Positions 1 through 64,000 of a DNA stretch of 64,000 nucleotides are shown here, in pieces. Positions within the stretch are counted from its first letter, which is position 1. Each line of letters starts with the position of its first letter. Position numbers and translations under genes: made by a program. The DNA lies in the NCBI RefSeq assembly GCF_046105845.1, contig NZ_CP151004.1; one strand, written 5' to 3'. The stretch comes from Escherichia coli (GTDB taxonomy: Bacteria > Pseudomonadota > Gammaproteobacteria > Enterobacterales > Enterobacteriaceae). The notes beneath the pieces were generated by a model, which was given only the letters and a program-made list of their open reading frames with translations, did no database searches and had not been told where the DNA came from.

Positions 1-2
1 CA

Positions 3-1079
3 TTGCCAACCGTTGAAAACCAGTTTACGCCGACCACGGCGTGGAGTACTTCCGTTGGTAGCGGCATTGGCAACTTCTATTCCAATCTTCATCCGGCACT
101 GGCGGACAACGTTGTCTATGCAGCGGACCGCGCTGGTTTAGTAAAAGCGCTGAATGCGGATGATGGCAAAGAAATCTGGTCTGTCAGCCTGGCCGAGAAA
201 GATGGCTGGTTCTCTAAAGAGCCTGCATTACTTTCTGGCGGCGTGACCGTGTCTGGCGGGCATGTCTACATTGGCAGTGAAAAGGCGCAGGTTTACGCGC
301 TGAATACCAGCGATGGTACTGTGGCATGGCAAACTAAAGTCGCGGGTGAAGCACTTTCGCGTCCGGTGGTCAGCGACGGTCTGGTGTTAATCCACACCAG
401 TAACGGTCAGTTACAAGCGCTGAACGAAGCTGACGGCGCTGTCAAATGGACAGTTAACCTCGATATGCCTTCGCTCTCTTTGCGTGGCGAGTCTGCGCCA
501 GCAACGGCTTTTGGTGCGGCTGTCGTGGGTGGCGATAATGGTCGCGTCAGCGCAGTGCTGATGGAACAGGGCCAGATGATTTGGCAGCAGCGTATTTCCC
601 AGGCGACCGGTTCTACCGAAATTGACCGTCTGAGCGATGTTGACACGACTCCCGTCGTTGTTAACGGCGTTGTTTTCGCGCTGGCCTATAATGGTAACCT
701 GACGGCGCTTGATCTGCGCAGTGGTCAGATTATGTGGAAACGCGAACTGGGTTCGGTGAATGATTTCATCGTCGACGGCAATCGCATCTATCTGGTCGAT
801 CAAAATGACCGGGTGATGGCGTTGACCATTGATGGCGGCGTTACGCTGTGGACACAAAGCGATCTGTTGCATCGCCTGCTGACTTCTCCGGTGCTGTATA
901 ATGGCAACCTGGTGGTAGGTGACAGTGAAGGTTATCTGCACTGGATTAACGTCGAAGATGGTCGTTTCGTTGCCCAGCAAAAAGTTGATAGTTCCGGTTT
1001 CCAGACTGAACCGGTTGCCGCTGACGGCAAACTGCTGATCCAGGCAAAAGACGGAACCGTGTACTCTATTACACGTTAA
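3..1079 (+). CDS. bamB: Outer membrane protein assembly factor BamB (5' end truncated by window edge)
   Basis: ORF running off window start; beta-propeller PQQ-like repeats; matches E. coli BamB C-terminal portion; synteny with der. Confidence 0.93.
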   Translation: MPTVENQFTPTTAWSTSVGSGIGNFYSNLHPALADNVVYAADRAGLVKALNADDGKEIWSVSLAEKDGWFSKEPALLSGGVTVSGGHVYIGSEKAQVYALNTSDGTVAWQTKVAGEALSRPVVSDGLVLIHTSNGQLQALNEADGAVKWTVNLDMPSLSLRGESAPATAFGAAVVGGDNGRVSAVLMEQGQMIWQQRISQATGSTEIDRLSDVDTTPVVVNGVVFALAYNGNLTALDLRSGQIMWKRELGSVNDFIVDGNRIYLVDQNDRVMALTIDGGVTLWTQSDLLHRLLTSPVLYNGNLVVGDSEGYLHWINVEDGRFVAQQKVDSSGFQTEPVAADGKLLIQAKDGTVYSITR

Positions 1080-1102
1080 TCGTCTCTGTCGTTCACTTTG
1101 AA

Positions 1103-1136
1103 AACGGCTCCTGGACAGGGGCCGTTTTCCTGTTTT
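1103..1136 (+). terminator. Imperfect hairpin followed by T-rich tract downstream of bamB
   Basis: aacggctcctg / caggggccgtt stem then ttcctgttttt. Confidence 0.4.
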
Positions 1137-1196
1137 TAACAACGACACGAATATAGCGTGCGTTGTCTGATGATTTATAAAAATGAGGCTTTAAAC

Positions 1197-2669
1197 ATGG
1201 TACCTGTGGTCGCGCTTGTCGGGCGCCCTAACGTAGGAAAATCCACGTTATTTAACCGTCTAACTCGCACCCGAGATGCGCTGGTTGCGGATTTCCCGGG
1301 TCTGACTCGTGACCGTAAGTACGGTCGTGCAGAAATTGAAGGCCGTGAGTTTATCTGCATTGATACCGGCGGGATTGATGGTACAGAAGACGGTGTAGAA
1401 ACCCGTATGGCGGAACAGTCGCTGCTGGCGATTGAAGAAGCGGACGTCGTACTGTTTATGGTGGATGCGCGCGCGGGCCTGATGCCGGCGGATGAAGCGA
1501 TTGCCAAACATCTGCGCTCCCGTGAAAAACCGACCTTCCTGGTGGCAAACAAAACTGACGGTCTGGATCCCGATCAGGCAGTGGTTGATTTCTACTCGCT
1601 TGGTTTAGGTGAAATCTACCCGATCGCCGCGTCTCACGGTCGTGGCGTATTAAGTCTGCTGGAGCACGTGCTGCTGCCGTGGATGGAAGATCTCGCACCG
1701 CAAGAAGAAGTCGACGAAGACGCTGAATACTGGGCGCAATTTGAAGCGGAAGAGAACGGCGAAGAAGAAGAGGAAGACGACTTCGACCCGCAAAGTCTGC
1801 CAATCAAACTGGCGATTGTGGGTCGTCCGAACGTAGGTAAGTCTACACTCACTAACCGTATTCTTGGTGAAGAGCGCGTTGTTGTTTACGACATGCCTGG
1901 CACTACGCGTGACAGTATCTACATTCCAATGGAACGCGACGGACGTGAGTATGTGCTCATTGACACCGCTGGCGTACGTAAACGCGGCAAAATCACCGAT
2001 GCTGTAGAGAAGTTCTCGGTAATCAAAACGTTGCAGGCCATTGAAGATGCCAACGTGGTGATGTTGGTGATTGATGCGCGCGAAGGTATTTCCGATCAGG
2101 ATCTCTCCCTGCTGGGCTTTATTCTCAATAGTGGGCGCTCACTTGTCATTGTAGTGAATAAGTGGGATGGCCTGAGCCAGGAAGTGAAAGAGCAGGTGAA
2201 AGAAACGCTGGACTTCCGTCTGGGCTTTATCGATTTTGCTCGTGTGCACTTTATCTCAGCCTTGCACGGCAGTGGTGTTGGTAATCTGTTTGAATCAGTA
2301 CGTGAAGCGTATGACAGCTCCACCCGTCGTGTGGGGACCTCTATGCTGACGCGCATCATGACGATGGCTGTTGAAGATCACCAGCCGCCGCTGGTACGTG
2401 GTCGTCGTGTGAAGCTGAAATATGCCCACGCTGGTGGTTATAACCCGCCGATTGTGGTGATTCACGGTAACCAGGTGAAAGACCTGCCTGATTCCTACAA
2501 GCGTTACTTGATGAACTACTTCCGCAAATCGCTGGACGTAATGGGATCGCCGATTCGTATTCAGTTCAAAGAAGGGGAAAACCCGTATGCGAACAAGCGT
2601 AACACCCTGACGCCAACCCAGATGCGTAAACGTAAGCGTCTGATGAAGCACATCAAGAAAAATAAATAA
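1197..2669 (+). CDS. der: Ribosome-associated GTPase Der/EngA (tandem GTPase domains)
   Basis: Two G1 motifs GRPNVGKST; start MVPVVALVG at ATG 1197; 490 aa. Confidence 0.95.
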
Positions 2670-2690
2670 TTATCCGTAAGTATTTTATCT

Positions 2691-2722
2691 GCCATTCCCT
2701 CTATGAATGTAGAGGGAATGGC
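2691..2722. other. 13-bp perfect inverted repeat (gccattccctcta N6 tagagggaatggc) between der and yfgJ
   Basis: Read directly; no adjacent U-tract. Confidence 0.5.
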
Positions 2723-2738
2723 TACCGGAGGAATTCAT

Positions 2739-4351
<1,613 letters not shown>

Positions 4352-4413
4352 TTATTCAGTCGATAGTAACCCGCCCTTCGGGGATAGCAAGCATTTTTTG
4401 CAAAAAGGGGTAG

Positions 4414-4439
4414 ATGCAATCGGTTACGCTCTGTATAAT
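4414..4439 (+). promoter_or_regulatory. guaBA promoter region: candidate PurR-type operator (atgcaatcggttacgc) adjacent to -10 TATAAT (4434-4439)
   Basis: TATAAT hexamer 44 bp upstream of guaB ATG; partial pur-box-like palindrome; recollection of guaB regulation. Confidence 0.4.
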
Positions 4440-4482
4440 GCCGCGGCAATATTTATTAACCACTCTGGTCGAGATATTGCCC

Positions 4483-5949
4483 ATGCTACGTATCGCTAAA
4501 GAAGCTCTGACGTTTGACGACGTTCTCCTCGTTCCTGCTCATTCTACCGTTCTGCCGAATACTGCTGACCTCAGCACCCAGCTGACGAAAACTATTCGTC
4601 TGAATATCCCTATGCTTTCCGCAGCAATGGATACCGTAACGGAAGCGCGCCTGGCTATTGCTCTGGCTCAGGAAGGCGGTATCGGCTTTATCCACAAAAA
4701 TATGTCCATTGAACGCCAGGCGGAAGAAGTTCGCCGTGTGAAAAAACACGAATCTGGCGTGGTGACTGACCCGCAGACTGTTCTGCCAACCACGACGCTG
4801 CGCGAAGTGAAAGAACTGACCGAGCGTAACGGCTTTGCGGGCTACCCGGTCGTTACCGAAGAAAACGAACTGGTGGGTATTATCACCGGTCGTGACGTAC
4901 GTTTTGTTACCGACCTGAGCCAGCCGGTTAGCGTTTACATGACGCCGAAAGAACGTCTGGTCACCGTGCGTGAAGGTGAAGCCCGTGAAGTTGTGCTGGC
5001 AAAAATGCACGAAAAACGCGTTGAAAAAGCGCTGGTGGTTGATGACGAATTCCACCTGATCGGTATGATCACCGTGAAAGACTTCCAGAAAGCGGAACGT
5101 AAACCGAACGCCTGTAAAGACGAGCAAGGCCGTCTGCGTGTTGGTGCAGCGGTTGGTGCTGGCGCTGGTAACGAAGAGCGTGTCGACGCGCTTGTTGCTG
5201 CAGGCGTTGACGTTCTGCTGATCGACTCCTCTCACGGTCACTCTGAAGGCGTTCTGCAGCGTATCCGTGAAACTCGTGCTAAATATCCGGATCTGCAAAT
5301 CATCGGCGGCAACGTGGCAACAGCTGCGGGGGCACGCGCTCTGGCAGAAGCTGGTTGCAGCGCGGTTAAAGTCGGTATCGGCCCTGGCTCTATCTGTACG
5401 ACTCGTATCGTGACTGGCGTAGGTGTTCCGCAGATCACCGCCGTTGCTGATGCAGTAGAAGCCCTGGAAGGCACCGGTATTCCGGTTATCGCTGACGGTG
5501 GTATCCGTTTCTCAGGCGATATCGCCAAAGCTATCGCCGCAGGCGCAAGCGCGGTGATGGTGGGTTCCATGCTGGCAGGTACTGAAGAATCTCCGGGTGA
5601 AATCGAACTCTACCAGGGCCGTTCTTACAAATCTTACCGTGGGATGGGCTCTCTGGGTGCGATGTCCAAAGGTTCTTCTGACCGTTACTTCCAGAGCGAC
5701 AACGCTGCCGACAAACTGGTTCCGGAAGGTATCGAAGGTCGCGTGGCCTATAAAGGTCGCCTGAAAGAGATCATTCACCAGCAGATGGGCGGCCTGCGCT
5801 CCTGTATGGGCCTGACCGGCTGTGGTACTATCGACGAACTGCGTACTAAAGCGGAGTTTGTACGTATCAGCGGTGCGGGCATTCAGGAAAGCCACGTTCA
5901 CGACGTGACCATTACTAAAGAGTCCCCGAACTACCGTCTGGGCTCCTGA
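4483..5949 (+). CDS. guaB: IMP dehydrogenase GuaB
   Basis: 488 aa from [21 protein letters not shown]; CBS domains, catalytic Cys loop [11 protein letters not shown]. Confidence 0.96.
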
Positions 5950-5955
5950 TTCTCT

Positions 5956-5978
5956 TCGCCCGACTTCATGTCGGGCGA
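5956..5978 (+). other. Intercistronic hairpin between guaB and guaA (tcgcccgac ttcat gtcgggcga)
   Basis: 9-bp perfect stem read directly, followed by tttatatt. Confidence 0.45.
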
Positions 5979-6017
5979 TTTATATTATCTGTTTCACTTG
6001 CCTCGGAATAAGCGTCA

Positions 6018-7595
6018 ATGACGGAAAACATTCATAAGCATCGCATCCTCATTCTGGACTTCGGTTCTCAGTACACTCAACTGGTTGCGCGCCGCGTGCG
6101 TGAACTGGGTGTTTACTGCGAACTGTGGGCGTGGGATGTGACAGAAGCACAAATTCGTGACTTCAACCCAAGCGGCATTATTCTTTCCGGCGGCCCGGAA
6201 AGCACCACCGAAGAAAACAGCCCGCGTGCGCCGCAGTATGTTTTTGAAGCAGGCGTACCGGTATTCGGCGTTTGCTATGGCATGCAGACCATGGCAATGC
6301 AGTTGGGCGGTCACGTTGAAGCCTCTAACGAACGTGAATTTGGCTACGCGCAGGTTGAAGTCGTAAACGACAGCGCACTGGTTCGCGGTATTGAAGATGC
6401 TCTGACCGCAGACGGTAAACCTCTGCTCGATGTCTGGATGAGCCACGGCGATAAAGTTACCGCTATCCCGTCCGACTTCGTCACCGTAGCCAGCACCGAA
6501 AGCTGCCCGTTTGCCATTATGGCTAACGAAGAAAAACGCTTCTATGGCGTACAGTTCCACCCGGAAGTGACTCACACCCGTCAGGGTATGCGCATGCTGG
6601 AGCGTTTTGTGCGTGATATCTGCCAGTGTGAAGCCCTGTGGACGCCAGCGAAAATTATCGACGATGCTGTAGCTCGCATCCGCGAGCAGGTAGGCGACGA
6701 TAAAGTCATCCTCGGCCTCTCTGGTGGTGTGGATTCCTCCGTAACCGCAATGCTGCTGCACCGCGCTATCGGTAAAAACCTGACTTGCGTATTCGTCGAC
6801 AACGGCCTGCTGCGTCTCAACGAAGCAGAGCAGGTTCTGGATATGTTTGGCGATCACTTTGGTCTGAACATTGTTCACGTTCCGGCAGAAGATCGCTTCC
6901 TGTCAGCGTTGGCCGGCGAAAACGATCCGGAAGCAAAACGTAAAATCATCGGGCGCGTTTTCGTTGAAGTATTCGATGAAGAAGCACTGAAACTGGAAGA
7001 CGTGAAGTGGCTGGCGCAGGGCACTATCTACCCTGACGTTATTGAATCTGCCGCATCTGCAACCGGTAAAGCACACGTCATCAAATCTCACCACAACGTG
7101 GGCGGCCTGCCGAAAGAGATGAAGATGGGCCTGGTTGAACCGCTGAAAGAGCTGTTCAAAGACGAAGTGCGTAAGATTGGTCTGGAGCTGGGCCTGCCGT
7201 ACGACATGCTGTACCGTCACCCGTTCCCGGGACCAGGCCTCGGCGTTCGTGTACTGGGCGAAGTGAAGAAAGAGTACTGCGACCTGCTGCGCCGTGCTGA
7301 CGCCATCTTCATTGAAGAACTGCGTAAAGCGGACCTGTACGACAAAGTCAGCCAGGCGTTCACCGTCTTCCTGCCGGTACGTTCCGTTGGTGTAATGGGC
7401 GATGGTCGTAAGTATGACTGGGTTGTTTCTCTGCGTGCTGTCGAAACCATCGACTTTATGACCGCACACTGGGCGCATCTGCCGTACGATTTCCTCGGTC
7501 GCGTTTCCAACCGCATTATCAATGAAGTGAACGGTATTTCCCGCGTGGTGTATGACATCAGCGGCAAGCCGCCAGCTACCATTGAGTGGGAGTGA
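6018..7595 (+). CDS. guaA: GMP synthase (glutamine-hydrolysing) GuaA
   Basis: 525 aa; GATase domain then SGGVDSS PP-loop ATPase motif. Confidence 0.97.
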
Positions 7596-7634
7596 GGCTA
7601 TTATTTAAACTATTGTTTTATTTGATTTAGTGAG

Positions 7635-7675
7635 TGCCATTGATGATATTGACTGCATTATCAATGGCATTTTTC
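7635..7675 (+). terminator. Rho-independent terminator of guaA
   Basis: tgccattgat N15 atcaatggca 10-bp stem followed by ttttt. Confidence 0.7.
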
Positions 7676-7928
7676 ATGGTATAAGGCCGACGCTGAATCG
7701 AAGATATAGCAAATACCATGTGACCCTATCAGCAAATGCCATGGTATCGACAACCGGGGGCATTGCAGCGCTGTGCTGATGCCATCGATGCCCGCTTTTG
7801 GTCAGAACCGCTCTCTCGACCCAAGCCTCCAGATCGTTAAATATGCGCCAGAGGAGCACCTCGTGATCGAAATTGTGAACAAGACAGCCGCCGCTCGGAA
7901 TCGAAGTATCCATATGGGTGAATAAAGT

Positions 7929-7957
7929 TTGCGGAAAACACGCTGAGAAAATAGAAA
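7929..7957 (+). promoter_or_regulatory. Weak candidate sigma-70 promoter for the DUF262 gene pair (TTGCGG N17 TAGAAA)
   Basis: Hexamers with 17-bp spacer about 25 bp upstream of ATG 7981; RBS aaggga at 7968-7973. Confidence 0.25.
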
Positions 7958-7980
7958 AGCGTCAATGAAGGGACATAGCA

Positions 7981-9261
7981 ATGGCGATTAACGGAGAGGA
8001 CGGTGTTAGTGCAGTCACCGTGGATGAACTACTCAAGCAAGGCCTTCGGATACCGAACTATCAACGCCCATACAGTTGGGAAGTATCGACCGCTCTACAA
8101 CTGGTGGATGATCTTAGCGAAGCTCTTCGAGATACCGAAAGAAAAGATATTCCCTATGTTTTGGGTGCAATCATTCTTCACGATGATGGTGAGTATCTCA
8201 ATGTAGTCGACGGACAGCAACGTCTGCTGACTTTGCGAATGATTCTTGCGGCCTTAGATCCGATAAATCATCAGATTTCGGTGTCTGGTAACAGCGAAAC
8301 TCCTGTCTCCCTGGTTTGGATAGAGCTTCAAAGGCGCCTGTCGCAGTTGGAAGATAAAAAAGAATTTTTGGATTTTATCTGTCACAAATGTCAGTTGGTG
8401 CGTATTGTGACGGACGATATTGATGAGGCATTTCGTGTCTTTGATTCCCAGAACTATCGCGGCAAACCGCTTGCCCCTCATGACTTGCTCAAAGCACACC
8501 ACCTCCGCGAAATGCACGATGAGTCCGCTGCTATGAAAGTGGCTGTCGTTGAGGCTTGGGAAGCCGTAAATGATGAGGATCTGGACAGGCTTTTTTCTAC
8601 TTTTTTATACCGGATATCCAAGTGGTCACGAGGCGAAAGCTCGCTCGAATTTGCTATTCGGGACATCGGGATGTTTAAGGGAATTTCATCACGATCCCAC
8701 AGATCATTTTCGCCAAATCTGCGATATCACCTTGCAGCACAAGCCGCTATGCCACTTCTAAGTGCATGGGCGGTGTCCTCTACACATGATGCACGAAATG
8801 CCGGGCGCAGCCGCTTTCAGCTTGATGCCCCGATAATCGCTGGGCGCTCATTTTTCGAGATGGTGACATTCATGCTTGACGAATTGAAGATACTGGAAAA
8901 AGAGGTTATCGACAGAGGTTTCAAAAACTTTGGCCCATCTCAAAGTCGCTACCGCTACGTGTACGAATTGTTCATTGCCGCGCTGCTTTGCTATACAAAC
9001 AAGTTTGGCGATGAAGATGTGGATGAAGTGCGAAATAGATTATTCGCATGGGCATATGCCTTGCGGGTCGAGTTACTTCGTGTGCAATTTGTATCTGCTG
9101 ACAACCGAGCTCGAGGTAAAAACGATGCAAATAAATCGCCTTTTGTTTTGCTACGCAACGCGATGACTGGAAGTGTTGTCCGCAAACTTCCAATAGCAAG
9201 TCAGCCATACAACGATAACCACGAAAAGGAACTCGTTGCTTTTATCAAGGGGCTGCAATGA
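7981..9261 (+). CDS. DUF262 (ParB/Srx-like, DGQQR motif) protein, 426 aa, no recognisable nuclease domain
   Basis: Motifs IPNYQRPYSW, VDGQQRLLTL (8209-8223), FRVFDSQNYRGKPLAPHDLLK; stop overlaps next start (ATGA). Confidence 0.88.
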   Translation: MAINGEDGVSAVTVDELLKQGLRIPNYQRPYSWEVSTALQLVDDLSEALRDTERKDIPYVLGAIILHDDGEYLNVVDGQQRLLTLRMILAALDPINHQISVSGNSETPVSLVWIELQRRLSQLEDKKEFLDFICHKCQLVRIVTDDIDEAFRVFDSQNYRGKPLAPHDLLKAHHLREMHDESAAMKVAVVEAWEAVNDEDLDRLFSTFLYRISKWSRGESSLEFAIRDIGMFKGISSRSHRSFSPNLRYHLAAQAAMPLLSAWAVSSTHDARNAGRSRFQLDAPIIAGRSFFEMVTFMLDELKILEKEVIDRGFKNFGPSQSRYRYVYELFIAALLCYTNKFGDEDVDEVRNRLFAWAYALRVELLRVQFVSADNRARGKNDANKSPFVLLRNAMTGSVVRKLPIASQPYNDNHEKELVAFIKGLQ

Positions 9262-11210
9262 GCAAGAAGGAGTTGAGACCCGAACTGATAACAGTAGGCA
9301 AGCTATTCACGGGCTATTATCTGATTCCTATTTATCAACGGAACTATGCTTGGCGGGCCGAACAGATTGAGCAACTTATCAGCGATATTCAAGGCTCGGT
9401 GGTTGGGGGCCAGGACGACTATTTTCTTGGGAACCTTGTTGTAATCAAGCGGGGTAGAGAGGACGAGTTCGAGGTCATAGATGGACAACAACGACTTACA
9501 ACCCTCTATCTGCTTCTGACCTTCCTGGAGCAAGACGGTGAGGGTGGGAAGCTGTCGATTGGCCATGCAGGCCACTTGCAATATGAGTCGCGCGCACGGG
9601 CAACGGAAGCCCTGCGGCGAGTAGCACAGGAGGCGGCTAAGGGGCACGTCCGACCGCAGGGCTCCACGAGTAATGCAGATGCTGGCATCCATGAAGGCTA
9701 CAGCATCATCAATCAGTTCTTCAAACAAAATGAAACCCTTAATCGCTCACGCGAAAAATTCTCCGATTTCTTGCTAAAGAAGGTTACTGTCGTCCGTGCC
9801 TCGCTGCCACCCAATACCGACCTCAATCGCTACTTCGAGATCATGAACACTCGTGGGCAGCAACTCAAGCAGGTTGATATTGTTAAGGCTCGCCTGATGA
9901 GCAAGCTGCCCAATCAATATGAACGCGAATGCTTCGCGTGGGTTTGGGATGCCTGTGCTGACATGGATTCTTATGTCCAGATGTCTCTGACCCGTGGTGA
10001 CACCAGTTTACGAAACAAAGTATTTGGCGATGAATGGTCCTGGCTGGAGGTGACCAGCTTCGCGTCGCTAATGGAAAGTCGTCCGCAATCCGACATCAGT
10101 TCATTAAGGCAATCCTCCGAAGGGGTATCGTTGTCCTTGGATGAGGCGTTGTCAAAATACGCTAAAGAGATCGAGTCAAATTCCACTGAAGACGAGGGCA
10201 ACGAGCGGTTTCGTTCGACTATTGAGTTTCCGGCCTTTCTGCTACACGTTCTAAGAATTATGAAAGGCGATGAGGTCGAAGACGAAGGCCAGCTTGACGA
10301 CAAGCGCCTCATCAAGTCATTTGACGACGCCGTAAATAATGTACCCGATGCTAAAGCCGATTGGGTGCGTAGCTTTGCATTTATGCTTCTTAAGTGCCGT
10401 AACCTCTTCGATGGCTTCATCTTGAAGCGTCAATTCACGGCGAACATCGGTGACGATGGCGATTGGTCTCTCCAGCGATTGAAGAAAGGCGGTGCGGACA
10501 AGAAGCCAGCCCCGACGTACATCCATGTTTTCTCGGCCAGCAATGGAAACTTGGAGGAGGACAGCGGTGCTGACCCACATACCCGAGATGTATTGTTGCT
10601 TCAGTCCATGCTTCGGATTACCTACACTTCTCCGCGAACGATGCACTGGATTACCAAAGTTCTTCGCTGGCTATCCGTTAAAGCCCCTCAAGACGCGAAA
10701 CATGCGGATCTTGCCGATTTGTTGAAGGGGTATGCCCGCAGCAAGGTTAAAGAGACATTCCCCTTTGAGGAAGATCAGCAACCACAAGGGTTTGGTATCA
10801 GCCGTATCGTCTTTTCATACCTCGACTATCTTCTGTTGAGTGATTCCTCAAAACGAGATTTCAAATTTCAGTTCAGAACTTCCATTGAGCACTTTTATCC
10901 ACAGCATCCGGACAAAGAACAGTCGGGCGCGGCTGTTTCAGGTTCTAGCCTTAACCTGCTTGGCAACCTCGCGCTCGTAAGCGTCAGCGCGAACTCAAAA
11001 TTCAGCAATAGCCTTCCCAGAGCGAAGGCCGAAAACTTCAAGGATACGATTGAACTTCAAAGTCCCAAGCTCAAGAGAATGGCGGAAATCGCTCGAAATA
11101 CAAGCTGGGACGATCAGCAGATAACAGCACATCATGAAGAGATGGTGACATTGCTTCGTGATGATGTAAGTCTGGTGGAGGCAAGCGGAAGATCCTACCC
11201 GGGGCGTTGA
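9258..11210 (+). CDS. GmrSD-like protein: N-terminal DUF262 plus C-terminal DUF1524 His-Me-finger nuclease motif, 650 aa
   Basis: IPIYQRNYAW, IDGQQRLTTL (9480-9494), YFEIMNTRGQQLKQVD; C-terminal SIEHFYPQHP (10887-10904) and GNLALVSVSANSKFSN. Confidence 0.88.
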   Translation: MSKKELRPELITVGKLFTGYYLIPIYQRNYAWRAEQIEQLISDIQGSVVGGQDDYFLGNLVVIKRGREDEFEVIDGQQRLTTLYLLLTFLEQDGEGGKLSIGHAGHLQYESRARATEALRRVAQEAAKGHVRPQGSTSNADAGIHEGYSIINQFFKQNETLNRSREKFSDFLLKKVTVVRASLPPNTDLNRYFEIMNTRGQQLKQVDIVKARLMSKLPNQYERECFAWVWDACADMDSYVQMSLTRGDTSLRNKVFGDEWSWLEVTSFASLMESRPQSDISSLRQSSEGVSLSLDEALSKYAKEIESNSTEDEGNERFRSTIEFPAFLLHVLRIMKGDEVEDEGQLDDKRLIKSFDDAVNNVPDAKADWVRSFAFMLLKCRNLFDGFILKRQFTANIGDDGDWSLQRLKKGGADKKPAPTYIHVFSASNGNLEEDSGADPHTRDVLLLQSMLRITYTSPRTMHWITKVLRWLSVKAPQDAKHADLADLLKGYARSKVKETFPFEEDQQPQGFGISRIVFSYLDYLLLSDSSKRDFKFQFRTSIEHFYPQHPDKEQSGAAVSGSSLNLLGNLALVSVSANSKFSNSLPRAKAENFKDTIELQSPKLKRMAEIARNTSWDDQQITAHHEEMVTLLRDDVSLVEASGRSYPGR

Positions 11211-11443
11211 CTTCTTTGAATAACCGCTTTTGGACGAAAGTCCCTTGTGGAGTGCAAGTTGTCAGTCTAAAAGCGTTTTGCGTCAGGCGACACGATCAGT
11301 ACAGCTCCCAGGTTTTCTTACCATGGTATTTTGTGTGGTATCGACATGCAAATATAATGCTATTCTATTGATTTTACAGTGTTTTAAGGCGGCATTAATC
11401 ATCGAGTGGGAATGATTTGACCCTGCACTATGAATGAACAAAA

Positions 11444-11469
11444 CCCTCTGTTACTACAGAGGGTTTTTT
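11444..11469 (+). terminator. Rho-independent terminator between the convergent DUF262 operon and yfgI
   Basis: ccctctg ttacta cagaggg followed by tttttt; A-run on the other side makes it partly bidirectional. Confidence 0.65.
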
Positions 11470-11507
11470 ATCTTCAAGAATTATAGGCTTGAAGTTACTT
11501 ACATCGA

Positions 11508-12047
11508 TTAATTAAACCAGCTGTCCGATTTGTTCTCTTCTGCTTTGCCCACGCTTTTCATCAGATCGCGACCGCCTTCAGTCATATTTCTGTTTGCGTC
11601 AGCTTCAGATTGCACCACATCGGTTTGCGCAGCTTTGTGCTTCAGTTCCTGATCGATAAATTCGTTTTCTCGCTTAACGCGGGCTTCTTCTTTCGCCAGC
11701 GCCAGTTTTTGTTTCTGAATCTCTAAGCTGCGTAGCTCATCTTCATAACTTTGATCGCGTTTTTTGTCCGCAGTGGCTTCGGCATCCAGTTTATCCTGAC
11801 GAGCTTTCTTATTTGCCGCTGCCGTTGCCGCTCTTTTGTTAGCGGCGGCCTGGGCGTTTGCGCGACGTTGCTTCTCTTGCTGGATTTCCCTGTTGCGCTC
11901 CGCGACCCATTCGTCATGCTGCCTTTGCTCTTCATTTTTACCTTGCTGTTCCGCTTCTGCGACAGCAGAGAGTTGATCCTGCAATGATGAGGCGATAGCC
12001 GGATAGCTTAAGGAGGCTAAGATGGCGCAAAGAAAAACTTTCTTCAT
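11508..12047 (-). CDS. yfgI: Periplasmic coiled-coil protein YfgI
   Basis: 179 aa, signal peptide MKKVFLCAILASLSYPAIA, charged repeats; K-12 synteny. Confidence 0.88.
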   Translation of the reverse strand: MKKVFLCAILASLSYPAIASSLQDQLSAVAEAEQQGKNEEQRQHDEWVAERNREIQQEKQRRANAQAAANKRAATAAANKKARQDKLDAEATADKKRDQSYEDELRSLEIQKQKLALAKEEARVKRENEFIDQELKHKAAQTDVVQSEADANRNMTEGGRDLMKSVGKAEENKSDSWFN

Positions 12048-12062
12048 GACTCCTCCTGATTA

Positions 12063-12581
12063 TTAGCTCTTTTCAGGACATTTGGTATTTGGCTGAATAC
12101 GCGTTTCGTTATACGTCGTGGTAATAACAACGGCTAAACCTGTCGTAAACTGGCACTCTTTACCCACCTGGGTGGAGGTATACACTTTGGTGCCTTCCTT
12201 ATACGTTAGAGAAACACCTTCTACTAAGGTTTTATCATTCACCATAGAACCCGCTGCCGCGCCAACAGCTCCGCCGCCAACTGCACCTGCAGTCGTTCCG
12301 GAATTGCTGCCAGACCCCACGTTGTGGCCGATTACACCGCCAGCGACTGCACCAATAAGCGCGCCGAAGGCTTGTGCGTTTCGTTTATTTTGGGAGTTGT
12401 CTACGACAACTTTTGCGGGAAGAATGGAAATAATATTAACGGTTTTAGTTTCTTGTTTGGTATTCAGTTGATCGGTTTGATAAACATCGGCGGCATGATC
12501 ATCAGCATTTGACTGGCATCCTGCCAGAGTGAATGACGCTAACATTGCCAAAGGCAGAAGACATTTTTTAAATTTCATCAC
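12063..12581 (-). CDS. yfgH: Outer membrane lipoprotein YfgH (glycine-zipper)
   Basis: 172 aa, lipobox LAGC, Gly-rich GxxxG tract. Confidence 0.88.
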   Translation of the reverse strand: MMKFKKCLLPLAMLASFTLAGCQSNADDHAADVYQTDQLNTKQETKTVNIISILPAKVVVDNSQNKRNAQAFGALIGAVAGGVIGHNVGSGSNSGTTAGAVGGGAVGAAAGSMVNDKTLVEGVSLTYKEGTKVYTSTQVGKECQFTTGLAVVITTTYNETRIQPNTKCPEKS

Positions 12582-12891
12582 TATTCCTTGTTATACACAT
12601 TACGAAAAATAAGATATTTAAGATCATCAAAAGAGGAAAGTAAATGTATTGCGTATAAAGGAATAGATTAAATTTATTAAAATTCATGTGGAAAATAATT
12701 TATAAAAATACATCATTAAAACATATGTATTAATTTTATATTTATTTCGCAGCCAAACAGGATAAACATCAGTCAGGACAAAGACGTAAAATTTAAGATG
12801 AAAGAATATCTGCCGCTTTGATAATCCCAAAGAGCAAAAGCATCCGACAGCGAGGTGCCGTTATGTTCTGTGAAAGTGGAGAAGGTAACCG

Positions 12892-13083
12892 CTAACGTTG
12901 TACCGGTGATTCGACGGAGAGTGTGGATTGCTGAGCTTCTTTTTTGCTCTGATGGTGCTGCCATGCACCGACGGACGAGTAGATAAAACGGCCAAAGAAG
13001 AAGATAAAGCTGATGAGCAGTACGATACGGGTCATGCGACTGTTAAATCGGTGTCGTTTTCGCATACTGGTTGCCTGACTCAC
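12892..13083 (-). CDS. yfgG: Small membrane protein YfgG (63 aa)
   Basis: 63 aa ORF with one hydrophobic helix; position matches K-12 yfgG. Confidence 0.65.
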   Translation of the reverse strand: MSQATSMRKRHRFNSRMTRIVLLISFIFFFGRFIYSSVGAWQHHQSKKEAQQSTLSVESPVQR

Positions 13084-13293
13084 AAAAGGTTCCTTGAAGT
13101 ATGTCCCACGCTGTGGACGGTACTTACATTAAGGCACAACAGGACAAAATGGTCAATTCTTCGTTATGTAAAAAAGCGTCAGTGGATACATATTTTAATG
13201 TTATGGAAGTTAATTTAATTATTTACAATGATGATGTAATAATGATGAATTAACATGATAAACGTAATAATTCATTAATCAGGGTTATTTTGT

Positions 13294-13307
13294 TTGATAT
13301 ATATCAA
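13294..13307. promoter_or_regulatory. Consensus FNR box TTGAT-N4-ATCAA upstream of pdeF
   Basis: Perfect TTGATatatATCAA about 128 bp upstream of pdeF ATG in AT-rich region. Confidence 0.5.
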
Positions 13308-13434
13308 TTGGAACTTTCATATGACACTTAGAATCAATGCTCTCTATAGTGATGAATAATCATCATTCGAAGTCAGGTGGGATGCCTGTCTGAATACACC
13401 TCCTTCAGGATGTGGGGGATTCTGCTGAGCATCT

Positions 13435-15678
13435 ATGAAACTGAATGCAACTTATATAAAAATACGTGATAAATGGTGGGGGCTTCCGCTGTTCCTGCCT
13501 TCTTTAATCTTGCCCATTTTCGCCCACATTAATACTTTCGCGCATATTTCTTCCGGTGAGGTTTTTCTCTTTTATCTGCCTCTGGCTCTGATGATCAGCA
13601 TGATGATGTTTTTCAGCTGGGCGGCATTGCCAGGGATCGCCTTAGGGATTTTTGTCCGCAAATATGCAGAGCTGGGTTTTTACGAAACGCTCTCATTAAC
13701 GGCTAATTTTATTATCATTATCATTCTCTGTTGGGGCGGTTACAGGGTCTTTACTCCCCGGCGTAACAACGTTTCACATGGTGATACCCGTTTAATTTCC
13801 CAGCGTATATTCTGGCAGATTGTGTTTCCTGCAACGCTGTTTCTGATACTTTTCCAGTTTGCTGCGTTTGTAGGATTACTGGCGAGCAGAGAAAATCTGG
13901 TCGGCGTCATGCCTTTTAACCTCGGGACCTTAATCAATTATCAGGCCTTACTGGTGGGCAATCTGATTGGTGTCCCGCTGTGCTACTTCATCATTCGGGT
14001 GGTGCGAAATCCGTTTTATTTACGTAGCTATTATTCGCAATTAAAACAGCAGGTTGATGTCAAAGTCACCAAAAAAGAGTTCGCGCTCTGGCTACTGGCA
14101 TTAGGTGCGTTGTTGTTGCTGTTATGCATGCCGTTAAATGAAAAAAGCACAATTTTTAGCACCAATTATACCCTGTCATTATTGCTGCCCCTGATGATGT
14201 GGGGAGCGATGCGCTATGGTTATAAGCTGATTTCGCTGCTCTGGGCGGTCGTGTTGATGATCAGCATCCACAGCTATCAAAATTACATTCCCATTTATCC
14301 TGGCTATACCACACAGCTGACCATAACCTCCTCCAGTTATCTGGTATTCTCTTTTATTGTCAATTATATGGCTGTACTGGCAACCCGTCAGAGAGCGGTA
14401 GTCAGACGCATTCAGCGGCTTGCGTATGTGGACCCGGTGGTTCATCTGCCAAATGTTCGCGCCCTGAATCGCGCGTTGCGTGATGCCCCCTGGTCTGCGC
14501 TTTGTTATTTACGCATCCCTGGCATGGAAATGCTGGTTAAGAACTATGGCATCATGCTGCGGATTCAATACAAGCAAAAACTTTCTCACTGGCTGTCACC
14601 CTTGCTGGAACCGGGTGAGGATGTTTATCAGCTTTCGGGTAACGATCTCGCGCTGCGACTGAATACAGAATCGCACCAGGAGCGCATTACCGAACTGGAT
14701 AGCCATCTCAAGCAATTTCGTTTCTTTTGGGATGGAATGCCGATGCAACCGCAGATTGGCGTCAGTTACTGCTATGTGCGCTCGCCAGTGAATCATATCT
14801 ACCTGTTGCTGGGAGAGCTAAATACGGTCGCCGAGCTTTCCATCGTGACCAACGCCCCGGAAAATATGCAGCGTCGCGGGGCAATGTATTTGCAACGCGA
14901 ATTGAAAGATAAAGTCGCGATGATGAATCGGCTACAGCAGGCGCTGGAACACAACCATTTTTTCCTGATGGCCCAGCCGATTACCGGTATGCGTGGCGAT
15001 GTCTACCATGAAATTCTTCTGCGCATGAAAGGTGAGAATGATGAACTGATCAGCCCCGACAGCTTCTTGCCGGTCGCGCACGAATTTGGTTTATCGTCGA
15101 GTATCGACATGTGGGTCATTGAGCATACGCTGCAATTTATGGCTGAAAACAGAGCGAAGATGCCCGCTCACCGTTTTGCGATTAATCTGTCGCCAACCTC
15201 GGTATGTCAGGCTCGTTTTCCCGTTGAAGTCAGTCAGCTGCTGGCTAAATATCAAATTGAAGCGTGGCAACTTATTTTTGAAGTCACCGAAAGTAATGCT
15301 CTGACAAATGTTAAGCAGGCGCAAATCACCTTGCAGCATCTTCAGGAATTAGGCTGCCAGATTGCGATTGATGATTTCGGCACCGGCTACGCCAGCTATG
15401 CGCGGCTTAAAAATGTGAATGCCGATTTGCTTAAAATTGACGGCAGTTTTATCCGCAATATTGTGTCAAATAGTCTGGATTATCAGATAGTGGCGTCGAT
15501 TTGCCACCTGGCGCGAATGAAGAAAATGCGGGTAGTGGCAGAGTACGTTGAAAACGAAGAGATCCGCGAGGCGGTGCTCTCTTTGGGGATCGATTATATG
15601 CAGGGTTATCTTATTGGTAAGCCGCAACCGTTAATTGATACGCTGAATGAAATCGAACCCATTCGCGAAAGTGCCTGA
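13435..15678 (+). CDS. pdeF: c-di-GMP phosphodiesterase PdeF (YfgF); MASE1-GGDEF(degenerate)-EAL
   Basis: 747 aa; N-terminal multi-TM domain, C-terminal EAL motifs. Confidence 0.93.
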   Translation: MKLNATYIKIRDKWWGLPLFLPSLILPIFAHINTFAHISSGEVFLFYLPLALMISMMMFFSWAALPGIALGIFVRKYAELGFYETLSLTANFIIIIILCWGGYRVFTPRRNNVSHGDTRLISQRIFWQIVFPATLFLILFQFAAFVGLLASRENLVGVMPFNLGTLINYQALLVGNLIGVPLCYFIIRVVRNPFYLRSYYSQLKQQVDVKVTKKEFALWLLALGALLLLLCMPLNEKSTIFSTNYTLSLLLPLMMWGAMRYGYKLISLLWAVVLMISIHSYQNYIPIYPGYTTQLTITSSSYLVFSFIVNYMAVLATRQRAVVRRIQRLAYVDPVVHLPNVRALNRALRDAPWSALCYLRIPGMEMLVKNYGIMLRIQYKQKLSHWLSPLLEPGEDVYQLSGNDLALRLNTESHQERITELDSHLKQFRFFWDGMPMQPQIGVSYCYVRSPVNHIYLLLGELNTVAELSIVTNAPENMQRRGAMYLQRELKDKVAMMNRLQQALEHNHFFLMAQPITGMRGDVYHEILLRMKGENDELISPDSFLPVAHEFGLSSSIDMWVIEHTLQFMAENRAKMPAHRFAINLSPTSVCQARFPVEVSQLLAKYQIEAWQLIFEVTESNALTNVKQAQITLQHLQELGCQIAIDDFGTGYASYARLKNVNADLLKIDGSFIRNIVSNSLDYQIVASICHLARMKKMRVVAEYVENEEIREAVLSLGIDYMQGYLIGKPQPLIDTLNEIEPIRESA

Positions 15679-15683
15679 ATAAT

Positions 15684-15710
15684 GCGGGCCGACATTTCTC
15701 GTCGGCCCGC
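15684..15710. terminator. Bidirectional hairpin between convergent pdeF and ppx
   Basis: gcgggccgac atttctc gtcggcccgc, 10-bp perfect stem within the 38-bp gap between stops; no strong U-tract. Confidence 0.5.
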
Positions 15711-15716
15711 AAAGCA

Positions 15717-19329
<3,613 letters not shown>

Positions 19330-19457
19330 TACCACTTTTACTCCGTTTTATTCACGGGACACTGCCTGGATATTATGGCGAGCAATATTGGCAGATGTCC
19401 AACTATGCCAGAAAAGGGGGAAAAAAACTGCTGGAGCTTGCGATTTACAGGTGAATT

Positions 19458-19483
19458 GAAAAACGCCAGCGGCAGAGCTGGCG
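19458..19483 (-). terminator. Terminator downstream of purN
   Basis: cgccagc / gctggcg stem followed by U-run on minus strand. Confidence 0.5.
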
Positions 19484-19500
19484 CTTTAACTACGGGGGCA

Positions 19501-20138
19501 TTACTCGTCGGCAGCGTAGCCCTGCGGCGGCAGACGTTGACCATCCAGCCACGCGGCGTTTTCGTGCATTTTCAGACGACCATCGGCAAACCAGCTAATC
19601 ACCAGTGGATAAATAGCGTGTTCCTGGGTTTGCACGCGGGCGGTGATGTCATCTTCCGTATCACCAGCAAATACCGGGACTTTCGCCTGTAAAATAACCG
19701 GGCCACCGTCCAGTTCATCGGTGACGAAATGCACCGATGTACCGTGCTCCTCATCGCCATTTTCCAGCGCCTGACGATGGGTGTGTAATCCGGGATATTT
19801 CGGCAGCAGAGAAGGGTGAATGTTCAGCAAACGCCCGGCATAGTGGGAGACAAACGCCGGGCTGAGAATGCGCATAAAACCAGCCAGCACGACCACATCT
19901 GGTGCGTACATGTCGATTTCATGAATCAACTCCCGGTCATAGGCTTCACGACTGTCAAACGCGCTGGCGATGAGCGTATGCGTTGCAATACCCGCCTGGC
20001 GGGCGCGTTCAAGGCCGAACGCGTCGGCCTTATTGCTGAAAACTGCCCGTACGGTGCCTTTAATTTTGTTGGTTTTGCAGGCGTCAATAATTGCCTGCAA
20101 ATTACTTCCGTTGCCGGAAATAAGCACCACAATATTCA

Positions 20139-20139
<1 letters not shown>
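19501..20139 (-). CDS. purN: Phosphoribosylglycinamide formyltransferase PurN
   Basis: 212 aa; MNIVVLISGNGSNLQAII. Confidence 0.95.
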
Positions 20140-21194
<1,055 letters not shown>

Positions 21195-21240
21195 TTACTT
21201 GCGGTAGAAAAATAAAATTCGGCGCAATTCTAACAGGGAA

Positions 21241-21256
21241 AGCAAACGTTTGCGAG
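21241..21256 (-). promoter_or_regulatory. PurR operator (pur box) of purMN
   Basis: Minus-strand TCGCAAACGTTTGCTT palindrome upstream of purM. Confidence 0.6.
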
Positions 21257-21452
21257 ACTGCTTTACACAACCTTTTTGTACGTCTTTTCCCCAGGCGCGC
21301 GGCAAAACAATACTTGTACCAGGGCAAAGGATCGTTTTCGGATGGAATAATCTTCTTCCATAACCATTTGAATATAAAATAACTTTATCTCAAACCGTTA
21401 TCATTTTGACTAAAGTCAACGAAAATAATATTGCCGCCTTGAAGAAAGGAGG

Positions 21453-21473
21453 TATAATCCGTCGATTTTTTTT
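21453..21473 (+). promoter_or_regulatory. upp promoter -10 TATAAT and initially transcribed T8 tract (UTP-sensitive reiterative transcription)
   Basis: tataatccgtcgattttttttg; TATAAT 21453-21458, T-run 21466-21473. Confidence 0.6.
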
Positions 21474-21500
21474 GTGGCTGCCCCTCAAAGGAGAAAGAGT

Positions 21501-22127
21501 ATGAAGATCGTGGAAGTCAAACACCCACTCGTCAAACACAAGCTGGGACTGATGCGTGAGCAAGATATCAGCACCAAGCGCTTTCGCGAACTCGCTTCCG
21601 AAGTGGGTAGCCTGCTGACTTACGAAGCGACCGCCGACCTCGAAACGGAAAAAGTAACTATCGAAGGCTGGAACGGCCCGGTAGAAATCGACCAGATCAA
21701 AGGTAAGAAAATTACCGTTGTGCCAATTCTGCGTGCGGGTCTGGGGATGATGGACGGTGTGCTGGAAAACGTTCCGAGCGCGCGCATCAGCGTCGTCGGT
21801 ATGTACCGTAATGAAGAAACGCTGGAGCCGGTACCGTACTTCCAGAAACTGGTTTCTAACATCGATGAGCGTATGGCGCTGATCGTTGACCCAATGCTGG
21901 CAACCGGTGGTTCCGTTATCGCGACCATCGACCTGCTGAAAAAAGCGGGCTGCAGCAGCATCAAAGTTCTGGTGCTGGTCGCTGCGCCAGAAGGTATCGC
22001 AGCGCTGGAAAAAGCGCACCCGGACGTCGAACTGTTTACTGCATCGATTGACCAGGGACTGAACGAGCACGGATACATTATTCCGGGCCTCGGCGATGCC
22101 GGTGACAAAATCTTTGGTACGAAATAA
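21501..22127 (+). CDS. upp: Uracil phosphoribosyltransferase Upp
   Basis: 208 aa from [20 protein letters not shown]. Confidence 0.95.
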
Positions 22128-22142
22128 AGAATAAAAATAATT

Positions 22143-22172
22143 AAAGCCGACTTTAAGAGTCGGCTTTTTTTT
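22143..22172 (+). terminator. Rho-independent terminator/attenuator after upp
   Basis: aaagccgac tttaaga gtcggcttt followed by T-run. Confidence 0.6.
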
Positions 22173-22212
22173 GAGTAAAGCGCCTATAACACATAATACA
22201 GAGGATAATACT

Positions 22213-23502
22213 ATGACGCGCCGTGCTATCGGGGTGAGTGAAAGACCGCCACTTTTACAGACAATCCCGCTTAGTTTGCAACATTTGTTCGCCATGTTTG
22301 GTGCAACCGTCCTGGTGCCCGTCTTATTTCATATTAACCCGGCGACTGTACTGTTATTTAACGGTATAGGAACACTGCTGTATCTCTTCATCTGTAAAGG
22401 GAAAATTCCGGCTTATCTTGGTTCCAGCTTTGCCTTTATTTCACCGGTATTGTTACTGTTGCCGTTGGGGTATGAAGTCGCGCTGGGCGGCTTTATTATG
22501 TGCGGCGTGCTGTTCTGCCTGGTTTCTTTTATCGTGAAGAAAGCGGGGACCGGCTGGCTGGACGTGCTGTTTCCACCTGCGGCAATGGGCGCAATCGTTG
22601 CCGTCATCGGTCTGGAGCTGGCGGGCGTAGCTGCCGGTATGGCAGGTTTACTCCCGGCTGAAGGGCAAACTCCAGACTCCAAAACCATCATCATCTCCAT
22701 TACCACGCTGGCGGTTACGGTTTTAGGTTCCGTGCTGTTTCGTGGTTTCCTGGCAATTATCCCGATTTTAATTGGCGTGCTGGTGGGCTACGCGCTCTCT
22801 TTCGCAATGGGAATTGTCGATACCACGCCGATTATTAATGCTCACTGGTTTGCGCTGCCAACTCTCTATACGCCGCGCTTCGAGTGGTTTGCCATTCTGA
22901 CTATTCTGCCAGCGGCGTTAGTGGTTATTGCCGAACACGTAGGGCACCTGGTGGTAACGGCTAATATCGTCAAAAAAGATCTGCTGCGCGATCCTGGTCT
23001 GCACCGTTCGATGTTTGCTAACGGCTTGTCGACCGTGATCTCCGGCTTCTTTGGCTCCACGCCAAATACCACCTACGGGGAAAACATTGGCGTGATGGCG
23101 ATCACCCGTGTTTACAGTACCTGGGTTATCGGCGGGGCAGCGATTTTCGCTATCCTGCTTTCCTGCGTCGGTAAACTGGCTGCTGCTATCCAGATGATCC
23201 CATTGCCGGTGATGGGCGGCGTTTCGCTGCTGCTTTATGGTGTCATCGGTGCTTCCGGTATTCGTGTTTTGATCGAATCGAAAGTGGATTACAACAAAGC
23301 ACAGAACCTGATCCTGACTTCCGTGATTTTGATCATCGGTGTCAGCGGCGCGAAGGTAAACATCGGCGCGGCGGAGCTGAAAGGTATGGCGCTGGCGACC
23401 ATCGTCGGTATCGGCTTAAGTTTGATCTTCAAACTGATTAGTGTGCTGCGCCCTGAAGAAGTGGTGCTGGACGCAGAAGACGCGGATATAACAGACAAAT
23501 AA
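22213..23502 (+). CDS. uraA: Uracil permease UraA
   Basis: 429 aa from [24 protein letters not shown]; NCS2 family. Confidence 0.95.
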
Positions 23503-23510
23503 TGTACCGA

Positions 23511-23531
23511 CCGGGCAGTGTTGCTGCCCGG
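23511..23531 (+). other. Hairpin downstream of uraA (ccgggcag tgttg ctgcccgg)
   Basis: 8-bp perfect stem; weak U-tract. Confidence 0.35.
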
Positions 23532-23596
23532 TTCAAACATCATGGGATTCTGTGGTAAACTTCTCGCGATTTTGTGAAATCCTGGTTGAGGTATCT

Positions 23597-24298
23597 CTGA
23601 ACACACCGGCACAGCTCTCTTTGCCACTTTATCTTCCTGACGACGAAACCTTTGCAAGTTTCTGGCCGGGGGATAACTCCTCTTTACTGGCCGCGCTGCA
23701 AAACGTGCTGCGTCAGGAACATAGCGGTTACATCTATCTCTGGGCACGCGAAGGCGCGGGGCGCAGCCATCTGCTGCACGCGGCTTGCGCGGAATTGTCG
23801 CAGCGTGGCGATGCGGTGGGCTATGTCCCGCTGGATAAACGCACCTGGTTTGTTCCGGAAGTGCTCGACGGTATGGAGCATTTGTCGCTGGTCTGTATCG
23901 ACAACATTGAGTGTATTGCAGGCGATGAGTTGTGGGAGATGGCGATTTTCGATCTCTACAATCGAATTCTGGAATCGGGCAAAACACGGTTGTTGATCAC
24001 CGGCGATCGTCCACCGCGGCAGTTGAATCTGGGATTACCGGATCTCGCGTCGCGACTCGACTGGGGGCAGATCTACAAATTGCAGCCACTTTCTGATGAA
24101 GATAAGTTGCAGGCGCTACAGTTACGCGCGCGTTTGCGTGGTTTTGAACTGCCGGAAGATGTGGGGCGTTTCTTGCTGAAGCGGCTCGACAGAGAAATGC
24201 GCACGTTATTTATGACGTTGGATCAGCTGGATCGTGCGTCGATTACCGCGCAACGTAAGCTGACCATTCCGTTTGTGAAAGAGATTCTGAAACTGTAG
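23597..24298 (+). CDS. hda: DnaA-inactivating protein Hda (non-AUG CTG start per established annotation)
   Basis: 233 aa from [19 protein letters not shown]; AAA+ motifs; ORF track extends 15 codons upstream. Confidence 0.85.
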
Positions 24299-24301
24299 AC
24301 A

Positions 24302-24364
24302 AGACGTTTATTGTCGGATGCGCACCCATAGTATTCGTCGGCCGGATAAGACGCGGCAAGCGTC
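24302..24364. repeat. REP (repetitive extragenic palindromic) element(s)
   Basis: gccggataagacgcggcaagcgtcgcatccggc. Confidence 0.6.
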
Positions 24365-24403
24365 GCATCCGGCAATGTGCTTCAACTAGCGATGGAGCAC
24401 TTC

Positions 24404-24763
24404 TTAACCCACGATTTCCAGCACCTGCTCCGGTGGACGACCAATTCGCGCTTTGCCATTCGCGACCACAATCGGGCGCTCCATTAGCTTCGGATTATCC
24501 ACCATTGCCTGAATCAGCGCCTCTTCGCTAAGCGAACTGTCAGCCAGGTTCAGTTCTTTATAAAGATCCTCTTTCTGGCGCATCAATTCACGAGCGCTAT
24601 TCATCCCCAGCATTTTCAGCAAATCACGCAGCGTTGCCGCATCGGCGGGTGTCTCAAGGTAGAGCACCACTTCTGGCTCCACGCCGTTTTCTTTCAGCAG
24701 GTTTAGCGTTTCCCGGCTCTTTGAACAGCGTGGGTTATGGTAGATTTTTACCTGTTTGGTCAT
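24404..24763 (-). CDS. yfgD: ArsC-family reductase YfgD
   Basis: 119 aa; MTKQVKIYHNPRCSKSRETL catalytic Cys motif. Confidence 0.9.
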   Translation of the reverse strand: MTKQVKIYHNPRCSKSRETLNLLKENGVEPEVVLYLETPADAATLRDLLKMLGMNSARELMRQKEDLYKELNLADSSLSEEALIQAMVDNPKLMERPIVVANGKARIGRPPEQVLEIVG

Positions 24764-24783
24764 TGTTCTTCCTTTAATGCGAA

Positions 24784-26247
24784 TTACATCTTGGTATAAG
24801 GCTTAAAGCGTTCCTGCAGCTGGCGCAACTGGTCGATGCGCGCATCGTAACGCGCTTGTTGCAGGCTGCCTAATTTCACCTGCGAACTGGCGCTACTCAA
24901 CAAGGAAATGGCCTGATCGAGTCGCCCGGCGAGCGCATAACCTTCTGCTCGCGCAGCCAGTTCCTGATCGCGGTTATTTAGCGCCGCCTCCGCCTGTGCC
25001 AGTAAATCCCAGCCATTGCTGTCATCTTTATTATTAAAGGTGTAGCGATTGAGAATATTGGCCGCTTCTTGTGGTTGACCGCCTTGCAGATAAGCGTTCG
25101 CCAGGTTGAGCTGCAACACCGGATTGGTGCGCAAATCGCGGGCATTTTTCAGGCGATTGATAGCGTCATTGGCTTTGTTTTGCCCAAGATCGATATCGGT
25201 AGCCAGATCGAGATACCATGCATTGCCAGGTTCTGCCGCCAGTAACGGTTGCAGCGTTTTACGCGCTTCGTCGTATTTATTGGCTTCCATCGCCTGTAAA
25301 GCACGACCATATTGCGCCGCTCGTTGCTGACGAACGTTTCCTTTCGCCCATTCATCCAGCAAATCACTGGTGAGCTGGTTACGTCCGGAATTATACATCC
25401 CCAGTGTGCGCGCTTTCGCCAGATAGAAATCTTCCGACGACTGCACCACCATCGGGCGCATCTGATTAGCACGGTTGCGGGCATCTGCCAGACGACTTTC
25501 CGGCAATGGGTGAGTCAATAAAATTTCCGGCGGACGCGAGGAGTAACGCGCCTGATCGAGCAATTTTTCGAGGAAGGTCGGCATCGCCTGCGGATCGAAT
25601 CCTGAGCGTTGCAGCACCTGAATACCAATGCGATCCGCTTCCTGTTCATTTTGCTGGGTGAAGCTGATCATCCCCTGGCGAGTTCCCGCCAGTGTACCGG
25701 TCAGCGCTGCCATCCCCGCCTGCGGACTGGCCATCGCCAGTAAAATAGAACCTAACGCGCCGACCCAGGTCAGCGGCGCGCTGCGCTGTTGATCTTCCAT
25801 CGCTCGCGCCAGGTGACGTTGGGTGACGTGGGAGATTTCGTGCGCCATAACTGAAGCCAGTTGACTTTCGTTATCGGAATAACGGAACAGGGCAGAGTGC
25901 AGCACCACGTTGCCGCCAAAGAAAGCAAAGGCGTTAATTTCGTCGTTGTTGATCAGAAAGAAATGAAACGGTGTCTTAACCGAATTGGCATGCGAAACCA
26001 GACGCATCCCCAGCGAATTAATATATTGCGTTAACAGCGGGTCATTAATTAACGGCGCGCTGCCGCGTAGCTGGCGGACATAATAGTCGCCCATCTGCAT
26101 TTCCTGGCCAATGGAAAGCGTGCTTCCTGCGGAGGTTCCCATATCCGGCAAGGTGTCTGCGCTGTCGGCAAACGCCGGGGCTACCTGACCAATGGTCATA
26201 GCAGCAATGAGGGTTGCAACCAGGTTTTTTTTCAACTGCCTGAACAT
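24784..26247 (-). CDS. bepA: Periplasmic beta-barrel assembly-enhancing protease BepA (YfgC), M48 peptidase plus TPR
   Basis: 487 aa; signal peptide, HEISH zinc motif. Confidence 0.95.
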
Positions 26248-26459
26248 AACCTCTATCCTGTATTTCTGAAGATAGTCATTTGACCGATACTGTGAAATAT
26301 CGTTCCCACCGCGCCGCCTTTGAGTGTAACGGCGAAGATTAGCCCACTCAAATGACTTTTCAGTTTCCTGAATCCGTCATAAAAAGCGAAGTCTTTTTTG
26401 TGACATTTCGATACAATTGCGGATCGCAATCCCGCTCTTGAGGTTCAGGGAAGGTCTTT

Positions 26460-27521
26460 ATGCTCGAAATGTTGATGCAATGGTATCGCCGCCGTTTTAG
26501 CGACCCGGAAGCGATTGCCTTGCTGGTTATTTTAGTTGCCGGATTTGGCATTATCTTTTTCTTTAGTGGCCTGCTTGCTCCACTGTTGGTGGCTATTGTG
26601 CTGGCCTATTTGCTGGAATGGCCAACCGTGCGCCTGCAATCTATTGGCTGCTCCCGCCGCTGGGCGACGTCGATTGTATTGGTGGTTTTCGTCGGTATAT
26701 TGCTACTGATGGCGTTCGTGGTATTGCCTATCGCCTGGCAGCAGGGCATCTACTTAATTCGCGATATGCCGGGGATGCTCAATAAGCTTTCTGACTTTGC
26801 CGCCACGTTGCCGCGCCGCTATCCGGCGTTGATGGATGCGGGCATTATTGATGCAATGGCCGAAAATATGCGCAGTCGGATGCTGACCATGGGCGATTCG
26901 GTGGTGAAAATTTCCCTCGCCTCGCTGGTCGGTTTGCTGACCATTGCCGTCTATCTGGTGCTGGTACCATTGATGGTCTTCTTCCTGCTGAAAGACAAAG
27001 AGCAGATGCTGAACGCCGTTCGCCGGGTGCTGCCACGTAACCGTGGACTGGCAGGACAGGTGTGGAAGGAGATGAATCAACAAATCACCAACTATATCCG
27101 CGGCAAAGTGCTGGAGATGATCGTGGTGGGGATTGCCACCTGGCTGGGATTCTTACTCTTCGGGCTGAACTATTCGCTGCTGCTGGCTGTGCTGGTCGGC
27201 TTCTCGGTACTTATTCCGTACATTGGCGCATTTGTGGTGACCATTCCGGTGGTTGGCGTGGCGCTATTCCAGTTTGGTGCTGGCACGGAATTCTGGAGCT
27301 GCTTCGCGGTGTATCTGATCATTCAGGCGCTGGACGGCAACCTGTTAGTACCTGTGTTGTTCTCCGAAGCGGTTAACCTGCATCCGCTGGTCATTATTTT
27401 ATCAGTAGTGATCTTCGGTGGTTTGTGGGGATTCTGGGGCGTATTCTTCGCCATTCCATTGGCGACGCTGATCAAAGCCGTGATCCACGCCTGGCCCGAT
27501 GGGCAAATCGCGCAAGAATAA
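26460..27521 (+). CDS. perM: AI-2E family permease PerM (YfgO)
   Basis: 353 aa polytopic membrane protein; K-12 synteny. Confidence 0.9.
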   Translation: MLEMLMQWYRRRFSDPEAIALLVILVAGFGIIFFFSGLLAPLLVAIVLAYLLEWPTVRLQSIGCSRRWATSIVLVVFVGILLLMAFVVLPIAWQQGIYLIRDMPGMLNKLSDFAATLPRRYPALMDAGIIDAMAENMRSRMLTMGDSVVKISLASLVGLLTIAVYLVLVPLMVFFLLKDKEQMLNAVRRVLPRNRGLAGQVWKEMNQQITNYIRGKVLEMIVVGIATWLGFLLFGLNYSLLLAVLVGFSVLIPYIGAFVVTIPVVGVALFQFGAGTEFWSCFAVYLIIQALDGNLLVPVLFSEAVNLHPLVIILSVVIFGGLWGFWGVFFAIPLATLIKAVIHAWPDGQIAQE

Positions 27522-27525
27522 TCTT

Positions 27526-27558
27526 CAGCCCGACGAACTGTTTCGCCGGGCTGATTTT
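27526..27558 (+). terminator. Terminator between convergent perM and focB
   Basis: cagcccgacgaa ctgt ttcgccgggctg then attttt. Confidence 0.5.
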
Positions 27559-28407
27559 TCAGGATTCCTGACGTAAATAAATAGCCCGATAACAAATACT
27601 CACCAGCACTGCACCGCCGATAATATTACCCAGCATCACCGGGAGCAGATTGGCGGTAATAAAATGGCTGACCGTCAGTGCCGGAAAATGGTCTGCGCTA
27701 CTGTGCGCCAGTTGCCAGAAGGAGGTAGGGGCGAAATGGCGAATGGCAATGGCGAACGGAATCACAAACAAATTGGCGATACAGTGCTCAAAGCCACTGG
27801 CGACAAACAGGGTGATGGGCAAAATCATGGCGACGATTTTGTCGCATAATGAACGTCCGCAATAACTCATCCACAGCGCCAGACAAACCATCAGATTGCA
27901 CATAATGCCGAGGCTGACTGATTCAGTAAATGTATGATGCATTTTGCCCTCGGCGCAGTGTAAAACCGCGACTCCCCACATCGCGTTTTCACTCATCACC
28001 AGCCCGGAAAACCAGATTAACAAACTGAAACAGGCAATACCTGCCAGATTACCGCAGGCCACCAGAAGTGCATTAATCAGCCATGTTCGCCAGCTAATAA
28101 CGCCCCGACTTTTTGCCATCACCGTCATTACCGACGAGGTGAACAGGCTGGTGCCGCAAACCGCCAGCAAAATAAAGCCGAGCGTAAAGCAAAGGCCTCC
28201 CACCAGATGGGTTAATGCCTGTGAAGACGGGGCATCGGCGATAACGGTAAGGTAAAAAGTAAATCCGATCGCCATAAACACGCCTGCGGACATCGCCATT
28301 AAAAAGACCGACACTTTGCTGCGGGCAATTTTATGGGCGGCAATCCGTTCAGCGATTGCCGCTTTTCTGGCGCTCAACTGCAAGTCGAAAGAGAGTTTGT
28401 TTCTCAT
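27559..28407 (-). CDS. focB: Formate channel FocB
   Basis: 282 aa FNT-family membrane protein, last gene of hyf operon. Confidence 0.9.
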   Translation of the reverse strand: MRNKLSFDLQLSARKAAIAERIAAHKIARSKVSVFLMAMSAGVFMAIGFTFYLTVIADAPSSQALTHLVGGLCFTLGFILLAVCGTSLFTSSVMTVMAKSRGVISWRTWLINALLVACGNLAGIACFSLLIWFSGLVMSENAMWGVAVLHCAEGKMHHTFTESVSLGIMCNLMVCLALWMSYCGRSLCDKIVAMILPITLFVASGFEHCIANLFVIPFAIAIRHFAPTSFWQLAHSSADHFPALTVSHFITANLLPVMLGNIIGGAVLVSICYRAIYLRQES

Positions 28408-28428
28408 GAATACTCCTGCAAAAGCAGA

Positions 28429-30441
28429 TTACAACACCTCGCGAACCGAGATCCCCAGCCGCTGCATTCGTGACAGCAGCGTGGTGCGCTTCATCCCTAA
28501 TCGCGTCGCCGCGCCACGTGGCCCGGCAACAATGCCATTGGTTTCTCGCAATACCTGAACAATGCGCTGACGTTCTTCTTCGTCATTCTCTGGCGTCGTC
28601 GGGTGCAGCAACTGCGCCATTGAACTGCGAAGCGCTGAATCTTCATTTAGCGTCGGCAGTAAACGGCTTTGTCGGACATTTAGATGTAAATTCAGACTGT
28701 TACCGCGAGTCAGTAGTACCGCTCGCTCAATCACGTTTTCCAGCTCGCGCACGTTGCCCGGCCAGTCCCACGACATCAACTGGCGTAGCGCCTCGGTCGG
28801 GATGGCGTCAATTGCGCGATTCATATGGCGCGCCATTTTTTGCGTGAAATGCTTTGCTAAAAGAGGGATATCTTCCGGACGGTCGCGCAGTGGCGGCAGT
28901 TCCAGTGGGAAGACATTCAGGCGATAAAAGAGATCGCTGCGAAACTGGCGATCTTCAACCATTTGCCGCAAATCACGGTTGGTGGCGGCAATGACTTTGA
29001 CATTTACCGGGATCGTTCTACTCCCGCCGAGACGCTCAATCTCCCGTTCCTGCAATACGCGCAGCAGTTTAGGCTGAAGTTCTAACGGCAGATCGCCAAT
29101 TTCATCGAGAAACAACGTGCCGCCATCGGCAATTTCAAAACGACCACGATGGGTATTAATCGCACCAGTAAACGCCCCTTTGTCATGACCGAATAACTCA
29201 CTTTCCAGAAGACTGGCGGGGATGGCAGCGCAGTTGATTTTGACCAGCGGCTTGTCGCGTCGCGGGCTAAGTTGATGGATCGCTCTGGCGATCACCTCTT
29301 TGCCGGTTCCGGTTTCACCACAAATCAACACCGTACTGTCGCTCTTCGCCACAATATCTACCTGCTGGAGCAGGTCTTCCATTGCCTGGCTTTGATAGAT
29401 AATGTCACCGACGCCCAGATTCGAAAGGAGCTGCTCGCTAAGCTGGTGGTTTTCTTGCTGCAAGCTTTCCTGCAAATCGGTCATGCTGCGCCAGGCATCG
29501 GCATTGCCAACGGCAATAGCGATGCGATCGGCAATATGTTGTAGTAGTTGGCAGTTTTCCTCACTAAAGAGAGTGGAAGAGGTATGCGCCAGCAACAATG
29601 CACCCGGTGTATGGTTGCCAAAGGTGAGCGGTATAAGGAGCGCAGATTCGCAGCCGTTAGATGCAAGTAAGTGTAATAACGGGTCGCGTTGCCAGAGAAA
29701 CAGATCGTCTGCACGGTGCGTCAAGGTCGGTTGTCGGGTTTGTAGCGTTTGTGTCAGCAATACACTTTCGCCAGGCATACAGCGTGGCAGACACGCACAA
29801 TGTGAGGCAGAAAGATCGCTGCACCACAGGCTGAACTTCTCGTTCTTTCGATGATCGCCCAGTACCATACTGACTGAAGCCAGACCGAAAAAATGATGGA
29901 TCTCACGAGCGACGTCAGCGATCAGATCGTCGAGATCAAGATGTGACAACACTGCATTAGTGATATCCACCAGTACCCGATGATGATCGCGATCTTTCTC
30001 CAGCAAACGCAGCGCCACCTGCTGTTCTTCATCATTGAGCCATGATTGCAGAACCGGAGTGATTATGTGTGCCAGCCAGTTAAACAGTGTGCAATCCTGG
30101 GGAGTAAAACGACTGCCGTGGGTGCGAATAAAGCGTAGCTCCGCCATTCCACTACTGCCGAGAAGGACGGCGTGGCGCGAATAATCGACCATCTCACCCT
30201 GATACTCTGTTGTTGCCGTCACATCGCTGCCATCATCATGGTAGCGGTAATAGAAGTTGCTTTTGAGAACATGCAGTTCAATAAGTTGTACCGGGCTGAA
30301 CGGCGGCGGCAGCGGGATGAAGGCGCGTAATAAAGACGCCTTGCCGTGTTTCTGCGCTAACCGCTCCGCGAGCATTCCGTTTACCGCTTCAATTGTTATT
30401 CCTTGCGGCGGGGCAAACATCGCCTCGTCTGACATAGCCAT
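28429..30441 (-). CDS. hyfR: Sigma-54-dependent transcriptional activator HyfR
   Basis: GAF plus AAA+ ([14 protein letters not shown]) plus HTH; about 670 aa. Confidence 0.92.
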
Positions 30442-30470
30442 CAACAGTCCTTATTAATGAGAAATCCTTC

Positions 30471-30884
30471 TCACGCAATTTTTCTGGCCATCAGATAGAT
30501 GGCCGGTTCCTGCACAATTTCATCCAACAGATGAATGAATTGAATGCTACGCGCCTGCCACACAGACGTCGCGTCATCCGCCAGTGGCGCGAATGCCCGG
30601 GTCAACAGGGCGGTGTGGCTGGTGTCAATAACAATCTCACCAAAAGTCATCACCCCCAGCATCTTACGTCGGGCTTGCTCCTCTTCGACCAGTGCAAGCC
30701 AATCTTCGTATTCCGTCAGTGGGCAGCGGAAGGCGACATTCAGACAATCAATCACGCCAACGTGATGGCCGATAGCCAACGAGTAATACATTACCTGGGA
30801 GCTGTGTTCCGGCATCTCGTCGCTACTGGCGATAAATTTTTTTCGCAGCGTCCAGAAAACAATTTCCCCGCACGCCTCAGCCAT
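30471..30884 (-). CDS. hyfJ: Hydrogenase-4 component HyfJ
   Basis: 137 aa; synteny. Confidence 0.9.
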
Positions 30885-31635
30885 GTAACCCCCGGAGAAC
30901 GCGAAAGAGTTGCTGAACGATACTATTGAGACGCGGATCGTCGGCTTCGCGCAACCAGGTGTTAACCCGATTTCCTGTAGGATCGTCGCTTAAATGGCGC
31001 AGGAGTCGATCGCAAATTTCTCGCCCCTGACGATAGCCCGCCAGCCGCCGCGCTTCTCGCTCAATGGCGATACGCTGTGATGGCGGGATCTGCGGCCACA
31101 GCGGTTGCATGGTCACTCCGGTGGGATCGCGATAATCCACAGCGTGAATCTTCTGTTGCAGCAAACCGAGCGCCACGGCGAAACCGTGAATGGTGGCGGC
31201 CGGTGTTGGCGGGCAGCCGGGGATCCAAACATCAATGGGGACAATGGTGTCGCTACCGCCCCAGACGCTGTAGAGATCGTGGAAAATACCGCCGCCGACA
31301 CCGCACGCGCCGTAGGAAACACAAATTTTATGATCGGGGGCAGACTCATACGCCCGAAGTGCAGGCATACGCATCGCCCGGGTGACTGCGCCAGTAAATA
31401 ACAAAATATCGGCGTGACGCGGTGAAGAAACAACCTTAATGCCAAAACGTTCTGCGTCGAATACGGGTGTGATGGCAGCAAAAATTTCGATTTCACAGGC
31501 GTTGCAGCCGCCGCAATCGACGCGATAAACGTAAGCCGAGCGACGGATATCCTGTAACAAATGCTGCTTCATCTTTTGCGTTTGCTCGTCCAGCGTGATG
31601 GGCTGGCTGACATGTTGCGTAAGCACTGGACTCAT
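30877..31635 (-). CDS. hyfI: Hydrogenase-4 small subunit HyfI (NuoB-like)
   Basis: 252 aa; Cys motifs GCGGC, CPP. Confidence 0.93.
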
Positions 31636-32177
31636 AGCTGCTCCTTAGCCACCAGCGGTTCATCTGTGTCGTCGTTGATCAGCGTCGCGCGTTGTTTGCA
31701 TTCCGGGCAGACGCTCGCTTGCGCCCGTAACATTTCGCGGTTTTGTGGCGCATTTTGTTGCTGTGCCAACAGTTCTGCAGCCAGTGCGACGGTTTTTTGC
31801 GGGGCAAACGGGCGTTCGCAACGGCTGCAACGTTGTAGATGGAACGTCGCGCGGGTATAGAGATCGGCTTTATTGGTGACGGTCAGTTCAAAGTTATTGG
31901 TAAGCTGAATGGCTCTGGTCGGGCACACTTCTTCACAACGTCCGCAGTAAATACAACGCCCCAGATAGAGCTGCCAGGTGCGCGAATTTTGCTGGTCGTC
32001 GGTCTGGATAGTCAGCGCATTTGCCGGACAAGCACAGGCGCAGGCACCACAGGCAATACATTGGCTGGGCATCAGGTCCGGTTTCCCGCGAAAGCCTGGG
32101 CTGACCTCCAGTGGCGCGAAGGGATATTTCACCGTCGCGGTTCCGGCGCGCATAATAGTTTTCAGTAACTTCAGCAT
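31632..32177 (-). CDS. hyfH: Hydrogenase-4 ferredoxin subunit HyfH (2x[4Fe-4S])
   Basis: 181 aa; CxxCxxCxxxCP motifs. Confidence 0.93.
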
Positions 32178-32186
32178 CTTCTGTCC

Positions 32187-33902
32187 TTACTTCAGCGGCG
32201 AACGGTTACGATCAATGCCGTAGCGTTCGATCTCTTTATACGGCACGGTTTTTGACTGGCGCTTGCGCACATCAACCAGCGTCACACGGTCGGTACAGGA
32301 GTAGCAGGGATCAAGGCTACCGATAATTAGCGGTGCGTCAGAAACGGTATTGCCGCGCAGCATGTAACGCAGCACTGGCCAGTTGGCGTAGGTGGCGGCA
32401 CGACAGCGCCAGCGGAACAATTTTTGGTTATCACCGAGCATGCTCCAGTGCACGTCTTCACCGCGTGGCGCTTCAACAAAGCCCAGCGCGAATGCGTGAG
32501 GTTTATAGCTAAAGCCTTCGGTCAGCAGTGGGGTATCCGGCATGTTGTCGAGGGCAAATTCCAGCATTGCCAGCGAATCAAACGTCTCTTTGACACGGAC
32601 CATCACGCGGGAGAAGACATCGCCGCCGGTAAAGGTAAACAGCGTTTTGGGAATATTGCCGTAGTCGGCGTAGGGGTGATCAAAGCGCAAATCACGGGCA
32701 AAACCACTGCCGCGGATCAGCGGCCCGACAGGGCTATAATCACGGGCGATTTGTCGGTCGAGAATGCCAATGCCCTGAGTGCGTTGTTCCATATTCGGCG
32801 TGGCAAGCAGCATCTCTACCAGCTCCGACACGTCGGCGCGCATCTCGCGCACCAGTTTCAGCGTTTGCAGACGTTGCTCTTTGAGAATATCGCGGCGAAC
32901 ACCACCAATCAGATTCAGACCGTAGGTTTTACGCGACCCGGTCAGCAATTCCGCCATCGTCATCGACTTTTCCCGCACGCGGAAAAATTGCATAAAGCCG
33001 GTATCAAATCCAACAAAATGGCAGGAGAGGCCAAGGTTGAGCAAATGACTATGCAGCCGTTCGACTTCCAGCAGAATCGAGCGAATAGTATGCGCTCGTT
33101 GCGGCACCTCAATCCCCAGTGCATTTTCAACCGAGTTGGTATAGGCCACACTGTGGGCAAAACCGCAAATCCCACACACGCGGTCGGATAAGAAGGTCAC
33201 TTCGTTGTAGCCCATCCGCGTTTCTGCCAGTTTCTCCATGCCGCGATGGACATAAAACAGGCGGTAATCAGCATCGACAATTTGCTCGCCATCCACAAAC
33301 AAGCGGAAGTGACCTGGTTCATCGGAGGTGATATGCAGCGGGCCGACAGGGATCACCCGCGCATCGCTGTTGCCCTCGTTGATAAACGGATACGTTTCGG
33401 TATCAGTCGTCGGTTCTGGGCGCAGTCGATAATCCATCGCGTCTTTGCGCAGCGGATGCATATCTTCCGGCCAGTCATCGGGCAACACCAGCCGACGCTG
33501 ATCCGGCAGGCCAACCGGAATCAGCCCGTACATATCGCGAATTTCTCGCTCGCCCCAGACCGCGGCAGGGACGCGCGGTGTGACTGACGGAAACTCCCGA
33601 CTGTCGGCATCGACCAGTGCCTTCACCACAATCCAGCATTTTTCGGCCCCTTCCATAGAAAGGGCGTAATAAACCGCGTAATGACCGTTAAGTGTCCGCT
33701 CGTCGTTGCCAAACAGGACCGGAAGCCAGCCATCATGTTGATAATAAAGATAATGTACAACGTCAGGCAGCAGATTGATTTTCACCGTAATGGTGACCTG
33801 TTCAGGCGTTTGTCGCTCTTCATCCAGCACCGCGCCGGGGAACTGCGTTTTCAGGGCGGCGAGAATCGCTTCGCCACGATTTGACGATGAATTAACGTTC
33901 AC
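32187..33902 (-). CDS. hyfG: Hydrogenase-4 large (NiFe) subunit HyfG; start codon uncertain
   Basis: RxCGxC N-terminal and DPCxxC C-terminal NiFe ligand motifs; start placed at GTG (VNVNSSS), ORF track extends further. Confidence 0.85.
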
Positions 33903-35472
33903 TGTGTTTCTCCGAAACAGATGCGGTGCCTGAAGGCAAAAAATCATGCCAGGTGCTACGTTGTGCAGGCAGGTCGTGCGTCCCTGAGAGGACTATAGTG
34001 GAAGCGCCTGCCAGGATCCTGATGACAGGTTGTGGAATATGCGTTCCCATCGCCAGCATCATGACCAGCAGAATCACCATTGGCGAGGTGGTCAACCAGC
34101 CAAGTTCACCCCGGTTAACGGCCTGCGGCGGTTTCGCCATTAACACCCGCGCAGCCATCCGTACCAGGCCCGCCAGCACCAGCGTTAACAGCAATAACAG
34201 CAGGACGATAAGCAGCAGATGATTACGCGCCAGTCCGGCGGTAACGGTCATAAATTCGCTAAGAAAAATGTTGAAGGGCGGCATCCCGGCCAGCGCCAGC
34301 GCACCGCCGCCAAACAACACGGCGGTAAATGGCATGATTTTGAGCATCCCACAGACGACGTTGAGATCGCGCGTGCCGTACTTGAGCAGTACATTGCCGG
34401 AACCGCAGAACAACAGCGTTTTGGCCAGACTGTGGTTTAAGGTGTGCAGCAGCGCGGCAAAAATTCCCAGCGGCCCGCCAATGCCTAACGCCACCGCGAC
34501 CAGTCCCATGTTCTCCACGCTGGAGTACGCCAGCAGACGCTTAATGTCCCGCTGTACCAGAATGAAAAATGCCGCCACGGCAACCGACAACATGCCGAAG
34601 ATGAGCAACAACCGGTTGGGGAAATCGCTGCCGATGGCCTGGCAAATAATGATGTAATAGCGAATCAGCACCAACAGCGCGCAGTTCAGCAATACGGCGG
34701 AGAGCAGGGCGCTGACCGGACTCGGCGCTTCACTGTGAGCATCCGGCAGCCAGGCGTGCATGGGAAATAGCCCGGTTTTGGTGCCAAAGCCAATTAGCAC
34801 AAACACAAAGGCCAACAGCATTAATGTTGGGTCAAGCAAGGACGATTGCTTAAGAACCTCGCTCCAGAATATCGCCATTTCTGCCTGCGGCATAACGCTG
34901 GCGGCGTTGGCGTATACCAGCACGGTACCGAACAGACCAAAAGCGACACCAACAGTACAAATAATGATGTACTTCCATGCAGCTTCCAGCGATGAACGCT
35001 GACCGTAAATGCCTACCAGAAACGCCGAGCTTAAGGTGGTGGCTTCGATCGCCGCCCACATCACAATCAGGTTATTGCTGGTAACAACCAGCAGCATGGT
35101 GAACAAAAACAGATGGAAGAAACCGTAGTAATCGCACAGCGTAACGGGTGAAAGCTCGCCGTGCTCCACTTCATGACGCATGTAGCCAATCGAGTAAACA
35201 CCGGTGAGAAAGCCAATCACACCAAGAATGGCGAGGAACAAACCGCCCAGACCATCAATATGAAGCCACAGTCCCGCAGCGAATATTTCTCCCGCATCAG
35301 CGGCAGTTTGGACCACCCAGAGTGCCAGAATCAGCAGCAGTGTGATCCCTAAGCTATGTAATACTGTCACCGCGCAAGTCGCAGAGTGCCCCCGTTTCCG
35401 GCAGGCAAAACAGAGCAGCGAAAAAAGCAGCGGCGTGAGCAGGAGTAAAGCGAACATCACAGAATAACTCAT
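33892..35472 (-). CDS. hyfF: Hydrogenase-4 membrane subunit HyfF (NuoM/N-like antiporter module)
   Basis: 526 aa polytopic. Confidence 0.93.
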
Positions 35473-35476
35473 CTCA

Positions 35477-36127
35477 TTATCCCTTCAGCGCGGTCAAGTT
35501 GTTCACGTCCAGCGTGCCGTGGGTACGCCATATTTTTCTTGCCAGTAACACCATCACAATGACGGCGAAGATGGCGTCGGTAGCGATACCAATTTCCACC
35601 AGTTCCGGTGCACGCCAGGCTAGAAGCGCCAGCACCAGATGGGAGCCGTTTTCCATCAGGCAGTAACCAAAGATTTGCCGCAGGATATTGCGCTGGCTGA
35701 CAATGCACAGCAGGCCAAGCAGAAAATGACCTAACGCTACCGCCAGCGCCGGTTTCAGCCCGGTAGCCATCGGTAGCTTCACGGGCTGAACGACAAATGC
35801 GCAAAGCAGGACAATTAACGCCGCGAGCAGTGCCATCATTGCCGGACCGAATAACGCTTTTTCCGGGATATTCTGGGGAATATTTCGTGCAGCGTAAGTC
35901 ATGATTAACGGTACCAGCAGCACTTTGGTGATAAAGGCGCTGGCGGACCAGATCAGCAGTTGCTCTGCGGCGAACAGGCACGAGAGAGTGGCGAAAATAG
36001 ACACCAGCACCAGCGACTGGCAGGCGTAAAATCCGCATGACAGGCGATAGCTTTTGACGCTAATCACAAACAGCGATGTCAGCATCATCAGTCCCGCCAG
36101 ATTATTTACGATCATAGAACCGGTCAT
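35477..36127 (-). CDS. hyfE: Hydrogenase-4 membrane subunit HyfE
   Basis: 216 aa polytopic. Confidence 0.92.
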
Positions 36128-36138
36128 TCATCATCTCC

Positions 36139-37578
36139 TTACTGCAACCAGGTCGCGGCGATTACGCTGGAAATCAGCGACATCACAATCAGTACAATCA
36201 ACACCAGGCGCATTGATCCTGGCAGCGGTGCGGCATCGGCGACGGCCTCGCTCGGTTTGCCAGGCACGACGCGACCAAACCAGCGAATAAACCAGGCGAA
36301 ACTGGCGACCGATTCAATCATCAGCAGAATCATGGCGGGCAGCAGGATCCAGTACTCCACTGACAACGCAAAACCGGCGGCAAACAGCGGGAATTTACTG
36401 AAGAAGCCGTTGAACGGCGGTACGCCGGTAATCGCCAGCGCTGCCACGCAGAAACCCACGCCTGGCAACGGCAGGGTGTGCAATACGCCACGCAGACGCG
36501 GCAACAAGCGCGTGCCGCAGCTGTAACTCAGCGCACCTGCTACAAGGAAAAACAGGCTTTTAGCGAACGCGTGGTTGACGATGTAGGCGATGCTACCCTC
36601 CAGCGCCAGCCGCGAGCCGAAGATGGAGAGCGACAAGCCGAAGAACATCCAGCCAAGTTGAGTGATGGTCGACCAGGCCAGCAACCGCTTCATATCCTGC
36701 TGTGGCAAATACATCAGGAAGCCGTAAAGAATGGTGACCAGTGCCATAACCATGCCAACGCCGCCAATCACATGCGGGATATTGCCGCCGTCGATAATGG
36801 CACGGGCAAAAATGTAAACGCCCACTTTCACCATCGATGCGGCGTGGAGATAGGCGCTGATCGGTGTTGGCGCTTCCATTGCGTCCGGTAGCCACGCTTG
36901 CATCGGTAGCTGGGCCGATTTCCCCCACGCGGCAAACAGGATGCCGCCATAAACCAGATAACGTGCGTCGCCGTGTAACTCGCTCATCGCGCTAAGCGCA
37001 AACGTTCCGGTCTGCAAAAACAGCGTGGCGGCGGCAAGATACAACCCCAGCGAACCGATATGAGTGATAAGTAACGCTTTTAGTGCTGAACGCTGCGCTT
37101 TATCGCTCTGGTAATAACTGATCAACGCCCAGGAGCAGCCGCCCGTAATTTCAAAAAACAACAACTGACCGAGCAGCGTCGAGGAGAGTACCAGTCCCGC
37201 CATCGCGCCGATAAAAACCAGCAAAAATGCGTAATAACGATTCGTGCCGTTATGCGGGTGTTCGCGATTTTTATCCGTCAGATAACCCGTGGAGTAGATC
37301 GTGACCAGCAAACCGAGAAACACCACCACAAACAGAATCAGCGTACTCACGCGATCAATGACCAGGCCAAACAACGCCACATCCCCCACGTTGACCAACG
37401 TCAACGTGACGGCAACTTTATCGGCCTGATAAAACGCGGAGATCAGTGACAACATGCACAGCGTGGTCAGCGCGGCGAACAAAACCCCCCATTCGGCGGC
37501 CCGACGTTGTGGCGAAAACGAAACGACCAGTGCGCCGATAAAAGGCAGCATTAACGTCGTCAGAGCAAGATTTTCCAT
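36139..37578 (-). CDS. hyfD: Hydrogenase-4 membrane subunit HyfD (NuoL/M-like)
   Basis: 479 aa polytopic. Confidence 0.93.
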   Translation of the reverse strand: MENLALTTLMLPFIGALVVSFSPQRRAAEWGVLFAALTTLCMLSLISAFYQADKVAVTLTLVNVGDVALFGLVIDRVSTLILFVVVFLGLLVTIYSTGYLTDKNREHPHNGTNRYYAFLLVFIGAMAGLVLSSTLLGQLLFFEITGGCSWALISYYQSDKAQRSALKALLITHIGSLGLYLAAATLFLQTGTFALSAMSELHGDARYLVYGGILFAAWGKSAQLPMQAWLPDAMEAPTPISAYLHAASMVKVGVYIFARAIIDGGNIPHVIGGVGMVMALVTILYGFLMYLPQQDMKRLLAWSTITQLGWMFFGLSLSIFGSRLALEGSIAYIVNHAFAKSLFFLVAGALSYSCGTRLLPRLRGVLHTLPLPGVGFCVAALAITGVPPFNGFFSKFPLFAAGFALSVEYWILLPAMILLMIESVASFAWFIRWFGRVVPGKPSEAVADAAPLPGSMRLVLIVLIVMSLISSVIAATWLQ

Positions 37579-37594
37579 ATTCCGTCAGTGCTCC

Positions 37595-38542
37595 TTACAG
37601 ACCGGTTAACCAGAAGACCCATGCAAGCGCAGCAAGGCTGAAGCCAAGCCAGGTCACATGGTGAATGAGTAAAAAACGCCCGCGTGCCAGCGTGTTTTCT
37701 GCGATTGAGGCCAGTACAAAAATCAGCAAAACCTTGAGCAGCGTAACGACAAGAGAAGTCAGCAGGCAGGCGAGAGAAAGTTCTTGCGCGCGCCCAAAGG
37801 GCAGAAACAGGGCCACAAACAGTGCTGCCATCACGACCTGTTTCAGCCCCAGCCCCCATTTCGCCAGCGCCAGCCCGGCACCGGAATATTCGGTCAGCGG
37901 GCCTTCCTGTAATTCCTGTTCTGCTTCAGCAACATCAAAGGGAATTTTTCCCATCTCAATGAAGCAGGCAAAACCACAGGCCAGTAACGCCAGTACGGTG
38001 GTTAGCGGCGAGTTCCAGCCCGTCGCCAGCGTCTTGCTGATCATCTCGATATGCGTGGAATCCGCTATCAGCGCCAATACCAGCAGTGAGAGAATGAGCA
38101 TGGGTTCGACCAGAATGCCGAGCGTCAACTCGCGACTGGCACCGACTCCCGCAAACGGGCTTCCGGTATCCAGCCCTGAAAGAGCAAAGAAAAAACGAAA
38201 CAGGGCAAGAAGATAGATAAGGGTGATCAGATCGCCGCCGCCCGCAAAAGGGGAAACGGTAATAAATAGTGGCAGGGCCATCGCCAGCACCAGCATGCTG
38301 CTGATTAATACCCACGGCATCAGGCGGAACATCAGACCTGAAGATGTCGGCGCAACTTCCTGGCGTTTAAACAGTTTGTGGATATCGCGATAATCCTGCC
38401 AGATCCCCGGTCCGCGACGGGAGTGCATTCGCGCGCGTATCTGCCGGGAAATACCCGTAAAAAGCGGGGTTAGCATCAGCAGAATCACGGCCTGTGCTAA
38501 CGCAAAAATGACCAGATATCCGTCGCAAAGAGTTTGTCTCAT
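37595..38542 (-). CDS. hyfC: Hydrogenase-4 membrane subunit HyfC (NuoH-like)
   Basis: 315 aa from MRQTLCDGYLVIF. Confidence 0.9.
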   Translation of the reverse strand: MRQTLCDGYLVIFALAQAVILLMLTPLFTGISRQIRARMHSRRGPGIWQDYRDIHKLFKRQEVAPTSSGLMFRLMPWVLISSMLVLAMALPLFITVSPFAGGGDLITLIYLLALFRFFFALSGLDTGSPFAGVGASRELTLGILVEPMLILSLLVLALIADSTHIEMISKTLATGWNSPLTTVLALLACGFACFIEMGKIPFDVAEAEQELQEGPLTEYSGAGLALAKWGLGLKQVVMAALFVALFLPFGRAQELSLACLLTSLVVTLLKVLLIFVLASIAENTLARGRFLLIHHVTWLGFSLAALAWVFWLTGL

Positions 38543-38552
38543 GGTGATTTCC

Positions 38553-40571
38553 TTAGACGGCAATAGCGATTAGCAGCACAACCAGTGCGGCGACCACATA
38601 CAGGCAATAGAGACGAAAGTCGCCGCTTTGCAGATGCTGTATTTCTTTGGCCAGCCGTTGGGTGGCGCTCACGATGGGGCGGATCACCCGCTCATCCCAG
38701 AAGGGTTCTGTGCTCTGAGCCCTGGCGGTGACATGCGCAAGACCTTTGTTCAGCCTCAGCGTAGGGTCGAGCTGTTGTCGTAGACGAAATAGCGCACAAA
38801 AGACCACACGCAGCGGCTGCATCACGCCATTGCCTGACGGGGCCATCGCATTTTCCCAGCCGTAGCCGCATGCCCAGGCATCTCCTGTGCGACGAAACGC
38901 TGCGCGGCGCGAACGACACCACAGCCAGTAAAGGCCAGGCAGCAAAGGCATCGCCAGTAGTAACAGCAACAGTAATGAGGGAGTGACCCGTGTATGAAAC
39001 GTGCCGGGTACAAGTGCTATTCCGCTGGCGACAGTGACGGGAGGGGTATTGGTAAACGCATGGGCAATGTGCATTATCTTCGGTGCCAGCCAACTGGCAC
39101 TAAGCGCAATTAATATGCAGAGTGCCGCGAGCAGTAGCATGGCGACGATCATCGTATTTGGCACTTCCTGTGCCTCTTCAGCGTGTGTACTGCGCGGCGC
39201 TCCACAGAAAGTAATACCGTACATTTTGACGAAGCACATTACTGCCAGCCCACCAGTGACTGCCAGCATCACCATAGCAATAGGACCCGCAAGTTGTAGC
39301 GCTACGGCTTCCACACGACTTAGTGAGAACAGCGACTGCCAGGTGTACCATTCGCTGATAAAACCATTCAGCGGAGGAATGGCTGATATCGCGAGGCAAC
39401 CAATCAGGCATGCTGCGGCTGTCCACGGCATACGTTTCGCCAGTGCCCCCATTTTTTCCATGTCGTGGGTATGCAAACGCGAAATAATCGCACCCGCGCC
39501 GAGAAACAGCAGCCCTTTGAACAGCGCATGGTTGAGCAGATGAAACAGCGCGCCGAGCAGTCCAACAACGGTGAGCAGCGGGTCGTGCAGTGACAGACCG
39601 ACCATCGCCACACCGACCGCCAGCAAAATAATGCCGACGTTTTCGACGGTACTCCAGGCCAGCAGCCGTTTGATATCCTGTTCCGCCAGCGCATACAGCA
39701 CGCCCAGGAGCGCGGAGATTGCGCCGATCGCCATCACCAGAATGCCCCACCACAGCGGCAAACCCGTTTGCGCCAGCAGGTCCATCGCTACTTTCAGGAT
39801 GCCGAAAATACCGATTTTGACCATTACGCCAGACATCAACGCCGAAGCGTGCGATGGTGCGGCAGGGTGAGCGCGTGGCAACCAGCTGTGCAACGGCATC
39901 ATCCCGGCTTTCGCGCCAAAACCGAAGAAGGCCAGCAGGAACACCGCCGACGCCAGCCCCGGAGAAAGTGAAAGCGTGCGGAAACTGGCAAAATCGAGGC
40001 TGCCGCTTTCGCGCCACATCAGCAAGAAGGCGATCATAATCAGCACCGATCCGGCGTGGGCGATAAAAAAGTAGAGCATGCCAGCGTTGATCGACGTTTT
40101 ATCCTGCCTGGCAATGACCAGAAACCAGGAAGACAGCGACATCATTTCAAACAGCACGATGAACCAAAAAGCGTTGTCCATCACCAGCAGGGCAACCATC
40201 GATGCGATGAAAATATTCATAAAGAAGCCCATCGCCGCCGCGCCTTTGCCCTCGTATTCGCGCATATAAGTCAATGAATAGAGCGAACAAACTACCACCA
40301 GCAAGGAGATAACCAGCACCATAAATGCCGAGAGGCTATCCATTCGCAGGGTTAAATCGGCAAAGTCAAAAGGGGTTGCAAAACGGGCGACTAAAGTTAC
40401 GCCTGCATGTAATTGCGTAATTCCGCTGATGATGCCAATCACGCCGCCCACCAGCGATGTGATGCCGGAAAGCTTAATAGCCAGTCTGTCCAGACCGAGT
40501 AAAAACAGCGAAGCCAGACTGGCAAACAGATAGAGAATCAGCGACCAGGTTAATAATTGCAGGGCATCCAT
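38553..40571 (-). CDS. hyfB: Hydrogenase-4 membrane subunit HyfB (NuoL-like)
   Basis: 672 aa polytopic. Confidence 0.93.
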   Translation of the reverse strand: MDALQLLTWSLILYLFASLASLFLLGLDRLAIKLSGITSLVGGVIGIISGITQLHAGVTLVARFATPFDFADLTLRMDSLSAFMVLVISLLVVVCSLYSLTYMREYEGKGAAAMGFFMNIFIASMVALLVMDNAFWFIVLFEMMSLSSWFLVIARQDKTSINAGMLYFFIAHAGSVLIMIAFLLMWRESGSLDFASFRTLSLSPGLASAVFLLAFFGFGAKAGMMPLHSWLPRAHPAAPSHASALMSGVMVKIGIFGILKVAMDLLAQTGLPLWWGILVMAIGAISALLGVLYALAEQDIKRLLAWSTVENVGIILLAVGVAMVGLSLHDPLLTVVGLLGALFHLLNHALFKGLLFLGAGAIISRLHTHDMEKMGALAKRMPWTAAACLIGCLAISAIPPLNGFISEWYTWQSLFSLSRVEAVALQLAGPIAMVMLAVTGGLAVMCFVKMYGITFCGAPRSTHAEEAQEVPNTMIVAMLLLAALCILIALSASWLAPKIMHIAHAFTNTPPVTVASGIALVPGTFHTRVTPSLLLLLLLAMPLLPGLYWLWCRSRRAAFRRTGDAWACGYGWENAMAPSGNGVMQPLRVVFCALFRLRQQLDPTLRLNKGLAHVTARAQSTEPFWDERVIRPIVSATQRLAKEIQHLQSGDFRLYCLYVVAALVVLLIAIAV

Positions 40572-41188
40572 TAGCGTTGCTCCTGAGTGAGGGAAAGGGG
40601 ATCCTCCTCGCCATTGGCAAACCAGCTTGCGGCAAGGCGCTGTTTTTCTTTCATCTGACGTTGCAGGCTATCGTCGGTGATCAGCCGTAACGCCTGATTC
40701 GGGCAAGCGCGAACGCAGGCCGGACCTTCTGGCAAGAAATCACACAGGTCGCATTTCACCGCGACGGTCTGGACACCCGGTTCCCAGCGCAGCAAAGCAT
40801 GTTGTGTTGGCGCGTTTTCTTCGCCGTCTTTGAGTGAGCCTTCAGCCTGAAAAACATATTGCGCAGGGGCATTCACCGGACGGCTTCCTGAAGCGCTGAT
40901 TGCGCCAAATGGGCAGACCACGGCGCAAAGCTTGCAGCCAATACAGAGGCTTTCGTTGAGTTGGATCGCATCATCCCTCTGGGAGATGGCATTGACCGGG
41001 CAGACCTGCAGGCAAGGGGCTTCCTCACAGTGATGACACACGACAGGGGCAGTGAGTGTTGACGTCTTCGCCAGGGCCAGGCGCGGGTGTTGCTGTAAAC
41101 CTTGCGTTTTATGCACGTCCGAACAGGCAGCGAGACAGGTATTACATCCTGTACACCACAGTGGTTCGGCCACCACAAAGCGGTTCAT
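40571..41188 (-). CDS. hyfA: Hydrogenase-4 ferredoxin subunit HyfA
   Basis: 205 aa from MNRFVVAEPLWCTGC; multiple 4Fe-4S Cys clusters. Confidence 0.9.
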   Translation of the reverse strand: MNRFVVAEPLWCTGCNTCLAACSDVHKTQGLQQHPRLALAKTSTLTAPVVCHHCEEAPCLQVCPVNAISQRDDAIQLNESLCIGCKLCAVVCPFGAISASGSRPVNAPAQYVFQAEGSLKDGEENAPTQHALLRWEPGVQTVAVKCDLCDFLPEGPACVRACPNQALRLITDDSLQRQMKEKQRLAASWFANGEEDPLSLTQEQR

Positions 41189-41228
41189 GTCGGCTCCTTG
41201 AAAATGATATGAAACATTGCATTTCATA

Positions 41229-41246
41229 TTGCATAAAGGATGCCAG
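41229..41246 (-). promoter_or_regulatory. Sigma-54 (-24/-12) promoter of the hyf operon
   Basis: Minus-strand cTGGCAtcctttaTGCAa matches TGGCAC-N5-TTGCA; about 30-40 bp upstream of hyfA. Confidence 0.55.
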
Positions 41247-41440
41247 TCTTATTAATTTAATATATTCAATAAGTTATGAATTAACTGGATTCTGAACGGT
41301 ACAAAAATGATGGTCATTAACGTTCAGCAAAAAATGGATTCGACACCCGTGTCGCAGGGGAAAGTGAGAATGTGATCTTGGTCACGAGAAGTGAGGTGTG
41401 CTGACCACAAGCGCAGCCAGCACGGAATGGAGCAAAGTAA

Positions 41441-41911
41441 TCAGGCGTGTTCTTTCAGCCAGTTCAGCACAACGTCGTGGTGATTGCTGGTTTTGAAATC
41501 GTCAAAGACATGTTCGATTTTGCCATCAGCGTCAATCAGGAAGCTGATGCGATGAATACCATCGTAGGTTTTGCCCATGAAGGACTTTTCACCCCAGACG
41601 CCGAATTGTTCGCACACCTGGTGGTCCTCATCAGACAGGAGCGTAAAGTTAAGCAGCTCTTTTTCCGCAAAACGGGAGAGTTTTTCGGGTTTATCGGTGC
41701 TGATACCCAGCACATCAACGCCCGCTTTTTTCAACTCATCCATGTTATCGCGTAAGCCGCAGGCCTGTACGGTACAGCCGGGGGTCATGGCTTTCGGGTA
41801 GAAATAAACCAGAACACGCTGTCCCTGGAAGTCGGTCAAATTAACTTGTTCTCCGTCTTGATCCGGCAAGCTAAATTTCGGTGCGATATCACCGGCTTTC
41901 AGTGGATTCAT
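41441..41911 (-). CDS. bcp: Thiol peroxidase Bcp (peroxiredoxin)
   Basis: 156 aa; PGCT active site. Confidence 0.95.
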   Translation of the reverse strand: MNPLKAGDIAPKFSLPDQDGEQVNLTDFQGQRVLVYFYPKAMTPGCTVQACGLRDNMDELKKAGVDVLGISTDKPEKLSRFAEKELLNFTLLSDEDHQVCEQFGVWGEKSFMGKTYDGIHRISFLIDADGKIEHVFDDFKTSNHHDVVLNWLKEHA

Positions 41912-42483
41912 TACTTAACTCCATCCTGTTCATCATGTTGGGAATAATTGACGACGTTAATACTGCCTTGTGCATTGAGTTCTGTACATAGGGCTTTGAA
42001 TGCTTGCTCAATATTTGCTGAGTCCGCAGATGCGGGGCTGTGGGCGGTTATCTGAATATGCAACTGCGCAGCCCGTTTATTTTCAGCAGGTTGCGTGCGC
42101 GACACCAGCTCCGCAATGTTCATATGATGCGCGTCGAAAAGTGCTGTGAAGCGTTCAATTAAATGCGGGGAGTCTGCCACATCGACCTGAACCCAGACAG
42201 ATGCTGGCATTGGCGGACGCGGACGCGCCGTCGTGCGCTTCATCACGATTAAAAGATCCAGCTCGGCACCTTTCAACGGTAACGTTGATTCAATCAGAGT
42301 AATGGCATTCCATGAACCGGAAAGCAGCATGATAAACGTGAACTCTTCTCCCAGCATCGCCAGGCGACTGTCTTCAATATTACAGCCGCAACTACTGACA
42401 TGACGGGTGATGGTGTTCACAATTCCAGGGCGATCGGCACCCAACGCAGTGATCACCAGATAATGTTGCGATGACAGTGTCAA
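41911..42483 (-). CDS. gcvR: Glycine cleavage system regulator GcvR (TTG start)
   Basis: 190 aa from (M)TLSSQHYLVITALGADRPG; ACT domains. Confidence 0.88.
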   Translation of the reverse strand: MTLSSQHYLVITALGADRPGIVNTITRHVSSCGCNIEDSRLAMLGEEFTFIMLLSGSWNAITLIESTLPLKGAELDLLIVMKRTTARPRPPMPASVWVQVDVADSPHLIERFTALFDAHHMNIAELVSRTQPAENKRAAQLHIQITAHSPASADSANIEQAFKALCTELNAQGSINVVNYSQHDEQDGVK

Positions 42484-42628
42484 ACTGGTTATTCCTTTAA
42501 GGGGTGAGTTGTTCTTAAGGAAAGCATAAAAAAAACATGCATACAACAATCAGAACGGTTCTGTCTGCTTGCTTTTAATGCCATACCAAACGTACCATTG
42601 AGACACTTGTTTGCACAGAGGATGGCCC

Positions 42629-43507
42629 ATGTTCACGGGAAGTATTGTCGCGATTGTTACTCCGATGGATGAAAAAGGTAATGTCTGTCGGGCTAGCTTG
42701 AAAAAACTGATTGATTATCATGTCGCCAGCGGTACTTCGGCGATCGTTTCTGTTGGCACCACTGGCGAGTCCGCTACCTTAAATCATGACGAACATGCTG
42801 ATGTGGTGATGATGACGCTGGAGCTGGCTGACGGGCGCATTCCGGTGATTGCCGGGACCGGCGCTAACGCTACTGCGGAAGCCATTAGCCTGACGCAGCG
42901 CTTCAATGACAGTGGTATCGTCGGCTGCCTGACGGTAACCCCTTACTACAATCGTCCGTCGCAAGAAGGTTTGTATCAGCATTTCAAAGCCATCGCTGAA
43001 CATACTGACCTGCCGCAAATTCTGTATAATGTGCCGTCCCGGACTGGCTGCGATCTGCTCCCGGAAACGGTGGGCCGTCTGGCGAAAGTAAAAAATATTA
43101 TCGGAATCAAAGAGGCAACAGGGAACTTAACGCGTGTAAACCAGATCAAAGAGCTGGTTTCAGATGATTTTGTTCTGCTGAGCGGCGATGATGCGAGCGC
43201 GCTGGACTTCATGCAATTAGGCGGTCATGGGGTTATTTCCGTTACGGCTAACGTCGCAGCGCGTGATATGGCCCAGATGTGCAAACTGGCAGCAGAAGGG
43301 CATTTTGCCGAGGCACGCGTTATTAATCAGCGTCTGATGCCATTACACAACAAACTATTTGTCGAACCCAATCCAATCCCGGTGAAATGGGCATGTAAGG
43401 AACTGGGTCTTGTGGCGACCGATACGCTGCGCCTGCCAATGACACCAATCACCGACAGTGGTCGTGAGACGGTCAGAGCGGCGCTTAAGCATGCCGGTTT
43501 GCTGTAA
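42629..43507 (+). CDS. dapA: 4-hydroxy-tetrahydrodipicolinate synthase DapA
   Basis: 292 aa from [17 protein letters not shown]. Confidence 0.95.
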
Positions 43508-43523
43508 AGTTTAGGGAGATTTG

Positions 43524-44558
43524 ATGGCTTACTCTGTTCAAAAGTCGCGCCTGGCAAAGGTTGCGGGTGTTTCGCTTGTTTTATTACTCGCTGCCTGTAG
43601 TTCTGACTCACGCTATAAGCGTCAGGTCAGTGGTGATGAAGCCTACCTGGAAGCGGCACCGCTTGCGGAGCTTCATGCCCCGGCTGGAATGATTTTGCCG
43701 GTGACCTCCGGTGATTATGCAATCCCGGTGACCAACGGTAGTGGTGCTGTCGGTAAGGCGCTGGACATTCGTCCACCAGCCCAGCCGCTGGCACTGGTTT
43801 CTGGCGCGCGTACCCAGTTCACGGGCGATACCGCTTCATTGCTGGTGGAAAATGGTCGTGGCAATACTCTGTGGCCGCAGGTGGTTAGCGTGCTGCAGGC
43901 GAAAAACTACACCATCACCCAACGTGATGATGCTGGTCAGACACTGACCACCGATTGGGTACAATGGAACCGTCTGGACGAAGACGAGCAGTATCGTGGT
44001 CGTTATCAAATCTCTGTTAAGCCGCAGGGTTATCAGCAGGCGGTTACGGTTAAACTGCTGAACCTGGAACAGGCGGGCAAACCGGTTGCAGACGCGGCTT
44101 CCATGCAGCGTTACAGCACGGAGATGATGAACGTTATTTCCGCCGGTCTGGATAAATCTGCCACTGACGCCGCGAACGCTGCGCAAAATCGTGCCTCCAC
44201 CACTATGGACGTACAAAGTGCAGCTGATGACACCGGTTTACCAATGCTGGTCGTACGCGGGCCGTTCAATGTGGTTTGGCAACGTCTGCCAGCGGCGCTG
44301 GAAAAAGTGGGCATGAAAGTGACCGACAGCACCCGTTCGCAGGGCAACATGGCCGTAACTTACAAGCCGCTGTCTGACAGCGACTGGCAGGAACTGGGCG
44401 CGAACGATCCAGGCCTGGCATCCGGTGACTATAAACTGCAGGTTGGCGATTTAGATAACCGCAGCAGCCTACAGTTCATCGATCCGAAAGGTCATACTCT
44501 GACTCAGAGTCAGAACGACGCGCTGGTAGCTGTCTTCCAGGCTGCGTTTAGCAAGTAA
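43524..44558 (+). CDS. bamC: Outer membrane protein assembly factor BamC (NlpB)
   Basis: 344 aa; lipobox LAACSS. Confidence 0.93.
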
Positions 44559-44565
44559 AAATACA

Positions 44566-44591
44566 GGGCTGGAATCATCCGGCCCTTTTTT
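44566..44591 (+). terminator. Terminator after bamC
   Basis: gggctgg aatcat ccggccc followed by tttttt. Confidence 0.45.
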
Positions 44592-44601
44592 CTGATATGA
44601 T

Positions 44602-44617
44602 ACGCAAACGTGTGCGT
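44602..44617 (+). promoter_or_regulatory. PurR operator (pur box) in purC control region
   Basis: ACGCAAACGTGTGCGT, near-consensus pur box. Confidence 0.55.
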
Positions 44618-44663
44618 CGGCAGGAAAACGCCATTTTAGCGGTAATTCGCACGAAATTTGTTT

Positions 44664-44707
<44 letters not shown>

Positions 44708-44770
44708 ACATCCAGCACACCAGACAGCAAAAGATTTTAAAACGTTAATTCACACCCAGGAGTGATAAAG

Positions 44771-45484
44771 ATGCAAAAGCAAGCTGAGTTGTATCGTGGT
44801 AAAGCGAAAACCGTATACAGCACGGAAAACCCGGACCTGTTGGTGCTCGAATTCCGCAATGATACGTCAGCAGGGGATGGCGCGCGCATTGAGCAGTTTG
44901 ATCGCAAAGGTATGGTGAACAACAAGTTCAACTACTTCATTATGAGCAAACTGGCTGAAGCGGGTATCCCGACTCAAATGGAGCGTCTGCTCTCCGATAC
45001 CGAATGTCTGGTGAAAAAGCTGGATATGGTGCCGGTTGAGTGTGTCGTGCGTAACCGTGCTGCTGGCTCTCTGGTGAAACGTCTTGGAATCGAAGAAGGT
45101 ATTGAGCTGAACCCGCCGCTGTTCGATCTGTTCCTGAAAAACGACGCCATGCACGATCCGATGGTCAACGAATCTTACTGCGAAACCTTTGGCTGGGTGA
45201 GCAAAGAGAACCTGGCGCGTATGAAAGAGCTGACCTACAAAGCGAACGACGTGCTGAAAAAACTGTTCGATGATGCTGGTCTGATTTTGGTCGACTTTAA
45301 ACTGGAGTTTGGCCTGTACAAAGGTGAAGTGGTACTGGGCGATGAGTTCTCCCCGGACGGCAGCCGCCTGTGGGACAAAGAAACGCTGGAGAAAATGGAC
45401 AAAGACCGTTTCCGCCAGAGCCTCGGTGGCCTGATCGAAGCCTATGAAGCCGTTGCCCGCCGCCTGGGTGTACAGCTGGACTGA
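44771..45484 (+). CDS. purC: SAICAR synthetase PurC
   Basis: 237 aa from [18 protein letters not shown]. Confidence 0.95.
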
Positions 45485-45651
45485 TTTTTCTATTCATCAT
45501 CTTGCCGTGCTGCTGGCACGGCAAGACAACCGCTCTCATAAGATGTGCATTGAACGCTCATTCCTCCGCCATTTCATCCCGCTTTCCTGTGGTAATCTTC
45601 CTCTGAACCACCTACGATCATTTCTATAATGAATATATTGTTGAGGTATCT

Positions 45652-46515
45652 ATGCGTTGGCAAGGGCGACGTGAAAGTGACAATGTTGAAGACAGGCGCA
45701 ACAGCTCTGGTGGTCCGTCTATGGGCGGTCCCGGTTTTCGCCTGCCAAGCGGTAAAGGCGGGCTGATTTTACTGATAGTCGTGCTGGTTGCAGGCTACTA
45801 TGGCGTTGATTTAACCGGGTTGATGACCGGACAGCCGGTTTCCCAACAGCAATCAACACGGTCAATTAGCCCAAATGAAGACGAAGCCGCAAAATTCACT
45901 TCGGTGATTCTGGCAACCACGGAAGACACCTGGGGACAGCAATTCGAGAAGATGGGTAAAACCTATCAGCAACCGAAGCTGGTCATGTACCGTGGAATGA
46001 CGCGCACCGGCTGCGGGGCGGGCCAGTCCATTATGGGACCGTTCTATTGCCCGGCGGATGGCACGGTTTATATCGATCTCTCCTTCTATGATGAAATGAA
46101 AGACAAACTTGGCGCGGATGGCGATTTTGCCCAGGGGTACGTTATCGCCCATGAAGTCGGTCATCATGTGCAGAAACTGTTAGGCATCGAGCCGAAAGTT
46201 CGTCAACTGCAACAAAACGCGACGCAGGCGGAAGTGAACCGCTTATCTGTGCGTATGGAACTCCAGGCCGACTGTTTTGCTGGTGTCTGGGGGCATAGTA
46301 TGCAGCAGCAAGGCGTTCTGGAAACCGGCGATCTGGAAGAGGCGCTGAACGCGGCGCAGGCCATCGGCGATGACCGTTTACAACAGCAAAGTCAGGGGCG
46401 AGTAGTACCAGACAGTTTCACTCATGGCACTTCTCAGCAACGCTACAGCTGGTTTAAACGTGGTTTCGACAGCGGCGATCCGGCACAATGCAATACTTTT
46501 GGTAAAAGCATTTAA
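45652..46515 (+). CDS. ypfJ: Putative neutral zinc metallopeptidase YpfJ
   Basis: 287 aa; HEVGHH zinc-binding motif. Confidence 0.9.
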
Positions 46516-46529
46516 CTTCCGGGGCAGGG

Positions 46530-48545
46530 ATGGCTGAACTGACTGCGCTTCACACATTAACAGCGCAAATGAAACGTGAAGGGATCCGCCGCTTGCTGGT
46601 GTTGAGCGGGGAAGAGGGTTGGTGTTTTGATCATGCGCTTAAGTTGCGTGATGCTTTACCTGGCGACTGGCTGTGGATTTCGCCGCAGCCAGTCGCTGAA
46701 AACCACTGTTTTCCCTCGGCGCTACAAACTTTACTTGGGCGCGAGTTCCGGCATGCGGTATTCGACGCCCGCCACGGCTTTGATGCCGCTGCCTTTGCGG
46801 CACTTAGCGGAACGTTGAAAGCGGGAAGCTGGCTGGTTTTGTTACTCCCTGTATGGGAAGAGTGGGAAAACCAACCTGATGCCGACTCGCTGCGCTGGAG
46901 TGATTGCCCTGACCCTATTGCGACGCCGCATTTTGTCCAGCATCTCAAACGCGTACTTACGGCGGATAACGACGCTATTCTCTGGCGGCAAAACCAGCCG
47001 TTCTCGTTGGCGCATTTTACTCCCCGTACTGACTGGCACCCCGCGACCGGCACACCACAACCAGAACAACAGCAACTCTTACAGCAGTTACTGACCATGC
47101 CGCCGGGCGTGGCAGCGGTAACGGCTGCGCGTGGGCGCGGTAAATCGGCGTTGGCAGGGCAACTCATTTCTCGTATTGCGGGCAGTGCGATTGTCACCGC
47201 GCCCGCAAAAGCGGCAACGGATGTACTGGCACAATTTGCGGGCGAGAAGTTTCGCTTTATTGCACCGGATGCCTTGTTAGCCAGCGATGAGCAAGCCGAC
47301 TGGCTGGTGGTCGATGAAGCCGCAGCCATACCTGCGTCGTTGTTGCATCAACTGGTATCGCGTTTTCCTCGAACGTTGTTAACCACTACGGTGCAGGGCT
47401 ACGAAGGTACCGGACGTGGTTTTTTGCTGAAATTTTGCGCTCGCTTTCCGCATTTACACCGTTTTGAATTGCAACAGCCGATCCGCTGGGCACAGGGATG
47501 CCCGCTGGAAAAAATGGTTAGTAATGCACTGGTTTTTGACGATGAAAACTTCACCCATACACCACAAGGCAATATCGTCATTTCCGCATTTGAACAGACG
47601 TTATGGCGAAGCGATCCAGAAACGCCGTTAAAGGTTTATCAGTTATTGTCTGGCGCGCACTACCGGACCTCGCCGCTGGATTTACGCCGTATGATGGATG
47701 CACCAGGGCAACATTTTTTACAGGCGGCTGGCGACAACGAGATTGCCGGAGCGCTGTGGCTGGTGGATGAGGGCGGATTATCTCAAGAACTCAGTCAGGC
47801 GGTATGGGCAGGTTTTCGTCGCCCGCGGGGTAATCTGGTGGCCCAGTCGCTGGCGGCGCACGGCAGCAATCCACTGGCAGCGACATTGCGTGGACGGCGG
47901 GTAAGCCGGATAGTAGTTCATCCGGCGCGTCAGCGGGAAGGCACAGGGCGGCAACTGATTGCTGGTGCTTTGCAATATACGCAAGGCCTCGACTATCTTT
48001 CGGTGAGTTTTGGTTACACCGGGGAATTATGGCGTTTCTGGCAACGCTGCGGATTTGTGCTGGTGCGAATGGGTAATCATCGTGAAGCCAGCAGCGGTTG
48101 CTATACGGCGATGGCACTGTTACCGATGAGTGATGCGGGTAAACAGCTGGCTGAACGTGAGCATTACCGTTTACGTCGCGATGCGCAAGCTCTCGCGCAG
48201 TGGAATGGCGAAACGCTCCCTGTTGATCCACTAAACGATGCCGTCCTTTCTGACGACGACTGGCTTGAACTGGCCGGTTTTGCTTTCGCTCATCGTCCGC
48301 TATTAACATCGTTAGGTTGCTTAATGCGTCTGTTACAAACCAGCGAACTGGCATTACCGGCGCTGCGTGGGCGTTTACAGAAAAACGCCAGTGACGCGCA
48401 GTTATGTACCACACTTAAACTTTCAGGCCGTAAGCTGTTACTGGTCCGTCAACGCGAAGAAGCTGCGCAGGCGCTGTTCGCACTTAATGATGTTCGCACT
48501 GAGCGTTTGCGCGATTGCATAACGCAATGGCAATTTTTTCACTGA
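46530..48545 (+). CDS. tmcA: tRNA(Met) cytidine acetyltransferase TmcA
   Basis: 671 aa; helicase-like Walker A GRGKSA plus GNAT domain. Confidence 0.93.
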   Translation: MAELTALHTLTAQMKREGIRRLLVLSGEEGWCFDHALKLRDALPGDWLWISPQPVAENHCFPSALQTLLGREFRHAVFDARHGFDAAAFAALSGTLKAGSWLVLLLPVWEEWENQPDADSLRWSDCPDPIATPHFVQHLKRVLTADNDAILWRQNQPFSLAHFTPRTDWHPATGTPQPEQQQLLQQLLTMPPGVAAVTAARGRGKSALAGQLISRIAGSAIVTAPAKAATDVLAQFAGEKFRFIAPDALLASDEQADWLVVDEAAAIPASLLHQLVSRFPRTLLTTTVQGYEGTGRGFLLKFCARFPHLHRFELQQPIRWAQGCPLEKMVSNALVFDDENFTHTPQGNIVISAFEQTLWRSDPETPLKVYQLLSGAHYRTSPLDLRRMMDAPGQHFLQAAGDNEIAGALWLVDEGGLSQELSQAVWAGFRRPRGNLVAQSLAAHGSNPLAATLRGRRVSRIVVHPARQREGTGRQLIAGALQYTQGLDYLSVSFGYTGELWRFWQRCGFVLVRMGNHREASSGCYTAMALLPMSDAGKQLAEREHYRLRRDAQALAQWNGETLPVDPLNDAVLSDDDWLELAGFAFAHRPLLTSLGCLMRLLQTSELALPALRGRLQKNASDAQLCTTLKLSGRKLLLVRQREEAAQALFALNDVRTERLRDCITQWQFFH

Positions 48546-48618
48546 CTCCTTCAATTTTCTCCCATGGTCATTGTGAGTCAGCGGCGTAAAATTAATGACA
48601 TCAGTTAAGGAGTTCGCC

Positions 48619-49317
48619 ATGAAACATGACCATTTTGTTGTTCAAAGCCCGGATAAACCTGCGCAACAGTTGTTACTGCTTTTCCACGGTGTCGGGGATA
48701 ACCCGGTGGCAATGGGGGAAATAGGCAGCTGGTTTGCGCCGCTATTTCCTGATGCGCTGGTGGTGAGTGTCGGTGGCGCGGAGCCGAGCGGTAATCCGGC
48801 GGGGCGTCAGTGGTTTTCGGTGCAGGGTATTACGGAAGATAATCGCCAGGAGCGTGTGGATGCCATCATGCCGACGTTTATTGAAACGGTACGCTACTGG
48901 CAGAAACAGAGCGGAGTAGGGGCTAACGCCACGGCGCTAATCGGTTTCTCACAAGGCGCGATTATGGCGCTGGAGAGCATTAAAGCCGAACCGGGCCTTG
49001 CTTCGCGCGTCATTGCCTTCAACGGACGCTACGCGAGCCTGCCGGAAACTGCGTCTACAGCCACGACAATTCACCTGATTCATGGCGGTGAAGATCCGGT
49101 TATCGATCTGGCGCATGCGGTTGCGGCGCAGGAAGCGTTAATCAGTGCCGGTGGTGACGTGACGCTGGATATCGTGGAGGATTTAGGCCATGCGATCGAC
49201 AATCGCAGTATGCAATTTGCCCTGGATCACTTGCGTTATACCATTCCGAAACATTATTTCGACGAAGCGCTAAGTGGCGGTAAGCCTGGCGATGATGATG
49301 TGATTGAAATGATGTAA
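48619..49317 (+). CDS. ypfH: Esterase YpfH
   Basis: 232 aa from MKHDHFVVQSP; GFSQG serine hydrolase motif. Confidence 0.9.
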   Translation: MKHDHFVVQSPDKPAQQLLLLFHGVGDNPVAMGEIGSWFAPLFPDALVVSVGGAEPSGNPAGRQWFSVQGITEDNRQERVDAIMPTFIETVRYWQKQSGVGANATALIGFSQGAIMALESIKAEPGLASRVIAFNGRYASLPETASTATTIHLIHGGEDPVIDLAHAVAAQEALISAGGDVTLDIVEDLGHAIDNRSMQFALDHLRYTIPKHYFDEALSGGKPGDDDVIEMM

Positions 49318-49324
49318 TAATAGC

Positions 49325-49395
49325 CGGGTAGGCCTGATAAGACTGTATCAGGCATCATGGCCGGATGTGGCGTGAACGCCTTATCCGGCCGCTCA
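49325..49395. repeat. REP element cluster (two units)
   Basis: aggcctgataagactgtatcaggc and ggccggatgtggcgtgaacgccttatccggcc. Confidence 0.6.
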
Positions 49396-49397
49396 GC

Positions 49398-49598
49398 TTA
49401 CTTCTTCGGTTGATCCTTTTTCGGCCAGTCGTCGTCATCGTCCCACTTATCGTTGAAATCACGATGCGGGGGAAGCTCCGGCTTGTTGGCGAGAAATTTC
49501 TTATGGTCGACGCGCTTGAGATCTTTAATCACGTTCAGCAGGACGCCTACCAAAAAGACAATCACCAGAATCCACCAATATTTAGCCAGCCAGTCCAT
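49398..49598 (-). CDS. ypfN: Small membrane protein YpfN (66 aa)
   Basis: [31 protein letters not shown]; single TM helix. Confidence 0.8.
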
Positions 49599-49625
49599 GC
49601 TTATTTCCTCTTGCAGAACCACTCA

Positions 49626-50753
49626 TCAGGCGACGAGCTGTTCCATGATACGTTGATACATACGGGCAAGTAGCTGCAGGTCGGCAGCGTTCACACATTC
49701 ATTAATTTTATGAATAGTGGCATTGACCGGCCCGAGTTCCACCACCTGCGCCCCCATGCGGGCAATAAAGCGCCCGTCGGACGTTCCGCCTGTGGTCAGT
49801 AGCTGCGGTTTAATTTCATTATAGTGCTCAACCGCGTTAACGACCGCATCCACCAGTTTACCTCGCGCGGTCAAAAATGGCTGCCCGGAAAGCCACCAAT
49901 CCACCGTATAGCGCAGTTGATGTTTTTCAAGCAGGGCAAGTACCTGCGCTTTGATCATCTCATCAGTCAGTTCGGTACTGAAGCGGAAGTTAAACTGCAC
50001 AAACAGTTCACCCGGAATAACGTTGTTACTGCCCGTTCCCGCCTGAATATTGGCAATCTGCATACTGGTCGCCGGGAAGAATTCATTGCCCTGATCCCAC
50101 TCAATAGCCACTAATTCATTAAGGAAAGGTGCTGCGCGATGTACCGGATTGTCAGCCAGATGTGGGTAGGCAACATGCCCCTGCACGCCATGAATGGTGA
50201 GGTTGCAGGTTAACGATCCGCGACGACCATTTTTCACCACATCACCTACCACTTCGATACTCGACGGTTCGCCGACCAGGCAGTAATCGAGACGCTCATT
50301 ACGCGCCATTAACGCTTCGACGACTTTTACCGTACCGTTGTGGGCACTGGCTTCTTCATCAGAGGTGATCAGAAATGCCAGTCGTCCCGTATGGTTGGGA
50401 TGTTGTGCGACAAAGCGTTCTGCAGCTACCACCATCGCCGCCAGCGAGCCTTTCATATCTGCCGCACCGCGCCCGAATAACATACCGTCACGAATGGTCG
50501 GTTCAAACGGCGGATTGATCCAACGATCGGCGTCGCCAGGCGGCACCACGTCGGTATGCCCGGCAAAGGCCAACGTTTCACCTTGCCCACGCCATGCCCA
50601 AAAATTCTGCGTATCGGCAAAATCCATGCGTTCAACGGTAAAACCGATCGCCTGCAAACGTTCAATCAACAAAGCCTGGCATCCTGCGTCATCAGGACTC
50701 AGGGAAGGGCGGCGAATAAGCTGTTGTGTCAGCTCAATAACCGGGCACGACAT
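49626..50753 (-). CDS. dapE: Succinyl-diaminopimelate desuccinylase DapE
   Basis: 375 aa; [20 protein letters not shown]. Confidence 0.95.
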
Positions 50754-50756
50754 AGA

Positions 50757-51131
<375 letters not shown>

Positions 51132-51493
51132 CTATGAGAATAAATACTCATTTAAGGGTGAAAACATTTTGCCTGCAAATGATTATCAGGAAATATAACA
51201 TTATCGAAGTATTAAAATTAACAACTATTAAATAATATTAAACATTTTTAACGTAAACATTAAGAATATTCATCTTGTTATCTGTCTGTATTTTAACCAG
51301 AATTAAATCAGTATTAGATGCCGTATGAATATCTCGAAATGTTGCTGTGTATCACATACAAATCATCACCGCAGGACCATAGTATTTACATAAGGTTTGT
51401 CCCCCGGAGGTAGTCATCGCAGCAATCGAGTAAATTAGCTTCACCACGGTATATTGTTTCCGTAGAATACCCATAATTATAAGAGAGGTTGTT

Positions 51494-51553
51494 ATGATTG
51501 AACGTGAACTGGGGAACTGGAAAGACTTTATCGAAGTTATGCTTCGTAAGTAA
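51494..51553 (+). CDS. ypfM: Small protein YpfM (19 aa)
   Basis: MIERELGNWKDFIEVMLRK with upstream RBS agagagg; recalled from K-12 annotation. Confidence 0.6.
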   Translation: MIERELGNWKDFIEVMLRK

Positions 51554-51618
51554 TTCCTGAGACAAAGTACAAACAGCAAGAACCCGCTGAGCAGGTTCTT
51601 AATCGGAAAGTTGAAAAA

Positions 51619-51646
51619 GGCGACACATTGGCATGTCGCCTTTTTT
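51619..51646. terminator. Bidirectional rho-independent terminator between ypfM and acrD
   Basis: ggcgaca cattggca tgtcgcc flanked by A-run and T-run. Confidence 0.6.
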
Positions 51647-51651
51647 ATTGC

Positions 51652-54600
51652 TTATTCCGGGCGCGGCTTCAGCGGGAAGCGGCGGCGCACCAGCACAAAG
51701 AACAGCGGCACGAAGTAAATAGCCAGAATAGTGGCCGAAATCATCCCGCCCATTACGCCAGTACCCACCGCATGCTGACCACCGGAACCGGCACCCGTGC
51801 TGGTTGCCATTGGCAATACGCCGAAGATAAATGCCAGCGAGGTCATCAGAATCGGGCGTAAACGCTGACGGCAGGCGTGGAGCGTCGCTTCAAACAGGTC
51901 GTGGCCTTTTTGGTTCATCTCGTTAGCAAACTCGACGATCAGGATGGCGTTTTTCGCCGATAAACCAATGACCGTTAACAGGCCCACCTGGAAGTAAACG
52001 TCGTTTTCCAGCCCGCGCATCCAGGTTGCCAGCAGCGCGCCGATAACCCCCAGCGGCACGACCAGCATTACCGAGAACGGCACCGACCAGCTTTCATACA
52101 GCGCCGCCAGACACAGGAATACCACCAGCAAGGAAATGGCGTACAGCGCCGGAGCCTGCGCGCCGGAAAGCCGCTCCTGATACGACATCGCCGTCCACTC
52201 CAGACCAAAGCCGTTTGGCAGCTGCTTCACTAACGATTCCATAATATCCATCGCCGTACCGGTACTGACCCCCGGTGCGGCTTCCCCGACAATCTCTACC
52301 GCAGAATAACCGTTATAGCGTTCCAGACGCGGCGAGCCTGTCTCCCAGCGTGAGGTCGCGAAAGCAGAGAAGGGCACCATGCCGCCATCTTTATTTCGGA
52401 CATACCAGAGATTGATGTCATCTGGCAGCATGCGATATGGCGCAGCTGCCTGCACATAGACTTTCTTCACGCGACCGCGATCCATAAAGTCATTCACATA
52501 GCTCGAACCCCAGGCGGTTTGCAGCGTGTCGTTAATATCGTCGATAGCAACGCCCAGCGCCTGAGCTTTACGCTGGTCGATATCGATCTGCAACTGCGGA
52601 CTGTCATCGAGGCCGTTATGGCGCACACGGGTTAGCTCCGGGTTTTCCGCCGCCAGCGCCAGCAACTGGTTACGTGCTGCCATCAGCGCATCGTGACCTG
52701 CCCCAGCGTGGTCCTGCAACTCCATATCAAAACCTGCAGAACTGCCAAGACCGCTAATTGCTGGCGGGCTGCTGGCGATAACGCGAGCTTCTTTAATCTT
52801 GTTAAACGCCTTCGTTGCACGCTCGATAATGGCAAACGAGGTGCCGGTCTTACTGTCGCGTTCGCTCCAGTCTTTCAGGCGGATAAACATTCGCGCCACG
52901 TTTTGCCCGTTACCCCCAGGGCCAGAACCAACGGTGGCAAACACCGACATGATGTTGTCTTTTTCATGGGTGAAGTAATATTTCTCGATTTGCTCAACGA
53001 CTTTCAGGGTCTGTTGTTGGGTTGAACCGCTGGGCAACTGTACCGAGGTAGTAAACATGCCACGGTCTTCAAGTGGCAAGAACGACGTCGGCAAACGCAG
53101 GAACAGGAACACCATGCCGCCAAGCAGCAGGACATAAATCACAATCCAGCGCAGGCTACGGTGGAGAATTTTCGCCACCCCTTTTTCGTAGCGTTCGGCG
53201 TTGCGGTTAAACATCTGGTTAAACCAGGCAAAAAAGCCTTTTTGCCCGTGATGCTCACCCTTTTTCAGTGGCTTAAGTAGCGTGGCACACAGAGCCGGAG
53301 TGAGGATCATCGCTACCAGTACTGACAGCACCATCGCCGCAACAATGGTAATAGAGAACTGGCGATAGATGGCACCGGTGGTGCCGCCGAAGAAGGCCAT
53401 TGGTACAAATACCGCCGAAAGCACCATCGCAATCCCGACCAGTGCCCCCTGGATCTGCCCCATCGATTTACGTGTGGCTTCGCGAGGAGTGAGTCCTTCC
53501 TCACTCATAATACGTTCGACGTTTTCCACCACCACGATGGCGTCATCCACCAGCAGACCGATCGCCAGCACCATCGCGAACATGGTTAAGGTGTTGACGC
53601 TGTAACCGAAGGCATAAAGTACGGAGAAGGTTCCCATCAACACCACCGGCACGGCAATAGTGGGTATCAGCGTGGCGCGGAAGTTTTGCAGGAACAGATA
53701 CATAACGAGGAAAACCAGAGCGATAGCTTCCAGCAGCGTTTTCACCACGTCTTCAATGGAGGCTTTAACAAACGAGGTGGTTTCATACGCCACCTTGTAT
53801 TCCAGTCCATGCGGGAAATACTGCGCCAGCTCGTCAAGACGATTGAGCACCAGCTCCGCTGTCGCCATTTCGTTCGCGCCGGAGGCCAGTTTTACCCCCA
53901 ACCCGGAGGCTGGCTTACCATTGAAGCGGCTAAGATAATCGTATTTCTCCGCCCCCATTTCGACGGTGGCGACATCGCCCAGCCTTACCTCTGAGCCGTC
54001 CTGATTCACCCGCAAGGTGATATCGCGGAACTGTTCTGGTGTTTGCAGCAGTGACTGGGCGTTAATGGTGGCGTTGAGCGCCTGCTTATCGACGGAAGGT
54101 GTACCACCAAGTTGCCCAACCGCAATCTGCGCGTTCTGTGACTCAATGGCATCAGTGACATCTTTAGCCGTCATCTGGAAACTGTTGAGTTTCGCCGGGT
54201 CCAGCCAGATACGCATGGAATATTGCGAACCATAGGCATCGATATCCCCGACGCCATTCACGCGGCTTAACGGATCCTGAATATTACTGGCAACGTAATC
54301 GGCAATATCCTGTTTATCCATCGAACCATCGGTAGAGACGAAGGCAATGGTCAGAATATTGGTATCGCCGGTTTTACGCACCGTCACGCCCTGATTTTGC
54401 ACCGCCTGCGGTAACTTTCGCATGGCTGATTGCAGCTGGTTTTGTACTTGCTGCACGGCTTCGTCCGGATCGGTGCCTGCTTTAAAACTTAAAGTGACAG
54501 ATGCCTGGCCGGTGCCACTGCTCTGAGACGACATATACATCAAATTATCGAGGCCGGTCATATTTTGCTCGATAACCTGGGTCACGGTGTTTTCCAGCGT

Positions 54601-54765
54601 CTGGGCCGATGCGCCGGGATAGTTAGCGGTCACTCGCACATTCGGTGGCGCGAGATCGGGGTATTGTTCAACGGGCAATGAAAAAATCGCCAGGGTCCCT
54701 GTCAGACACAACAGGATTGCCAGCACCCAGGCAAAAATGGGGCGATCAATAAAGAAATTCGCCAT
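51652..54765 (-). CDS. acrD: RND aminoglycoside/multidrug efflux pump AcrD
   Basis: 1037 aa; [19 protein letters not shown]; 12-TM RND architecture. Confidence 0.95.
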
Positions 54766-54835
54766 TAAAAGAGGACCTCGTGTTTCTGCGTATCGTTGTA
54801 GGCTTGACTTGCTTCACTGTAGCGGCAAGGTACGA

Positions 54836-54853
54836 GCCAATCGTGGAGAAAAA
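54836..54853 (-). promoter_or_regulatory. BaeR-box upstream of acrD
   Basis: Minus-strand TTTTTCTCCACGATTGGC, 17/18 match to recalled BaeR consensus TTTTTCTCCATDATTGGC; about 70-90 bp upstream of acrD ATG. Confidence 0.5.
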
Positions 54854-54928
54854 AAGGAGTTAATGTAAATTATCATGCCCTTTTATACTGAACTTTAAGG
54901 GCCAGTATTCTTTGGTCAGTCGGAGGCA

Positions 54929-56629
54929 TTACATCAGCTGACTTTCCTCACCCTCCGCGGAGCGAAAGCTAATACTCACTAACGTGCCGCCGCCGGAAGG
55001 TTGTGAAAAAGTCAGCGTCCCACCCAGCCGTTCCGCGCGCTCGCGCATGATATTCAGGCCATAATGACCTTCGGGTTCTTTCGGTTCACCGATGCCAATT
55101 CCGTTATCACGGATATAGACCGTGTGATTGCCGTCCGGCGCGGTGACGCAACTGACGGCGATTTCGCTGGCGTTGGCGTGCTTCATCGCATTCAGCACCG
55201 CTTCGCGAATAATTTGCAACAAATGCACCTGCATTTGCGCATCCAGCGCCAGGGTTGGCAGACGGCAGTCGAGGGTCAGTTTGGCGCTGGTTTGATTTTG
55301 TAACGTATCCAGCATTTCCCTCAACGCGGAGGGGAGATCTGCCTGCTGCAGCGTCAGGCGGAAAGTAGTCAACAGCTCGCGTAACTGCCGATAAGCATCA
55401 TTCAACGCTTGGGAAAAATCGGCCATGATACTTTGTGCGGTGGCGTTATCTTCCGGTATCGAACGCTTCAGTAACGTCAACTGGATACGTAAGTAAGAAA
55501 GTACCTGAGCCAGCGAGTCGTGCAATTCGCGGGCGATGGTCGCACGTTCTTCCATCAACAGTAACTGCTGAAAATGCTTCTGCGCCTGATTAAAGTACAA
55601 ACCGCGTCCCAGCATCGACGAAACGCTGTTAAGCAGCGGTTCTGATGATGAAACGTGACTATTTTGCCAGTGCAGTTCGCCGTAAACCGTCTCTTGCATT
55701 GTCACCGGTAAAATCTGCATCGGCAATTCCGGGTTTGGTTGCCCTTCGCTAATCCGCCAGTTTTCACCGACATTTAACTCCAGATATTCAGCCGCTTCGT
55801 TGTCGCGAACAATCTGCAAAATATGGCGGAAACAATGCACATCAATCTGGCTGGTGTTCAGTGCCTGCGAACACTGATACAACACCTCCAGGCGACGCTT
55901 GGCCTCGTGGAGGTCGCGGGTCTTTTCTTCTACTGACGCCTCCAGCGAACGGTACAATTTATGCAGCTCGCTCGACATCTGGTTAAAGGTTTTGGCAAGC
56001 AGGCCAAGCTCATTCGGCAGGCTGGTATCCAGCGGCGGCGAGTCGAACTGCCCGTGTTCAATACGCTGACTGGCGGTAACCAGCTGATTCAGCGGGGCAA
56101 CCACCTGATGGCGTATGCGGCGCAAAGTAAAAAAGACCAGCGTGAAAATACCGATGCCGCCAGCCAGGGAAATCGCCACCACCAGCAGCATTTTGCGTTC
56201 AGCGTAGTGCTGTAAAGCCAGTACGAACAGGTCTATCTGATTAACATAATTATTAATATTGGCCTGATACCACGGTAAATCGCCCTTGCTGAGCCGATTA
56301 TTCATCTCCAGCCAGTTGGCATTCAGATGCGCGTAGCGGGTTTTTACTGCCTCTGGCACATACCAGACGTTGAGATTGGTTAATACCGGTGAATGCAGTG
56401 CCTGCTGAAATAACTGCCGATGTGCATTGAGTTGTGGACTGCCACTTTGCAAGTCGTAGCCCAGGCGGTAACTCTGCATACGCAGCGATCCGGCAATATT
56501 GATAGCCTCAGCGTCGCGCAAACTGCTCGCCAGAGTTAGCAGAGCGATACCCGTGGAAAGAATCGACAGCAGCACAATGTAAAAAAAGGCCCGGGCCAGA
56601 CTGGCCGAGACGGGTCGTTTAACAATCAC
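54929..56629 (-). CDS. narQ: Nitrate/nitrite sensor histidine kinase NarQ (GTG start)
   Basis: 566 aa; HAMP, H-box HDSLAQ, ATPase motifs. Confidence 0.93.
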   Translation of the reverse strand: MIVKRPVSASLARAFFYIVLLSILSTGIALLTLASSLRDAEAINIAGSLRMQSYRLGYDLQSGSPQLNAHRQLFQQALHSPVLTNLNVWYVPEAVKTRYAHLNANWLEMNNRLSKGDLPWYQANINNYVNQIDLFVLALQHYAERKMLLVVAISLAGGIGIFTLVFFTLRRIRHQVVAPLNQLVTASQRIEHGQFDSPPLDTSLPNELGLLAKTFNQMSSELHKLYRSLEASVEEKTRDLHEAKRRLEVLYQCSQALNTSQIDVHCFRHILQIVRDNEAAEYLELNVGENWRISEGQPNPELPMQILPVTMQETVYGELHWQNSHVSSSEPLLNSVSSMLGRGLYFNQAQKHFQQLLLMEERATIARELHDSLAQVLSYLRIQLTLLKRSIPEDNATAQSIMADFSQALNDAYRQLRELLTTFRLTLQQADLPSALREMLDTLQNQTSAKLTLDCRLPTLALDAQMQVHLLQIIREAVLNAMKHANASEIAVSCVTAPDGNHTVYIRDNGIGIGEPKEPEGHYGLNIMRERAERLGGTLTFSQPSGGGTLVSISFRSAEGEESQLM

Positions 56630-56834
56630 ACGCGTCTTCTCCACAAAAAATCATTAATGTTCCAGTTCGCTGAAACACAATTTAGTCAGTGATGGGATTA
56701 TTTGATCTGCCACAGTTTATAGCGAAATAGTTACTTATTCTGGGCACATGAACATTGCCGATTCCCCTGTAAGTCGGGTAATAACAACACTCATATAAAG
56801 AATAAGGTTTTTACAACCAAAAAAGAAGGTCGTT

Positions 56835-58814
56835 ATGAATCGTTTTATTATGGCCAACAGTCAGCAATGTCTGGGGTGTCATGCTTGTGAAATCGCCTGT
56901 GTCATGGCTCACAATGATGAACAACATGTCTTGAGCCAACACCATTTTCATCCCCGAATTACGGTTATCAAACATCAGCAGCAACGTAGTGCAGTGACCT
57001 GTCACCATTGCGAAGATGCGCCCTGCGCCCGTAGCTGCCCTAATGGCGCAATCAGCCACGTTGATGACAGCATTCAGGTCAATCAGCAAAAGTGTATTGG
57101 CTGTAAATCCTGCGTCGTGGCCTGTCCATTTGGTACGATGCAAATCGTCCTGACACCCGTCGCGGCGGGCAAAGTAAAAGCCACGGCGCATAAATGCGAC
57201 CTTTGTGCAGGGCGCGAAAACGGTCCTGCTTGTGTCGAGAATTGCCCAGCGGACGCACTGCAACTGGTCACTGACGCCGCACTCTCAGGCATGGCGAAAT
57301 CCCGCCGCTTGCGTACCGCACGTCAGGAACATCAACCGTGGCATGCCAGTACCGCGGCGCAAGAAATGCCGGTAATGAGTAAAGTCGAGCAAATGCAGGC
57401 AACGCCCGCGCGTGGCGAGCCGGACAAACTGGCGATTGAAGCGCGTAAAACCGGTTTTGATGAAATTTATCTGCCATTCCGTGCCGATCAGGCACAACGG
57501 GAAGCCTCGCGCTGCCTTAAGTGCGGCGAGCACAGCATTTGTGAATGGACCTGCCCGCTGCATAACCATATTCCGCAGTGGATTGAACTGGTGAAAGCCG
57601 GAAACATCGACGCCGCCGTCGAGCTTTCTCACCAGACCAACACCCTGCCGGAAATTACCGGACGCGTTTGTCCGCAAGACCGTTTGTGTGAAGGAGCCTG
57701 TACTATTCGCGATGAGCACGGTGCAGTAACTATCGGCAACATTGAACGCTACATTTCAGATCAGGCGTTGGCGAAAGGTTGGCGTCCTGACTTAAGCCAT
57801 GTCACCAAAGTGGACAAGCGGGTGGCGATTATCGGTGCAGGTCCGGCAGGGCTGGCCTGTGCGGATGTTCTGACCCGCAATGGCGTGGCGGTGACGGTGT
57901 ACGATCGCCATCCAGAAATTGGTGGCTTGCTCACTTTCGGCATTCCTTCTTTCAAACTGGATAAATCCCTGCTGGCACGCCGTCGGGAAATCTTCAGCGC
58001 GATGGGGATTCACTTCGAACTCAATTGTGAAGTGGGTAAAGATGTCTCTTTGGATTCGCTTTTGGAACAATACGACGCGGTCTTCGTTGGCGTAGGCACT
58101 TACCGTTCCATGAAAGCGGGTTTACCCAATGAAGATGCGCCGGGCGTTTATGACGCGCTGCCGTTCCTCATTGCCAACACTAAACAGGTGATGGGGCTCG
58201 AAGAGCTACCGGAAGAGCCGTTTATCAATACCGCCGGACTCAACGTCGTGGTACTGGGCGGCGGCGACACCGCGATGGACTGTGTGCGTACCGCGCTGCG
58301 CCACGGCGCGAGTAACGTCACCTGCGCTTATCGTCGTGATGAAGCTAACATGCCAGGCTCGAAGAAAGAGGTGAAGAACGCCCGCGAAGAGGGGGCCAAC
58401 TTTGAATTTAACGTCCAGCCGGTGGCGCTTGAGCTGAATGAGCAAGGTCACGTTTGCGGAATTCGTTTCCTGCGCACGCGTCTTGGCGAGCCGGATGCCC
58501 AGGGGCGTCAGCGTCCAGTGCCGGTGGAAGGCAGTGAATTTGTCATGCCAGCCGACGCGGTGATTATGGCGTTTGGCTTCAATCCACACGGGATGCCGTG
58601 GCTGGAGTCGCACGGTGTAACGGTAGACAAATGGGGCCGCATCATCGCGGATGTGGAAAGCCAGTACCGTTACCAGACCACGAATCCGAAAATCTTCGCC
58701 GGTGGTGACGCCGTGCGTGGTGCGGATCTGGTGGTTACCGCAATGGCAGAAGGACGTCATGCGGCACAGGGGATTATTGACTGGCTGGGGGTAAAATCAG
58801 TCAAATCTCACTGA
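56835..58814 (+). CDS. aegA: Fe-S / FAD-NAD(P) oxidoreductase AegA
   Basis: 659 aa; N-terminal 4Fe-4S Cys clusters, C-terminal GltD-like GAGPAG motifs. Confidence 0.93.
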   Translation: MNRFIMANSQQCLGCHACEIACVMAHNDEQHVLSQHHFHPRITVIKHQQQRSAVTCHHCEDAPCARSCPNGAISHVDDSIQVNQQKCIGCKSCVVACPFGTMQIVLTPVAAGKVKATAHKCDLCAGRENGPACVENCPADALQLVTDAALSGMAKSRRLRTARQEHQPWHASTAAQEMPVMSKVEQMQATPARGEPDKLAIEARKTGFDEIYLPFRADQAQREASRCLKCGEHSICEWTCPLHNHIPQWIELVKAGNIDAAVELSHQTNTLPEITGRVCPQDRLCEGACTIRDEHGAVTIGNIERYISDQALAKGWRPDLSHVTKVDKRVAIIGAGPAGLACADVLTRNGVAVTVYDRHPEIGGLLTFGIPSFKLDKSLLARRREIFSAMGIHFELNCEVGKDVSLDSLLEQYDAVFVGVGTYRSMKAGLPNEDAPGVYDALPFLIANTKQVMGLEELPEEPFINTAGLNVVVLGGGDTAMDCVRTALRHGASNVTCAYRRDEANMPGSKKEVKNAREEGANFEFNVQPVALELNEQGHVCGIRFLRTRLGEPDAQGRQRPVPVEGSEFVMPADAVIMAFGFNPHGMPWLESHGVTVDKWGRIIADVESQYRYQTTNPKIFAGGDAVRGADLVVTAMAEGRHAAQGIIDWLGVKSVKSH

Positions 58815-58881
58815 TAGCCTGCGCAGACAAACCCGGCTTCACAGCGTAAGATAATTGTTCATTTCGCGCTGTGGAGTCGGT

Positions 58882-59457
58882 ATGACGCAACAAATCACCC
58901 TCATTAAAGACAAAATTCTCTCCGATAACTATTTCACCCTGCACAACATTACTTACGATCTCACGCGCAAAGATGGCGAAGTTATCCGCCATAAACGTGA
59001 AGTTTACGATCGCGGTAATGGTGCAACGATCCTCCTGTACAACGCGAAGAAAAAGACCGTGGTTCTGATTCGTCAGTTCCGCGTCGCTACCTGGGTTAAT
59101 GGCAATGAAAGCGGGCAGCTGATTGAAACCTGCGCCGGGCTGCTGGATAACGACGAACCGGAAGTGTGTATTCGTAAAGAAGCGATTGAAGAGACGGGTT
59201 ATGAAGTTGGCGAAGTGCGCAAATTATTTGAACTGTATATGTCGCCAGGCGGTGTGACTGAGCTAATCCACTTCTTTATCGCCGAATACAGTGACAGCCA
59301 GCGCGCTAACGCCGGTGGTGGTGTCGAAGATGAAGATATTGAAGTGCTCGAGCTGCCGTTCAACAAGGCGCTGGAGATGATCAAAACCGGTGAGATACGT
59401 GACGGTAAGACGGTGTTATTGCTTAACTATTTGCAAATGTCACATTTAATGGACTGA
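58882..59457 (+). CDS. nudK: GDP-mannose pyrophosphatase NudK (Nudix)
   Basis: 191 aa from [11 protein letters not shown]; Nudix box. Confidence 0.92.
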
Positions 59458-59489
59458 AAAATAACAATAATATTTCGTTGTTTATTATT

Positions 59490-59517
59490 GGCTCAATCCG
59501 ATAAATCCGATTGAGCC
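59490..59517 (+). other. Hairpin downstream of nudK
   Basis: ggctcaatc ... gattgagcc 9-bp arms. Confidence 0.35.
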
Positions 59518-59582
59518 GCGCTACCTGCGCAACGAAGATACGACTTGTGCTGTTTGTTTGAACTTCTGGGGTCGTACCGTCC

Positions 59583-60626
59583 ATGCGCTATCGCATTTTC
59601 CTTCTCTTTTTTTTCGCTTTGTTGCCGACGTCTTTGGTGTGGGCGGCACCAGCGCAACGGGCGTTTTCCGACTGGCAGGTCACCTGTAATAACCAAAACT
59701 TCTGCGTGGCGCGTAATACGGGCGATCATAACGGACTGGTGATGACCCTGAGCCGCAGCGCCGGGGCGCATACCGATGCCGTTTTACGTATTGAGCGCGG
59801 CGGGTTGAAGTCGCCGGATGCGTCTGAAGGGGAGATAGCGCCACGGCTGCTGTTAGATGGTGAGCCGTTGGCGTTAAGTGGTGACAAGTGGCGGATTTCA
59901 CCATGGTTACTAGTAACCGATGATACGGCAACCATCACCGCGTTTTTGCAGCTGATTCAGGAAGGGAAGGCGATCACCTTACGCGATGGCAATCAGACCA
60001 TTTCTCTGAATGGCTTAAAAGCGGCGTTGTTGTTTATTGATGCTCAGCAAAAGCGCGTTGGCAGTGAAACCGCGTGGATAAAGAAAGGGGACGAACCGCC
60101 GCTCAGCGTACCGCCCGCGCCTGCGCTGAAAGAGGTCGCGGTGGTTAACCCAACGCCGACGCCACTCTCACTCGAAGAACGTAACGATTTGCTGGATTAT
60201 GGAAACTGGCGGATGAATGGTCTGCGCTGCTCGCTTGATCCGTTACGTCGTGAGGTGAATGTCACTGCGCTGACCGATGATAAAGCACTGATGATGATTA
60301 GCTGTGAGGCAGGGGCCTATAACACCATTGATTTGGCCTGGATTGTGTCGCGTAAAAAGCCACTGGCCTCGCGCCCGGTTCGGTTACGTTTGCCGTTCAA
60401 CAGCGGTCAGGAGACGAATGAACTGGAACTGATGAACGCAACATTTGATGAGAAATCGCGTGAACTGGTGACCTTAGCGAAAGGGCGCGGATTAAGCGAT
60501 TGTGGCATTCAGGCGCGCTGGCGCTTTGACGGTCAGCGTTTTCGCCTGGTGCGTTACGCCGCAGAACCCACCTGCGATAACTGGCATGGGCCAGACGCCT
60601 GGCCCACGTTGTGGATCACCCGTTAA
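59583..60626 (+). CDS. ypfG: DUF1176 periplasmic protein YpfG
   Basis: 347 aa; signal peptide; K-12 synteny. Confidence 0.9.
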   Translation: MRYRIFLLFFFALLPTSLVWAAPAQRAFSDWQVTCNNQNFCVARNTGDHNGLVMTLSRSAGAHTDAVLRIERGGLKSPDASEGEIAPRLLLDGEPLALSGDKWRISPWLLVTDDTATITAFLQLIQEGKAITLRDGNQTISLNGLKAALLFIDAQQKRVGSETAWIKKGDEPPLSVPPAPALKEVAVVNPTPTPLSLEERNDLLDYGNWRMNGLRCSLDPLRREVNVTALTDDKALMMISCEAGAYNTIDLAWIVSRKKPLASRPVRLRLPFNSGQETNELELMNATFDEKSRELVTLAKGRGLSDCGIQARWRFDGQRFRLVRYAAEPTCDNWHGPDAWPTLWITR

Positions 60627-60639
60627 ACAAAATCCCAGA

Positions 60640-60722
60640 TGCGGCCCTAAAAAGCGCACGGACCGTCCCCTCGCCCCTCTGGGGAGAGGGTTAGGGTGAG
60701 GGGAACATACAGCATCCGGCGA
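60640..60722. repeat. GC-rich imperfect palindromic intergenic repeat (REP/BoxC-like) between ypfG and tktB
   Basis: cgtcccctcgcccctctggggagagggttagggtgaggggaaca ... gcatccggc. Confidence 0.4.
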
Positions 60723-60728
60723 TCACCA

Positions 60729-62732
60729 TCAGGCACCTTTCACTCCCAGCACCTTATGCGCTTTTGCCACAATATTCTCGGCGGTTAAGCCAAAGAACGG
60801 GAACAGCTTATCCGCCGGAGCAGATTCCCCATAACCTGTCATCCCGACAATTGCCCCTTTCAGGCCAACATATTTGTACCAGTAATCGGCAATACCCGCT
60901 TCCACCGCCACGCGAGCCGCAACGTTAGAAGGCAACACCGACTCGCGATATTCCTCATCCTGGGCGTCGAAAATATCGGTCGAGGGCAGGGAAACTACGC
61001 GTACATTGCGACCTTCTCCCGCTAATTTCTCTGCCGCTTGCAGGGTGATTTCCATCTCTGAACCGGTGGCAATCAAAATAATATCTGGCTTACCGCCGCT
61101 GTCTTTCAGTACATAACCGCCACGAGCAATCTCTTTAACCTGATCCGGCGTACGTTCCACCTGGGCCAGATTCTGCCTGGAGAGGATCAGTGCCGTCGGT
61201 CCGTTGTGGCGCTCAACCGCCAGCTTCCAGCCCACCGCAGCTTCCACCTGATCGCACGGTCGCCAGGTGCTGAAATTTGGCGTTAAGCGCAGACTGGCCA
61301 GTTGCTCAACAGCCTGGTGCGTAGGACCATCTTCGCCCAGACCAATTGAGTCGTGGGTATAAACCATAATCTGCCGCGCTTTCATCAGTGCCGCCATCCG
61401 CGCGGCGTTACGGGCGTATTCAACAAACATCAGGAACGTCGCGGTATACGGCACAAAGCCGCCGTGGTGCGCAATGCCGTTGGCGATAGCGGTCATGCCA
61501 AATTCACGCACCCCGTAGTGAATGTAGTTGCCCGCCGGATCTTCCTTCAGCGAAACAGAACCTTTCCAGATGGTCAGGTTGCTGGGAGCCAGATCCGCCG
61601 AACCGCCGAGCAGCTCCGGTAGCATCGGCCCGTAAGCGTTAAGCGTATTTTGCGAAGCCTTACGGGTAGCGATTTTCGCCGGATTTGCCTGTAACTCATT
61701 GATATATTTCTGAGTCGTTTTCTCCCAGTCCTTCGGTAAACCACCGCTCATCCGACGGGTAAACTCTTCTGCCAGTTGCGGATGAGCCTTTTTATAGGCG
61801 GCAAACTTCTCATTCCAGCTCTGCTGCGCTTTTTCGCCTTTTTCGCGGGCATCCCAGGCGTGATAAATCTCTTTAGGGATTTCAAATGGCGGATGGTGCC
61901 AGCCCAGTTTTTGCCGTGCCAGCGCCACTTCTTCTTCCCCCAGCGGTGCGCCGTGCGCCTCTTCCTTACCTGCTTTATTCGGCGAACCAAAGCCAATTAC
62001 CGTACGGCAGATAATCAGCGACGGCTTATCTTTCACGCTTTGCGCTTCAAGGATCGCTTCCTTCACCGCCTGCGGATCGTGACCGTCGATCTCGTGGATC
62101 ACATGCCAGTGATAGGCTTCAAAACGTTTTGCCGTATCGTCGGTAAACCAGCCTTCGGTTTCACCGTCGATGGAAATACCGTTGTGATCGTAAAAACCAA
62201 TCAGTTTGCCCAGTCCCAGCGTGCCCGCCAGCGAACAGACTTCGTGGGAAATACCTTCCATCAGGCAACCGTCGCCCATAAACACATAGGTGAAGTGATC
62301 GACAATTTCATGATCCGGCTGGTTAAACTGCGCCGCCAGTGTACGCTCTGCTATCGCCAGCCCGACGGCGTTCGCCAAACCTTGTCCAAGTGGACCGGTG
62401 GTGGTTTCAACACCTGGCGTATAACCAATCTCCGGGTGACCTGGGGTTTTTGAATGCAACTGACGGAAGTTCTTCAGCTCTTCCAGCGGCAGGTCGTAAC
62501 CGGTCAGATGCAGCAAACTGTAGAGCAGCATCGACGCGTGGCCGTTGGAAAGAATAAAGCGGTCGCGATCATACCAGGTTGGGTCGGTAGGATTATGTTT
62601 AAGAAAATCGTTCCACAGCACTTCGGCAATATCAGCCATGCCCATCGGCGCGCCGGGATGACCAGAATTGGCTTTTTGTACCGCATCCATACTGAGTGCG
62701 CGAATCGCATTGGCAAGGTCTTTTCGGGACAT
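60729..62732 (-). CDS. tktB: Transketolase 2 TktB
   Basis: 667 aa from [27 protein letters not shown]; ORF track extends 21 codons upstream. Confidence 0.95.
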
Positions 62733-62751
62733 ATAACACTCCGTGGCTGGT

Positions 62752-63702
62752 TTATAGTTTGGCGGCAAGAAGATCTTCCAGTTTGCGTTGATCAACGGCG
62801 AACAGACGAATGCCTTCAGACAGTTTTTCTACCGCCATCGCATCCTGATTGTGCTCCCAACGGAACTCCGCTTCGCTCATGGGAGCTGGGCGTGGGAACG
62901 TCTGAGAAGGTGGGATTAATTTACGTACCACTGGCGAAACTTTTTCCTGCAGCTCCTTCAGCAAATTCGGTGCGATAGTCAGTCGATCGCAGCCGGTTAA
63001 GGCGAGGATTTGTTCGGTGCGACGGAAGCTCGCGCCCATCACAATGGTTTCATAGTGGTGTTGCTTATAGTAGTCGTAGATATTGCGCACCGATTTAACG
63101 CCCGGATCTTCTTCCACCACATACGGGTCCATCGGCTTGCGTGCCTGATACCAGTCATAAATACGCCCGACAAACGGCGAAATCAGAAATACGCCTGCTT
63201 CTGCACAGGCCCGCGCCTGTGCAAAAGAAAACAGCAGCGTCAGGTTGCAGTTAATACCTTCTTTTTCCAGCTCTTCTGCCGCGCGAATTCCTTCCCAGGT
63301 TGAAGCCAGCTTGATCAGAATGCGTGATTTCTCAACGCCTTGTTGCTGATACAAGTCCACCAGATGGCGCGCCTTCTCAATGCTCTTTTCTTTATCAAAA
63401 GAGAGGCGTGCATCAACTTCTGTTGACACGCGACCGGGTACGATTTTGAGAATTTCAGCACCGAAATTGACCGCCAGTTTGTCACATGCTGCGACCACCT
63501 GTTGTTCCTGGGTTTTGCCATTTTTTCTACCCCAGGCGATAGCATCGTCTATTAAATGCTCATATTGTGATAATCCGGCAGCCTTGAGTAACAGCGAAGG
63601 ATTGGTGGTGGCATCCTGGGGATGATAATGGCGAATGGACTCAATATCGCCGCTGTCTGCCACGACAGTGGTGAACTGTTTGATGCCGTCTAACTCGTTC
63701 AT
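62752..63702 (-). CDS. talA: Transaldolase A TalA
   Basis: 316 aa; [21 protein letters not shown]. Confidence 0.95.
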
Positions 63703-63990
63703 AGGAAATACTCCTTGAAAAGTAAAGTGTTAGATGAGTGCGTTAATTCACACTTCTGAGAAATTTCGCTAAACGCATCAAAAAAGCATAGCAGACAGGC
63801 ATGGTATTGCTGGATTAAGCAGGTAACATCAGTGTTATAGGATTATTACCAAAACATTATATTAATGGTGAGAGTTTGGACTTGCTCAAAGTCTGTAGAC
63901 TCCGGCAAGGTAATAATGTGCGCCACGTTGTGGGCAGGGGCTGTTGCCCACACACTTTATTTGTGAACGTTACGTGAAAGGAACAACCAA

Positions 63991-64000
63991 ATGGATGACC
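63991..64000 (+). CDS. maeB: Start of NADP-malic enzyme MaeB (only first 3 codons in window)
   Basis: ATG GAT GAC (MDD...) with RBS gaaagga upstream; K-12 synteny after talA; too short to verify. Confidence 0.4.

Follow-up and report, generated by a model that had tools for sequence, protein, structure and literature searches.

The 64-kb Escherichia coli window, by which we mean the whole stretch of DNA analyzed, carries a 747 aa ORF at 13435–15678 on the (+) strand that begins with an ATG and encodes MASE1 and EAL domains, as identified by ORF calling, domain search and RefSeq annotation. The name of this ORF, pdeF (yfgF), was taken from a RefSeq genome of 100% identity and from the K-12 MG1655 annotation. 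An initial annotation made from the sequence had named the gene product as the c-di-GMP phosphodiesterase PdeF, and both the MASE1/EAL domains and the RefSeq annotation agree. Transcribed divergently from pdeF is yfgG (12892–13083, (−) strand), which encodes a 63 aa DUF2633 protein, and the two genes are separated by a 351 bp spacer (13084–13434). RefSeq places a 50 aa hypothetical protein, WP_000017552.1, at 13101–13253 on the (+) strand, between yfgG and the FNR box described below; it has no Pfam match and is without annotation in K-12 MG1655. Farther from the spacer, a 3.9 kb insertion (7596–11507) lies between guaA and yfgI and is missing in both K-12 and E. coli strain 7/2, where guaA and yfgI adjoin each other. 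The insertion holds two overlapping (+) strand ORFs, at 7981–9261 (426 aa) and 9258–11210 (650 aa), both of which match PADLOC HEC-06/Orf5/SspE-like models, and the 650 aa ORF has the GmrSD_N and GmrSD_C (DUF262/DUF1524) domains of type IV restriction. The insertion is a small defense islet.

Within the yfgG-pdeF spacer, at 13294–13307 (center 13300.5), is the 14-mer TTGATATATATCAA, a perfect TTGAT-N4-ATCAA. This sequence agrees with the FNR consensus at 10/10 positions and is a 14 bp inverted repeat and a perfect palindrome. Exact matches to TTGATNNNNATCAA were sought on both strands of the window and found only at 13294–13307, where the initial annotation had proposed a perfect FNR consensus site upstream of pdeF. 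The distance it had given between the site and the pdeF start, about 128 bp, is also correct, as subtracting the end of the site (13307) from the position of the ATG (13435) gives 128, with 127 nt lying between them, and the site is indeed in an AT-rich setting. The AT-rich tract spans 13150–13349, with a GC fraction of 0.21–0.26 in 100 nt windows, and is a likely target of H-NS/StpA. Matches to the FNR consensus with one mismatch occur at two other places in the window, 49917 and 60037, both of which fall within long ORFs. By chance, the expected number of exact TTGATNNNNATCAA matches per window is 0.09 on average, and at least one was present in 9/100 dinucleotide-preserving shuffles, so the chance statistic alone is a weak argument for the box (p about 0.09 for the window). 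We take the box to be real because it is conserved, being present in 5372/5426 E. coli genomes with half-sites kept across four genera, and not because of the chance statistic. Two more FNR-like sites in the window, at 21406–21419 and 4322–4335, are the reverse complements of sites in the FNR ChIP-seq peaks of Myers et al. (PMC3688515), in which TTGACTAAAGTCAA is the upp/purM site and GTGAGCGAGATCAA the guaB/xseA site. Counting the pdeF box, the window has three ChIP-supported FNR sites.

Downstream of the box, beginning 21 nt after it, is the hexamer TAGAAT (13329–13334, (+) strand), named in PMC3718329 as the −10 of the FNR-dependent pdeF promoter. Applying the published −41.5 position to the center of the box places the +1 at 13342 on the (+) strand, equivalent to about 2629031 on the (−) strand of U00096.3. 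With this +1, TAGAAT falls at −13 to −8, and both 13341 and 13342 are compatible with the −10. Transcripts seldom start with a C, which is the base at 13342, and the true +1 may therefore lie one or two bases away. The predicted transcript would have a 5′ leader of about 93 nt (13342–13434, (+) strand), running from this start to the annotated ATG. The would-be −35 region (13305–13312, (+) strand) matches TTGACA at 0–2 of 6 positions with spacers of 16–18 nt, and there is thus no usable −35 at that spacing from TAGAAT. In a class II promoter that depends on an activator, the activator covers the −35 region, and a missing −35 is what one would anticipate there. A start that left the box away from the −41.5 or −61.5 spacing had been named as evidence against the site; the position reported in the yfgF promoter summary of PMC3718329 is −41.5.

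A consensus scan identified a second sigma-70-like promoter, ATGACA-18-TATAGT (10/12 matches), at 13321–13350 on the (+) strand, overlapping the start of the FNR-dependent transcript. This candidate FNR-independent promoter could supply pdeF transcription without FNR, and the same hexamers were reported under an RpoD-holoenzyme genomic SELEX peak in the yfgF/yfgG spacer, where a constitutive yfgF promoter was proposed (Shimada et al. 2014, PMC3946193). In the alignment described below, the ATGACA and TATAGT hexamers were kept within Escherichia only and were not conserved in the other genera, and we therefore consider this promoter to be secondary at most. The yfgF/yfgG spacer is also a genomic SELEX target of PgrR (PMC5934670).

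The FNR box and class II promoter of pdeF are already known, having appeared in print in 2010 and been borne out by genome-wide data in 2013. According to the summary of Lacey, Partridge & Green 2010 (Microbiology 156:2873) given by Lacey et al. 2013 (PMC3718329), yfgF of K-12 has a class II promoter that depends on FNR, with an FNR box at −41.5 and the −10 TAGAAT. Genome-wide, Myers et al. 2013 detected an FNR peak in the yfgF/yfgG spacer by ChIP-seq with MOSAiCS, NCIS and CisGenome, and by ChIP-chip (PMC3688515 Table S5). The site that they predicted under this peak is exactly TTGATATATATCAA, whose PatSer score of 16.08 (ln p −14.9) is among the best in the genome (Table S6), and their coordinate, 2627088 in U00096.2, is no more than one base away from ours. 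In Table S9 of that study, the peak is assigned to yfgF as its estimated target, with one known TSS credited to Lacey 2010. FNR has also been entered as an activator of yfgF under anaerobiosis in a RegulonDB curation paper (PMC4207228 Table 4), and the PdeF protein was undetectable aerobically and was termed 'induced anaerobically' by Sarenko et al. 2017 (PMC5635695). The further proposal of the initial annotation, that the FNR site drives anaerobic expression of pdeF, is supported by PMC3718329 and by the FNR ChIP-seq and ChIP-chip peak on the 14-mer, with the proviso that the dependence is conditional, there being no fnr-dependent change in glucose minimal medium. Neither yfgF nor b2503 turned up in the available supplements of the FNR/ArcA study by Federowicz et al. 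2014. A literature search using the newer name, pdeF, together with FNR returned no match. Induction of the gene reportedly peaks in stationary phase and at a temperature of 28°C.

These results were obtained with K-12, and we compared its spacer with that of the window. The two are identical at 350/351 positions, the sole difference being at 13312, 5 nt past the box, where the window has A and K-12 has T, and the box itself is an identical 14-mer at 2629066–2629079 of U00096.3. Because the spacer differs at a single base that is outside of the box, the K-12 results carry over to the window. Across the species, the box with its flanks (32 nt) is single-copy with at least 99% identity in 5372/5426 complete E. 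coli genomes. In E. coli ECA64 and CB6837, the yfgG-pdeF spacer is interrupted by an IS1 element at the equivalent of window 13257–13264, with GATAAACG as the target duplication, and the end of the IS1 is 29 bp upstream of an intact FNR box. With yfgG and the AT-rich DNA upstream thereby cut off from the core promoter, these strains offer a natural test of upstream H-NS/UP-element effects.

To extend this comparison beyond the species, a footprint set was assembled by scanning species-representative genomes for the PdeF protein with exact peptide patterns. Full-length orthologues came from several Escherichia lineages, Enterobacter asburiae, two Phytobacter species, six Kluyvera genomes and one enterobacterial MAG, giving 14 loci with upstream sequence in four genera; Salmonella and Citrobacter loci fall outside the resulting set. 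We found that the box was present in 14/14 loci with 0–1 mismatch to the consensus, in the forms TTGATATATATCAA, TTGATGTGCATCAA, TTGATATGCATCAA, TTGATGTATATCAA, TTGACTCAYATCAA and TTGATTTAAGTCAA, and that the TTGA and TCAA cores were invariant in every locus, while the mean column identity of the alignment was 62%. The TTGA core, with T and not G at its first position, sets FNR sites apart from the GTGA of CRP sites. A −10 hexamer, TAGAAT or TAAAAT, was found exactly 21 nt after the box in 14/14 loci, with 5/6 of its positions invariant, and the intervening 21 nt were largely different between loci. As the box, the −10 and the spacing were kept across loci while the intervening DNA diverged, the three are under joint purifying selection, which lends independent computational support to the class II architecture. 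The cross-genus footprint thus documents a fixed spacing of 21 nt from box to −10.

We conclude, with a probability of about 0.94, that the 14-mer serves pdeF as the operator of a class II promoter activated by FNR. The site, its geometry and its conservation, and the occupancy by FNR in vivo are established here or in the literature, where expression that depends on FNR and anaerobiosis is also reported, though not under every growth condition. In the mechanism that we propose, dimeric [4Fe-4S]-FNR would bind TTGATATATATCAA when oxygen is lacking, centered about 41.5 bp upstream of the start, and would stand in for the missing −35, recruiting and activating sigma-70 RNA polymerase at TAGAAT. 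The resulting pdeF mRNA would begin with a leader of about 93 nt and be translated into the c-di-GMP phosphodiesterase PdeF. Oxygen would destroy the cluster, upon which the dimer would dissociate, FNR would leave the DNA and the promoter would fall silent. The contacts made in activation, and the chemistry of the cluster, are for the pdeF promoter inferred from general knowledge of FNR. The box ties oxygen sensing by FNR to c-di-GMP turnover, PdeF being the anaerobic phosphodiesterase of E. coli.

The divergent arrangement of the locus bears on whether the same box also serves yfgG, as a bidirectional class II or a distal site, which would make it a shared anaerobic switch for the two genes. 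We consider such a double role unlikely. The box is a perfect palindrome within the 351 bp divergent spacer, and yfgG was O2-responsive in the wild type, with a fold change of 0.45 (about 2-fold) that goes in the same direction as the 0.11 of yfiD, which is induced anaerobically (PMC3688515 Table S12); however, the target assigned to the peak by Myers et al. is yfgF, and their table of fnr-dependent operons lacks yfgG. The weak −10-like AATTAT at the mirror position on the minus strand (13267–13272), which would suit a yfgG promoter, is a hexamer of the kind expected by chance in an AT-rich region, and the start codon of yfgG is 217 nt away from the box center. Moreover, for yfgG it is another promoter, TTGACC-17-CTTAAT, that was predicted under the RpoD SELEX peak (PMC3946193).

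Reports of the dependence of yfgF on fnr and anaerobiosis differ by growth condition, with PMC3718329, PMC4207228 and PMC5635695 speaking for it and PMC3688515 (Tables S9 and S11) against. In anaerobic glucose minimal medium, the yfgF/yfgG peak was accompanied by no fnr-dependent change in expression (PMC3688515 Table S9). Loss of both H-NS and StpA, in an hns stpA double mutant, raised the FNR ChIP-chip signal at the box from 0.35 to 1.68 (Table S7), and it was only in this mutant that yfgF was O2-regulated, with a +O2/−O2 ratio of 0.23 (Table S11). The yfgF/yfgG spacer was also flagged 'HNS' by Shimada et al. 2014 (PMC3946193). Together, this suggests that the AT-rich region is silenced by H-NS/StpA in addition to being controlled by FNR, and such silencing would explain the condition-dependent induction. 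Given this apparent silencing, FNR binding appears to be necessary but not always sufficient for pdeF expression.

The same observations could be taken to mean that the FNR-bound box is largely non-productive in vivo, that pdeF is governed mainly by H-NS/StpA silencing and by ATGACA-18-TATAGT, and that FNR is at most an anti-silencer. A ChIP peak with no fnr-dependent change in glucose minimal medium, an FNR ChIP signal that increases and O2 regulation that emerges in the hns stpA background (PMC3688515), and an RpoD-holoenzyme SELEX peak that has this promoter and is flagged HNS (PMC3946193) would all suit this reading. Nevertheless, it is very unlikely to be correct. O2 regulation in the hns stpA mutant is also how an FNR-activated promoter would behave once freed from silencing, and activation by FNR from the class II position is what the promoter analysis reports, as far as it is set out in PMC3718329 and PMC4207228. 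Furthermore, ATGACA/TATAGT is confined to Escherichia, whereas the box and a TAGAAT-type −10 keep their exact spacing in four genera. As for the palindrome having arisen by chance in AT-rich DNA, or serving another protein of the CRP/FNR family such as CRP, the exact consensus does arise in 9/100 shuffled windows and the region is 21–26% GC, but this is excluded in practice because an FNR ChIP peak sits on the site (PMC3688515) and the half-sites and their spacing are kept across genera while the flanks have diverged.

Besides the box and the −10, the alignment has a third conserved island, which lies in the pdeF leader. At 13374–13391 on the (+) strand is the block CAGGTGGGATGCCTGTCT (consensus CAGGTkGGATGCCTGyCT), which is invariant or near-invariant in the 14 loci of the four genera. 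We found a single copy per E. coli genome, at least 99% identical in 5398 genomes (40 nt blastn), which rules out the block being a dispersed motif. As RNA, the block can pair CAGGU with GCCUG in a 5 bp hairpin whose loop contains GGA. Farther along, at about 13400–13419, another potential hairpin keeps a loop GGA in all of the species aligned. A CsrA-regulated leader would have at least two GGA motifs in hairpin loops, one of them overlapping the Shine-Dalgarno sequence; here GGA is kept in two potential loops, neither of which overlaps that region. A mini-ORF of three codons, ATG CCT GTC TGA (13382–13393), starts within the block, and a stop follows its third codon in 12/14 sequences, including the change of TGA to TAA in Kluyvera intermedia.

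Several searches bear on what this block may be. By eye, a sigma-54 promoter was rejected, as the GG-N10-GC spacing does not fit, as was an NsrR half-site, with about 7 of 11 matches. Rfam at E ≤ 10 returned only noise for the block, namely snoRNA families plus a single cis-regulatory family that scored 16 bits where the cut-off is 100. RNAalifold predicted one invariant hairpin of 7 pairs in the leader, with no compensatory changes or covariation since the stem never varies, and when folded as a single sequence the whole leader was no more stable than its shuffles (z = −0.48). The available supplements of an E. coli CsrA CLIP study, in which the gene was probably not expressed, do not contain yfgF/pdeF, and in the literature we found no description of the block. 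The block is thus an unexplained lead with thin evidence for function, and it seems to be undescribed so far. We tentatively raise, as possible but doubtful, a second and undescribed layer of control, be it GGA-loop hairpins bound by an RNA-binding protein such as CsrA, the mini-ORF, or a repressor operator at about +33 to +50. If this were true, leader control would gate PdeF synthesis after FNR has fired. Expression of pdeF is apparently gated also by H-NS/StpA, then, and possibly by the conserved leader element.

The closest known system is the K-12 yfgF class II promoter of Lacey, Partridge & Green 2010, which, going by the published summary of that study, is the same element, with TTGAT--ATCAA at −41.5 and TAGAAT upstream of the same gene. 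The window differs from K-12 by the one A/T base at 13312 and by the 3.9 kb insertion, which is unrelated and about 1.8 kb away. In Salmonella Enteritidis, the yfgF promoter has an FNR box at the same position, TTGAC--ATCAA, with the −10 TACAAT (PMC3718329). The Salmonella Enteritidis box carries one mismatch in its left half-site, TTGAC, a variant also present in most of the Kluyvera loci of our alignment. Among other class II FNR-activated promoters with near-consensus boxes, yfiD (TTGATTTAAATCAA) has the same 14 bp inverted repeat, with a comparable PatSer score of 17.25 versus 16.08 for yfgF (PMC3688515). The yfiD and cydA/ylcI sites in the list of Myers et al. are like that of yfgF in being occupied by FNR in ChIP-seq, in lying in the −35 region and in being paired with a good −10. 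What sets yfgF apart from yfiD is that in glucose minimal medium its expression did not change with fnr and its O2 regulation needed the loss of H-NS/StpA.

Follow-up and report, generated by a model that had tools for sequence, protein, structure and literature searches.

Pur boxes at purMN, purC and guaBA in an Escherichia coli chromosome segment match documented PurR operators

Introduction

Operators of LacI/GalR-family repressors, among them lacO, galO and the CytR sites, are 16-bp imperfect palindromes with a central CpG that are bound by a dimer under the control of a small molecule, and Pur boxes share all of these traits. PurR, itself a dimer of this family, is active when bound to hypoxanthine or guanine: it differs from its relatives in that it needs a corepressor to bind, not an inducer to release, and in that it works as a dimer without tetramer looping. 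Occlusion of a promoter by the loaded repressor is established for the family. At purB, PurR is accepted as a transcriptional roadblock.

The PurR operators of purMN, purC and guaBA are already well documented. Two bodies of literature data back them: ChIP-chip in strain MG1655, performed with and without adenine (Cho et al. 2011, PMC3159470), and a titration assay on the purM side (PMC3266220). The former study cites the earlier work of He/Zalkin and of Meng/Nygaard on the same operators, and places many PurR boxes between the -35 and -10 elements, which is consistent with occlusion.

Here we follow up an initial annotation of a 64-kb stretch of E. coli DNA, referred to below in its whole length as the window. 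Read from the sequence, it had proposed palindromic PurR operators at purMN and purC, a weaker candidate at guaB, and a conserved wiring of the purine regulon across the window. As to the operators the finding is correct, and ordinary.

Results

Gene context of the window

The window is a chromosome segment running xseA-guaBA ... purMN/upp-uraA ... bamC-purC. Its gene order is that of MG1655 at about 2.575-2.64 Mb, in the opposite orientation. The genes concerned are the following.

Minus strand: xseA; plus strand: guaBA
4483-7595, plus strand: guaB-guaA operon (guaB 4483-5949, guaA 6018-7595), from ORFs, annotation and GuaB homologues
19501-21176, minus strand: purM-purN operon (purM 20139-21176 with a GTG start at 21176, purN 19501-20139), from ORFs and the RefSeq annotation of a 99.8% identical strain
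Plus strand: upp-uraA, next hda, bepA and yfgO, next the hyf operon
Plus strand: dapA-bamC-purC, with the purC ATG at 44771
44771-45484, plus strand: purC coding sequence, from its ORF, 95% identity to Salmonella PurC and the Pfam domain SAICAR_synt

Of 5,426 complete E. coli genomes, 5,425 contain a match to a 1.4-kb stretch around the purM box (95-99.8% identity), purM and upp being annotated beneath the matches. Across the whole window, the long purC leader included, Rfam gave no RNA family.

Between guaA and yfgI lies an insertion of about 3.8 kb with two overlapping genes (426 and 650 aa; window 7981-11210), while in strain AR_0067 yfgI follows guaA immediately, without these genes. The two proteins belong to the GmrSD family, one combining GmrSD_N with DUF7834 and the other GmrSD_N with GmrSD_C; the pair also matches the PADLOC models HEC-06, Orf5 and SspE, and looks like a type IV restriction-like defence islet.

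Motif scan and comparison with curated sites

We built a log-odds position weight matrix (PWM) from the 24 PurR sites of Cho 2011 Table 1 that lie outside the window, which avoids circularity, and scanned both strands with it. The training sites themselves score between 11.4 and 25.5 bits. Chance expectation was taken from 300 dinucleotide-preserving shuffles of the window. The matches discussed here are listed below.

44602-44617, plus strand: PurR operator of purC, ACGCAAACGTGTGCGT (reverse complement ACGCACACGTTTGCGT), 153 nt upstream of the purC ATG; 18.7 bits, rank 1 in the window
22589-22604, minus strand: PurR-like 16-mer inside uraA, ACGGCAACGATTGCGC, codons 126-131, a candidate only; 18.1 bits, rank 2
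21240-21255, minus strand: PurR operator of the purMN promoter, TCGCAAACGTTTGCTT on the purM strand, 63 nt to the purM GTG; 17.1 bits, rank 3
4414-4429, plus strand: weak PurR operator of the guaBA promoter, ATGCAATCGGTTACGC (reverse complement GCGTAACCGATTGCAT), 53 nt to the guaB start; 15.2 bits, rank 4
36996-37011: match in the hyfC/hyfD region; 14.3 bits
26505-26520, plus strand: fourth published PurR ChIP motif in the window (yfgO/yfgC), CCGGAAGCGATTGCCT, 45 nt inside the yfgO coding sequence (26460-27521); 13.8 bits
24124-24139: match in hda; 12.3 bits

The window is enriched for PurR motif matches: four positions reach at least 15 bits against 0.78 expected, three reach at least 17 bits against 0.22, and two reach at least 18 bits against 0.087. 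By score, the purC and purM boxes are each beyond chance. A simpler search with the consensus ACGCAAACGTTTGCGT, allowing up to three mismatches, gave three matches in the window against 0.70 expected (4 of 100 shuffles reach three), while the core pattern GCAAWCGWTTGC with one mismatch was uninformative, with two matches against 1.77 expected. The hyfC/hyfD and hda matches were treated as chance, since one to three chance matches per window are expected at such scores.

All three boxes fit the PurR motif ACGNAAACGTTTGCNT and carry the central CG. Counted in complementary pairs, their dyad symmetry is 7/8 for purC, 6/8 for purM and a weak 4/8 for guaB. Their 16-mers are identical, letter by letter, to the PurR motif calls of the MG1655 ChIP-chip study (Cho 2011 Table 1, PMC3159470). 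There, log2 enrichment was 2.08 with adenine and 0.98 without for the purM-purN motif TCGCAAACGTTTGCTT, 2.08 and 1.52 for the purC motif ACGCACACGTTTGCGT, and 0.84 with adenine for the guaB-guaA motif GCGTAACCGATTGCAT, which was undetected without it. The purM, purC, yfgO and uraA 16-mers are all found in NC_000913.3.

The initial annotation thus comes out well on its operators: the three strings that it gave are all present in the sequence, they rank first (purC), third (purM) and fourth (guaB) under the PWM comparison that it suggested, and their positions agree with the curated sites. Its purC and guaB coordinates are exact and its purM box is real, with coordinates (21241-21256) that are off by one. 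Calling guaB the weaker candidate was apt as well, this box having both the lowest ChIP enrichment in the published table and the lowest PWM score of the three. What its list of PurR sites missed is the ChIP-supported site at yfgO.

The purM box

To place the purM box in its promoter we aligned 42 Enterobacterales sequences on it. Box columns are 96% identical, compared with 45% in the upstream flank and 55% downstream beyond a second conserved element, the hexamer TAGAAT, which is 100% identical and keeps a fixed 7-nt spacing from the box.

21227-21232, minus strand: putative purM -10 hexamer TAGAAT, 7 nt downstream of the box, assigned by conservation

Two such islands, the box and TAGAAT, are the signature of a promoter whose -35 and spacer region is the operator. 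Judging from these hexamer positions and the start site that they predict, the box would lie at about -35 to -20 and cover the -35 hexamer and the spacer.

The box is also widespread. We scored 80 purM loci, from one genome per gammaproteobacterial species, with a threshold of at least 15 bits: in 61 of the 80 species the box is there, at a distance of 44-132 nt upstream of the gene. It is present in nearly all of the Enterobacterales, Pasteurellales, Vibrionales and Aeromonadales sampled, and at the same threshold it is absent upstream of purM from the Orbales, Alteromonadales and Shewanella-type genomes among these loci. Coding controls of equal length at the same loci gave a best score of about 3-4 bits per locus on average, with a maximum that never exceeded 13 bits.

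Within E. coli, the 325-bp purM-upp spacer differs from that of MG1655 by 11 SNPs, none of them in the box. PurR is titrated by the upp-purM spacer cloned on a high-copy plasmid, and the effect is weaker when the box has lost AAACGTTTGCTT (PMC3266220); a purR deletion strain is in the strain list of that study, which attributes the titration phenotype to PurR.

The upp side of the same spacer holds further elements. An FNR site, TTGACTTTAGTCAA, has been reported upstream of upp (PMC3266220), and this published site (TTGACTAAAGTCAA) lies at 21406-21419 of the window. The upp promoter is strong (TTGCCG-16-TATAAT, 21431-21458). All 11 SNPs fall within 21279-21426 and spare the Pur box, the FNR site and the promoter hexamers. 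Positions 21464-21474 hold a run of eight T (GATTTTTTTTG), presumably a tract of the type that serves UTP-sensitive reiterative transcription at upp.

The purC box in E. coli and its relatives

The purC box has a single mismatch to the consensus and sits at the upstream end of a long leader, among the following elements.

44565-44586, plus strand: bamC intrinsic terminator just upstream of the purC promoter, with a 9-bp stem of which 6 are GC pairs, then a T run (terminator scan)
44596-44601, plus strand: putative purC -10 hexamer TATGAT, abutting the box, as read from the sequence; Salmonella has TAAGAT in the same place
44664-44704: REP-like palindrome within the 153-nt purC leader, between operator and start codon

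If TATGAT is indeed the -10 hexamer, the box would span about -6 to +10 relative to the predicted start site. The palindrome at 44664-44704 is one that we take to resemble the REP consensus; the Salmonella purC leader is without such an element, and its gap is 115 nt compared with 153 nt here. The bamC-purC spacer has three SNPs relative to MG1655, none in the box.

Several relatives carry a box upstream of purC: it is the identical 16-mer in Salmonella (18.7 bits), ACGGTATCGTTTGCGT in Serratia marcescens (18.1 bits), ACGCAAACGATTGCTT in Morganella (19.9 bits) and ACGTAAACGATTGCTT in Erwinia aphidicola (21.7 bits).

A box at the 3' end of purC in other Enterobacterales

Pantoea sp. 1.19 and Dickeya lack the upstream box, their purC upstream regions scoring only 0.6 and 2.5 bits, respectively. 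Both have a near-consensus box exactly 2 nt after the purC stop codon (21.7 bits in Pantoea sp. 1.19, 22.5 bits in Dickeya). Scanning metagenome contigs with the plain pattern GAYTAACTGCGCAATCGTTT gave seven matches, five of which are purC 3' ends with the box in the same arrangement (21.2-23.7 bits); the other two are unrelated. Three of these metagenomic purC contigs include the complete upstream region: none of them has a box there, and behind the 3' box each carries a clean intrinsic terminator. The 3' box precedes a hairpin or terminator in Pantoea sp. 1.19, in Dickeya and in all five metagenomic contigs.

The two placements are mutually exclusive in all ten loci that could be scored on both sides. 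Their distribution is patchy within the Erwiniaceae, as Erwinia aphidicola has the box upstream and Pantoea sp. 1.19 at the 3' end. After the purC stop codon of the E. coli window (45485-45520) there is no equivalent box, the best score being 1.1 bits.

It is possible, if rather doubtful, that PurR control of purC is wired differently across Enterobacterales in the sense that the 3' box acts as a roadblock: polymerase would stall before the stop codon, giving truncated, non-stop purC transcripts. The searchable literature describes neither a 3' purC box nor a roadblock there; older closed-access comparative work lay outside the search. If functional, such a 3' placement would amount to PurR control of an unusual kind, and is worth an experiment.

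The guaB box

At guaB, the last 3 nt of the -35 hexamer TAGATG (4411-4416) fall within the box, which also takes in most of the 17-bp spacer and stops 4 nt short of TATAAT (4434-4439). It has five mismatches to the consensus. With 55% of shuffled windows containing a match that reaches 15 bits, its score does not by itself make it significant: significance comes only when the search is restricted to the promoter position, and the support for the box is position, ChIP and conservation. The literature describes the guaB core promoter as overlapped by a putative PurR site, and also reports downregulation of guaB by PurR and binding of DnaA over this core promoter (PMC2885671).

The box keeps its position beside TATAAT in every genus examined, with the following scores.

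Salmonella: 16.9 bits
Morganella: 14.6 bits
Proteus: 12.3 bits
Yersinia: 12.2 bits
Tatumella: 9.3 bits
Lonsdalea: 0.7 bits, central CG lost

It thus reaches at least 12 bits in four of six other genera. High conservation extends over the entire core promoter of guaB, from the -35 region up to the start codon, so that it does not single out the box.

The box also touches on gene annotation. The 'guaB' of the ORF list (4414-5949, 511 aa) begins at an ATG within the Pur box, and the true start is the ATG at 4483 (488 aa). GuaB starts of this over-extended kind seem to occur in public annotations, to judge from a 502-aa database protein labelled E. coli IMP dehydrogenase.

The yfgO site and the match inside uraA

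The yfgO 16-mer is identical in MG1655 and an exact match to an entry of Cho 2011 Table 1, where the yfgO/yfgC motif has a ChIP enrichment of 1.18 with adenine (PMC3159470). At its level of 13.8 bits about 1.4 chance matches per window are expected. It sits in coding sequence, though the same study calls its binding regions intergenic.

The uraA 16-mer is 15/16 identical to the ChIP-positive yieG site, and is absent from the published PurR ChIP table (PMC3159470). In the same study adenine lowered uraA 17.6-fold and a purR deletion changed it about 2-fold, an effect described as 'direct or indirect'. The peptide MGAIVAVIG is essentially invariant across 36 UraA orthologues. At the five third-codon positions within the match, identity ranges from 10/36 to 18/34 and does not exceed the gene-wide mean of 0.53. 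The exact 16-mer is retained in 7 of 33 sequences against a mean of 3.8%, and ranks fifth of 114 peptide-conserved windows; the retained copies come from the same few species, and unrelated peptide-conserved windows score similarly.

Considered as a new roadblock operator, the uraA match was downgraded for its absence from the ChIP table, for the lack of synonymous-site conservation and for an excess of exact copies that other peptide-conserved windows equal. The match probably arose fortuitously from codon choice, though there is a slight chance that it is a weak roadblock site in E. coli. The literature searched reports no PurR site in uraA, older closed-access comparative work again lying outside its coverage.

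Discussion

Operators for PurR control and the likely mechanism

We conclude, with a probability of roughly 93%, that the three 16-bp elements are operators for PurR control of purMN, purC and guaBA. The conclusion draws on their identity to sites that PurR occupies in living MG1655 cells, on motif scores, on conservation across species and on the fixed spacing to the -10 hexamer.

The mechanism is most likely promoter occlusion by a PurR dimer loaded with hypoxanthine or guanine. The geometry would differ between the promoters: at purMN the box would lie over the -35 hexamer and the spacer, at guaBA over the end of the -35 hexamer and the spacer, whereas at purC it would abut the -10 hexamer and cover the start-site region. 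In each case bound PurR would exclude RNA polymerase, lowering initiation at all three promoters when purines are plentiful. Such a scheme presumes an intact purR in this strain, a gene that lies outside the 64-kb window; MG1655 has the purR motif at 1,735,808, about 0.9 Mb away (PMC3159470).

A consensus sigma-70 scan called the upp and xseA promoters and none at purM, purC or guaB, because the -35 hexamers of these three are weak. The -10 and -35 assignments at the three promoters are consequently our own, and are backed by conservation for purM.

Rival readings

Could the matches be chance copies of a GC-rich palindrome that have no regulatory role? Even a shuffled window is expected to hold 0.78 matches of at least 15 bits, and comparable scores do occur within coding sequence, at uraA, in the hyfC/hyfD region and in hda. 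Against this, three matches of at least 17 bits are far from the 0.22 expected, all three boxes sit in promoters of purine genes and are identical to sites bound by PurR in vivo, and the purM box recurs in 61 of 80 species where coding controls stay at or below 13 bits. For purM and purC the chance reading is effectively refuted, and for the set we regard it as extremely unlikely. A related question is whether one or more of the boxes serve chiefly another repressor of the LacI/GalR family whose half-site is similar, such as RbsR or CytR, as LacI-family operators share a central CG and AA/TT-rich half-sites. The three boxes fit a PWM made solely from PurR ChIP sites, however, the ChIP was performed on epitope-tagged PurR with an occupancy that rose with adenine, as expected for a hypoxanthine corepressor (PMC3159470), and the upp-purM titration phenotype was attributed to PurR (PMC3266220). 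We therefore hold this substitution to be very improbable.

A narrower reading concerns guaB, where the element might be kept mainly as core promoter DNA, overlapping the reported DnaA site, with marginal PurR binding and little control of guaBA. It would account for an enrichment of 0.84 that is the lowest in the ChIP table and seen with adenine only (PMC3159470), for a box of 15.2 bits with five mismatches and four symmetric pairs of eight, and for a site still called 'putative' in the literature, with DnaA binding over the same core promoter (PMC2885671). Lonsdalea and Tatumella, in which the box is degraded and the promoter retained, fit it too, as does the conservation of the core promoter across genera. 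On the other side, a ChIP peak with a FIMO-significant motif falls exactly at the box (PMC3159470), cited genetics has PurR downregulating guaB (PMC2885671), and the core GCAAyCGrTTAC with its central CG is kept in five of six other genera, in spacer DNA that promoters normally leave unconstrained. On balance this reading appears unlikely, and we retain PurR control of guaBA.

How far the wiring is conserved

The proposal of a conserved wiring stands for purM, given its presence in 61 of 80 species, and mostly for guaB. For purC it is only partly true, because some Enterobacterales without the upstream box carry one 2 nt after the stop codon; in these relatives the operator seems to have been relocated.

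A reading of raw sequence recovered textbook PurR operators, and a simple PWM together with a comparison to curated sites was enough to validate them. Motif score alone would not justify guaB, and would wrongly promote the coding match in uraA. For the window itself the confirmation matters little; the by-products are the missed yfgO site, a caution on calls made by score only, and the unexpected 3' purC box in other Enterobacterales.

Comparison with known systems

Compared with the PurR operators of MG1655 (PMC3159470), those of the window have the same 16-mers, the same gene context and the same distances to the start codons, including the 153-nt gap at purC. The distance from guaB to purM is larger here, through the GmrSD-like insertion of about 3.8 kb. 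The second system to which they can be compared is that of the purB and purR roadblocks of E. coli, in which PurR boxes are functional inside the transcription unit. Unlike these, the purM, purC and guaB boxes overlap promoters; the uraA match, for its part, differs from them in having neither ChIP support nor synonymous-site conservation. The purB and purR roadblocks nevertheless provide a precedent for the site internal to yfgO, for the uraA match and for the 3' purC box of other genera.

What the first reader, a model, noticed from the sequence alone, without database searches (positions are those of the whole stretch)
21453..21473. upp promoter with T8 tract in the initially transcribed region
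TATAAT is followed by GTCGATTTTTTTTG, the classic arrangement for UTP-sensitive start-site selection and reiterative transcription that couples upp-uraA expression to pyrimidine levels.
Basis: partly seen in the sequence, partly recalled or inferred. Interest (0 to 1): 0.25.

Follow-up and report, generated by a model that had tools for sequence, protein, structure and literature searches.

The report
Known UTP-sensing E. coli upp promoter

Summary
TATAAT lies at 21453-21458. It is followed by CCGTC, then G (21464), A (21465), eight T's (21466-21473) and G, 37 nt upstream of the upp start codon at 21501. The window is E. coli chromosome (ppk-purN-purM, then divergently upp-uraA-hda). From the -35 hexamer to the ATG it is identical to K-12 MG1655. 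The initially transcribed sequence GATTTTTTTTG is the one published for upp-uraA, whose control by UTP-sensitive start-site choice and non-productive reiterative transcription is established (Tu & Turnbough 1997; Cheng et al. 2001, as cited in papers I could read). A T8 run alone is not unusual in the window (5 found, 6.2 expected). The pairing of a consensus -10 with T8 is unique (0 of 100 shuffles). New supporting evidence: TATAAT-N5-GA-T(6-9) sits upstream of upp in 61 of 63 sampled Enterobacterales species, and in Aeromonas and Photobacterium. It always keeps the same register to the -10, while its distance to the ATG ranges from 30 to 172 nt. In E. coli, 8% of complete genomes carry T7 instead of T8; a control T8 tract nearby shows T7 in about 0.1%. 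Verdict: supported, already known, low interest.

The parts
21431..21436 (+). -35-like hexamer TTGCCG, 16-bp spacer to the -10
   Evidence: Consensus scan. Poorly conserved between genera.
21453..21458 (+). -10 hexamer TATAAT (perfect consensus)
   Evidence: TATAAT in every Enterobacterales species that carries the motif.
21459..21463 (+). Discriminator CCGTC (positions 1-5 after the -10). It is G+C-rich and ends in C.
   Evidence: Its length is 5 nt in 72 of the 73 motif-bearing species, and the consensus is cccGC.
21464..21465 (+). The two alternative start bases: G at position 6 (21464; favoured at low UTP, productive) and A at position 7 (21465; favoured at high UTP, leading to reiterative AUUUUn transcripts)
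   Evidence: The sequence equals the published ITR GATTTTTTTTG. Positions 6 and 7 fit RNA polymerase's preference for starting 7 bp after the -10 at a purine (PMC5730371). GA is present in 66 of 73 motif-bearing species. Which start is used at which UTP level comes from the literature and was not tested here.
21466..21473 (+). T8 tract (non-template strand), the slippage-prone run where reiterative U addition occurs
   Evidence: Length is 6-9 across Enterobacterales. In E. coli genomes the counts are T8 4737, T7 439 and T9 19.
21464..21500 (+). upp 5' untranslated leader (37 nt from G6), with the Shine-Dalgarno sequence AAGGAG at 21488-21493
   Evidence: No terminator-like site. No Rfam match in the leader up to E-value 1.
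21501..22127 (+). upp, uracil phosphoribosyltransferase (208 aa)
   Evidence: ORF list. RefSeq annotation of the matching DNA.
22143..22172 (+). Terminator-like hairpin (AAAGCCGACT/AGTCGGCTTT) followed by T's, in the upp-uraA spacer
22213..23502 (+). uraA, uracil permease (429 aa), the second gene of the operon

Best explanation
This is the sigma-70 promoter and initially transcribed region of the E. coli upp-uraA (uracil salvage) operon. RNA polymerase bound at TATAAT (21453-21458) can start at G21464 (position 6) or at A21465 (position 7). At high UTP the A start is favoured. The short AUUU... transcript slips backwards on the eight A's of the template strand, and U is added repeatedly. The resulting AUUUUn RNAs are released without ever reaching upp. 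At low UTP the G start is favoured, and GAUUUUUUUUG transcripts mostly stay in register and are elongated through upp and uraA. Salvage expression therefore rises when pyrimidine nucleotides are scarce, with no regulatory protein involved. Shown here: the identity of the sequence, its genomic context and its evolutionary conservation. Taken from the literature: the two start sites, the UTP dependence and the fate of the transcripts.
For: (1) The sequence is identical from the -35 to the ATG to K-12 MG1655 and to a published BW25113 primer. The window is E. coli purM/upp DNA. (2) PMC7039003 gives the upp-uraA ITR as 5'-GATTTTTTTTG and says these promoters make long reiterative RNAs that do not switch back to normal transcription. 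PMC12709180 says reiterative initiation at codBA and upp is triggered by UTP-stimulated start-site switching and is non-productive. The titles of the primary papers are cited. (3) G and A lie at positions 6 and 7 after the -10, which fits the preferred start window and the purine preference. (4) The -10 plus T8 arrangement is unique in the window, with 0 of 100 shuffles matching. It belongs to the only promoter-like site in the purM-upp spacer. (5) In an unbiased sample of 120 species found through the Upp N-terminus, TATAAT-N5-GA-T(6-9) lies upstream of upp in 61 of 63 Enterobacterales, 8 of 9 Aeromonadales and 3 of 4 Photobacterium. The background for the loose motif is 0.024 per 150 nt. Conservation is confined to the block aaaa.GcggTATAATcccGCGATTTTTTT and drops to nothing immediately after the tract. 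(6) The tract is locked to the -10: the gap before the purines is 5 nt in 72 of 73 species. Its distance to the ATG varies from 30 to 172 nt. This is what an initiation-level device would show. (7) In vivo, upp mRNA falls together with pyrBI, carA and codBA when UTP and CTP accumulate (PMC3903281).
Against: Nothing in the sequence argues against it. There are three limits. No transcription experiment can be run here. The primary papers and the Turnbough reviews are not held, so the start-site assignments and the tract-length experiments are quoted second-hand or from memory. My attempt to find independent genome-wide start-site data failed: one paper has no supplement held, and the other's table is truncated before this locus.
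Confidence: 0.96

Rival explanations
1. The U8 run acts in the mRNA as a U-rich translation enhancer (a ribosomal protein S1 binding site) or a stability element of the upp 5' UTR, and not at transcription initiation.
For: The tract is transcribed in G-started mRNAs and lies 14 nt upstream of the Shine-Dalgarno AAGGAG at 21488-21493. U-rich leaders can enhance translation (general knowledge).
Against: Across 73 species the tract keeps a fixed register to the -10 hexamer (5 nt + GA). Its distance to the start codon ranges from 30 to 172 nt, and in Pectobacterium and Brenneria whole hairpin units are inserted in between. An RBS-linked element would keep its distance to the RBS and not to the promoter. 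The literature assigns the tract to reiterative transcription.
Confidence: 0.02
2. The T run is the tail of an intrinsic terminator or attenuator in the upp leader, as in pyrBI or pyrE attenuation.
For: Pyrimidine genes in E. coli do use UTP-sensitive attenuation at T-rich terminators (general knowledge; PMC6524683).
Against: No G+C-rich hairpin precedes the tract, which begins 8 nt after the -10 hexamer. The terminator scan finds nothing in 21100-21600. No Rfam leader family matches.
Confidence: 0.01
3. The tract is a chance homopolymer, or a DNA-level slippage (phase-variation) site with no role in UTP sensing.
For: T8 runs are as frequent in the window as chance predicts: 5 found, 6.2 expected. 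The tract length does vary among E. coli genomes (T7 439, T9 19).
Against: The juxtaposition with a consensus -10 is unique. It is conserved over Enterobacterales, Aeromonas and Photobacterium. All the length variants seen (T6-T9) remain long tracts downstream of the start site, so they cannot switch the promoter on or off.
Confidence: 0.01

Closest known systems
E. coli K-12 upp-uraA promoter (Tu & Turnbough 1997; Cheng, Dylla & Turnbough 2001)
   Same: Everything. The sequence from the -35 to the ATG is identical, the ITR GATTTTTTTTG is the same, and the genes and neighbours are the same.
   Different: The only difference is one SNP upstream of the -35 (T in the window, G in MG1655, at about 21426). 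The window comes from a non-K-12 strain.
E. coli codBA promoter (Qi & Turnbough 1995), ITR 5'-ATTTTTTG
   Same: The same logic applies: UTP-sensitive switching between adjacent start sites, with the A start feeding into non-productive reiterative U addition on a long T tract.
   Different: The tract is T6 and not T8, and the operon is different (cytosine permease/deaminase). It is not in this window.
E. coli pyrBI (ITR AATTTG) and carAB P1 (GTTTGC) promoters
   Same: UTP-dependent reiterative transcription at the start site lowers productive initiation.
   Different: The tract is only T3. High UTP triggers the slippage directly, without start-site switching. The effect is smaller, and it is combined with other controls (attenuation, repressors).
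Bacillus subtilis pyrG (ITR GGGCTC), CTP-sensitive reiterative transcription
   Same: RNA polymerase senses nucleotide concentration through slippage on a homopolymer at the start site.
   Different: The outcome is productive: the added G's let the transcript form an antiterminator, so slippage turns the gene on. The nucleotide sensed and the run are different.

Membership tests
upp/codBA-type control: UTP-sensitive start-site selection coupled to non-productive reiterative transcription | A sigma-70 promoter whose -10 hexamer places two adjacent purines (G then A) at the preferred start positions 6-7 | tested here: met
   TATAAT 21453-21458, G21464 at position 6, A21465 at position 7. The start-position preference is from PMC5730371.
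upp/codBA-type control: UTP-sensitive start-site selection coupled to non-productive reiterative transcription | A long run of T (non-template strand) directly after the A start | tested here: met
   T8 at 21466-21473. It matches the published ITR 5'-GATTTTTTTTG.
upp/codBA-type control: UTP-sensitive start-site selection coupled to non-productive reiterative transcription | Located in front of a pyrimidine salvage operon | tested here: met
   upp 21501-22127 and uraA 22213-23502 lie directly downstream.
upp/codBA-type control: UTP-sensitive start-site selection coupled to non-productive reiterative transcription | Sequence identity with the experimentally characterised K-12 promoter | tested here: met
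   Identical from the -35 through the ATG to MG1655 and to the BW25113 primer in PMC11200800.
upp/codBA-type control: UTP-sensitive start-site selection coupled to non-productive reiterative transcription | Transcription actually starts at these two bases | not testable with these tools
   Reported in the literature (cited). My search for independent start-site tables found nothing usable.
upp/codBA-type control: UTP-sensitive start-site selection coupled to non-productive reiterative transcription | The start-site ratio and AUUUUn synthesis depend on UTP concentration, and expression responds to pyrimidine supply | not testable with these tools
   Literature only. PMC12709180 covers the mechanism. 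PMC3903281 shows upp mRNA dropping when UTP and CTP accumulate.
upp/codBA-type control: UTP-sensitive start-site selection coupled to non-productive reiterative transcription | Purifying selection on the -10 / start / T-tract block (expected of a functional element, though not a formal criterion) | tested here: met
   Present in 61 of 63 Enterobacterales species, plus Aeromonas and Photobacterium. Conservation stops at the end of the tract.

The most novel reading that the evidence does not exclude
The length of the upp T tract is a naturally variable tuning knob. T7 is carried by about 8% of complete E. coli genomes, including the type strain ATCC 11775, on at least two haplotype backgrounds. 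T9 occurs in a few genomes, many of them O157:H7. T7 and T8 are about equally common among Enterobacterales species. If tract length sets the dynamic range of UTP control (as I recall Cheng et al. 2001 showed for engineered tracts), lineages would differ heritably in uracil-salvage regulation, and possibly in 5-fluorouracil sensitivity.
Probability: 0.3. Interest if true: 0.3.

Novelty: already known. Interest (0 to 1): 0.08.

Why it matters
The element is a textbook case of gene regulation without a regulatory protein: RNA polymerase itself reads the UTP pool through start-site choice and transcript slippage. Finding it here only confirms that the first-stage reader can recognise it from raw sequence. 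The survey does add something modest. The device is conserved in register with the -10 across Enterobacterales, Aeromonas and Photobacterium. Its tract length varies between 6 and 9, even within E. coli, which gives natural alleles for testing how tract length sets regulatory range.

Tried and rejected
(1) I tried to read the primary papers and reviews (PMC179593, PMC94869, PMC2415746, PMC3078970). None is held, so I relied on later open-access papers that quote them. (2) I looked for independent genome-wide start-site data at MG1655 positions 2620909/2620908. PMC12709180 has no supplement held. The Cappable-seq table of PMC4782308 is cut after about 12% of the file and gave no hit. (3) Leader terminator or attenuator: rejected, because there is no hairpin before the tract. 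(4) Known RNA family in the leader: there is no Rfam match in the leader, and nothing above gathering score in 20500-24000. The four weak matches (E 0.29-0.48) lie over the upp-uraA terminator hairpin or inside purM. (5) T7 alleles as assembly errors: largely rejected. A control T8 tract 700 bp away shows T7 in only about 6-7 genomes against 439 at the promoter tract. Some T7/T9 calls inside the clonal O157:H7 lineage may still be long-read homopolymer errors. (6) T8 as a significant feature on its own: rejected, because its frequency is at chance level. The significance comes from its position and its conservation.

Full report
WHAT IS THERE. Reading 21000-22000 gives ...TTGCCGCCTTGAAGAAAGGAGGTATAATCCGTCGATTTTTTTTGTGGCTGCCCCTCAAAGGAGAAAGAGTATG... 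TATAAT occupies 21453-21458. It is followed by CCGTC (21459-21463), G (21464), A (21465), eight T's (21466-21473) and G (21474). The finding's coordinates are exact. Its wording leaves out the two C's after the hexamer. The simple promoter scan finds one sigma-70-like site in 21100-21600: TTGCCG at 21431-21436, a 16-bp spacer, then TATAAT, matching 10 of 12 positions. It finds no terminator-like site. The ATG at 21501 opens a 208-codon ORF, followed by a 429-codon ORF from 22213.

IS IT MORE THAN CHANCE. A T8 run alone is not remarkable: 5 occur in the window against 6.2 expected. The combination TATAAT-N(4-9)-T8 occurs once and in none of 100 shuffles. The stronger argument is conservation, described below.

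WHERE THE WINDOW COMES FROM. The 411 bases around the site match 5,424 of 5,426 complete E. coli genomes, with several 100% matches, and are annotated purM and upp. The local gene order is ppk1, purN, purM on the minus strand, then upp, uraA and hda on the plus strand. It is the same in K-12 MG1655. From the -35 to beyond the ATG the window is identical to MG1655. The only nearby difference is one SNP upstream of the -35. A published BW25113 knockout primer, GGTATAATCCGTCGATTTTTTTTGTGGCTGCCCCTCAAAGGAGAAAGAGT (PMC11200800), is identical to window 21451-21500.

WHAT IS KNOWN ABOUT THIS SEQUENCE. PMC7039003 lists the slippage-prone initially transcribed regions of E. coli: pyrBI 5'-AATTTG, codBA 5'-ATTTTTTG and upp-uraA 5'-GATTTTTTTTG. 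It states that these promoters make long reiterative RNAs and do not return to normal transcription. PMC12709180 states that reiterative initiation is triggered directly by high UTP at pyrBI, and indirectly, through start-site switching stimulated by excess UTP, at codBA and upp. The products are released, which the authors call 'non-productive reiterative initiation'. Both papers cite Tu & Turnbough 1997 (J Bacteriol 179:6665) and Cheng, Dylla & Turnbough 2001 (J Bacteriol 183:221). I could not open either paper or the Turnbough reviews. From memory of those papers: the two starts are called G6 and A7, counted from the -10. High UTP favours A7, whose AUUUUn products are never extended. Low UTP favours G6, whose transcripts elongate normally. 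Shortening the tract weakens regulation step by step. In the window, G21464 and A21465 are exactly positions 6 and 7 after the hexamer. This fits the general preference for starting 7 bp downstream of the -10 at a purine, modulated by initiating-NTP concentration (PMC5730371). In vivo, upp mRNA falls with pyrBI, carA and codBA when UTP and CTP accumulate (PMC3903281).

NEW EVIDENCE FROM RELATED GENOMES. I then looked upstream of each start codon. TATAAT, five bases ending in C, GA and a run of 6-9 T's are present in 61 of 63 Enterobacterales species. Brenneria is included only after widening the search window. The genera include Citrobacter, Enterobacter, Klebsiella, Serratia, Yersinia, Pantoea, Erwinia, Edwardsiella, Hafnia, Providencia, Photorhabdus and Xenorhabdus. 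The two Enterobacterales exceptions are an AT-rich MAG and Plesiomonas, which has an interrupted tract (GATTTTATTT). The motif is also present in 8 of 9 Aeromonadales (TATGAT-TCCGC-GA-T7 in Aeromonas) and 3 of 4 Photobacterium. The same loose motif occurs at 0.024 per 150 nt elsewhere in these loci. Tract lengths in Enterobacterales are T7 (26), T8 (25), T9 (7) and T6 (2) among the 60 species tabulated. Brenneria, found on widening the search window, has T7. I anchored 72 sequences on the hexamer. The only conserved block is aaaa.GcggTATAATcccGCGATTTTTTT, and information content falls to zero right after the tract. The gap between the hexamer and the purines is 5 nt in 72 of 73 cases. The distance from the start purine to the ATG ranges from 30 to 172 nt. 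The tract therefore belongs to the promoter and not to the ribosome-binding site. This supports an initiation-level device and argues against a translational role for the U run.

VARIATION WITHIN E. COLI. The 71 bases from the -35 to the ATG are identical in 4,737 of 5,423 genomes. A query carrying T7 is matched exactly by 439 genomes, including the type strain ATCC 11775. A T9 query is matched by 19, many of them O157:H7. As a control for homopolymer assembly errors, the T8 tract of the upp terminator 700 bp downstream shows T7 in only about 6-7 genomes. Most T7 calls at the promoter are therefore real alleles. T7 occurs on at least two flanking haplotypes. One strain (O8:H8 16F5M1D1) and E. 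albertii carry T instead of G at position 6.

RIVALS. A leader terminator is excluded because no hairpin precedes the tract. A known structured RNA is excluded: Rfam gives no match in the leader and nothing above gathering score in the region. A translational enhancer is made unlikely by the register argument above. Chance is excluded by conservation. DNA-level phase variation cannot switch the promoter, because the tract lies downstream of the start site and all natural variants remain long.

VERDICT. Both the observation and the interpretation are correct. This is the characterised upp-uraA promoter itself, so it is already known and of low interest. The steps shown here are sequence identity, context, statistical uniqueness and conservation in register with the -10. 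The steps taken from the literature are start-site usage, UTP dependence and the fate of the reiterative transcripts.

Noticed in passing
window 21466-21473: The length of the upp T tract is polymorphic in E. coli. Of 5,423 complete genomes, 4,737 match T8 exactly, 439 match T7 (including the type strain ATCC 11775) and 19 match T9 (many O157:H7). A control T8 tract at 22165-22172 shows T7 in only about 6-7 genomes. T7 sits on at least two haplotype backgrounds.
   Followed up: partly
L007-L126 (upstream of the Upp start codon in each): TATAAT-N5-GA-T(6-9) is conserved upstream of upp in 61 of 63 Enterobacterales species, in Aeromonas (TATGAT-TCCGC-GA-T7) and in Photobacterium. Vibrio instead has TATAAT-CTGGA-GGTTTG, and many Shewanella have TAnAAT followed by an A-rich stretch and a short T3 run (...AATTTGC/AATTTAC). 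These are short T3 runs like those of pyrBI and carAB. Pasteurellales and Orbales have neither.
   Followed up: partly
L012 (E. albertii NBRC 107761) and L005 (E. coli O8:H8 16F5M1D1): Position 6 is T instead of G (TATAATCCGTCTATTTTTTT...). The start that is productive at low UTP in K-12 is therefore missing. How these strains regulate or express upp is unclear.
   Followed up: no
L047, L083 (Pectobacterium), L054 (Brenneria): the 110-190 nt before the upp ATG: One or two inserted units lie between the T-tract promoter and the upp ribosome-binding site. Each unit is a G+C-rich hairpin plus a small hairpin followed by T6. This could be an additional attenuator or an inserted repeat element.
   Followed up: no
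window 21242-21253: The perfect palindrome GCAAACGTTTGC lies in the purM-upp spacer, 66-77 nt upstream of the annotated purM start (21176, minus strand). It looks like the PurR operator of purMN (recalled from memory). Similar AAACGTTTGC boxes occur in the same position in Plesiomonas, Photobacterium and Grimontia loci.
   Followed up: no
window 22143-22172: A terminator-like hairpin (11 pairs) followed by T's lies in the 85-nt upp-uraA spacer. It suggests partial termination between the two genes of the operon. Weak, sub-threshold Rfam sRNA matches (STnc240, 28 bits against a gathering score of 55) overlap it.
   Followed up: partly
window 21406-21419: The inverted repeat TTGACT-AA-AGTCAA lies 12 nt upstream of the -35 hexamer. 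It is identical in E. albertii but not evident in other genera, and may be chance.
   Followed up: no

Follow-up and report, generated by a model that had tools for sequence, protein, structure and literature searches.

Initiation at CUG is already described for hda of Escherichia coli K-12; the finding was published by Su'etsugu et al. (2008; J Biol Chem 283:36118), as cited in EcoGene 3.0, which itself gives CTG as the hda initiation codon (PMC3531124). The locus considered here is the same gene with the same codon, 180-nt start region and 233-aa product in a different strain, and what we add to the known CTG is a cross-species count, in which the codon is found at 87 of 87 Enterobacterales loci. 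A CTG start has been confirmed in one other K-12 gene, yfjD (EcoGene 3.0); it was likewise found by conservation together with inspection of the ribosome-binding site, but yfjD lies outside the region analysed here. The AUU starts of infC and pcnB resemble that of hda in that a rare, weak codon opens a product needed in small or controlled amounts, although the codon is AUU and not CUG. The infC gene is autoregulated via discrimination by IF3; we know of no such autoregulatory loop for hda, and the likeness to infC is one of analogy only. The general phenomenon, annotated or longest-ORF starts that lie upstream of the codon used, is that of Nakahigashi et al. (2016; PMC4909307), according to whom 95 K-12 genes had their starts revised between 2006 and 2014, hda among them. 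That work was experimental and genome-wide, whereas we transfer the K-12 result to a different strain, with comparative checks. The start positions given below were all previously known.

The DNA analysed (64,000 nt, hereafter the window) is a segment of the E. coli chromosome running from der to maeB. Its longest-ORF track opens each ORF at the first ATG, GTG or TTG after a stop, and the reference starts were those of the curated K-12 MG1655 models (NC_000913.3) aligned onto the window. The original prediction held that hda (CTG 23597), gcvR (TTG 42483), purM (GTG 21176) and narQ (GTG 56629) use non-ATG starts, and that the longest-ORF starts of uraA, dapA, purC, ypfH, nudK, hyfA, hyfC, hyfG and tktB are upstream in-frame extensions. 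Both parts are matched by the K-12 mapping: for 13 of 13 named genes the curated start falls on the predicted coordinate, with an identical codon in K-12 and the window. PGAP models of three close strains have the shorter forms throughout, including CTG for hda, and in no case did a curated K-12 protein, or a PGAP model of these three strains, correspond to the longer ORF. The supporting argument from known protein lengths holds for hda, gcvR, purM and narQ and fails for hyfG; product lengths equal those of K-12 for the named genes except hyfG, where the window product exceeds that of K-12 by 16 aa (571 vs 555 aa). Every gene listed in the prediction stands, yet the list was incomplete, since eight further genes (der, yfgJ, guaB, ppk, upp, hyfR, bamC and ypfN) carry upstream extensions. 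GTG starts also occur in yfgH, yfgG and hyfG, besides purM and narQ. The accompanying warning about automatic re-annotation is unnecessary for PGAP, which places the starts correctly, but apt for other gene callers, which misplace those of hda and GcvR; in other genera such callers give hda lengths of 241, 241, 225, 238 and 235 aa. The prediction is thus correct and ordinary, its starts being already documented for E. coli K-12.

A strain whose start regions had diverged would make the K-12 starts non-transferable. The window is only 97.6–99.1% identical to the best complete genomes and its hyfG differs in length from that of K-12, but over 180-nt regions spanning the 13 starts the identity to K-12 is 98.9–100%, with the start codon unchanged in all, and the hyfG difference is internal to the gene. 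We give this explanation virtually no chance of being right; a strain-specific change at the starts, tested by the K-12 alignment, was unsupported.

Among the 50 genes mapped, 21 have an upstream in-frame ATG, GTG or TTG before the next stop. Start-like triplets are as frequent as stops (213 vs 212) over the 90 nt preceding the mapped genes, and therefore about 50% of genes would be expected to carry an extension. The observed frequency is about what chance predicts, and the extensions are a mechanical product of the ORF definition; the CTG of hda is the sole unusual start among these genes. The duplex with the anti-Shine–Dalgarno sequence is better at the curated than at the longest-ORF start in 18 of the 21 genes, with a tie in two, and its mean energy at curated starts is −6.3 kcal/mol vs a background of −2.1. 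At guaB the upstream ATG 4414 pairs better than the curated start does, and in ppk, hyfR and bamC neighbouring alternative codons pair as well, or nearly as well, as the curated ones. These four genes would be natural candidates for dual initiation, in which the upstream and the curated codon are both used in some genes and give two isoforms, and ribosome-profiling studies have found that some genes of E. coli are initiated at two sites. The upstream codons are, however, unconserved, and we regard dual initiation as improbable. With high confidence, these are ordinary core genes of E. coli in which translation begins inside the longest ORF, past its first start-like triplet. The ribosome would choose the codon 4–9 nt past a Shine–Dalgarno (SD) sequence, and the upstream codons would be accidents in untranslated leaders, in promoters or in the gene upstream. 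Several belong to the SD of the true start itself (GTGGGGA in purM, GTGGAGA in narQ, GGAGTG in purC), and the upstream GTG of hda to a probable extended −10 promoter. Four of the genes use weak non-ATG codons, GTG in purM and narQ, TTG in gcvR and the rare CTG in hda.

The hda coding sequence (23597–24298, forward strand, 233 aa) opens at CTG 23597–23599, onto which the K-12 start maps and which PGAP also uses; the codon would be read by the initiator tRNA as formyl-methionine. The longest ORF (23552–24298, forward strand) opens at a GTG and encodes 248 aa. The SD GAGGT (23588–23592, forward strand) stands 4 nt ahead of the CTG and is unchanged in 81 of 81 unique sequences, with positions −1 to −4 variable; duplex energies are −6.9 kcal/mol at the CTG and −4.0 at the upstream GTG. 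The 87 loci comprise 80/80 Enterobacteriaceae species and 7/7 others, the latter taking in Dickeya and a Yersiniaceae member. The first base of the CTG is constant in 81/81, while 10 of the 11 four-fold degenerate sites of that alignment vary. Codon periodicity begins at the CTG: downstream it is 0.94/0.99/0.78 without gaps, and upstream it is absent, with 41 gap columns.

If the longest ORFs were the real proteins (Hda of 248 aa, GcvR of 212 aa and so on), the K-12 models would be too short. The 248-aa Hda is indeed a former K-12 annotation (2006 record), and the extensions are open in the window, as they must be by definition. Against this, extensions are broken in other genera by stops or frame-breaking indels, SD pairing is near zero at upstream codons, and profile models leave the extensions uncovered. 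For hda, no upstream in-frame canonical start exists in 46 of 80 species, a stop lies within 6 codons upstream in 28, and the in-frame start at −15 is kept in only 7, so that a long Hda is possible in only 7/80; in E. coli SCPM-O-B-8794 the extension contains a 1-nt insertion. The missing periodicity upstream of the CTG, ribosome profiling and the literature all favour the CTG. The reading of the longest ORFs as proteins is already largely refuted, and we hold it to be extremely improbable.

With initiation at the CTG, the β-clamp-binding motif QLSLPL would come close to the N-terminus, six residues in. Counted from the CTG the motif occupies residues 6–11, and counted from GTG 23552 it starts at residue 21; in Hda relatives of 40–55% identity the QL motif begins at residues 2–14 (mode 4), and a 64%-identical relative has a GTG three codons upstream. 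Downstream of the CTG no canonical start precedes residue 9, and the first one falls inside the motif or past it. The protein matches the NCBIfam equivalog profiles of Hda over their full length, scoring 476.6 bits against NF005982 (cut-off 268) and 281.4 bits against TIGR03420 (cut-off 194.8), and is 100% identical over 233 residues to Hda in PDB 5x06, the sequence of which, after the tag, begins as the CTG-started form. The crystal structure was built with residues 1–233, and Hda of K-12, identical to the protein encoded in the window, is a replication regulator, the regulatory inactivator of DnaA: together with the loaded clamp it promotes hydrolysis of DnaA-ATP (RIDA; PMC5397184). Tetracycline ribosome profiling (PMC4909307) files hda under class '3. 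2014', a label undefined in its text, from which we infer a class of genes with reads at the revised site only; a signal at that site alone would speak against two Hda isoforms. Initiation at the hda CTG itself rests on the K-12 literature, and the positions, conservation and SD pairing on the present analysis. In reporters, CUG initiation reaches 1–2% of that at AUG, and because CUG initiates poorly Hda is probably kept scarce. Such a dosage-limiting role of the codon is an inference; it is conceivable, though we are doubtful, that purifying selection has maintained CUG across the Enterobacterales as a dosage limiter.

The GTG of the longest hda ORF (23552–23554) lies in a conserved TGnTAAACT element, with TG at 23553–23554 and TAAACT at 23556–23561; GTG and element together span 23552–23561 (forward strand). 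Conservation upstream of hda follows this element, TG and TA.ACT being invariant and the flanking bases variable, a pattern that suggests an extended −10 promoter for hda; a consensus promoter scan called no promoter at the element. Readthrough from uraA could still place GTG 23552 on an mRNA.

The gcvR coding sequence (41911–42483, reverse strand, 190 aa) starts at TTG 42483–42481, a TTG in K-12 also, preceded by the SD AAGGA (42497–42493, reverse strand). The longest ORF (41911–42549, reverse strand, 212 aa, TTG) is opened by two tandem TTG codons (42544–42549, reverse strand), which have an SD energy of about 0 and are not a start. The curated TTG is kept in 8/8 genera together with a conserved AGGAA. 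In Cronobacter and Erwinia, in-frame stops at −10/−7 interrupt the extension and no alternative start is present; other genera carry frame-breaking indels of 1 nt and 13 nt between the tandem TTGs and TTG 42483. The profile NF008612 aligns over positions 1–189 of 189 to residues 23–211 of the long ORF, which puts its position 1 at the curated start. The extension is open in Salmonella and Klebsiella, where it holds a conserved block, LYAGFFYAFL, and taken alone this could point to a longer protein. GcvR forms of 210–212 aa with a common MLYAGFFYAFL are on record for Salmonella and Klebsiella oxytoca, the 212-aa forms being deposited at NCBI for Salmonella. These records favour the longer protein, and an extension open in several genera would also suit dual initiation; the broken frames, SD and profile boundary nevertheless place the start at TTG 42483.

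The GTG starts of purM and narQ are close to an upstream GTG that overlaps their own SD. In purM (AIR synthetase; 20139–21176, reverse strand, 345 aa, GTG 21176), the start region of which is identical in K-12 and the window, the ORF-track GTG 21191 (350 aa) overlaps GTGGGGA. The start GTG is conserved in 6/6, the upstream GTG is missing or out of frame in 3/6, and K-12 N-terminal peptides (MTDKTSL/TDKTSL) lie at the curated GTG in the rows covered of PMC13245402 Table S1. In narQ (54929–56629, reverse strand, 566 aa, GTG 56629; 1701 nt in PGAP) the ORF-track GTG 56644 (571 aa) overlaps GTGGAGA, the SD energy is −6.4 at the curated and −3.3 at the upstream codon, and residue 7 of the long ORF corresponds to position 2 of 565 in the NF008184 profile.

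The same pattern is seen where an ATG lies inside a longer ORF. uraA (22213–23502, forward strand, 429 aa) starts at ATG 22213, the ORF track at TTG 22171; the ATG is present in 74/75 species, any upstream in-frame start in only 12/75, and position 1 of NF007995 aligns at the curated start. dapA (42629–43507, forward strand, 292 aa; ATG 42629, ORF track TTG 42611) keeps its ATG in 8/8, with a stop at −4/−6 in four genera. In purC (44771–45484, forward strand, 237 aa; ATG 44771) the ORF-track GTG 44762 lies inside the SD GGAGTG, and the ATG is likewise kept in 8/8. The rows covered of PMC13245402 Table S1 place the K-12 N-terminal peptide MQKQAELYR at the purC ATG and N-terminal peptides of dapA, upp and der at their curated starts; the upp ATG is conserved across genera. 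In these rows the peptides of purM, purC, dapA, upp and der fit the curated starts only, which argues against dual initiation in these genes. ypfH (48619–49317, forward strand, 232 aa; ATG 48619, ORF track ATG 48595) keeps its ATG in 5/5 where the gene is present, with position 1 of NF008525 at the curated start and SD energies of −8.7 there and −2.2 upstream. For nudK (58882–59457, forward strand, 191 aa; ATG 58882, ORF track TTG 58855) position 1 of NF011585 aligns at the curated start (SD −5.9 vs −1.5 upstream), and for tktB (60729–62732, reverse strand, 667 aa; ATG 62732, ORF track TTG 62795) the TIGR00232 profile opens 3 residues past the ATG (SD −6.4 vs −2.0 upstream). PGAP agrees on all of the last three. 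We found no N-terminal peptide or ribosome-profiling record in the literature for gcvR, narQ, uraA, ypfH, nudK, hyfA, hyfC, hyfG or tktB; for the starts of narQ, nudK, tktB and the hyf genes, support comes from annotation, from the strength of SD pairing and from where the profiles begin.

The hyf genes lie on the reverse strand, and both K-12 and PGAP give the curated starts of hyfA and hyfC. For hyfA (40571–41188, 205 aa; ATG 41188, ORF track ATG 41227) the AegA/HydN/YgfT N-terminal profiles open at the curated start (SD −7.7 vs −1.5 upstream), and for hyfC (37595–38542, 315 aa; ATG 38542, ORF track TTG 38563) the SD energy is −6.0 vs −2.6 upstream, while the profile alignments do not decide between the two starts. 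The GTG 33902 of hyfG (32187–33902, 571 aa; 1716 nt in PGAP) overlaps the end of hyfF, and the ORF-track ATG 33947 falls within hyfF, with an SD energy of +0.6 vs −6.6 at the GTG.

The length of hyfG is the one point that deserves a further look. The difference from the 555-aa K-12 protein is an internal indel that leaves the start unaffected: a 48-nt segment (16 aa; 32700–32747, reverse strand), flanked by the 10-nt direct repeat GCCCGTGATT, has no counterpart in K-12. Its product aligns without gaps to HycE (7z0s_E) and to 49-kDa subunits of complex I (GPxxRxSG), a conserved motif that K-12 lacks. The long allele occurs in 2179 of the 4294 E. coli genomes possessing hyfG; K-12 and roughly half of the hyfG-bearing E. 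coli have a 48-nt in-frame deletion between the 10-nt direct repeats. In the window strain the large subunit of hydrogenase 4 is encoded intact, at 571 aa. Hydrogenase 4 of K-12 is inactive even with the operon under strong promoters. It is conceivable, though we are doubtful, that the 48-nt deletion cripples HyfG and accounts for this inactivity; if so, strains like that of the window would be predicted to have a working formate hydrogenlyase 2.

We aligned each curated K-12 start (the MG1655 gene model, NC_000913.3), flanked by a 60-nt leader on one side and 120 coding nucleotides on the other, to the window. The mapped starts, and the PGAP models with them, fell on the four non-ATG codons named in the original prediction, namely CTG 23597 for hda (233 aa), TTG 42483 for gcvR (190 aa), GTG 21176 for purM (345 aa) and GTG 56629 for narQ (566 aa). 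The corresponding longest ORFs, read from the first ATG, GTG or TTG after a stop, begin at GTG 23552 (248 aa), TTG 42549 (212 aa), GTG 21191 (350 aa) and GTG 56644 (571 aa) respectively. A mechanical ORF list reproduced the ORF track behind the prediction, including the longer frames of uraA, dapA, purC, ypfH, nudK, hyfA, hyfC, hyfG and tktB. These nine track starts are upstream extensions, as had been proposed, since the mapped K-12 starts fall downstream of them (ATG 22213, 42629, 44771, 48619, 58882, 41188 and 38542, GTG 33902 and ATG 62732 respectively). The start codons of all 13 genes are identical between K-12 and the window, and the PGAP models of three close strains have equal gene lengths, including a 702-nt hda that opens at CTG. 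The observation is confirmed and its interpretation supported. Both lists were right in their members and incomplete: der, yfgJ, guaB, ppk, upp, hyfR, bamC and ypfN are also extended, and hyfG, which starts at GTG, belongs with the non-ATG genes. The argument from known protein length breaks down for hyfG, which encodes 571 aa here versus 555 in K-12. The curated K-12 record already contains the whole finding, publication of the hda case dates from 2008, and we found no departure from these precedents.

Extended longest ORFs are no more frequent than chance. An in-frame ATG, GTG or TTG lies ahead of the next upstream stop in 21 of the 50 mapped genes; the 90 nt upstream of mapped genes contain as many start-like as stop trinucleotides (213 versus 212), so that a ‘start’ is expected ahead of the nearest upstream stop in about half of cases. 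The 50 genes use 43 ATG, 5 GTG (purM, narQ, hyfG, yfgH and yfgG), 1 TTG (gcvR) and 1 CTG (hda) codons. This is near the 82/14/4% share of ATG/GTG/TTG reported for well-annotated bacterial genomes, and the CTG of hda alone is unusual. The warning about automatic re-annotation holds wherever a longest-ORF rule or a caller that lacks CTG is used, either of which would give a wrong Hda in this strain; longest-ORF annotation would also lengthen ∼ 40% of the other genes. It does not apply to PGAP, the NCBI pipeline, which handles all of these cases correctly.

The codon aligned with position 23597 is CTG in 87 of 87 hda loci, sampled from 80 Enterobacteriaceae species plus seven found via gcvR neighbourhoods (including Dickeya and one member of the Yersiniaceae). 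Downstream of the CTG, conservation at the first, second and third codon position is 0.94, 0.99 and 0.78, respectively, with zero gaps, a coding signature; upstream the values are 0.75, 0.74 and 0.76, periodicity is absent and there are 41 gap columns. The motif GAGGT, four bases before the CTG, is invariant and the bases in between vary. An E. coli-like 248-aa Hda is possible in just seven of the 80 species. Of the 80, 46 lack any in-frame ATG, GTG or TTG from the upstream stop to the CTG, and in 28 the stop is at most six codons away. Downstream, no canonical in-frame codon occurs before residue 9, so that the first one falls inside or past QLSLPL (residues 6–11), the motif by which Hda contacts the β-clamp. 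Most species can therefore translate this motif only from the CTG. In more distant relatives of Hda (40–55% identity) the motif starts at residues 2–14, most commonly at residue 4, which suits the 233-aa protein and not the 248-aa form; the crystal structure of Hda covers residues 1–233. In a relative with 64% identity the aligned codon is TTA and the start is a GTG that lies three codons further upstream, so the CTG start is a feature of the lineage and not of the family. The closest analogues are yfjD, whose CTG start is the second confirmed one in K-12, and, as weak starts, the AUU codons of infC and pcnB.

EcoGene 3.0 (PMC3531124) states that hda initiates with CTG, as published in 2008. 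In a ribosome profiling study that used tetracycline (PMC4909307), hda figures in class ‘3. 2014’ of the genes that underwent revision from 2006 to 2014. The label is undefined in the text of that study, and we infer that it denotes reads only at the revised site; read this way, the profiling check suggested in the original prediction favours the CTG. Among the fetched loci, Cronobacter alone has hda called at 233 aa, the other calls being 241, 241, 225, 238, 235 and 235 aa. With 248 or 241 aa the clamp-binding motif becomes buried, and with 225 aa it is cut in two.

In reporter assays, CUG initiates at 1–2% of the level of AUG. Any change of its first base would create a stronger start codon, yet the C is invariant in all 81 sequences of an alignment in which 10 of 11 four-fold degenerate sites vary. 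The simplest reading of this pattern is that selection retains the CTG for its weak initiation and hence for a low yield of Hda. Hda is scarce and harmful in excess. That a weak CUG start is so strictly conserved on a replication regulator is compatible with a need to keep Hda scarce, and is the only notable biology of this set of starts.

The GTG at 23552, where the longest hda ORF begins, sits in TGTGgTAAACT, of which TG and TA.ACT (23553–23561, + strand) are invariant in 81 Enterobacteriaceae sequences while their neighbours vary. We suggest that TGnTAAACT is an extended −10 promoter, which would place the transcription start near 23568, downstream of GTG 23552. A consensus promoter and terminator scan around hda called nothing, no promoter being found because a −35 element is unrecognisable, so it is the conservation pattern that points to this assignment. 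Right after the uraA stop lies a hairpin, ACCGGGCAG-tgtt-GCTGCCCGGT (23507–23532, + strand), followed by just two T's; it is terminator-like and moderately conserved across species, and was not called by the terminator scan. The 12-nt sequence GTTGAGGTATCT is found in identical form just before the hda CTG (23585–23596) and the ypfJ ATG (45640–45651), both on the + strand, probably by coincidence. Escherichia sp. MOD1-EC7003 has an Hda 100% identical to that of the window and a different uraA leader.

The TTG of gcvR follows AGGAA in eight genera, from Salmonella to Erwinia. GcvR predictions of 210–212 aa exist in Salmonella and Klebsiella oxytoca and have ‘MLYAGFFYAFL’ in common, which might be taken as the conserved N-terminus of a longer protein. 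This candidate is ruled out because Cronobacter, Erwinia, Dickeya and Yersiniaceae carry stops and indels that break the frame. The upstream in-frame stop lies at 10 codons in Cronobacter and at 7 in Erwinia, with no alternative start there, and the DNA alignment contains 1-nt and 13-nt indels between the ‘LYAGFFYAFL’ block and the TTG; conservation of the block is therefore at the DNA and not the protein level. The DNA in question, TTGTATGCATGTTTTTTTTATGCTTTCC (a T-run plus TATGnT; 42520–42549, − strand), is conserved from Salmonella to Erwinia in the gcvR–dapA intergenic region, and ‘LYAGFFYAFL’ appears in the over-long predictions for this reason. Consensus promoter and terminator scans of the intergenic region gave no result, and no −35/−10 pair with legal spacing fits the block. 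A UUG start of gcvR was reportedly discussed by Ghrist and Stauffer in 1998.

Shine–Dalgarno (SD) pairing was calculated as the duplex energy of the 16S rRNA tail with positions −20 to −3. In 18 of the 21 extended genes the curated start pairs more strongly than the longest-ORF start, and the energy averages −6.3 kcal/mol at curated starts versus −2.1 kcal/mol at random positions. Pairing is equal at both starts in ppk and hyfR, whose two codons adjoin. Only guaB (+ strand) has the better SD at its longest-ORF start (ATG 4414, −7.3 kcal/mol, versus −3.0 kcal/mol at the curated 4483); start 4483 is favoured by both annotation pipelines and by the IMP dehydrogenase profile. Position 1 of the NCBIfam equivalog falls on the curated start of gcvR, narQ, uraA, ypfH, nudK and hyfA. 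The NCBIfam profiles of the other genes begin within a few residues of the curated start, those of purM, dapA, purC, hyfC, hyfG, tktB, der and guaB being domain-type profiles that begin a few residues inside the protein, and none covers an extension. The GTG of purM is conserved in six of six loci. The ATG of dapA, purC, upp, uraA and ypfH is kept in every genus that has the gene (for uraA, in 74 of 75 species), and the upstream codons come and go. N-terminal peptides from K-12 (2026 N-terminomics table, PMC13245402) map to the curated starts of purM (MTDKTSL... and TDKTSL..., at the GTG), purC (MQKQAELYR), dapA, upp and der. The INRI-seq supplements and those of the Ribo-RET preprint have no rows for hda, gcvR, narQ, uraA, nudK or tktB. 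For narQ, nudK, tktB and the hyf genes, both annotation pipelines, the strength of the SD and the boundaries of the profiles support the curated starts.

Start selection in these genes follows the textbook mechanism, in which the SD places the 30S subunit and initiation takes the closest codon that is acceptable. The spurious upstream codons fall into three kinds. Some lie inside the true ribosome-binding site (GTGGGGA in purM, where the upstream GTG forms part of the SD, GTGGAGA in narQ and GGAGTG in purC), and the TTG immediately before the ATG of bamC and hyfR also belongs here. Others are triplets within the preceding gene (hyfG, hyfC), and the third kind lies in leader or promoter DNA. 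The start of tmcA (46530, + strand) is unsettled, with 671 aa in K-12 and the NRZ14408 annotation and 667 aa in strain 1190; its N-terminus is poorly conserved in other genera, in several of which the aligned codon is a non-start.

The length difference in hyfG (32187–33902, − strand), which encodes the large subunit of hydrogenase 4, is due to an internal 48-nt indel at 32700–32747 (− strand), bounded by the 10-nt direct repeat GCCCGTGATT; K-12 is without these 48 nt. The 16-aa segment aligns gap-free with HycE (7z0s_E, formate hydrogenlyase structure) and with the 49-kDa subunits of complex I, so the K-12 form is derived, having lost a conserved motif in frame. Of the 4,294 complete E. coli genomes with hyfG, 2,179 carry the long allele, each allele thus accounting for about half, and most of the remaining genomes align over 123 instead of 171 nt. 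A 2020 study (PMC7654741) could not get K-12 hydrogenase 4 to yield hydrogen, even with its promoter replaced, and the passages of it that were searched make no mention of the deletion. The deletion could bear on this unexplained inactivity. It may matter more than the start codons to those working on E. coli hydrogenase 4, and is the sole lead that we consider worth following.

The 64 kb of E. coli chromosome in the window begin with the end of bamB and with der and stop after the first codons of maeB; they read in the reverse direction relative to MG1655 (about 2,578–2,638 kb). The window is matched by 5,425 of 5,426 complete E. coli genomes, with best identities of only 97.6–99.1%. Rfam and tRNA scans over the whole window found no match. 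A 50-aa hypothetical protein between yfgG and pdeF (WP_000017552.1, ∼ 13101–13253, + strand) is annotated by PGAP in close strains and has no counterpart in the K-12 record. K-12 gene order is kept throughout, except that two genes (3.9 kb) are inserted between guaA and yfgI. The adjacent GmrSD-like genes of this insertion (within 7981–11210, both + strand) encode proteins of 426 aa (GmrSD_N and DUF7834) and 650 aa (GmrSD_N and GmrSD_C). The pair is missing in K-12 and strain 1190, is found in strain B27 and others, where it is annotated as ‘DUF262 domain-containing protein’, and probably constitutes a modification-dependent restriction or defence island.

Follow-up and report, generated by a model that had tools for sequence, protein, structure and literature searches.

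The window, by which we mean the whole stretch of 64,000 nucleotides that was analysed, is part of the Escherichia coli chromosome, as 421 bases around the site under study have a full or partial match in 5,424 of the 5,426 complete E. coli genomes and the region is annotated there as bcp/hyfA. The best match is strain TB06052, in which PGAP gives the order bcp, hyfABCDEFGHIJ, hyfR, focB and then the convergent yfgO. Coordinate transfer from this strain led to 12 ORFs from hyfA to focB that are intact, of full length and colinear with TB06052, with no indels and no internal stops, and the encoded proteins are 97-100% identical to those of K-12 save for an indel in hyfG. The genes and the end of the operon are:

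40571-41188, minus strand: hyfA, intact
38553-40571, minus strand: hyfB, intact
37595-38542, minus strand: hyfC, intact
36139-37578, minus strand: hyfD, intact
35477-36127, minus strand: hyfE, intact
33892-35472, minus strand: hyfF, intact
32187-33902, minus strand: hyfG, intact and of full length
31632-32177, minus strand: hyfH, intact
30877-31635, minus strand: hyfI, intact
30471-30884, minus strand: hyfJ, intact
30471..41188, minus strand: structural genes hyfA-hyfJ taken together, assigned by Pfam domains and colinearity
28429..30441, minus strand: hyfR, sigma-54 enhancer-binding protein of 670 aa (Pfam GAF, Sigma54_activat with 5e-75, AAA_lid_14 and HTH_8)
27559..28407, minus strand: focB, formate channel of 282 aa (Pfam Form_Nir_trans, 4e-64), intact
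27554-27525, minus strand: terminator-like hairpin of 13 pairs directly after the focB stop, found by hairpin search; end of the operon

The gene order identifies a hyf operon, with hyfA-J including the FHL-2-specific membrane subunits HyfD, HyfE and HyfF, followed by hyfR and focB. HyfG is a group 4a NiFe large subunit with RVCGIC at residue 241, DPCYSCTDR at residue 531 and a tail of 32 residues after it, and was aligned end to end with HycE of PDB 7z0s. HyfR carries GAFTGA at residue 422 and is 99.1% identical to K-12 HyfR. Nothing terminator-like or sigma-70-like was detected in the 29-bp gap between hyfJ and hyfR, and an Rfam search of positions 26000-43000 gave no known RNA family. An initial annotation, made from the sequence alone, had let the operon end in hyfR (AAA+ GAFTGA) and focB, and both genes are indeed present and intact. 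The same annotation had put hyfR next to the promoter, which does not hold, as the gene is found at the distal end of the operon, some 10.7 kb downstream of the promoter. Its description of the locus as complete applies to the 12 intact ORFs but not beyond them, as the E. coli hyf cluster contains neither a maturation protease nor a formate dehydrogenase gene (PMC7654741).

The spacer between bcp and hyfA has a length of 252 bp and contains a sigma-54 promoter element that is oriented to hyfA:

41246..41230, minus strand: sigma-54 -24/-12 element CTGGCATCCTTTATGCA, assigned from motif, matrix, identity with the K-12 core and conservation
41218..41219, minus strand: predicted transcription start
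41189..41219, minus strand: 5' UTR of 31 nt with the RBS AAGGAG (41199-41194), read from the sequence and invariant in six E. coli strains

In this element, the GG (41244-41243) and the GC (41232-41231) show the canonical spacing of exactly one helical turn, and 41 nt separate it from the hyfA ATG at 41188. The string TGGCAT-N5-ATGCA, which had been read on the minus strand upstream of hyfA, is found there exactly. Deviations from the consensus are TGGCAT instead of TGGCAC, then CC instead of GR, and ATGCA instead of TTGCA. The transcription start was predicted as the motif centre plus 19 bp, a geometry taken from the footnotes to Table 1 of Bonocora, so that the centre at 41238 leads to a start at 41219, 31 bp before the hyfA ATG. 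For hyfA itself, both PGAP and the K-12 annotation begin at the position equivalent to 41188; a longer ORF from 41227 was discarded, since it merely begins at the first in-frame ATG past a stop. Two kinds of repeat are located close to the element, namely a perfect 8-bp inverted repeat ATATGAAA-N7-TTTCATAT (41207-41234, minus strand), which spans the -12 edge and the start site, and a direct repeat of ATGCAAT, 12 bp apart, near the -12/start region. Both are invariant in E. coli and are not kept in Citrobacter and Kosakonia. As the left arm of the inverted repeat is upstream of the start, any role of this repeat would be at the DNA level. A second sigma-54 promoter formed by the duplicated ATGCAAT 12 bp downstream was rejected, as a GG is missing at the distance that would be needed, and so was a reading of the ATGCA repeats as an NsrR-type site, because the spacing is one off when aligned by hand.

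The strength of the motif was evaluated in the window. TGGCA-N7-TGCA occurs once in the 64 kb compared to 1.2 expected occurrences, and a search with the sigma-54 consensus string and up to 3 mismatches was non-discriminating (113 matches compared to 132 expected). A log-odds matrix was derived from the 41 other intergenic sense sigma-54 sites defined by ChIP (Bonocora et al., 2015, Table 1; PMC4591121). With this matrix CTGGCATCCTTTATGCA scored 15.1 bits, which is rank 1 among approximately 128,000 window positions on both strands and exceeds the scores of 16 of the 41 training sites. In simulated sequences approximately 1.05 matches of at least 15.1 bits are expected per 64 kb, and the hyfA sigma-54 motif alone is not significant. 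The probability of finding a match this good by chance on the correct strand and at most 100 bp upstream of hyfA is roughly 1e-3. As the motif by itself is at about chance level, the case rests on its position, its orientation, its conservation across genera and published binding. We also noted a hit of 13.2 bits to the same matrix within hyfR, about 200 bp upstream of focB (ATGGCGCAGTTGCTGCA; 28604-28620, minus strand); this is probably a chance match, as the high-stringency K-12 ChIP-seq list of Bonocora contains no hyf-internal site.

The expected frequency of about one motif of equal quality per 64 kb would fit a chance motif, with hyf being transcribed from a sigma-70 promoter in the spacer or by read-through from bcp. 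We regard this explanation as very improbable, as a sigma-70 promoter scan of the bcp-hyfA spacer found none and as the site has been observed to be occupied. In K-12, ATGGCATCCTTTATGCA upstream of hyfA is the sigma-54 ChIP-seq site OS23 with a fold-above-threshold of 16, flagged 'C' as experimentally confirmed in EcoCyc (as relayed by Bonocora) and with a predicted start 31 bp from hyfA (Bonocora et al., 2015; PMC4591121). In gSELEX with the sigma-54 holoenzyme, the bcp>hyfA spacer reached 92% of the maximum with the holoenzyme alone and 100%, the highest peak genome-wide, when NtrC was added (Shimada et al., 2021; PMC8743547). Sigma-54 thus occupies exactly this sequence in K-12 both in vivo and in vitro, which argues against a chance motif. 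In earlier work by Skibinski et al. (2002), the start reportedly mapped to 30 bp upstream of hyfA by primer extension, and hyf expression is said to have been sigma-54- and FhlA-dependent and induced by formate at low pH.

Conservation of position and orientation across many genera also speaks against a fortuitous match. A scan for HyfA with one genome per species led to 45 loci, of which 43 were usable for the sigma-54 test. In 26 of these 43 the best match in 400 bp was a sense sigma-54 match of at least 12 bits located 38-83 nt upstream of the start of the HyfA homologue, whereas the same analysis gave only 4 loci for the antisense strand and none for the first 400 coding bases. This result agrees with the S5 table of Bonocora, which gives the hyfA site a score of 11.4-12.6 in Yokenella, Pectobacterium, Dickeya, Brenneria and Proteus, whereas genera that lack hyf score close to zero (PMC4591121). 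ATGGCATCCTTTGTGCA is present at the E. coli spacing in four Citrobacter loci. The synteny gcvR-bcp-hyfA is kept in Citrobacter and Kosakonia, with the spacer aligning as discrete conserved blocks, and in six divergent E. coli strains the core, the 5' UTR and a stretch from approximately -145 to -66 are invariant. As a separate observation, antisense matrix matches of 14.6-17.3 bits were detected within the 400 bp upstream of hyfA at four loci (L018, L019, L022 and L027; Sodalis, an Enterobacterales MAG and Dickeya), suggesting divergent sigma-54 promoters with one common enhancer region, similar to E. coli hycA/hypA.

From the K-12 literature and the conservation, the site is almost certainly hyfAp, the sigma-54-dependent promoter of hyfABCDEFGHIJR-focB encoding hydrogenase-4/formate hydrogenlyase-2. 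The assignment of a sigma-54 promoter to hyf in the initial annotation is therefore supported by a core that is that of K-12 hyfAp, by ChIP-seq and gSELEX binding at this core and by its conservation across genera. hyfAp is already known, and the site described here is neither a new member of its class nor a variant. As expected for a sigma-54 promoter, the GG/GC spacing, an intergenic position directed to a gene, an encoded GAFTGA activator and an upstream palindrome together with an IHF-like site were all found at this locus. The control region, with positions given relative to the predicted start at 41219, contains the following elements:

41386-41371, minus strand: CRP-type palindrome CGTGACCAAGATCACA, centre at approximately -159.5; also the best match to the FhlA matrix
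41354-41341, minus strand: candidate enhancer (UAS) for FhlA/HyfR, palindrome CGACACGGGTGTCG, centre at -128.5; a conserved alignment block
41316-41301, minus strand: invariant block TGACCATCATTTTTGT, -97..-82; conserved in Escherichia, Citrobacter and Kosakonia
41264..41276, plus strand (antisense to hyf): IHF-like site ATTCAATAAGTTA, -57..-45, in the interval between UAS and promoter; one mismatch to WATCAANNNNTTR

When 44 loci were searched with the pattern CGACAC-N3/4-TGNCG and at most one mismatch, it was detected upstream of hyfA in 29 of them, compared to 5/44 coding controls and 1.5/44 shuffles. Its centre is located at -126.5 to -128.5 in Escherichia, Citrobacter, Kosakonia and Atlantibacter despite differing lengths of the 5' UTR, and nearer to the promoter in Dickeya, Sodalis, Morganella and Providencia. 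The arrangement CGWCA-N4-TGWCG is also found at FhlA-dependent promoters of K-12, as CGTCAAAACTGACG upstream of fdhF and as CGTCACTAGTGTCG upstream of hydN, and the K-12 hyc-hyp spacer contains a cluster of TGTCG/CGACA half-sites. Moreover, CGACACGGGTGTCG fits the frame of two TGWC elements in the published FhlA matrix (PMC7658346). The conservation in 29 of 44 loci, the arrangement at fdhF and hydN and the frame of the FhlA matrix point to CGACACGGGTGTCG as the probable enhancer for FhlA/HyfR. The same bases could form a weak hairpin of 5 pairs, the sole terminator-like element in the bcp-hyfA interval, which would be in line with read-through from bcp. This hairpin was rejected as a bcp terminator, as its sequence is kept in Citrobacter and Kosakonia with no compensatory pairing, and bcp is followed there by other, GC-rich hairpins. 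Being conserved as sequence and without compensatory changes, 41354-41341 behaves as a protein-binding site, which speaks against transcription of hyf by read-through.

CGTGACCAAGATCACA scores well for two regulators. Its score with the FhlA matrix is 12.4 bits compared to 10.3 bits at the 95th percentile of shuffles, and at the corresponding position Citrobacter has a perfect TGTGA-N6-TCACA, with conservation also in Kosakonia. An FhlA site is disfavoured here, as it is the bases of a CRP site (G-TGA...TCACA) that are invariant, while the positions critical for FhlA vary or hold minority bases, and we favour its reading as a CRP-type site. TGACCATCATTTTTGT shows only one variable position, a Y (C/T), across Escherichia, Citrobacter and Kosakonia; it was not found in more distant genera and did not match the consensus sequences of CRP, FNR, IHF or FhlA. 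At the position aligned to ATTCAATAAGTTA, three Citrobacter loci have a perfect WATCAANNNNTTR and similar sites are present in Morganella and Providencia. This conservation-based map of the hyf control region, with UAS, IHF and CRP sites and one invariant block, may serve as a guide for footprinting.

Together, these elements suggest the following mechanism. Sigma-54 RNA polymerase, whose binding has been shown for K-12, would occupy the -24 GG and -12 GC (41246-41230) in a stable closed complex that does not start by itself. A GAFTGA-type AAA+ activator, FhlA encoded elsewhere and/or HyfR from the distal end of the hyf operon, would bind the palindrome CGACAC-N4-GTCG at -128.5, as its conservation and its resemblance to the fdhF/hydN enhancers suggest. 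According to the general mechanism of this promoter class, a bend at the IHF-like site (-57..-45) would join the activator to the polymerase, and ATP hydrolysis would open the promoter, with transcription expected from approximately 41219, 31 nt before hyfA. The CRP-type site at approximately -160 probably adds catabolite control.

Related systems conform to this mechanism, as FhlA and RpoN are required for hyf in P. mirabilis and the FHL-2 of P. atrosepticum requires HyfR. We also considered that HyfR instead of FhlA is the physiological activator, acting through a site of its own such as the -97..-82 block in place of the FhlA-type palindrome. In favour of this, the operon itself encodes HyfR, a complete enhancer-binding protein, the FHL-2 of P. 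atrosepticum is HyfR-dependent, and the -97..-82 block, whose conservation is limited to Escherichia, Citrobacter and Kosakonia, might be a site specific for HyfR. Plasmid-borne HyfR reportedly raised hyf expression about 1000-fold while barely affecting fdhF or hyc, and purified HyfR is said to have bound the promoter region. Nevertheless, a chromosomal hyfR deletion was reportedly without effect in K-12, where native induction needed FhlA, and RT-PCR is said to have given no hyfJ-hyfR product. Among the upstream elements, the FhlA-type palindrome common to fdhF and hydN is the one with the widest conservation, and the P. mirabilis system is FhlA-dependent, so that HyfR as the physiological activator is a possibility to which we give less weight than to activation through this palindrome. 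The designation of HyfR as the activator of hyf in the initial annotation thus stands with respect to a complete enhancer-binding protein, but the native activator in K-12 is reportedly FhlA.

A different question is whether the promoter is still used, or whether it is a relic with the sigma-54 holoenzyme bound and poised but almost never activated, in an operon that is decaying in E. coli. Descriptions of hyf in K-12 are of a silent or poorly expressed operon, nearly silent under laboratory conditions, and formate-dependent H2 evolution by Hyd-4 has never been detected (PMC7654741). The 13.6-kb block from hyf to focB including the promoter (window 27559-41440) shows a presence/absence polymorphism and is missing from approximately 21% of the complete E. 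coli genomes, with about 1,127 of 5,426 retaining no more than the initial ~50 bp downstream of bcp; in an ST131 genome, 97 bp lie between bcp and yfgO (L003, 6001-6098). In strain NH-21, hyfA is annotated by PGAP as a pseudogene with an internal stop (L004, 553-891), which likewise points to a decay of hyf in some lineages, and a deletion allele of hyfG is found in approximately 54% of the hyf-positive genomes. Against decay, the promoter and the 5' UTR, together with the blocks for UAS, IHF and CRP, do not vary among divergent E. coli and remain conserved in Citrobacter and Kosakonia, and all 12 ORFs are intact here, including a full-length hyfG. Formate, low pH or overproduction of HyfR also reportedly led to strong induction of a hyfA-lacZ fusion. 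We consider a relic unlikely.

The hyfG alleles deserve a closer description. HyfG comprises 571 aa here and 555 aa in K-12 MG1655, which is without 16 residues (386-401; window positions 32700-32747, minus strand). Two exact copies of GCCCGTGATT are present in the window, one opening the 48-bp segment and one right after it, while K-12 has a single copy of this 10-bp repeat, the signature of a 48-bp in-frame deletion between direct repeats. The 16-residue segment aligns without gaps to HycE in the cryo-EM structure of FHL-1 (7z0s_E: ARDFSNVGPMVRASGH) and to the MBH of P. furiosus (6cfw_L), indicating that the long form of HyfG is ancestral. With an insert-specific query, the long allele was detected in 1,984 genomes, approximately 46% of the ~4,295 that are hyf-positive; a query with the K-12 junction was non-discriminating, as BLAST joined both halves. 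Two hyfG alleles are thus common in natural E. coli, the one with the deletion being that of the laboratory reference. No mention of the 48-bp deletion was found in the part of the Hyd-4 literature that we covered, and it may be noted elsewhere; the inactivity of K-12 FHL-2 is described in this literature as unexplained, even after promoter replacement. The operon described here may differ functionally from that of K-12: as a tentative suggestion, the deletion could explain the inactivity of Hyd-4, and strains with full-length hyfG might make an active FHL-2 once the promoter is activated. If the deletion indeed inactivates the enzyme, this would be a simple explanation for two decades of negative results with E. 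coli hydrogenase-4, and strains with a full-length hyfG such as this one would be the right background for a study of E. coli FHL-2. The promoter itself adds nothing new, and only the difference between the hyfG alleles merits further work.

Compared to K-12 hyfAp, the promoter is at the same locus in the same 252-bp spacer, TGGCATCCTTTATGCA and all bases from there to the ATG are identical, and the predicted start is 31 bp before hyfA in both. The base 5' of TGGCA (41246) is C here and A in K-12, C being commoner at sigma-54 sites, which results in 15.1 instead of 13.6 bits, a gain of about 1.6 bits. This C is common to O157:H7 and TB06052, whereas K-12, NH-21, FDAARGOS_401 and EC93 have A. 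Further SNPs are limited to a few between -27 and -65 and to the region upstream of -145. The spacer haplotype of the window is matched at 99% or more by 20 genomes only, and the full-length hyfG and the slightly more consensus-like promoter co-occur in this strain. In the FhlA-dependent formate regulon, fdhF, hycA, hypA and hydN share with hyf a -24/-12 element, a CGWCA-N4-TGWCG palindrome approximately 90-130 bp upstream, an AT-rich IHF-type region between palindrome and promoter and an activator of the GAF-AAA+-HTH type. hyf differs from this regulon in a second, paralogous activator encoded in the operon, HyfR, and in the CRP-type site at approximately -160, and its promoter match is weaker than those of hypA and hycA (PSSM 10.5 compared to 12.4-14.1; Bonocora, PMC4591121). 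Finally, the hyf clusters of Pectobacterium, Dickeya, Proteus, Morganella and Providencia, which encode a functional FHL-2, also encode the HyfK protease that E. coli does not have (PMC7654741). Their hyf promoters have a sigma-54 site 42-56 nt upstream of hyfA and the same palindrome, with its centre at -84 to -120 and thus nearer than the -128.5 of E. coli. Unlike E. coli hyf, Dickeya and Sodalis show an additional strong divergent sigma-54 site on the opposite strand.

Follow-up and report, generated by a model that had tools for sequence, protein, structure and literature searches.

The 163-nt spacer between narQ and acrD (nt 54766–54928) in the 64-kb Escherichia coli window (the whole stretch of DNA that was analysed) carries an 18-bp element, TTTTTCTCCACGATTGGC (nt 54836–54853, minus strand), which is very probably the BaeR operator of the acrD promoter, and through which binding of phospho-BaeR would activate acrD under envelope stress. 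Judged by its sequence, the element is already known, being the same site as the BaeR box of acrD in strain K-12, now found in another E. coli genome. What appears new, to a modest degree, is the comparative support from about 79 loci with AcrD orthologues, which is independent of the consensus score.

Position of the BaeR box in the narQ–acrD spacer

The initial annotation described a near-consensus BaeR box on the minus strand at this position, and the letters read exactly as it gave them (GCCAATCGTGGAGAAAAA on the plus strand). The consensus it used, TTTTTCTCCATDATTGGC, is the one printed in PMC3915751 and PMC3799227, both quoting Nishino et al. 2005, and its score of 17 out of 18 was reproduced, the sole mismatch being a C for T at position 11 (the G at position 12 fits the D of the consensus). 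A motif scan returned this site as the single match to the consensus in the whole window, even when up to three mismatches were allowed. Its assignment to the acrD promoter also holds, as the box lies within the narQ–acrD spacer on the acrD-coding strand, 75 nt 3' of the narQ stop codon (nt 54929–54931) and 70 nt 5' of the acrD ATG (nt 54765). The regulated target, acrD (nt 51652–54765, minus strand), was taken from the ORF list; it encodes an RND permease of 1037 aa, and an identical RefSeq sequence is annotated as AcrD. The upstream neighbour on the same strand (nt 54929–56629) is narQ, according to the RefSeq annotation of an identical sequence.

The 1.1-kb segment around the box shows 100% identity to several complete E. 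coli genomes, with exact matches that include canine strain 746 (NZ_CP023353.1) and strains SCU-109 and MS14384, and 5424 of 5426 complete E. coli genomes contain the narQ–acrD segment. Because just 29 of 5425 E. coli records reach at least 99% identity over nt 54300–55400 (most fall between 95 and 99%), the window is, on sequence grounds, read as belonging to a minority lineage of the species, in which the acrD promoter is nonetheless unchanged.

No terminator-like hairpin was detected between the narQ stop codon and the box (0 sites in a promoter and terminator scan of nt 54600–55100), and the narQ-proximal part of the spacer (nt 54854–54928 region) is no more stably folded than its shuffled counterparts (z = −0.94). 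With no significant hairpin, the possibility that the conserved block described below is a narQ terminator was rejected. Transcriptional read-through from narQ into acrD may be conceivable from the sequence.

Origin of the consensus and the boxes of K-12

The promoters of three core BaeR targets of K-12 (acrD, mdtA and spy) were scanned with the 18-mer. The acrD box of K-12 (NC_000913.3, nt 2587502–2587519) is TTTTTCTCCACGATTGGC, identical to the element in the window and likewise 70 nt from the ATG, while the mdtA and spy boxes read TTTTTCTCCCTTATTGGC and TTTTTCTCCATAATTGGC, respectively. The published consensus is the exact column-wise majority of these three boxes, and the D at its position 12 is the union (G, T, A) of the bases that they carry there. 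The score of 17 out of 18 is therefore not independent evidence; on comparison of the sequences it is circular, since the site in the window is identical to one of the three boxes from which the motif can be rebuilt. We infer from the same comparison that the consensus of Nishino 2005 was derived from the mdtA, spy and acrD boxes.

Between K-12 and the window, the 110 nt running from 5' of the box to the ATG, the strand and the distance to the ATG are all the same; the two spacers differ by four substitutions, all of them farther upstream between narQ and acrD and none within the element. The mdtA and spy boxes, which belong to core members of the BaeR regulon according to the literature, have in common with the acrD box the string TTTTTCTCC...ATTGGC and an orientation toward the gene, so that 15 of the 18 positions are identical in all three. 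The difference lies in the three central bases, which are ACG in acrD but CTT and ATA in the mdtA and spy boxes. A TAnnnT hexamer 12–14 nt 3' of the 18-mer is common to the three promoters, whereas the offset of the upstream repeat varies (10 bp in mdtA, 11 bp in acrD and 22 bp in spy). In spy, a TACACT hexamer follows the BaeR box at the acrD-like distance of 14 nt, and the same region also contains a stronger-looking TTGACG-N16-TAATCT pair, with a CpxR-like CTAAAGTCAGTAAAG in its spacer. The ycaC gene is cited as having a fourth BaeR site, but the K-12 ycaC–ycaD spacer holds no good match to the 18-mer, the best having 7 mismatches, and it was left out of the comparison.

Conservation across AcrD orthologues

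Eighty loci with AcrD orthologues (82–99% identity, well above any paralogue) were compared, one genome per species, with acrD beginning at nt 2501 of each locus. When 300 nt upstream of each gene were scanned, a box-like sequence was found 68–74 nt from the ATG in nearly all loci. The alignment of upstream DNA comprises 76 distinct regions, i.e. those of 75 orthologues plus the window, and displays a single sharp island of conservation from about nt 54876 to 54838. This is followed by about nine poorly kept positions, then by a second block, CCGCTACAGTG, and finally by the Shine-Dalgarno region, where GAGG (nt 54776–54779, minus strand) forms a conserved block just 5' of the acrD ATG.

Within the 18-mer the positions T54851–G54842 and T54840–T54839 are kept in 73–76 of the 76 regions, with A or T at 54841, while at the two 5' T residues (54853 and 54852) A and T are freely interchanged. 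At the other end of the 18-mer, the 3' GGC (nt 54836–54838) is weakly kept between genera (G in 64, G in 32 and C in 47 of the 76 regions), an observation that appears mildly new. All three founder sites of E. coli (acrD, mdtA and spy) carry this same GGC. For use outside E. coli, the published 18-mer thus probably over-specifies the 3' end.

In 70 of the 80 loci, across Enterobacteriaceae and Erwinia, the 200 nt preceding acrD contain the core of the box, TTCTCCACGWTT. Elsewhere in the 635 kb searched on both strands this core has only two more copies, of which one is a promoter copy displaced by an insertion. Four loci that at first gave poor matches (L041, L044, L084 and L070, the last from Shimwellia) were found on inspection to carry the core or a one-base variant of it. 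Within E. coli, 5342 of 5425 records match a 30-mer around the box at 100% identity. This pattern, in which the core is kept while its flanks drift, points to strong purifying selection on the box at a fixed position in the promoter.

Anatomy of the acrD promoter

Placed in register on the minus strand, the promoter reads ATAATTTACATTA, (T/A)CTCCTTTTTT, TCTCCACGATT and GGC, followed by 14 nt and the hexamer TACAGT. Two 11-bp units are evident, each beginning with TCTCC and ending in an A/T-rich stretch. The promoter-proximal unit, TCTCCACGATT (nt 54839–54849), is the best-conserved core of the box. The promoter-distal unit, ACTCCTTTTTT (nt 54850–54860; TCTCCTTTTTT in most other species), repeats it directly, one helical turn upstream: [A/T]CTCC at nt 54860–54856 and TCTCC at nt 54849–54845, both of them conserved, are offset by 11 bp. 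For the distal unit the counts are 73 of 76 regions for C54859, 76 for T54858, 62 for C54857 and 76 for C54856, and by its sequence it would represent a second BaeR half-site. At nt 54860 typical E. coli, including K-12 and the window, has A and hence ACTCC (5376 of 5425 records match a 37-mer with this A at 100% identity), while TCTCC, taken as the ancestral form, occurs in one E. coli-labelled representative (L005), E. whittamii, E. albertii, Citrobacter and Salmonella. The T-to-A change in E. coli may weaken the BaeR half-site.

The hexamer TACAGT (nt 54816–54821, minus strand) conforms to a TAnAnT pattern whose T, A, A and T are kept in 75–76 of the 76 regions, and it is the likely −10 element. 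It lies exactly 17 nt 3' of the core in 74 of 75 loci, even though the distance to the ATG may be 65, 94, 142 or 201 nt. As the 17-nt spacing is fixed while the distance to the ATG varies, the box is coupled to the hexamer and not to the start codon. The scan of nt 54600–55100 gave 0 sites for a sigma-70 consensus promoter, which is how an activator-dependent promoter would be expected to look, and there is no −35-like hexamer 16–18 nt from TACAGT. TTGGCT was considered as a −35 hexamer and rejected, as the spacer to TACAGT would be just 13 nt. From the position of the −10-like hexamer alone (a start about 7 nt after it), transcription is predicted to begin at nt 54809, within 2 nt to either side, on the minus strand; a literature search found no experimentally mapped acrD start. 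With a start near nt 54809 the 18-mer would extend from about −44 to −27, and the TCTCC blocks would lie at −51 to −47 and −40 to −36.

Just upstream of the repeats is a near-invariant TTTACA (nt 54864–54869, minus strand), conserved in 76 of 76 regions from T54867 to A54864, in 75 at T54868 and in 69 at T54869. On the plus strand it contains GTAAA (nt 54865–54869), a single pentamer of the CpxR type. A canonical CpxR box (GTAAA-N5-GTAAA) was rejected here, since only the one pentamer is present and the sequences 10 bp to either side are AGGAG and ATGCC. We infer a role for CpxR at TTTACA from this pentamer.

Taken together, the layout, with its pair of TCTCC units, TAnAnT at a fixed distance of 17 nt and TTTACA next to the repeats, appears to be pan-enterobacterial and mildly new. 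It is possible, though we regard it as a tentative reading, that the functional unit is a composite of about 40 bp, consisting of TTTACA, 4 nt, the two 11-bp TCTCC repeats, 17 nt and TAnAnT, and that it is fixed across the Enterobacteriaceae. If so, the 18-mer would span just one and a half half-sites and would over-specify the unconserved 3' GGC, and the fact that CpxR boosts acrD only with BaeR would be accounted for by the single CpxR-type pentamer next to the distal half-site. Such a composite would imply cooperative or mixed occupancy by two OmpR-family regulators, and the T-to-A change in the distal unit of E. coli could then explain weak occupancy in ChIP-exo (see below).

Comparison with other operators

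Members of the OmpR/PhoB family bind tandem direct repeats as head-to-tail dimers once phosphorylated, often replacing the −35 element. BaeR matches PF00072 (Response_reg) and PF00486 (Trans_reg_C) and, having a receiver and a Trans_reg_C winged-helix domain, is therefore a regulator of this family, with the same winged helix as the PhoB type. Operators of the pho box type resemble the acrD site by analogy, in that they have two direct repeats with an 11-bp period, each with a conserved 5' block and an A/T-rich tail, and are located upstream of a −10 element where the −35 hexamer is missing. The half-site itself is different, as the TCTCC of acrD does not correspond to the half-sites of pho box-type operators. 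By this analogy, the acrD site would act by a pho box-type, class II-like mechanism. DNA-bound structures exist for relatives of BaeR (KdpE, 4KNY; PmrA/BasR, 4S04), whereas BaeR itself is represented by a protein-only entry (4B09), no BaeR–DNA structure being present among the PDB entries of BaeR and its relatives.

A further comparison is with the orthologous promoter of Erwinia amylovora, a fragment of which is shifted by BaeR in EMSA (Pletzer and Weingart 2014, PMC3915751). The Erwinia box is about 140–166 nt from the ATG, as against 70 in the window. In E. mallotivora (locus L082, about nt 2340–2360) TTTCTCCACGATT is kept and is followed, after 17 nt, by TAAAGT. The box published for E. 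amylovora, TTCTTCACGATTACTGGC, fits the core better when shifted by 3 nt (TTCTTCACGATT versus TTCTCCACGATT, 11 of 12 positions); this register correction is our own reading of the sequence and would be mildly new.

Direct or indirect control of acrD

The link between the box and envelope stress proposed in the initial annotation is supported, as the box is the K-12 acrD box and acrD is documented to be induced through BaeSR by indole, ethanol, metals and tungstate. Of the four BaeR sites reported in E. coli, one lies upstream of acrD, according to Bury-Mone 2009 (PMC2731931), and PMC10052836 describes phospho-BaeR as a direct regulator of acrD. A lux fusion to the acrD promoter (−274 to +11) was responsive to indole only with BaeS and BaeR supplied (PMC4780735). 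In the supplement of PMC7657598, acrD has a log2 change of −2.9 (about 8-fold down) in a K-12 baeR deletion under 5% ethanol, compared with −0.2 unstressed, and of −1.9 in a cpxR deletion; the effect of CpxR on acrD and mdt is strictly BaeR-dependent (PMC2731931). Erwinia BaeR, besides shifting the acrD promoter fragment, induces acrD 3.8-fold (PMC3915751). The literature search found no BaeR SELEX study and no footprint specific to acrD.

When BaeR was mapped by ChIP-exo in K-12 under 5% ethanol (Choudhary et al. 2020), peaks appeared at spy and mdtA but acrD gave none, and the authors concluded that BaeR regulates acrD indirectly. We place little weight on this negative result, because the same study has acrD strongly BaeR-dependent, because the acrD box agrees at 15 of 18 positions with the boxes of two bound promoters, because strong purifying selection acts on the box, whose place in the promoter is fixed, and because low occupancy can give a negative ChIP. 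As a speculation, the ACTCC form of the distal unit in E. coli might contribute to the missing peak.

Were the control of acrD by BaeR indeed indirect, the conserved block would serve as operator for a different regulator that itself needs BaeR for its activity, be it CpxR or one as yet unknown. The missing peak at a BaeR-dependent gene, the fall of acrD in the cpxR deletion and the GTAAA pentamer within the conserved block all fit such an arrangement. Nevertheless we consider it improbable, as the box shares 15 of its 18 positions with the spy and mdtA boxes, both bound by BaeR in ChIP-exo, published reports, second-hand for in-vitro binding in E. coli, place BaeR on the acrD promoter and are matched by the Erwinia EMSA shift, the canonical pair of CpxR pentamers is absent, and the reported action of CpxR at acrD is itself strictly dependent on BaeR. 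Given the deep conservation and the fixed promoter geometry, direct control by BaeR is therefore favoured over indirect control. It is less probable still that the T-rich block is core-promoter DNA, i.e. an UP-like element or an extended substitute for the −35 hexamer, kept for contact with RNA polymerase. The fixed 17 nt to the −10-like hexamer, the T-rich composition and the lack of a −35 hexamer would all be compatible with this, but it is the C and G residues of TCTCCACG, and not the T-tract, that are invariant (54853 and 54852 may each be A or T), two further promoters under BaeR control contain the same 9-mer and 6-mer, and expression without stress is low and BaeR-independent.

That the match might be a functionless chance resemblance is the least probable reading, and nothing more than the general frequency of T-rich intergenic DNA speaks for it. 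From base composition, an analytic estimate gives 2.4e-4 matches per window and 0.018 per 4.9-Mb genome, and none of 100 dinucleotide-preserving shuffles contained a match with at most one mismatch, so that a chance match is excluded; the site is, in addition, conserved in about 79 species.

On the preferred reading of a direct BaeR operator, envelope stress (indole, ethanol, Zn/Cu, tungstate or flavonoids) would lead BaeS to phosphorylate BaeR. The true operator would consist of the two tandem 11-bp units, (T/A)CTCCTTTTTT and TCTCCACGATT, to which a BaeR dimer would bind head-to-tail, and it would overlap the missing −35 region of the promoter whose putative −10 element is TACAGT. There BaeR would act as a PhoB-type class II activator, recruiting sigma-70 RNA polymerase to an otherwise weak acrD promoter, possibly assisted by CpxR at the invariant TTTACA just 5' of the repeats, and AcrD would then pump together with AcrA and TolC. 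The baeR and baeSR genes lie outside the window; given that 5422 of 5426 complete E. coli genomes carry baeR, this genome almost certainly does as well.

Biological significance

That BaeSR regulates acrD is textbook knowledge in both E. coli and Salmonella. The AcrD pump expels aminoglycosides, some beta-lactams, bile salts and novobiocin, and it adds tolerance to metals and tungstate, and the box ties the sensing of envelope stress by BaeSR, aided by CpxAR, to induction of this pump. Finding the box in another E. coli genome is ordinary and adds nothing new. The value added by the comparison is modest and lies in three features fixed in about 79 species: the core, a second half-site and the distance to the −10-like hexamer. 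This comparative picture supports direct control of acrD by BaeR, as against the indirect regulation called by one ChIP-exo study, and it suggests a better-defined BaeR motif for the prediction of regulons in other enterobacteria.

Follow-up and report, generated by a model that had tools for sequence, protein, structure and literature searches.

A BoxC (PIT/TMECO) repeat between the convergent genes ypfG and tktB of Escherichia coli, at a site that carries a REP hairpin in other strains

Introduction

The element described here is closest to a repeat that, according to the account given in PMC4666352, was named BoxC in the 1990s, PIT (potential intrastrand triplex) by Hoyne et al. 2000 and TMECO by Holder et al. 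2015. The sources on the family are Bachellier et al. 1999, Hoyne et al. 2000, Hoyne & Maher 2002 and Holder et al. 2015, as covered by PMC4666352. BoxC has been described as a 56-bp repeat with 32 copies (PMC2267715) and 23 copies are given for K-12 (PMC4666352); published copy numbers for E. coli span 22-32. In a broader survey, Holder et al. found 3,610 BoxC/TMECO copies in 262 proteobacterial genomes (PMC4666352). The core consensus reads 5'-CCCTCNCCC N3-6 GGGNGAGGG N3 GGGNGAGGG[G/T/C/-]-3' (PMC4666352), i.e. one C-rich arm is followed by two G-rich arms.

Several physical properties of the repeat have been published. The G-rich strand forms a stable purine-motif (class II) intrastrand triplex in vitro as judged by CD and NMR, which were applied to oligonucleotides of type A and type B, with and without a mismatch, and the element stops DNA polymerase in vitro (PMC4666352). 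In vivo DMS footprinting did not detect the triplex (Holder et al., PMC4666352). PIT elements had neither promoter nor terminator activity and no in vivo effect in the work of Hoyne & Maher 2002, as it is cited in PMC4666352. TMECO loci are more variable between E. coli strains than control intergenic sites (PMC4666352). In the literature after 2015 on TMECO, potential intrastrand triplex and BoxC we found reviews citing the earlier work and no newer functional study.

It is useful to compare BoxC with REP/BIME (PU) elements, intrinsic terminators and H-DNA. Like BoxC, REP/BIME elements are short GC-rich palindromic repeats of transcribed 3' spacers and form hairpins of -24 to -26 kcal/mol, but the BoxC core is unrelated to them: it consists of one C-rich and two G-rich arms, whereas REP is a simple hairpin with a GTAG foot, and it is present in about 20 copies as opposed to several hundred REPs. 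We know of no RAYT transposase that is associated with BoxC. Intrinsic terminators resemble the present case in that a GC-rich stem-loop lies just past the stop codons between convergent genes; however, BoxC lacks the adjoining U-tract (a T/U run within 0-2 nt), and both a terminator scan and the published reporter tests were negative. Finally, the mirror repeats that form H-DNA (triplex) share with BoxC the homopurine/homopyrimidine blocks able to form G.G:C triads, but in BoxC the fold, as known in vitro, is intrastrand, with a single strand turning back on itself twice, and not H-DNA in a duplex.

Results

Identity and architecture of the element

The window, i.e. the whole 64-kb stretch of E. 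coli DNA that was analysed, contains two convergent genes, ypfG (59583-60626, + strand), encoding a DUF1176 protein with a 347-aa translation, and tktB (60729-62732, - strand), encoding transketolase 2 with a 667-aa translation from ATG. Both were identified from the open reading frame list and from RefSeq annotation, in the case of ypfG that of near-identical matches. The ypfG stop ends at 60626 and that of tktB lies at 60729, so the spacer measures 102 bp from stop codon to stop codon, and the element lies within it, downstream of both genes as the earlier note had it. Two open reading frames in the list, 60502-60699 (+) and 60492-60659 (-), overlap ypfG and the repeat; they were treated as mechanical. 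The K-12 RefSeq record has only CDS features at ypfG-tktB and gives neither repeat features nor a name for the element. The window is 97.5% identical to K-12 over 7.6 kb, and the best identity for its part 52000-64000 among 5,426 complete E. coli genomes was 98.8% over 12 kb; its lineage seems poorly represented among complete RefSeq E. coli genomes.

The palindrome quoted in the earlier note is present at 60667-60703 and is not a product of chance, given that for the 21-mer GGAGAGGGTTAGGGTGAGGGG the window has one match where 0.00 are expected and that the element is multicopy in all but one of the genomes searched. The description as an imperfect palindrome holds as well: a repeat search returned inverted arms of 11 nt at 60666-60676 and 60694-60704, which are 17 nt apart and 91% complementary. 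The true architecture, however, goes beyond a two-armed palindrome and consists of three blocks. The 36-nt core CCCTCGCCCCTCTGGGGAGAGGGTTAGGGTGAGGGG (60668-60703, + strand) fits the BoxC/PIT/TMECO consensus exactly, the regular expression matching 60668-60702 and a G following at 60703. Within the core, and on the same strand, block 1 is the C-rich arm CCCTCGCCC (60668-60676, coordinates checked), which is followed by loop 1, CTCTG (60677-60681), whose first and last bases lengthen the stem between blocks 1 and 2. Block 2 is the G-rich arm GGGAGAGGG (60682-60690), also located by the consensus expression. Loop 2, TTA (60691-60693), is the mark of 'type A' in the scheme of Holder et al. (PMC4666352), and the second G-rich arm, block 3 GGGTGAGGG (60694-60702), forms together with the terminal G (60694-60703) the outer arm of the inverted repeat. 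Block 1 is complementary to block 2 and to block 3, with one central mismatch in each case.

With TTA as loop 2 and a mismatch in the central triplet, the window copy falls into subtype 'A mm', one of the classes of oligonucleotide studied by CD and NMR and the commonest subtype in K-12 (13 of the 23 copies in the table of PMC4666352). Its 36-mer is identical to four of the 23 K-12 copies (rows 9, 16, 19 and 22 of Table 1 in PMC4666352), and the supplement of Holder et al. (PMC4666352), which is without gene names, lists the exact 36-mer 87 times among strains.

The similarity to other copies extends beyond the core. When the window copy and the 10 single K-12 copies were anchored on the core and compared, a BoxC unit with conserved tails could be delimited at about 60647-60707 (+ strand), close to the published 56 bp. 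Its 5' tail CTAAAAAGCGCACGGACCGTC (60647-60667, + strand) is moderately conserved between copies: the upstream consensus CAAAAACGCGCACGGACGGTC is supported by 4-11 of the 11 copies per position, mostly by at least 6, from -21 to -1, with further decay upstream. The conserved tail of BoxC is GCGCACGGAC. On the other side there is a short 3' tail, AACA (60704-60707, + strand), within the downstream consensus GAACA that is supported by 6-11 of the 11 copies per position. The element thus shares with the K-12 copies the 5' and 3' tails, a unit of about 56 bp, an intergenic and chromosomal location, a copy number of about 20 per genome and subtype A with the central mismatch. The one difference is that ypfG-tktB is missing from the 23 K-12 sites, because K-12 carries a REP there; the element itself is identical in kind. 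It is an ordinary copy of the known BoxC (PIT, TMECO) repeat and not a new one, which bears out the suggestion that it belongs to another interspersed repeat family; BoxC was among the families listed in the earlier note for comparison.

The relation to REP, also raised in the earlier note, can be put more precisely. The REP sites cited there for comparison do hold REP sequences, which a consensus search placed at 24337-24373, 44671-44704 and 49328-49389. The last of these contains two REP-like units in inverted orientation (BIME). The element at ypfG-tktB differs from canonical REP, as had been proposed: the REP consensus hairpin (GCCGGATGCGGCG ... CTTATCCGGCCTAC, with the GTAG foot) has no match in the BoxC core and matches only in the flanks, where the description of the borders as REP-like is true in substance. 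To the left, CCCAGATGCGGC (60634-60645, + strand) resembles a REP head, with two mismatches to the 12-mer GCCGGATGCGGC in a regular expression search, and in an alignment made by eye it compares with GGCGGATGCGGC of the two-REP (BIME) allele of locus L022. To the right lies the half-site GCATCCGGCGATCA (60712-60725, + strand), which corresponds to the end-of-REP unit in the REP alleles of the same spacer; the REP 12-mer expression also matches the - strand at 60709-60720 with two mismatches. Judging from the 10 alleles compared below, the right flank is a real REP remnant.

Copy number and genomic settings

To determine the copy number, 58 bp of the window (60655-60712) were used to search 5,426 complete E. 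coli genomes. Matches were present in 5,425 of them, at a median of 19 places per genome (range 3-34), so that a single-copy sequence, which the earlier note had named as the outcome that would speak against a repeat, is not what we find. The places are 99.9% chromosomal (96,151 chromosomal, 70 plasmid). Genomes without BoxC at ypfG-tktB have their best match at another locus, where 55 of the 58 bases (60656-60710) align at about 93% identity. In the 64-kb window there are no further BoxC copies besides that at 60647-60707.

Of the 10 single K-12 copies, six have convergent neighbours and four co-directional ones; divergent neighbours do not occur. The co-directional copies are those at pstA-pstB (inside the pst operon), yihS-yihR, adk-hemH and ycjD-fabI, two in each orientation relative to transcription.

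Outside E. coli, we surveyed the neighbourhoods of YpfG relatives in 80 enterobacterial species (one genome per species, 10 kb of flank on each side, 1.49 Mb altogether). The strict BoxC motif gave 16 matches in 9 of the 80 species, including members of Enterobacter, Leclercia, Phytobacter and Pseudenterobacter. Many of the matches in other genera are inverted pairs of a type A and a type B copy, an arrangement that, going by PMC4666352, was described by Holder et al. and Hoyne et al.

In Enterobacter, Leclercia, Pseudenterobacter and relatives, BoxC copies cluster at one conserved site after the gene end ttacagcggctg..., about 5.6 kb downstream of ypfG (loci L043, L067, L068, L070, L082, L083 and L092, at about 16,550-16,950). 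Most of these copies form inverted pairs of type A with type B; at L082 as many as three are found at this site, with one more elsewhere. Judging from the gene order, the site is probably the end of maeB. The orthologous position in our E. coli falls beyond the end of the window.

Phytobacter diazotrophicus (L050, 11137-11170) presents a different picture, with an independent BoxC downstream of ypfG in the opposite orientation and after a canonical-looking terminator hairpin. The spacer after ypfG has therefore been colonised by BoxC separately in this distant genus.

Folding

Folding was calculated with ViennaRNA, in which only Watson-Crick and wobble pairs are considered. As RNA, the 43-nt core of the + strand gave -26.2 kcal/mol (z -3.2; 3 of 200 shuffles were equally stable), that of the - strand -21.1 kcal/mol (z -2.4); folded as DNA, the values were -12.4 (+) and -9.7 (-) kcal/mol. 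The REP that occupies the ypfG-tktB slot in K-12 gave -24.5 and -26.0 kcal/mol, which is about equal to the BoxC core. The whole 102-nt spacer did not fold significantly better than its shuffles (z -1.4 and -1.7 for the two strands). In the predicted folds of the spacer the left and right REP remnants pair with each other.

Covariation was found at the ends of loop 1. Among 39 copies (the 23 of K-12 and the 16 of other genera), the first and last bases of the loop are C..G in 23 and T..A in 11, mixed combinations are absent (0), and the remaining 5 copies have a 3-nt loop 1. Both loop-closing pair types are found with either central base of block 1. In these sequences the covariation supports a stem between block 1 and block 2, in DNA as well as in RNA.

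When 60300-61000 was searched against Rfam 15 with permissive thresholds, no family reached its gathering score; the best match was Antizyme_FSE with 22.3 bits vs 40 (E 0.032), all others having E > 1. We regard the sub-threshold matches (Antizyme_FSE, pestivirus, miRNA and CRISPR-DR models) as chance resemblance to GC-rich stems.

Alleles of the ypfG-tktB spacer

Ten alleles of the spacer were compared. The BoxC class measures 102 bp (the window and FDAARGOS_497), while the REP class (K-12, 13E0767, 0H25, Ecol_542 and EC13) ranges from 76 to 137 bp. The K-12 allele is a 94-bp spacer that contains a REP hairpin with partial duplications and is devoid of BoxC. All 10 alleles have the same borders: the left edge is ACAAAAT (60627-60633 in the window), from which a few strains depart by a single substituted base, and the right edge is GCATCCGGC[G/A]ATCACCA. 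Between them, the REP alleles vary in a duplicated half-REP and in the number of copies (1-5) of the 14-bp unit GCATCCGGC[A/G]ATCA, i.e. the REP half-site at the right edge stands there in one to five tandem copies. In its behaviour this unit, which derives from a REP stem, resembles a small variable-number tandem repeat. It has 2-5 tandem copies in REP alleles of other strains (L014, L016), and the five of EC13 go with its 137-bp spacer.

With a junction-specific query (60612-60672), the BoxC allele was counted at ypfG-tktB in 829 of the 5,426 E. coli genomes (15%); K-12 and most other strains have the REP hairpin in this slot. One of the 829 is the O157:H7 strain TR01 (L102, 224-300), in which the BoxC allele has lost 10 nt including block 1, a loss that precludes both the hairpin and the triplex. 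The other O157:H7 genomes among the matches listed carry the REP allele at ypfG-tktB, and therefore the TR01 spacer may have been acquired by recombination.

The comparison can be carried beyond E. coli proper. Escherichia sp. E1V33 has an orthologous BoxC allele in a region that is 91.8% identical to the window over 14 kb. Because of this low identity, the BoxC of ypfG-tktB must be regarded as an old copy and not as a recent insertion, and BoxC and REP states therefore both persist in the genus. The three 9-nt blocks are identical in E1V33 and the window, and loop 1 and the flanks differ. The identity of the blocks may point to selection on the element and would then run counter to a copy without function, but by our own estimate zero changes in 27 nt at about 8% divergence are expected about 11% of the time. 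E. whittamii and the strain of L022 (labelled E. coli SCPM-O-B-8794, divergent) have two inverted REPs (BIME) in the spacer, and several Citrobacter species have no ypfG-tktB spacer at all.

Discussion

The best explanation of the element, and in our judgement very likely the correct one, is that it is a BoxC copy without a locus-specific role. It would thus have no role specific to ypfG or tktB, and may be seen as a structured, non-autonomous repeat that seems to be tolerated only where promoters and coding sequence stay undisturbed. By analogy with the REP hairpin of the other allele, it probably serves as a generic stable stem-loop at the 3' end of both convergent transcripts: since the REP hairpin and the BoxC core are similarly stable, either allele would leave a comparable stem-loop at both transcript 3' ends. 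Folding of the single-stranded DNA probably also favours slippage in the spacer as well as its deletion and replacement, the connection of structure with instability being correlative. As an annotation, the label should be BoxC (PIT/TMECO) and not terminator, sRNA or new repeat.

The earlier note considered that the element might instead be a convergent terminator, and some observations favour a bidirectional intrinsic terminator that serves both ypfG and tktB. BoxC sits between convergent stop codons 102 bp apart, it is the sole strong hairpin of the spacer and folds on both strands, no other terminator-like site was detected in 60400-60950, and the tktB-sense strand has a run of five U residues 13 nt past the stem. 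However, there is no U-tract adjoining the stem on either strand, and a terminator consensus scan of 60400-60950 was negative on both. Members of the family moreover lie inside operons (the four co-directional K-12 copies named above), where termination would do harm, and they do so without a preference for one orientation; in reporter tests, terminator activity was absent according to what PMC4666352 cites from Hoyne & Maher 2002. The terminator reading is thus not supported and quite improbable. An even less probable reading is that of a small RNA or a cis-regulatory RNA structure. The fold is indeed stable on both strands, the loop-closing bases covary, and for the BoxC family a common structure was predicted by RNAz (PMC2267715). 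Yet a promoter consensus scan near the element found no promoter-like site, no Rfam family reaches threshold, BoxC copies show no orientation bias relative to transcription, and the covariation fits a hairpin in DNA just as well as one in RNA. A reading that can practically be discounted is that of a diverged REP/BIME unit instead of a member of a separate family. It would draw on the REP-like sequences on both flanks (60634-60645 and 60712-60725) and on the fact that REP fills the same slot in other strains, but the 36-nt core does not resemble the REP consensus, BoxC copies with an identical core occur away from any REP, and BoxC and PU-BIME are treated as separate families (PMC2267715). For the core, the diverged-REP reading is refuted by the match to the BoxC consensus, by the REP-negative core and by the REP-free BoxC copies.

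The alternative that we hold to be the least improbable, although still unlikely, concerns DNA instead of RNA. Holder et al. speculated (PMC4666352) that such elements are kept for an effect on DNA, i.e. that a transient triplex or hairpin stalls replication forks, promotes rearrangement and so provides adaptive variation. The triplex and the polymerase stop seen in vitro and the variability of TMECO loci, which exceeds that of control intergenic sites (PMC4666352), speak for this idea. At ypfG-tktB there are at least three allele classes and in addition the variant that has lost block 1, and the K-12 BoxC spacers adk-hemH and zntA-tusA are rearranged in other strains, too. On the other hand, no triplex signal was obtained in vivo, and when double-stranded the element is an ordinary duplex (PMC4666352). 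Much of the variability at ypfG-tktB resides in REP alleles with their 1-5 tandem 14-bp units, so the instability is not specific to BoxC; it may also be a side-effect and not a selected function, and a comparison of this kind cannot separate cause from the settling of repeats in permissive, fast-changing spacers. We retain the reading of a BoxC copy without a locus-specific role. The locus is in any case a strain-variable site of the kind described by Holder et al. (PMC4666352), and it constitutes a natural experiment: an intact BoxC is present in about 15% of E. coli genomes, an equally strong REP hairpin in most others, and a BoxC devoid of block 1 in at least one strain. With these natural alleles, the ideas of a generic 3' hairpin and of instability can be tested on mRNA 3' ends, mRNA stability and local mutation rates.

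A mildly new point is the allelic alternation of BoxC and REP at ypfG-tktB, the junctions of which may hint at replacement rather than insertion. On the right, both allele classes end in the REP half-site GCATCCGGCG; the BoxC allele retains the REP-head remnant on its left side, and the BoxC and REP states are each found in more than one Escherichia species. In addition, the two-REP allele of L022 has the 8-mer GCACGGAC directly before the second REP, and the same 8-mer is part of the BoxC 5' tail (60656-60663 in the window). This shared 8-mer could be left over from a replacement between BoxC and REP, or could be coincidental; we estimate the chance at about 0.03 if no positional constraint is imposed. 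One could go further and speculate that BoxC and REP are alternative cassettes that swap at common junctions, as opposed to BoxC being inserted into an empty site. This stronger version appears rather unlikely to us. If it were true, the spread or erasure of BoxC would proceed through template switching guided by the hairpin, through gene conversion or through single-strand cleavage and joining of the REP type, and not through a transposition with target-site duplication; this would give a first handle on the mobility of the family.

The ends of the unit and a possible target-site duplication were looked for at adk-hemH and zntA-tusA, and neither site provided a clean pair of filled and empty alleles. 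At zntA-tusA, UTI89 retains BoxC and has three REPs inserted beside it. At adk-hemH, a segment of roughly 135 nt that holds BoxC is swapped for an unrelated 55-nt spacer in about half of E. coli genomes, a further case in which a BoxC locus has had a whole segment replaced. These changes match the 'intergenic change' category of Holder et al. (PMC4666352). The K-12 spacer at adk-hemH (L003, 1321-1555) contains a terminator-like hairpin in addition to BoxC, and the 55-nt replacement in O157:H7 EDL933 (L100) has a hairpin of its own.
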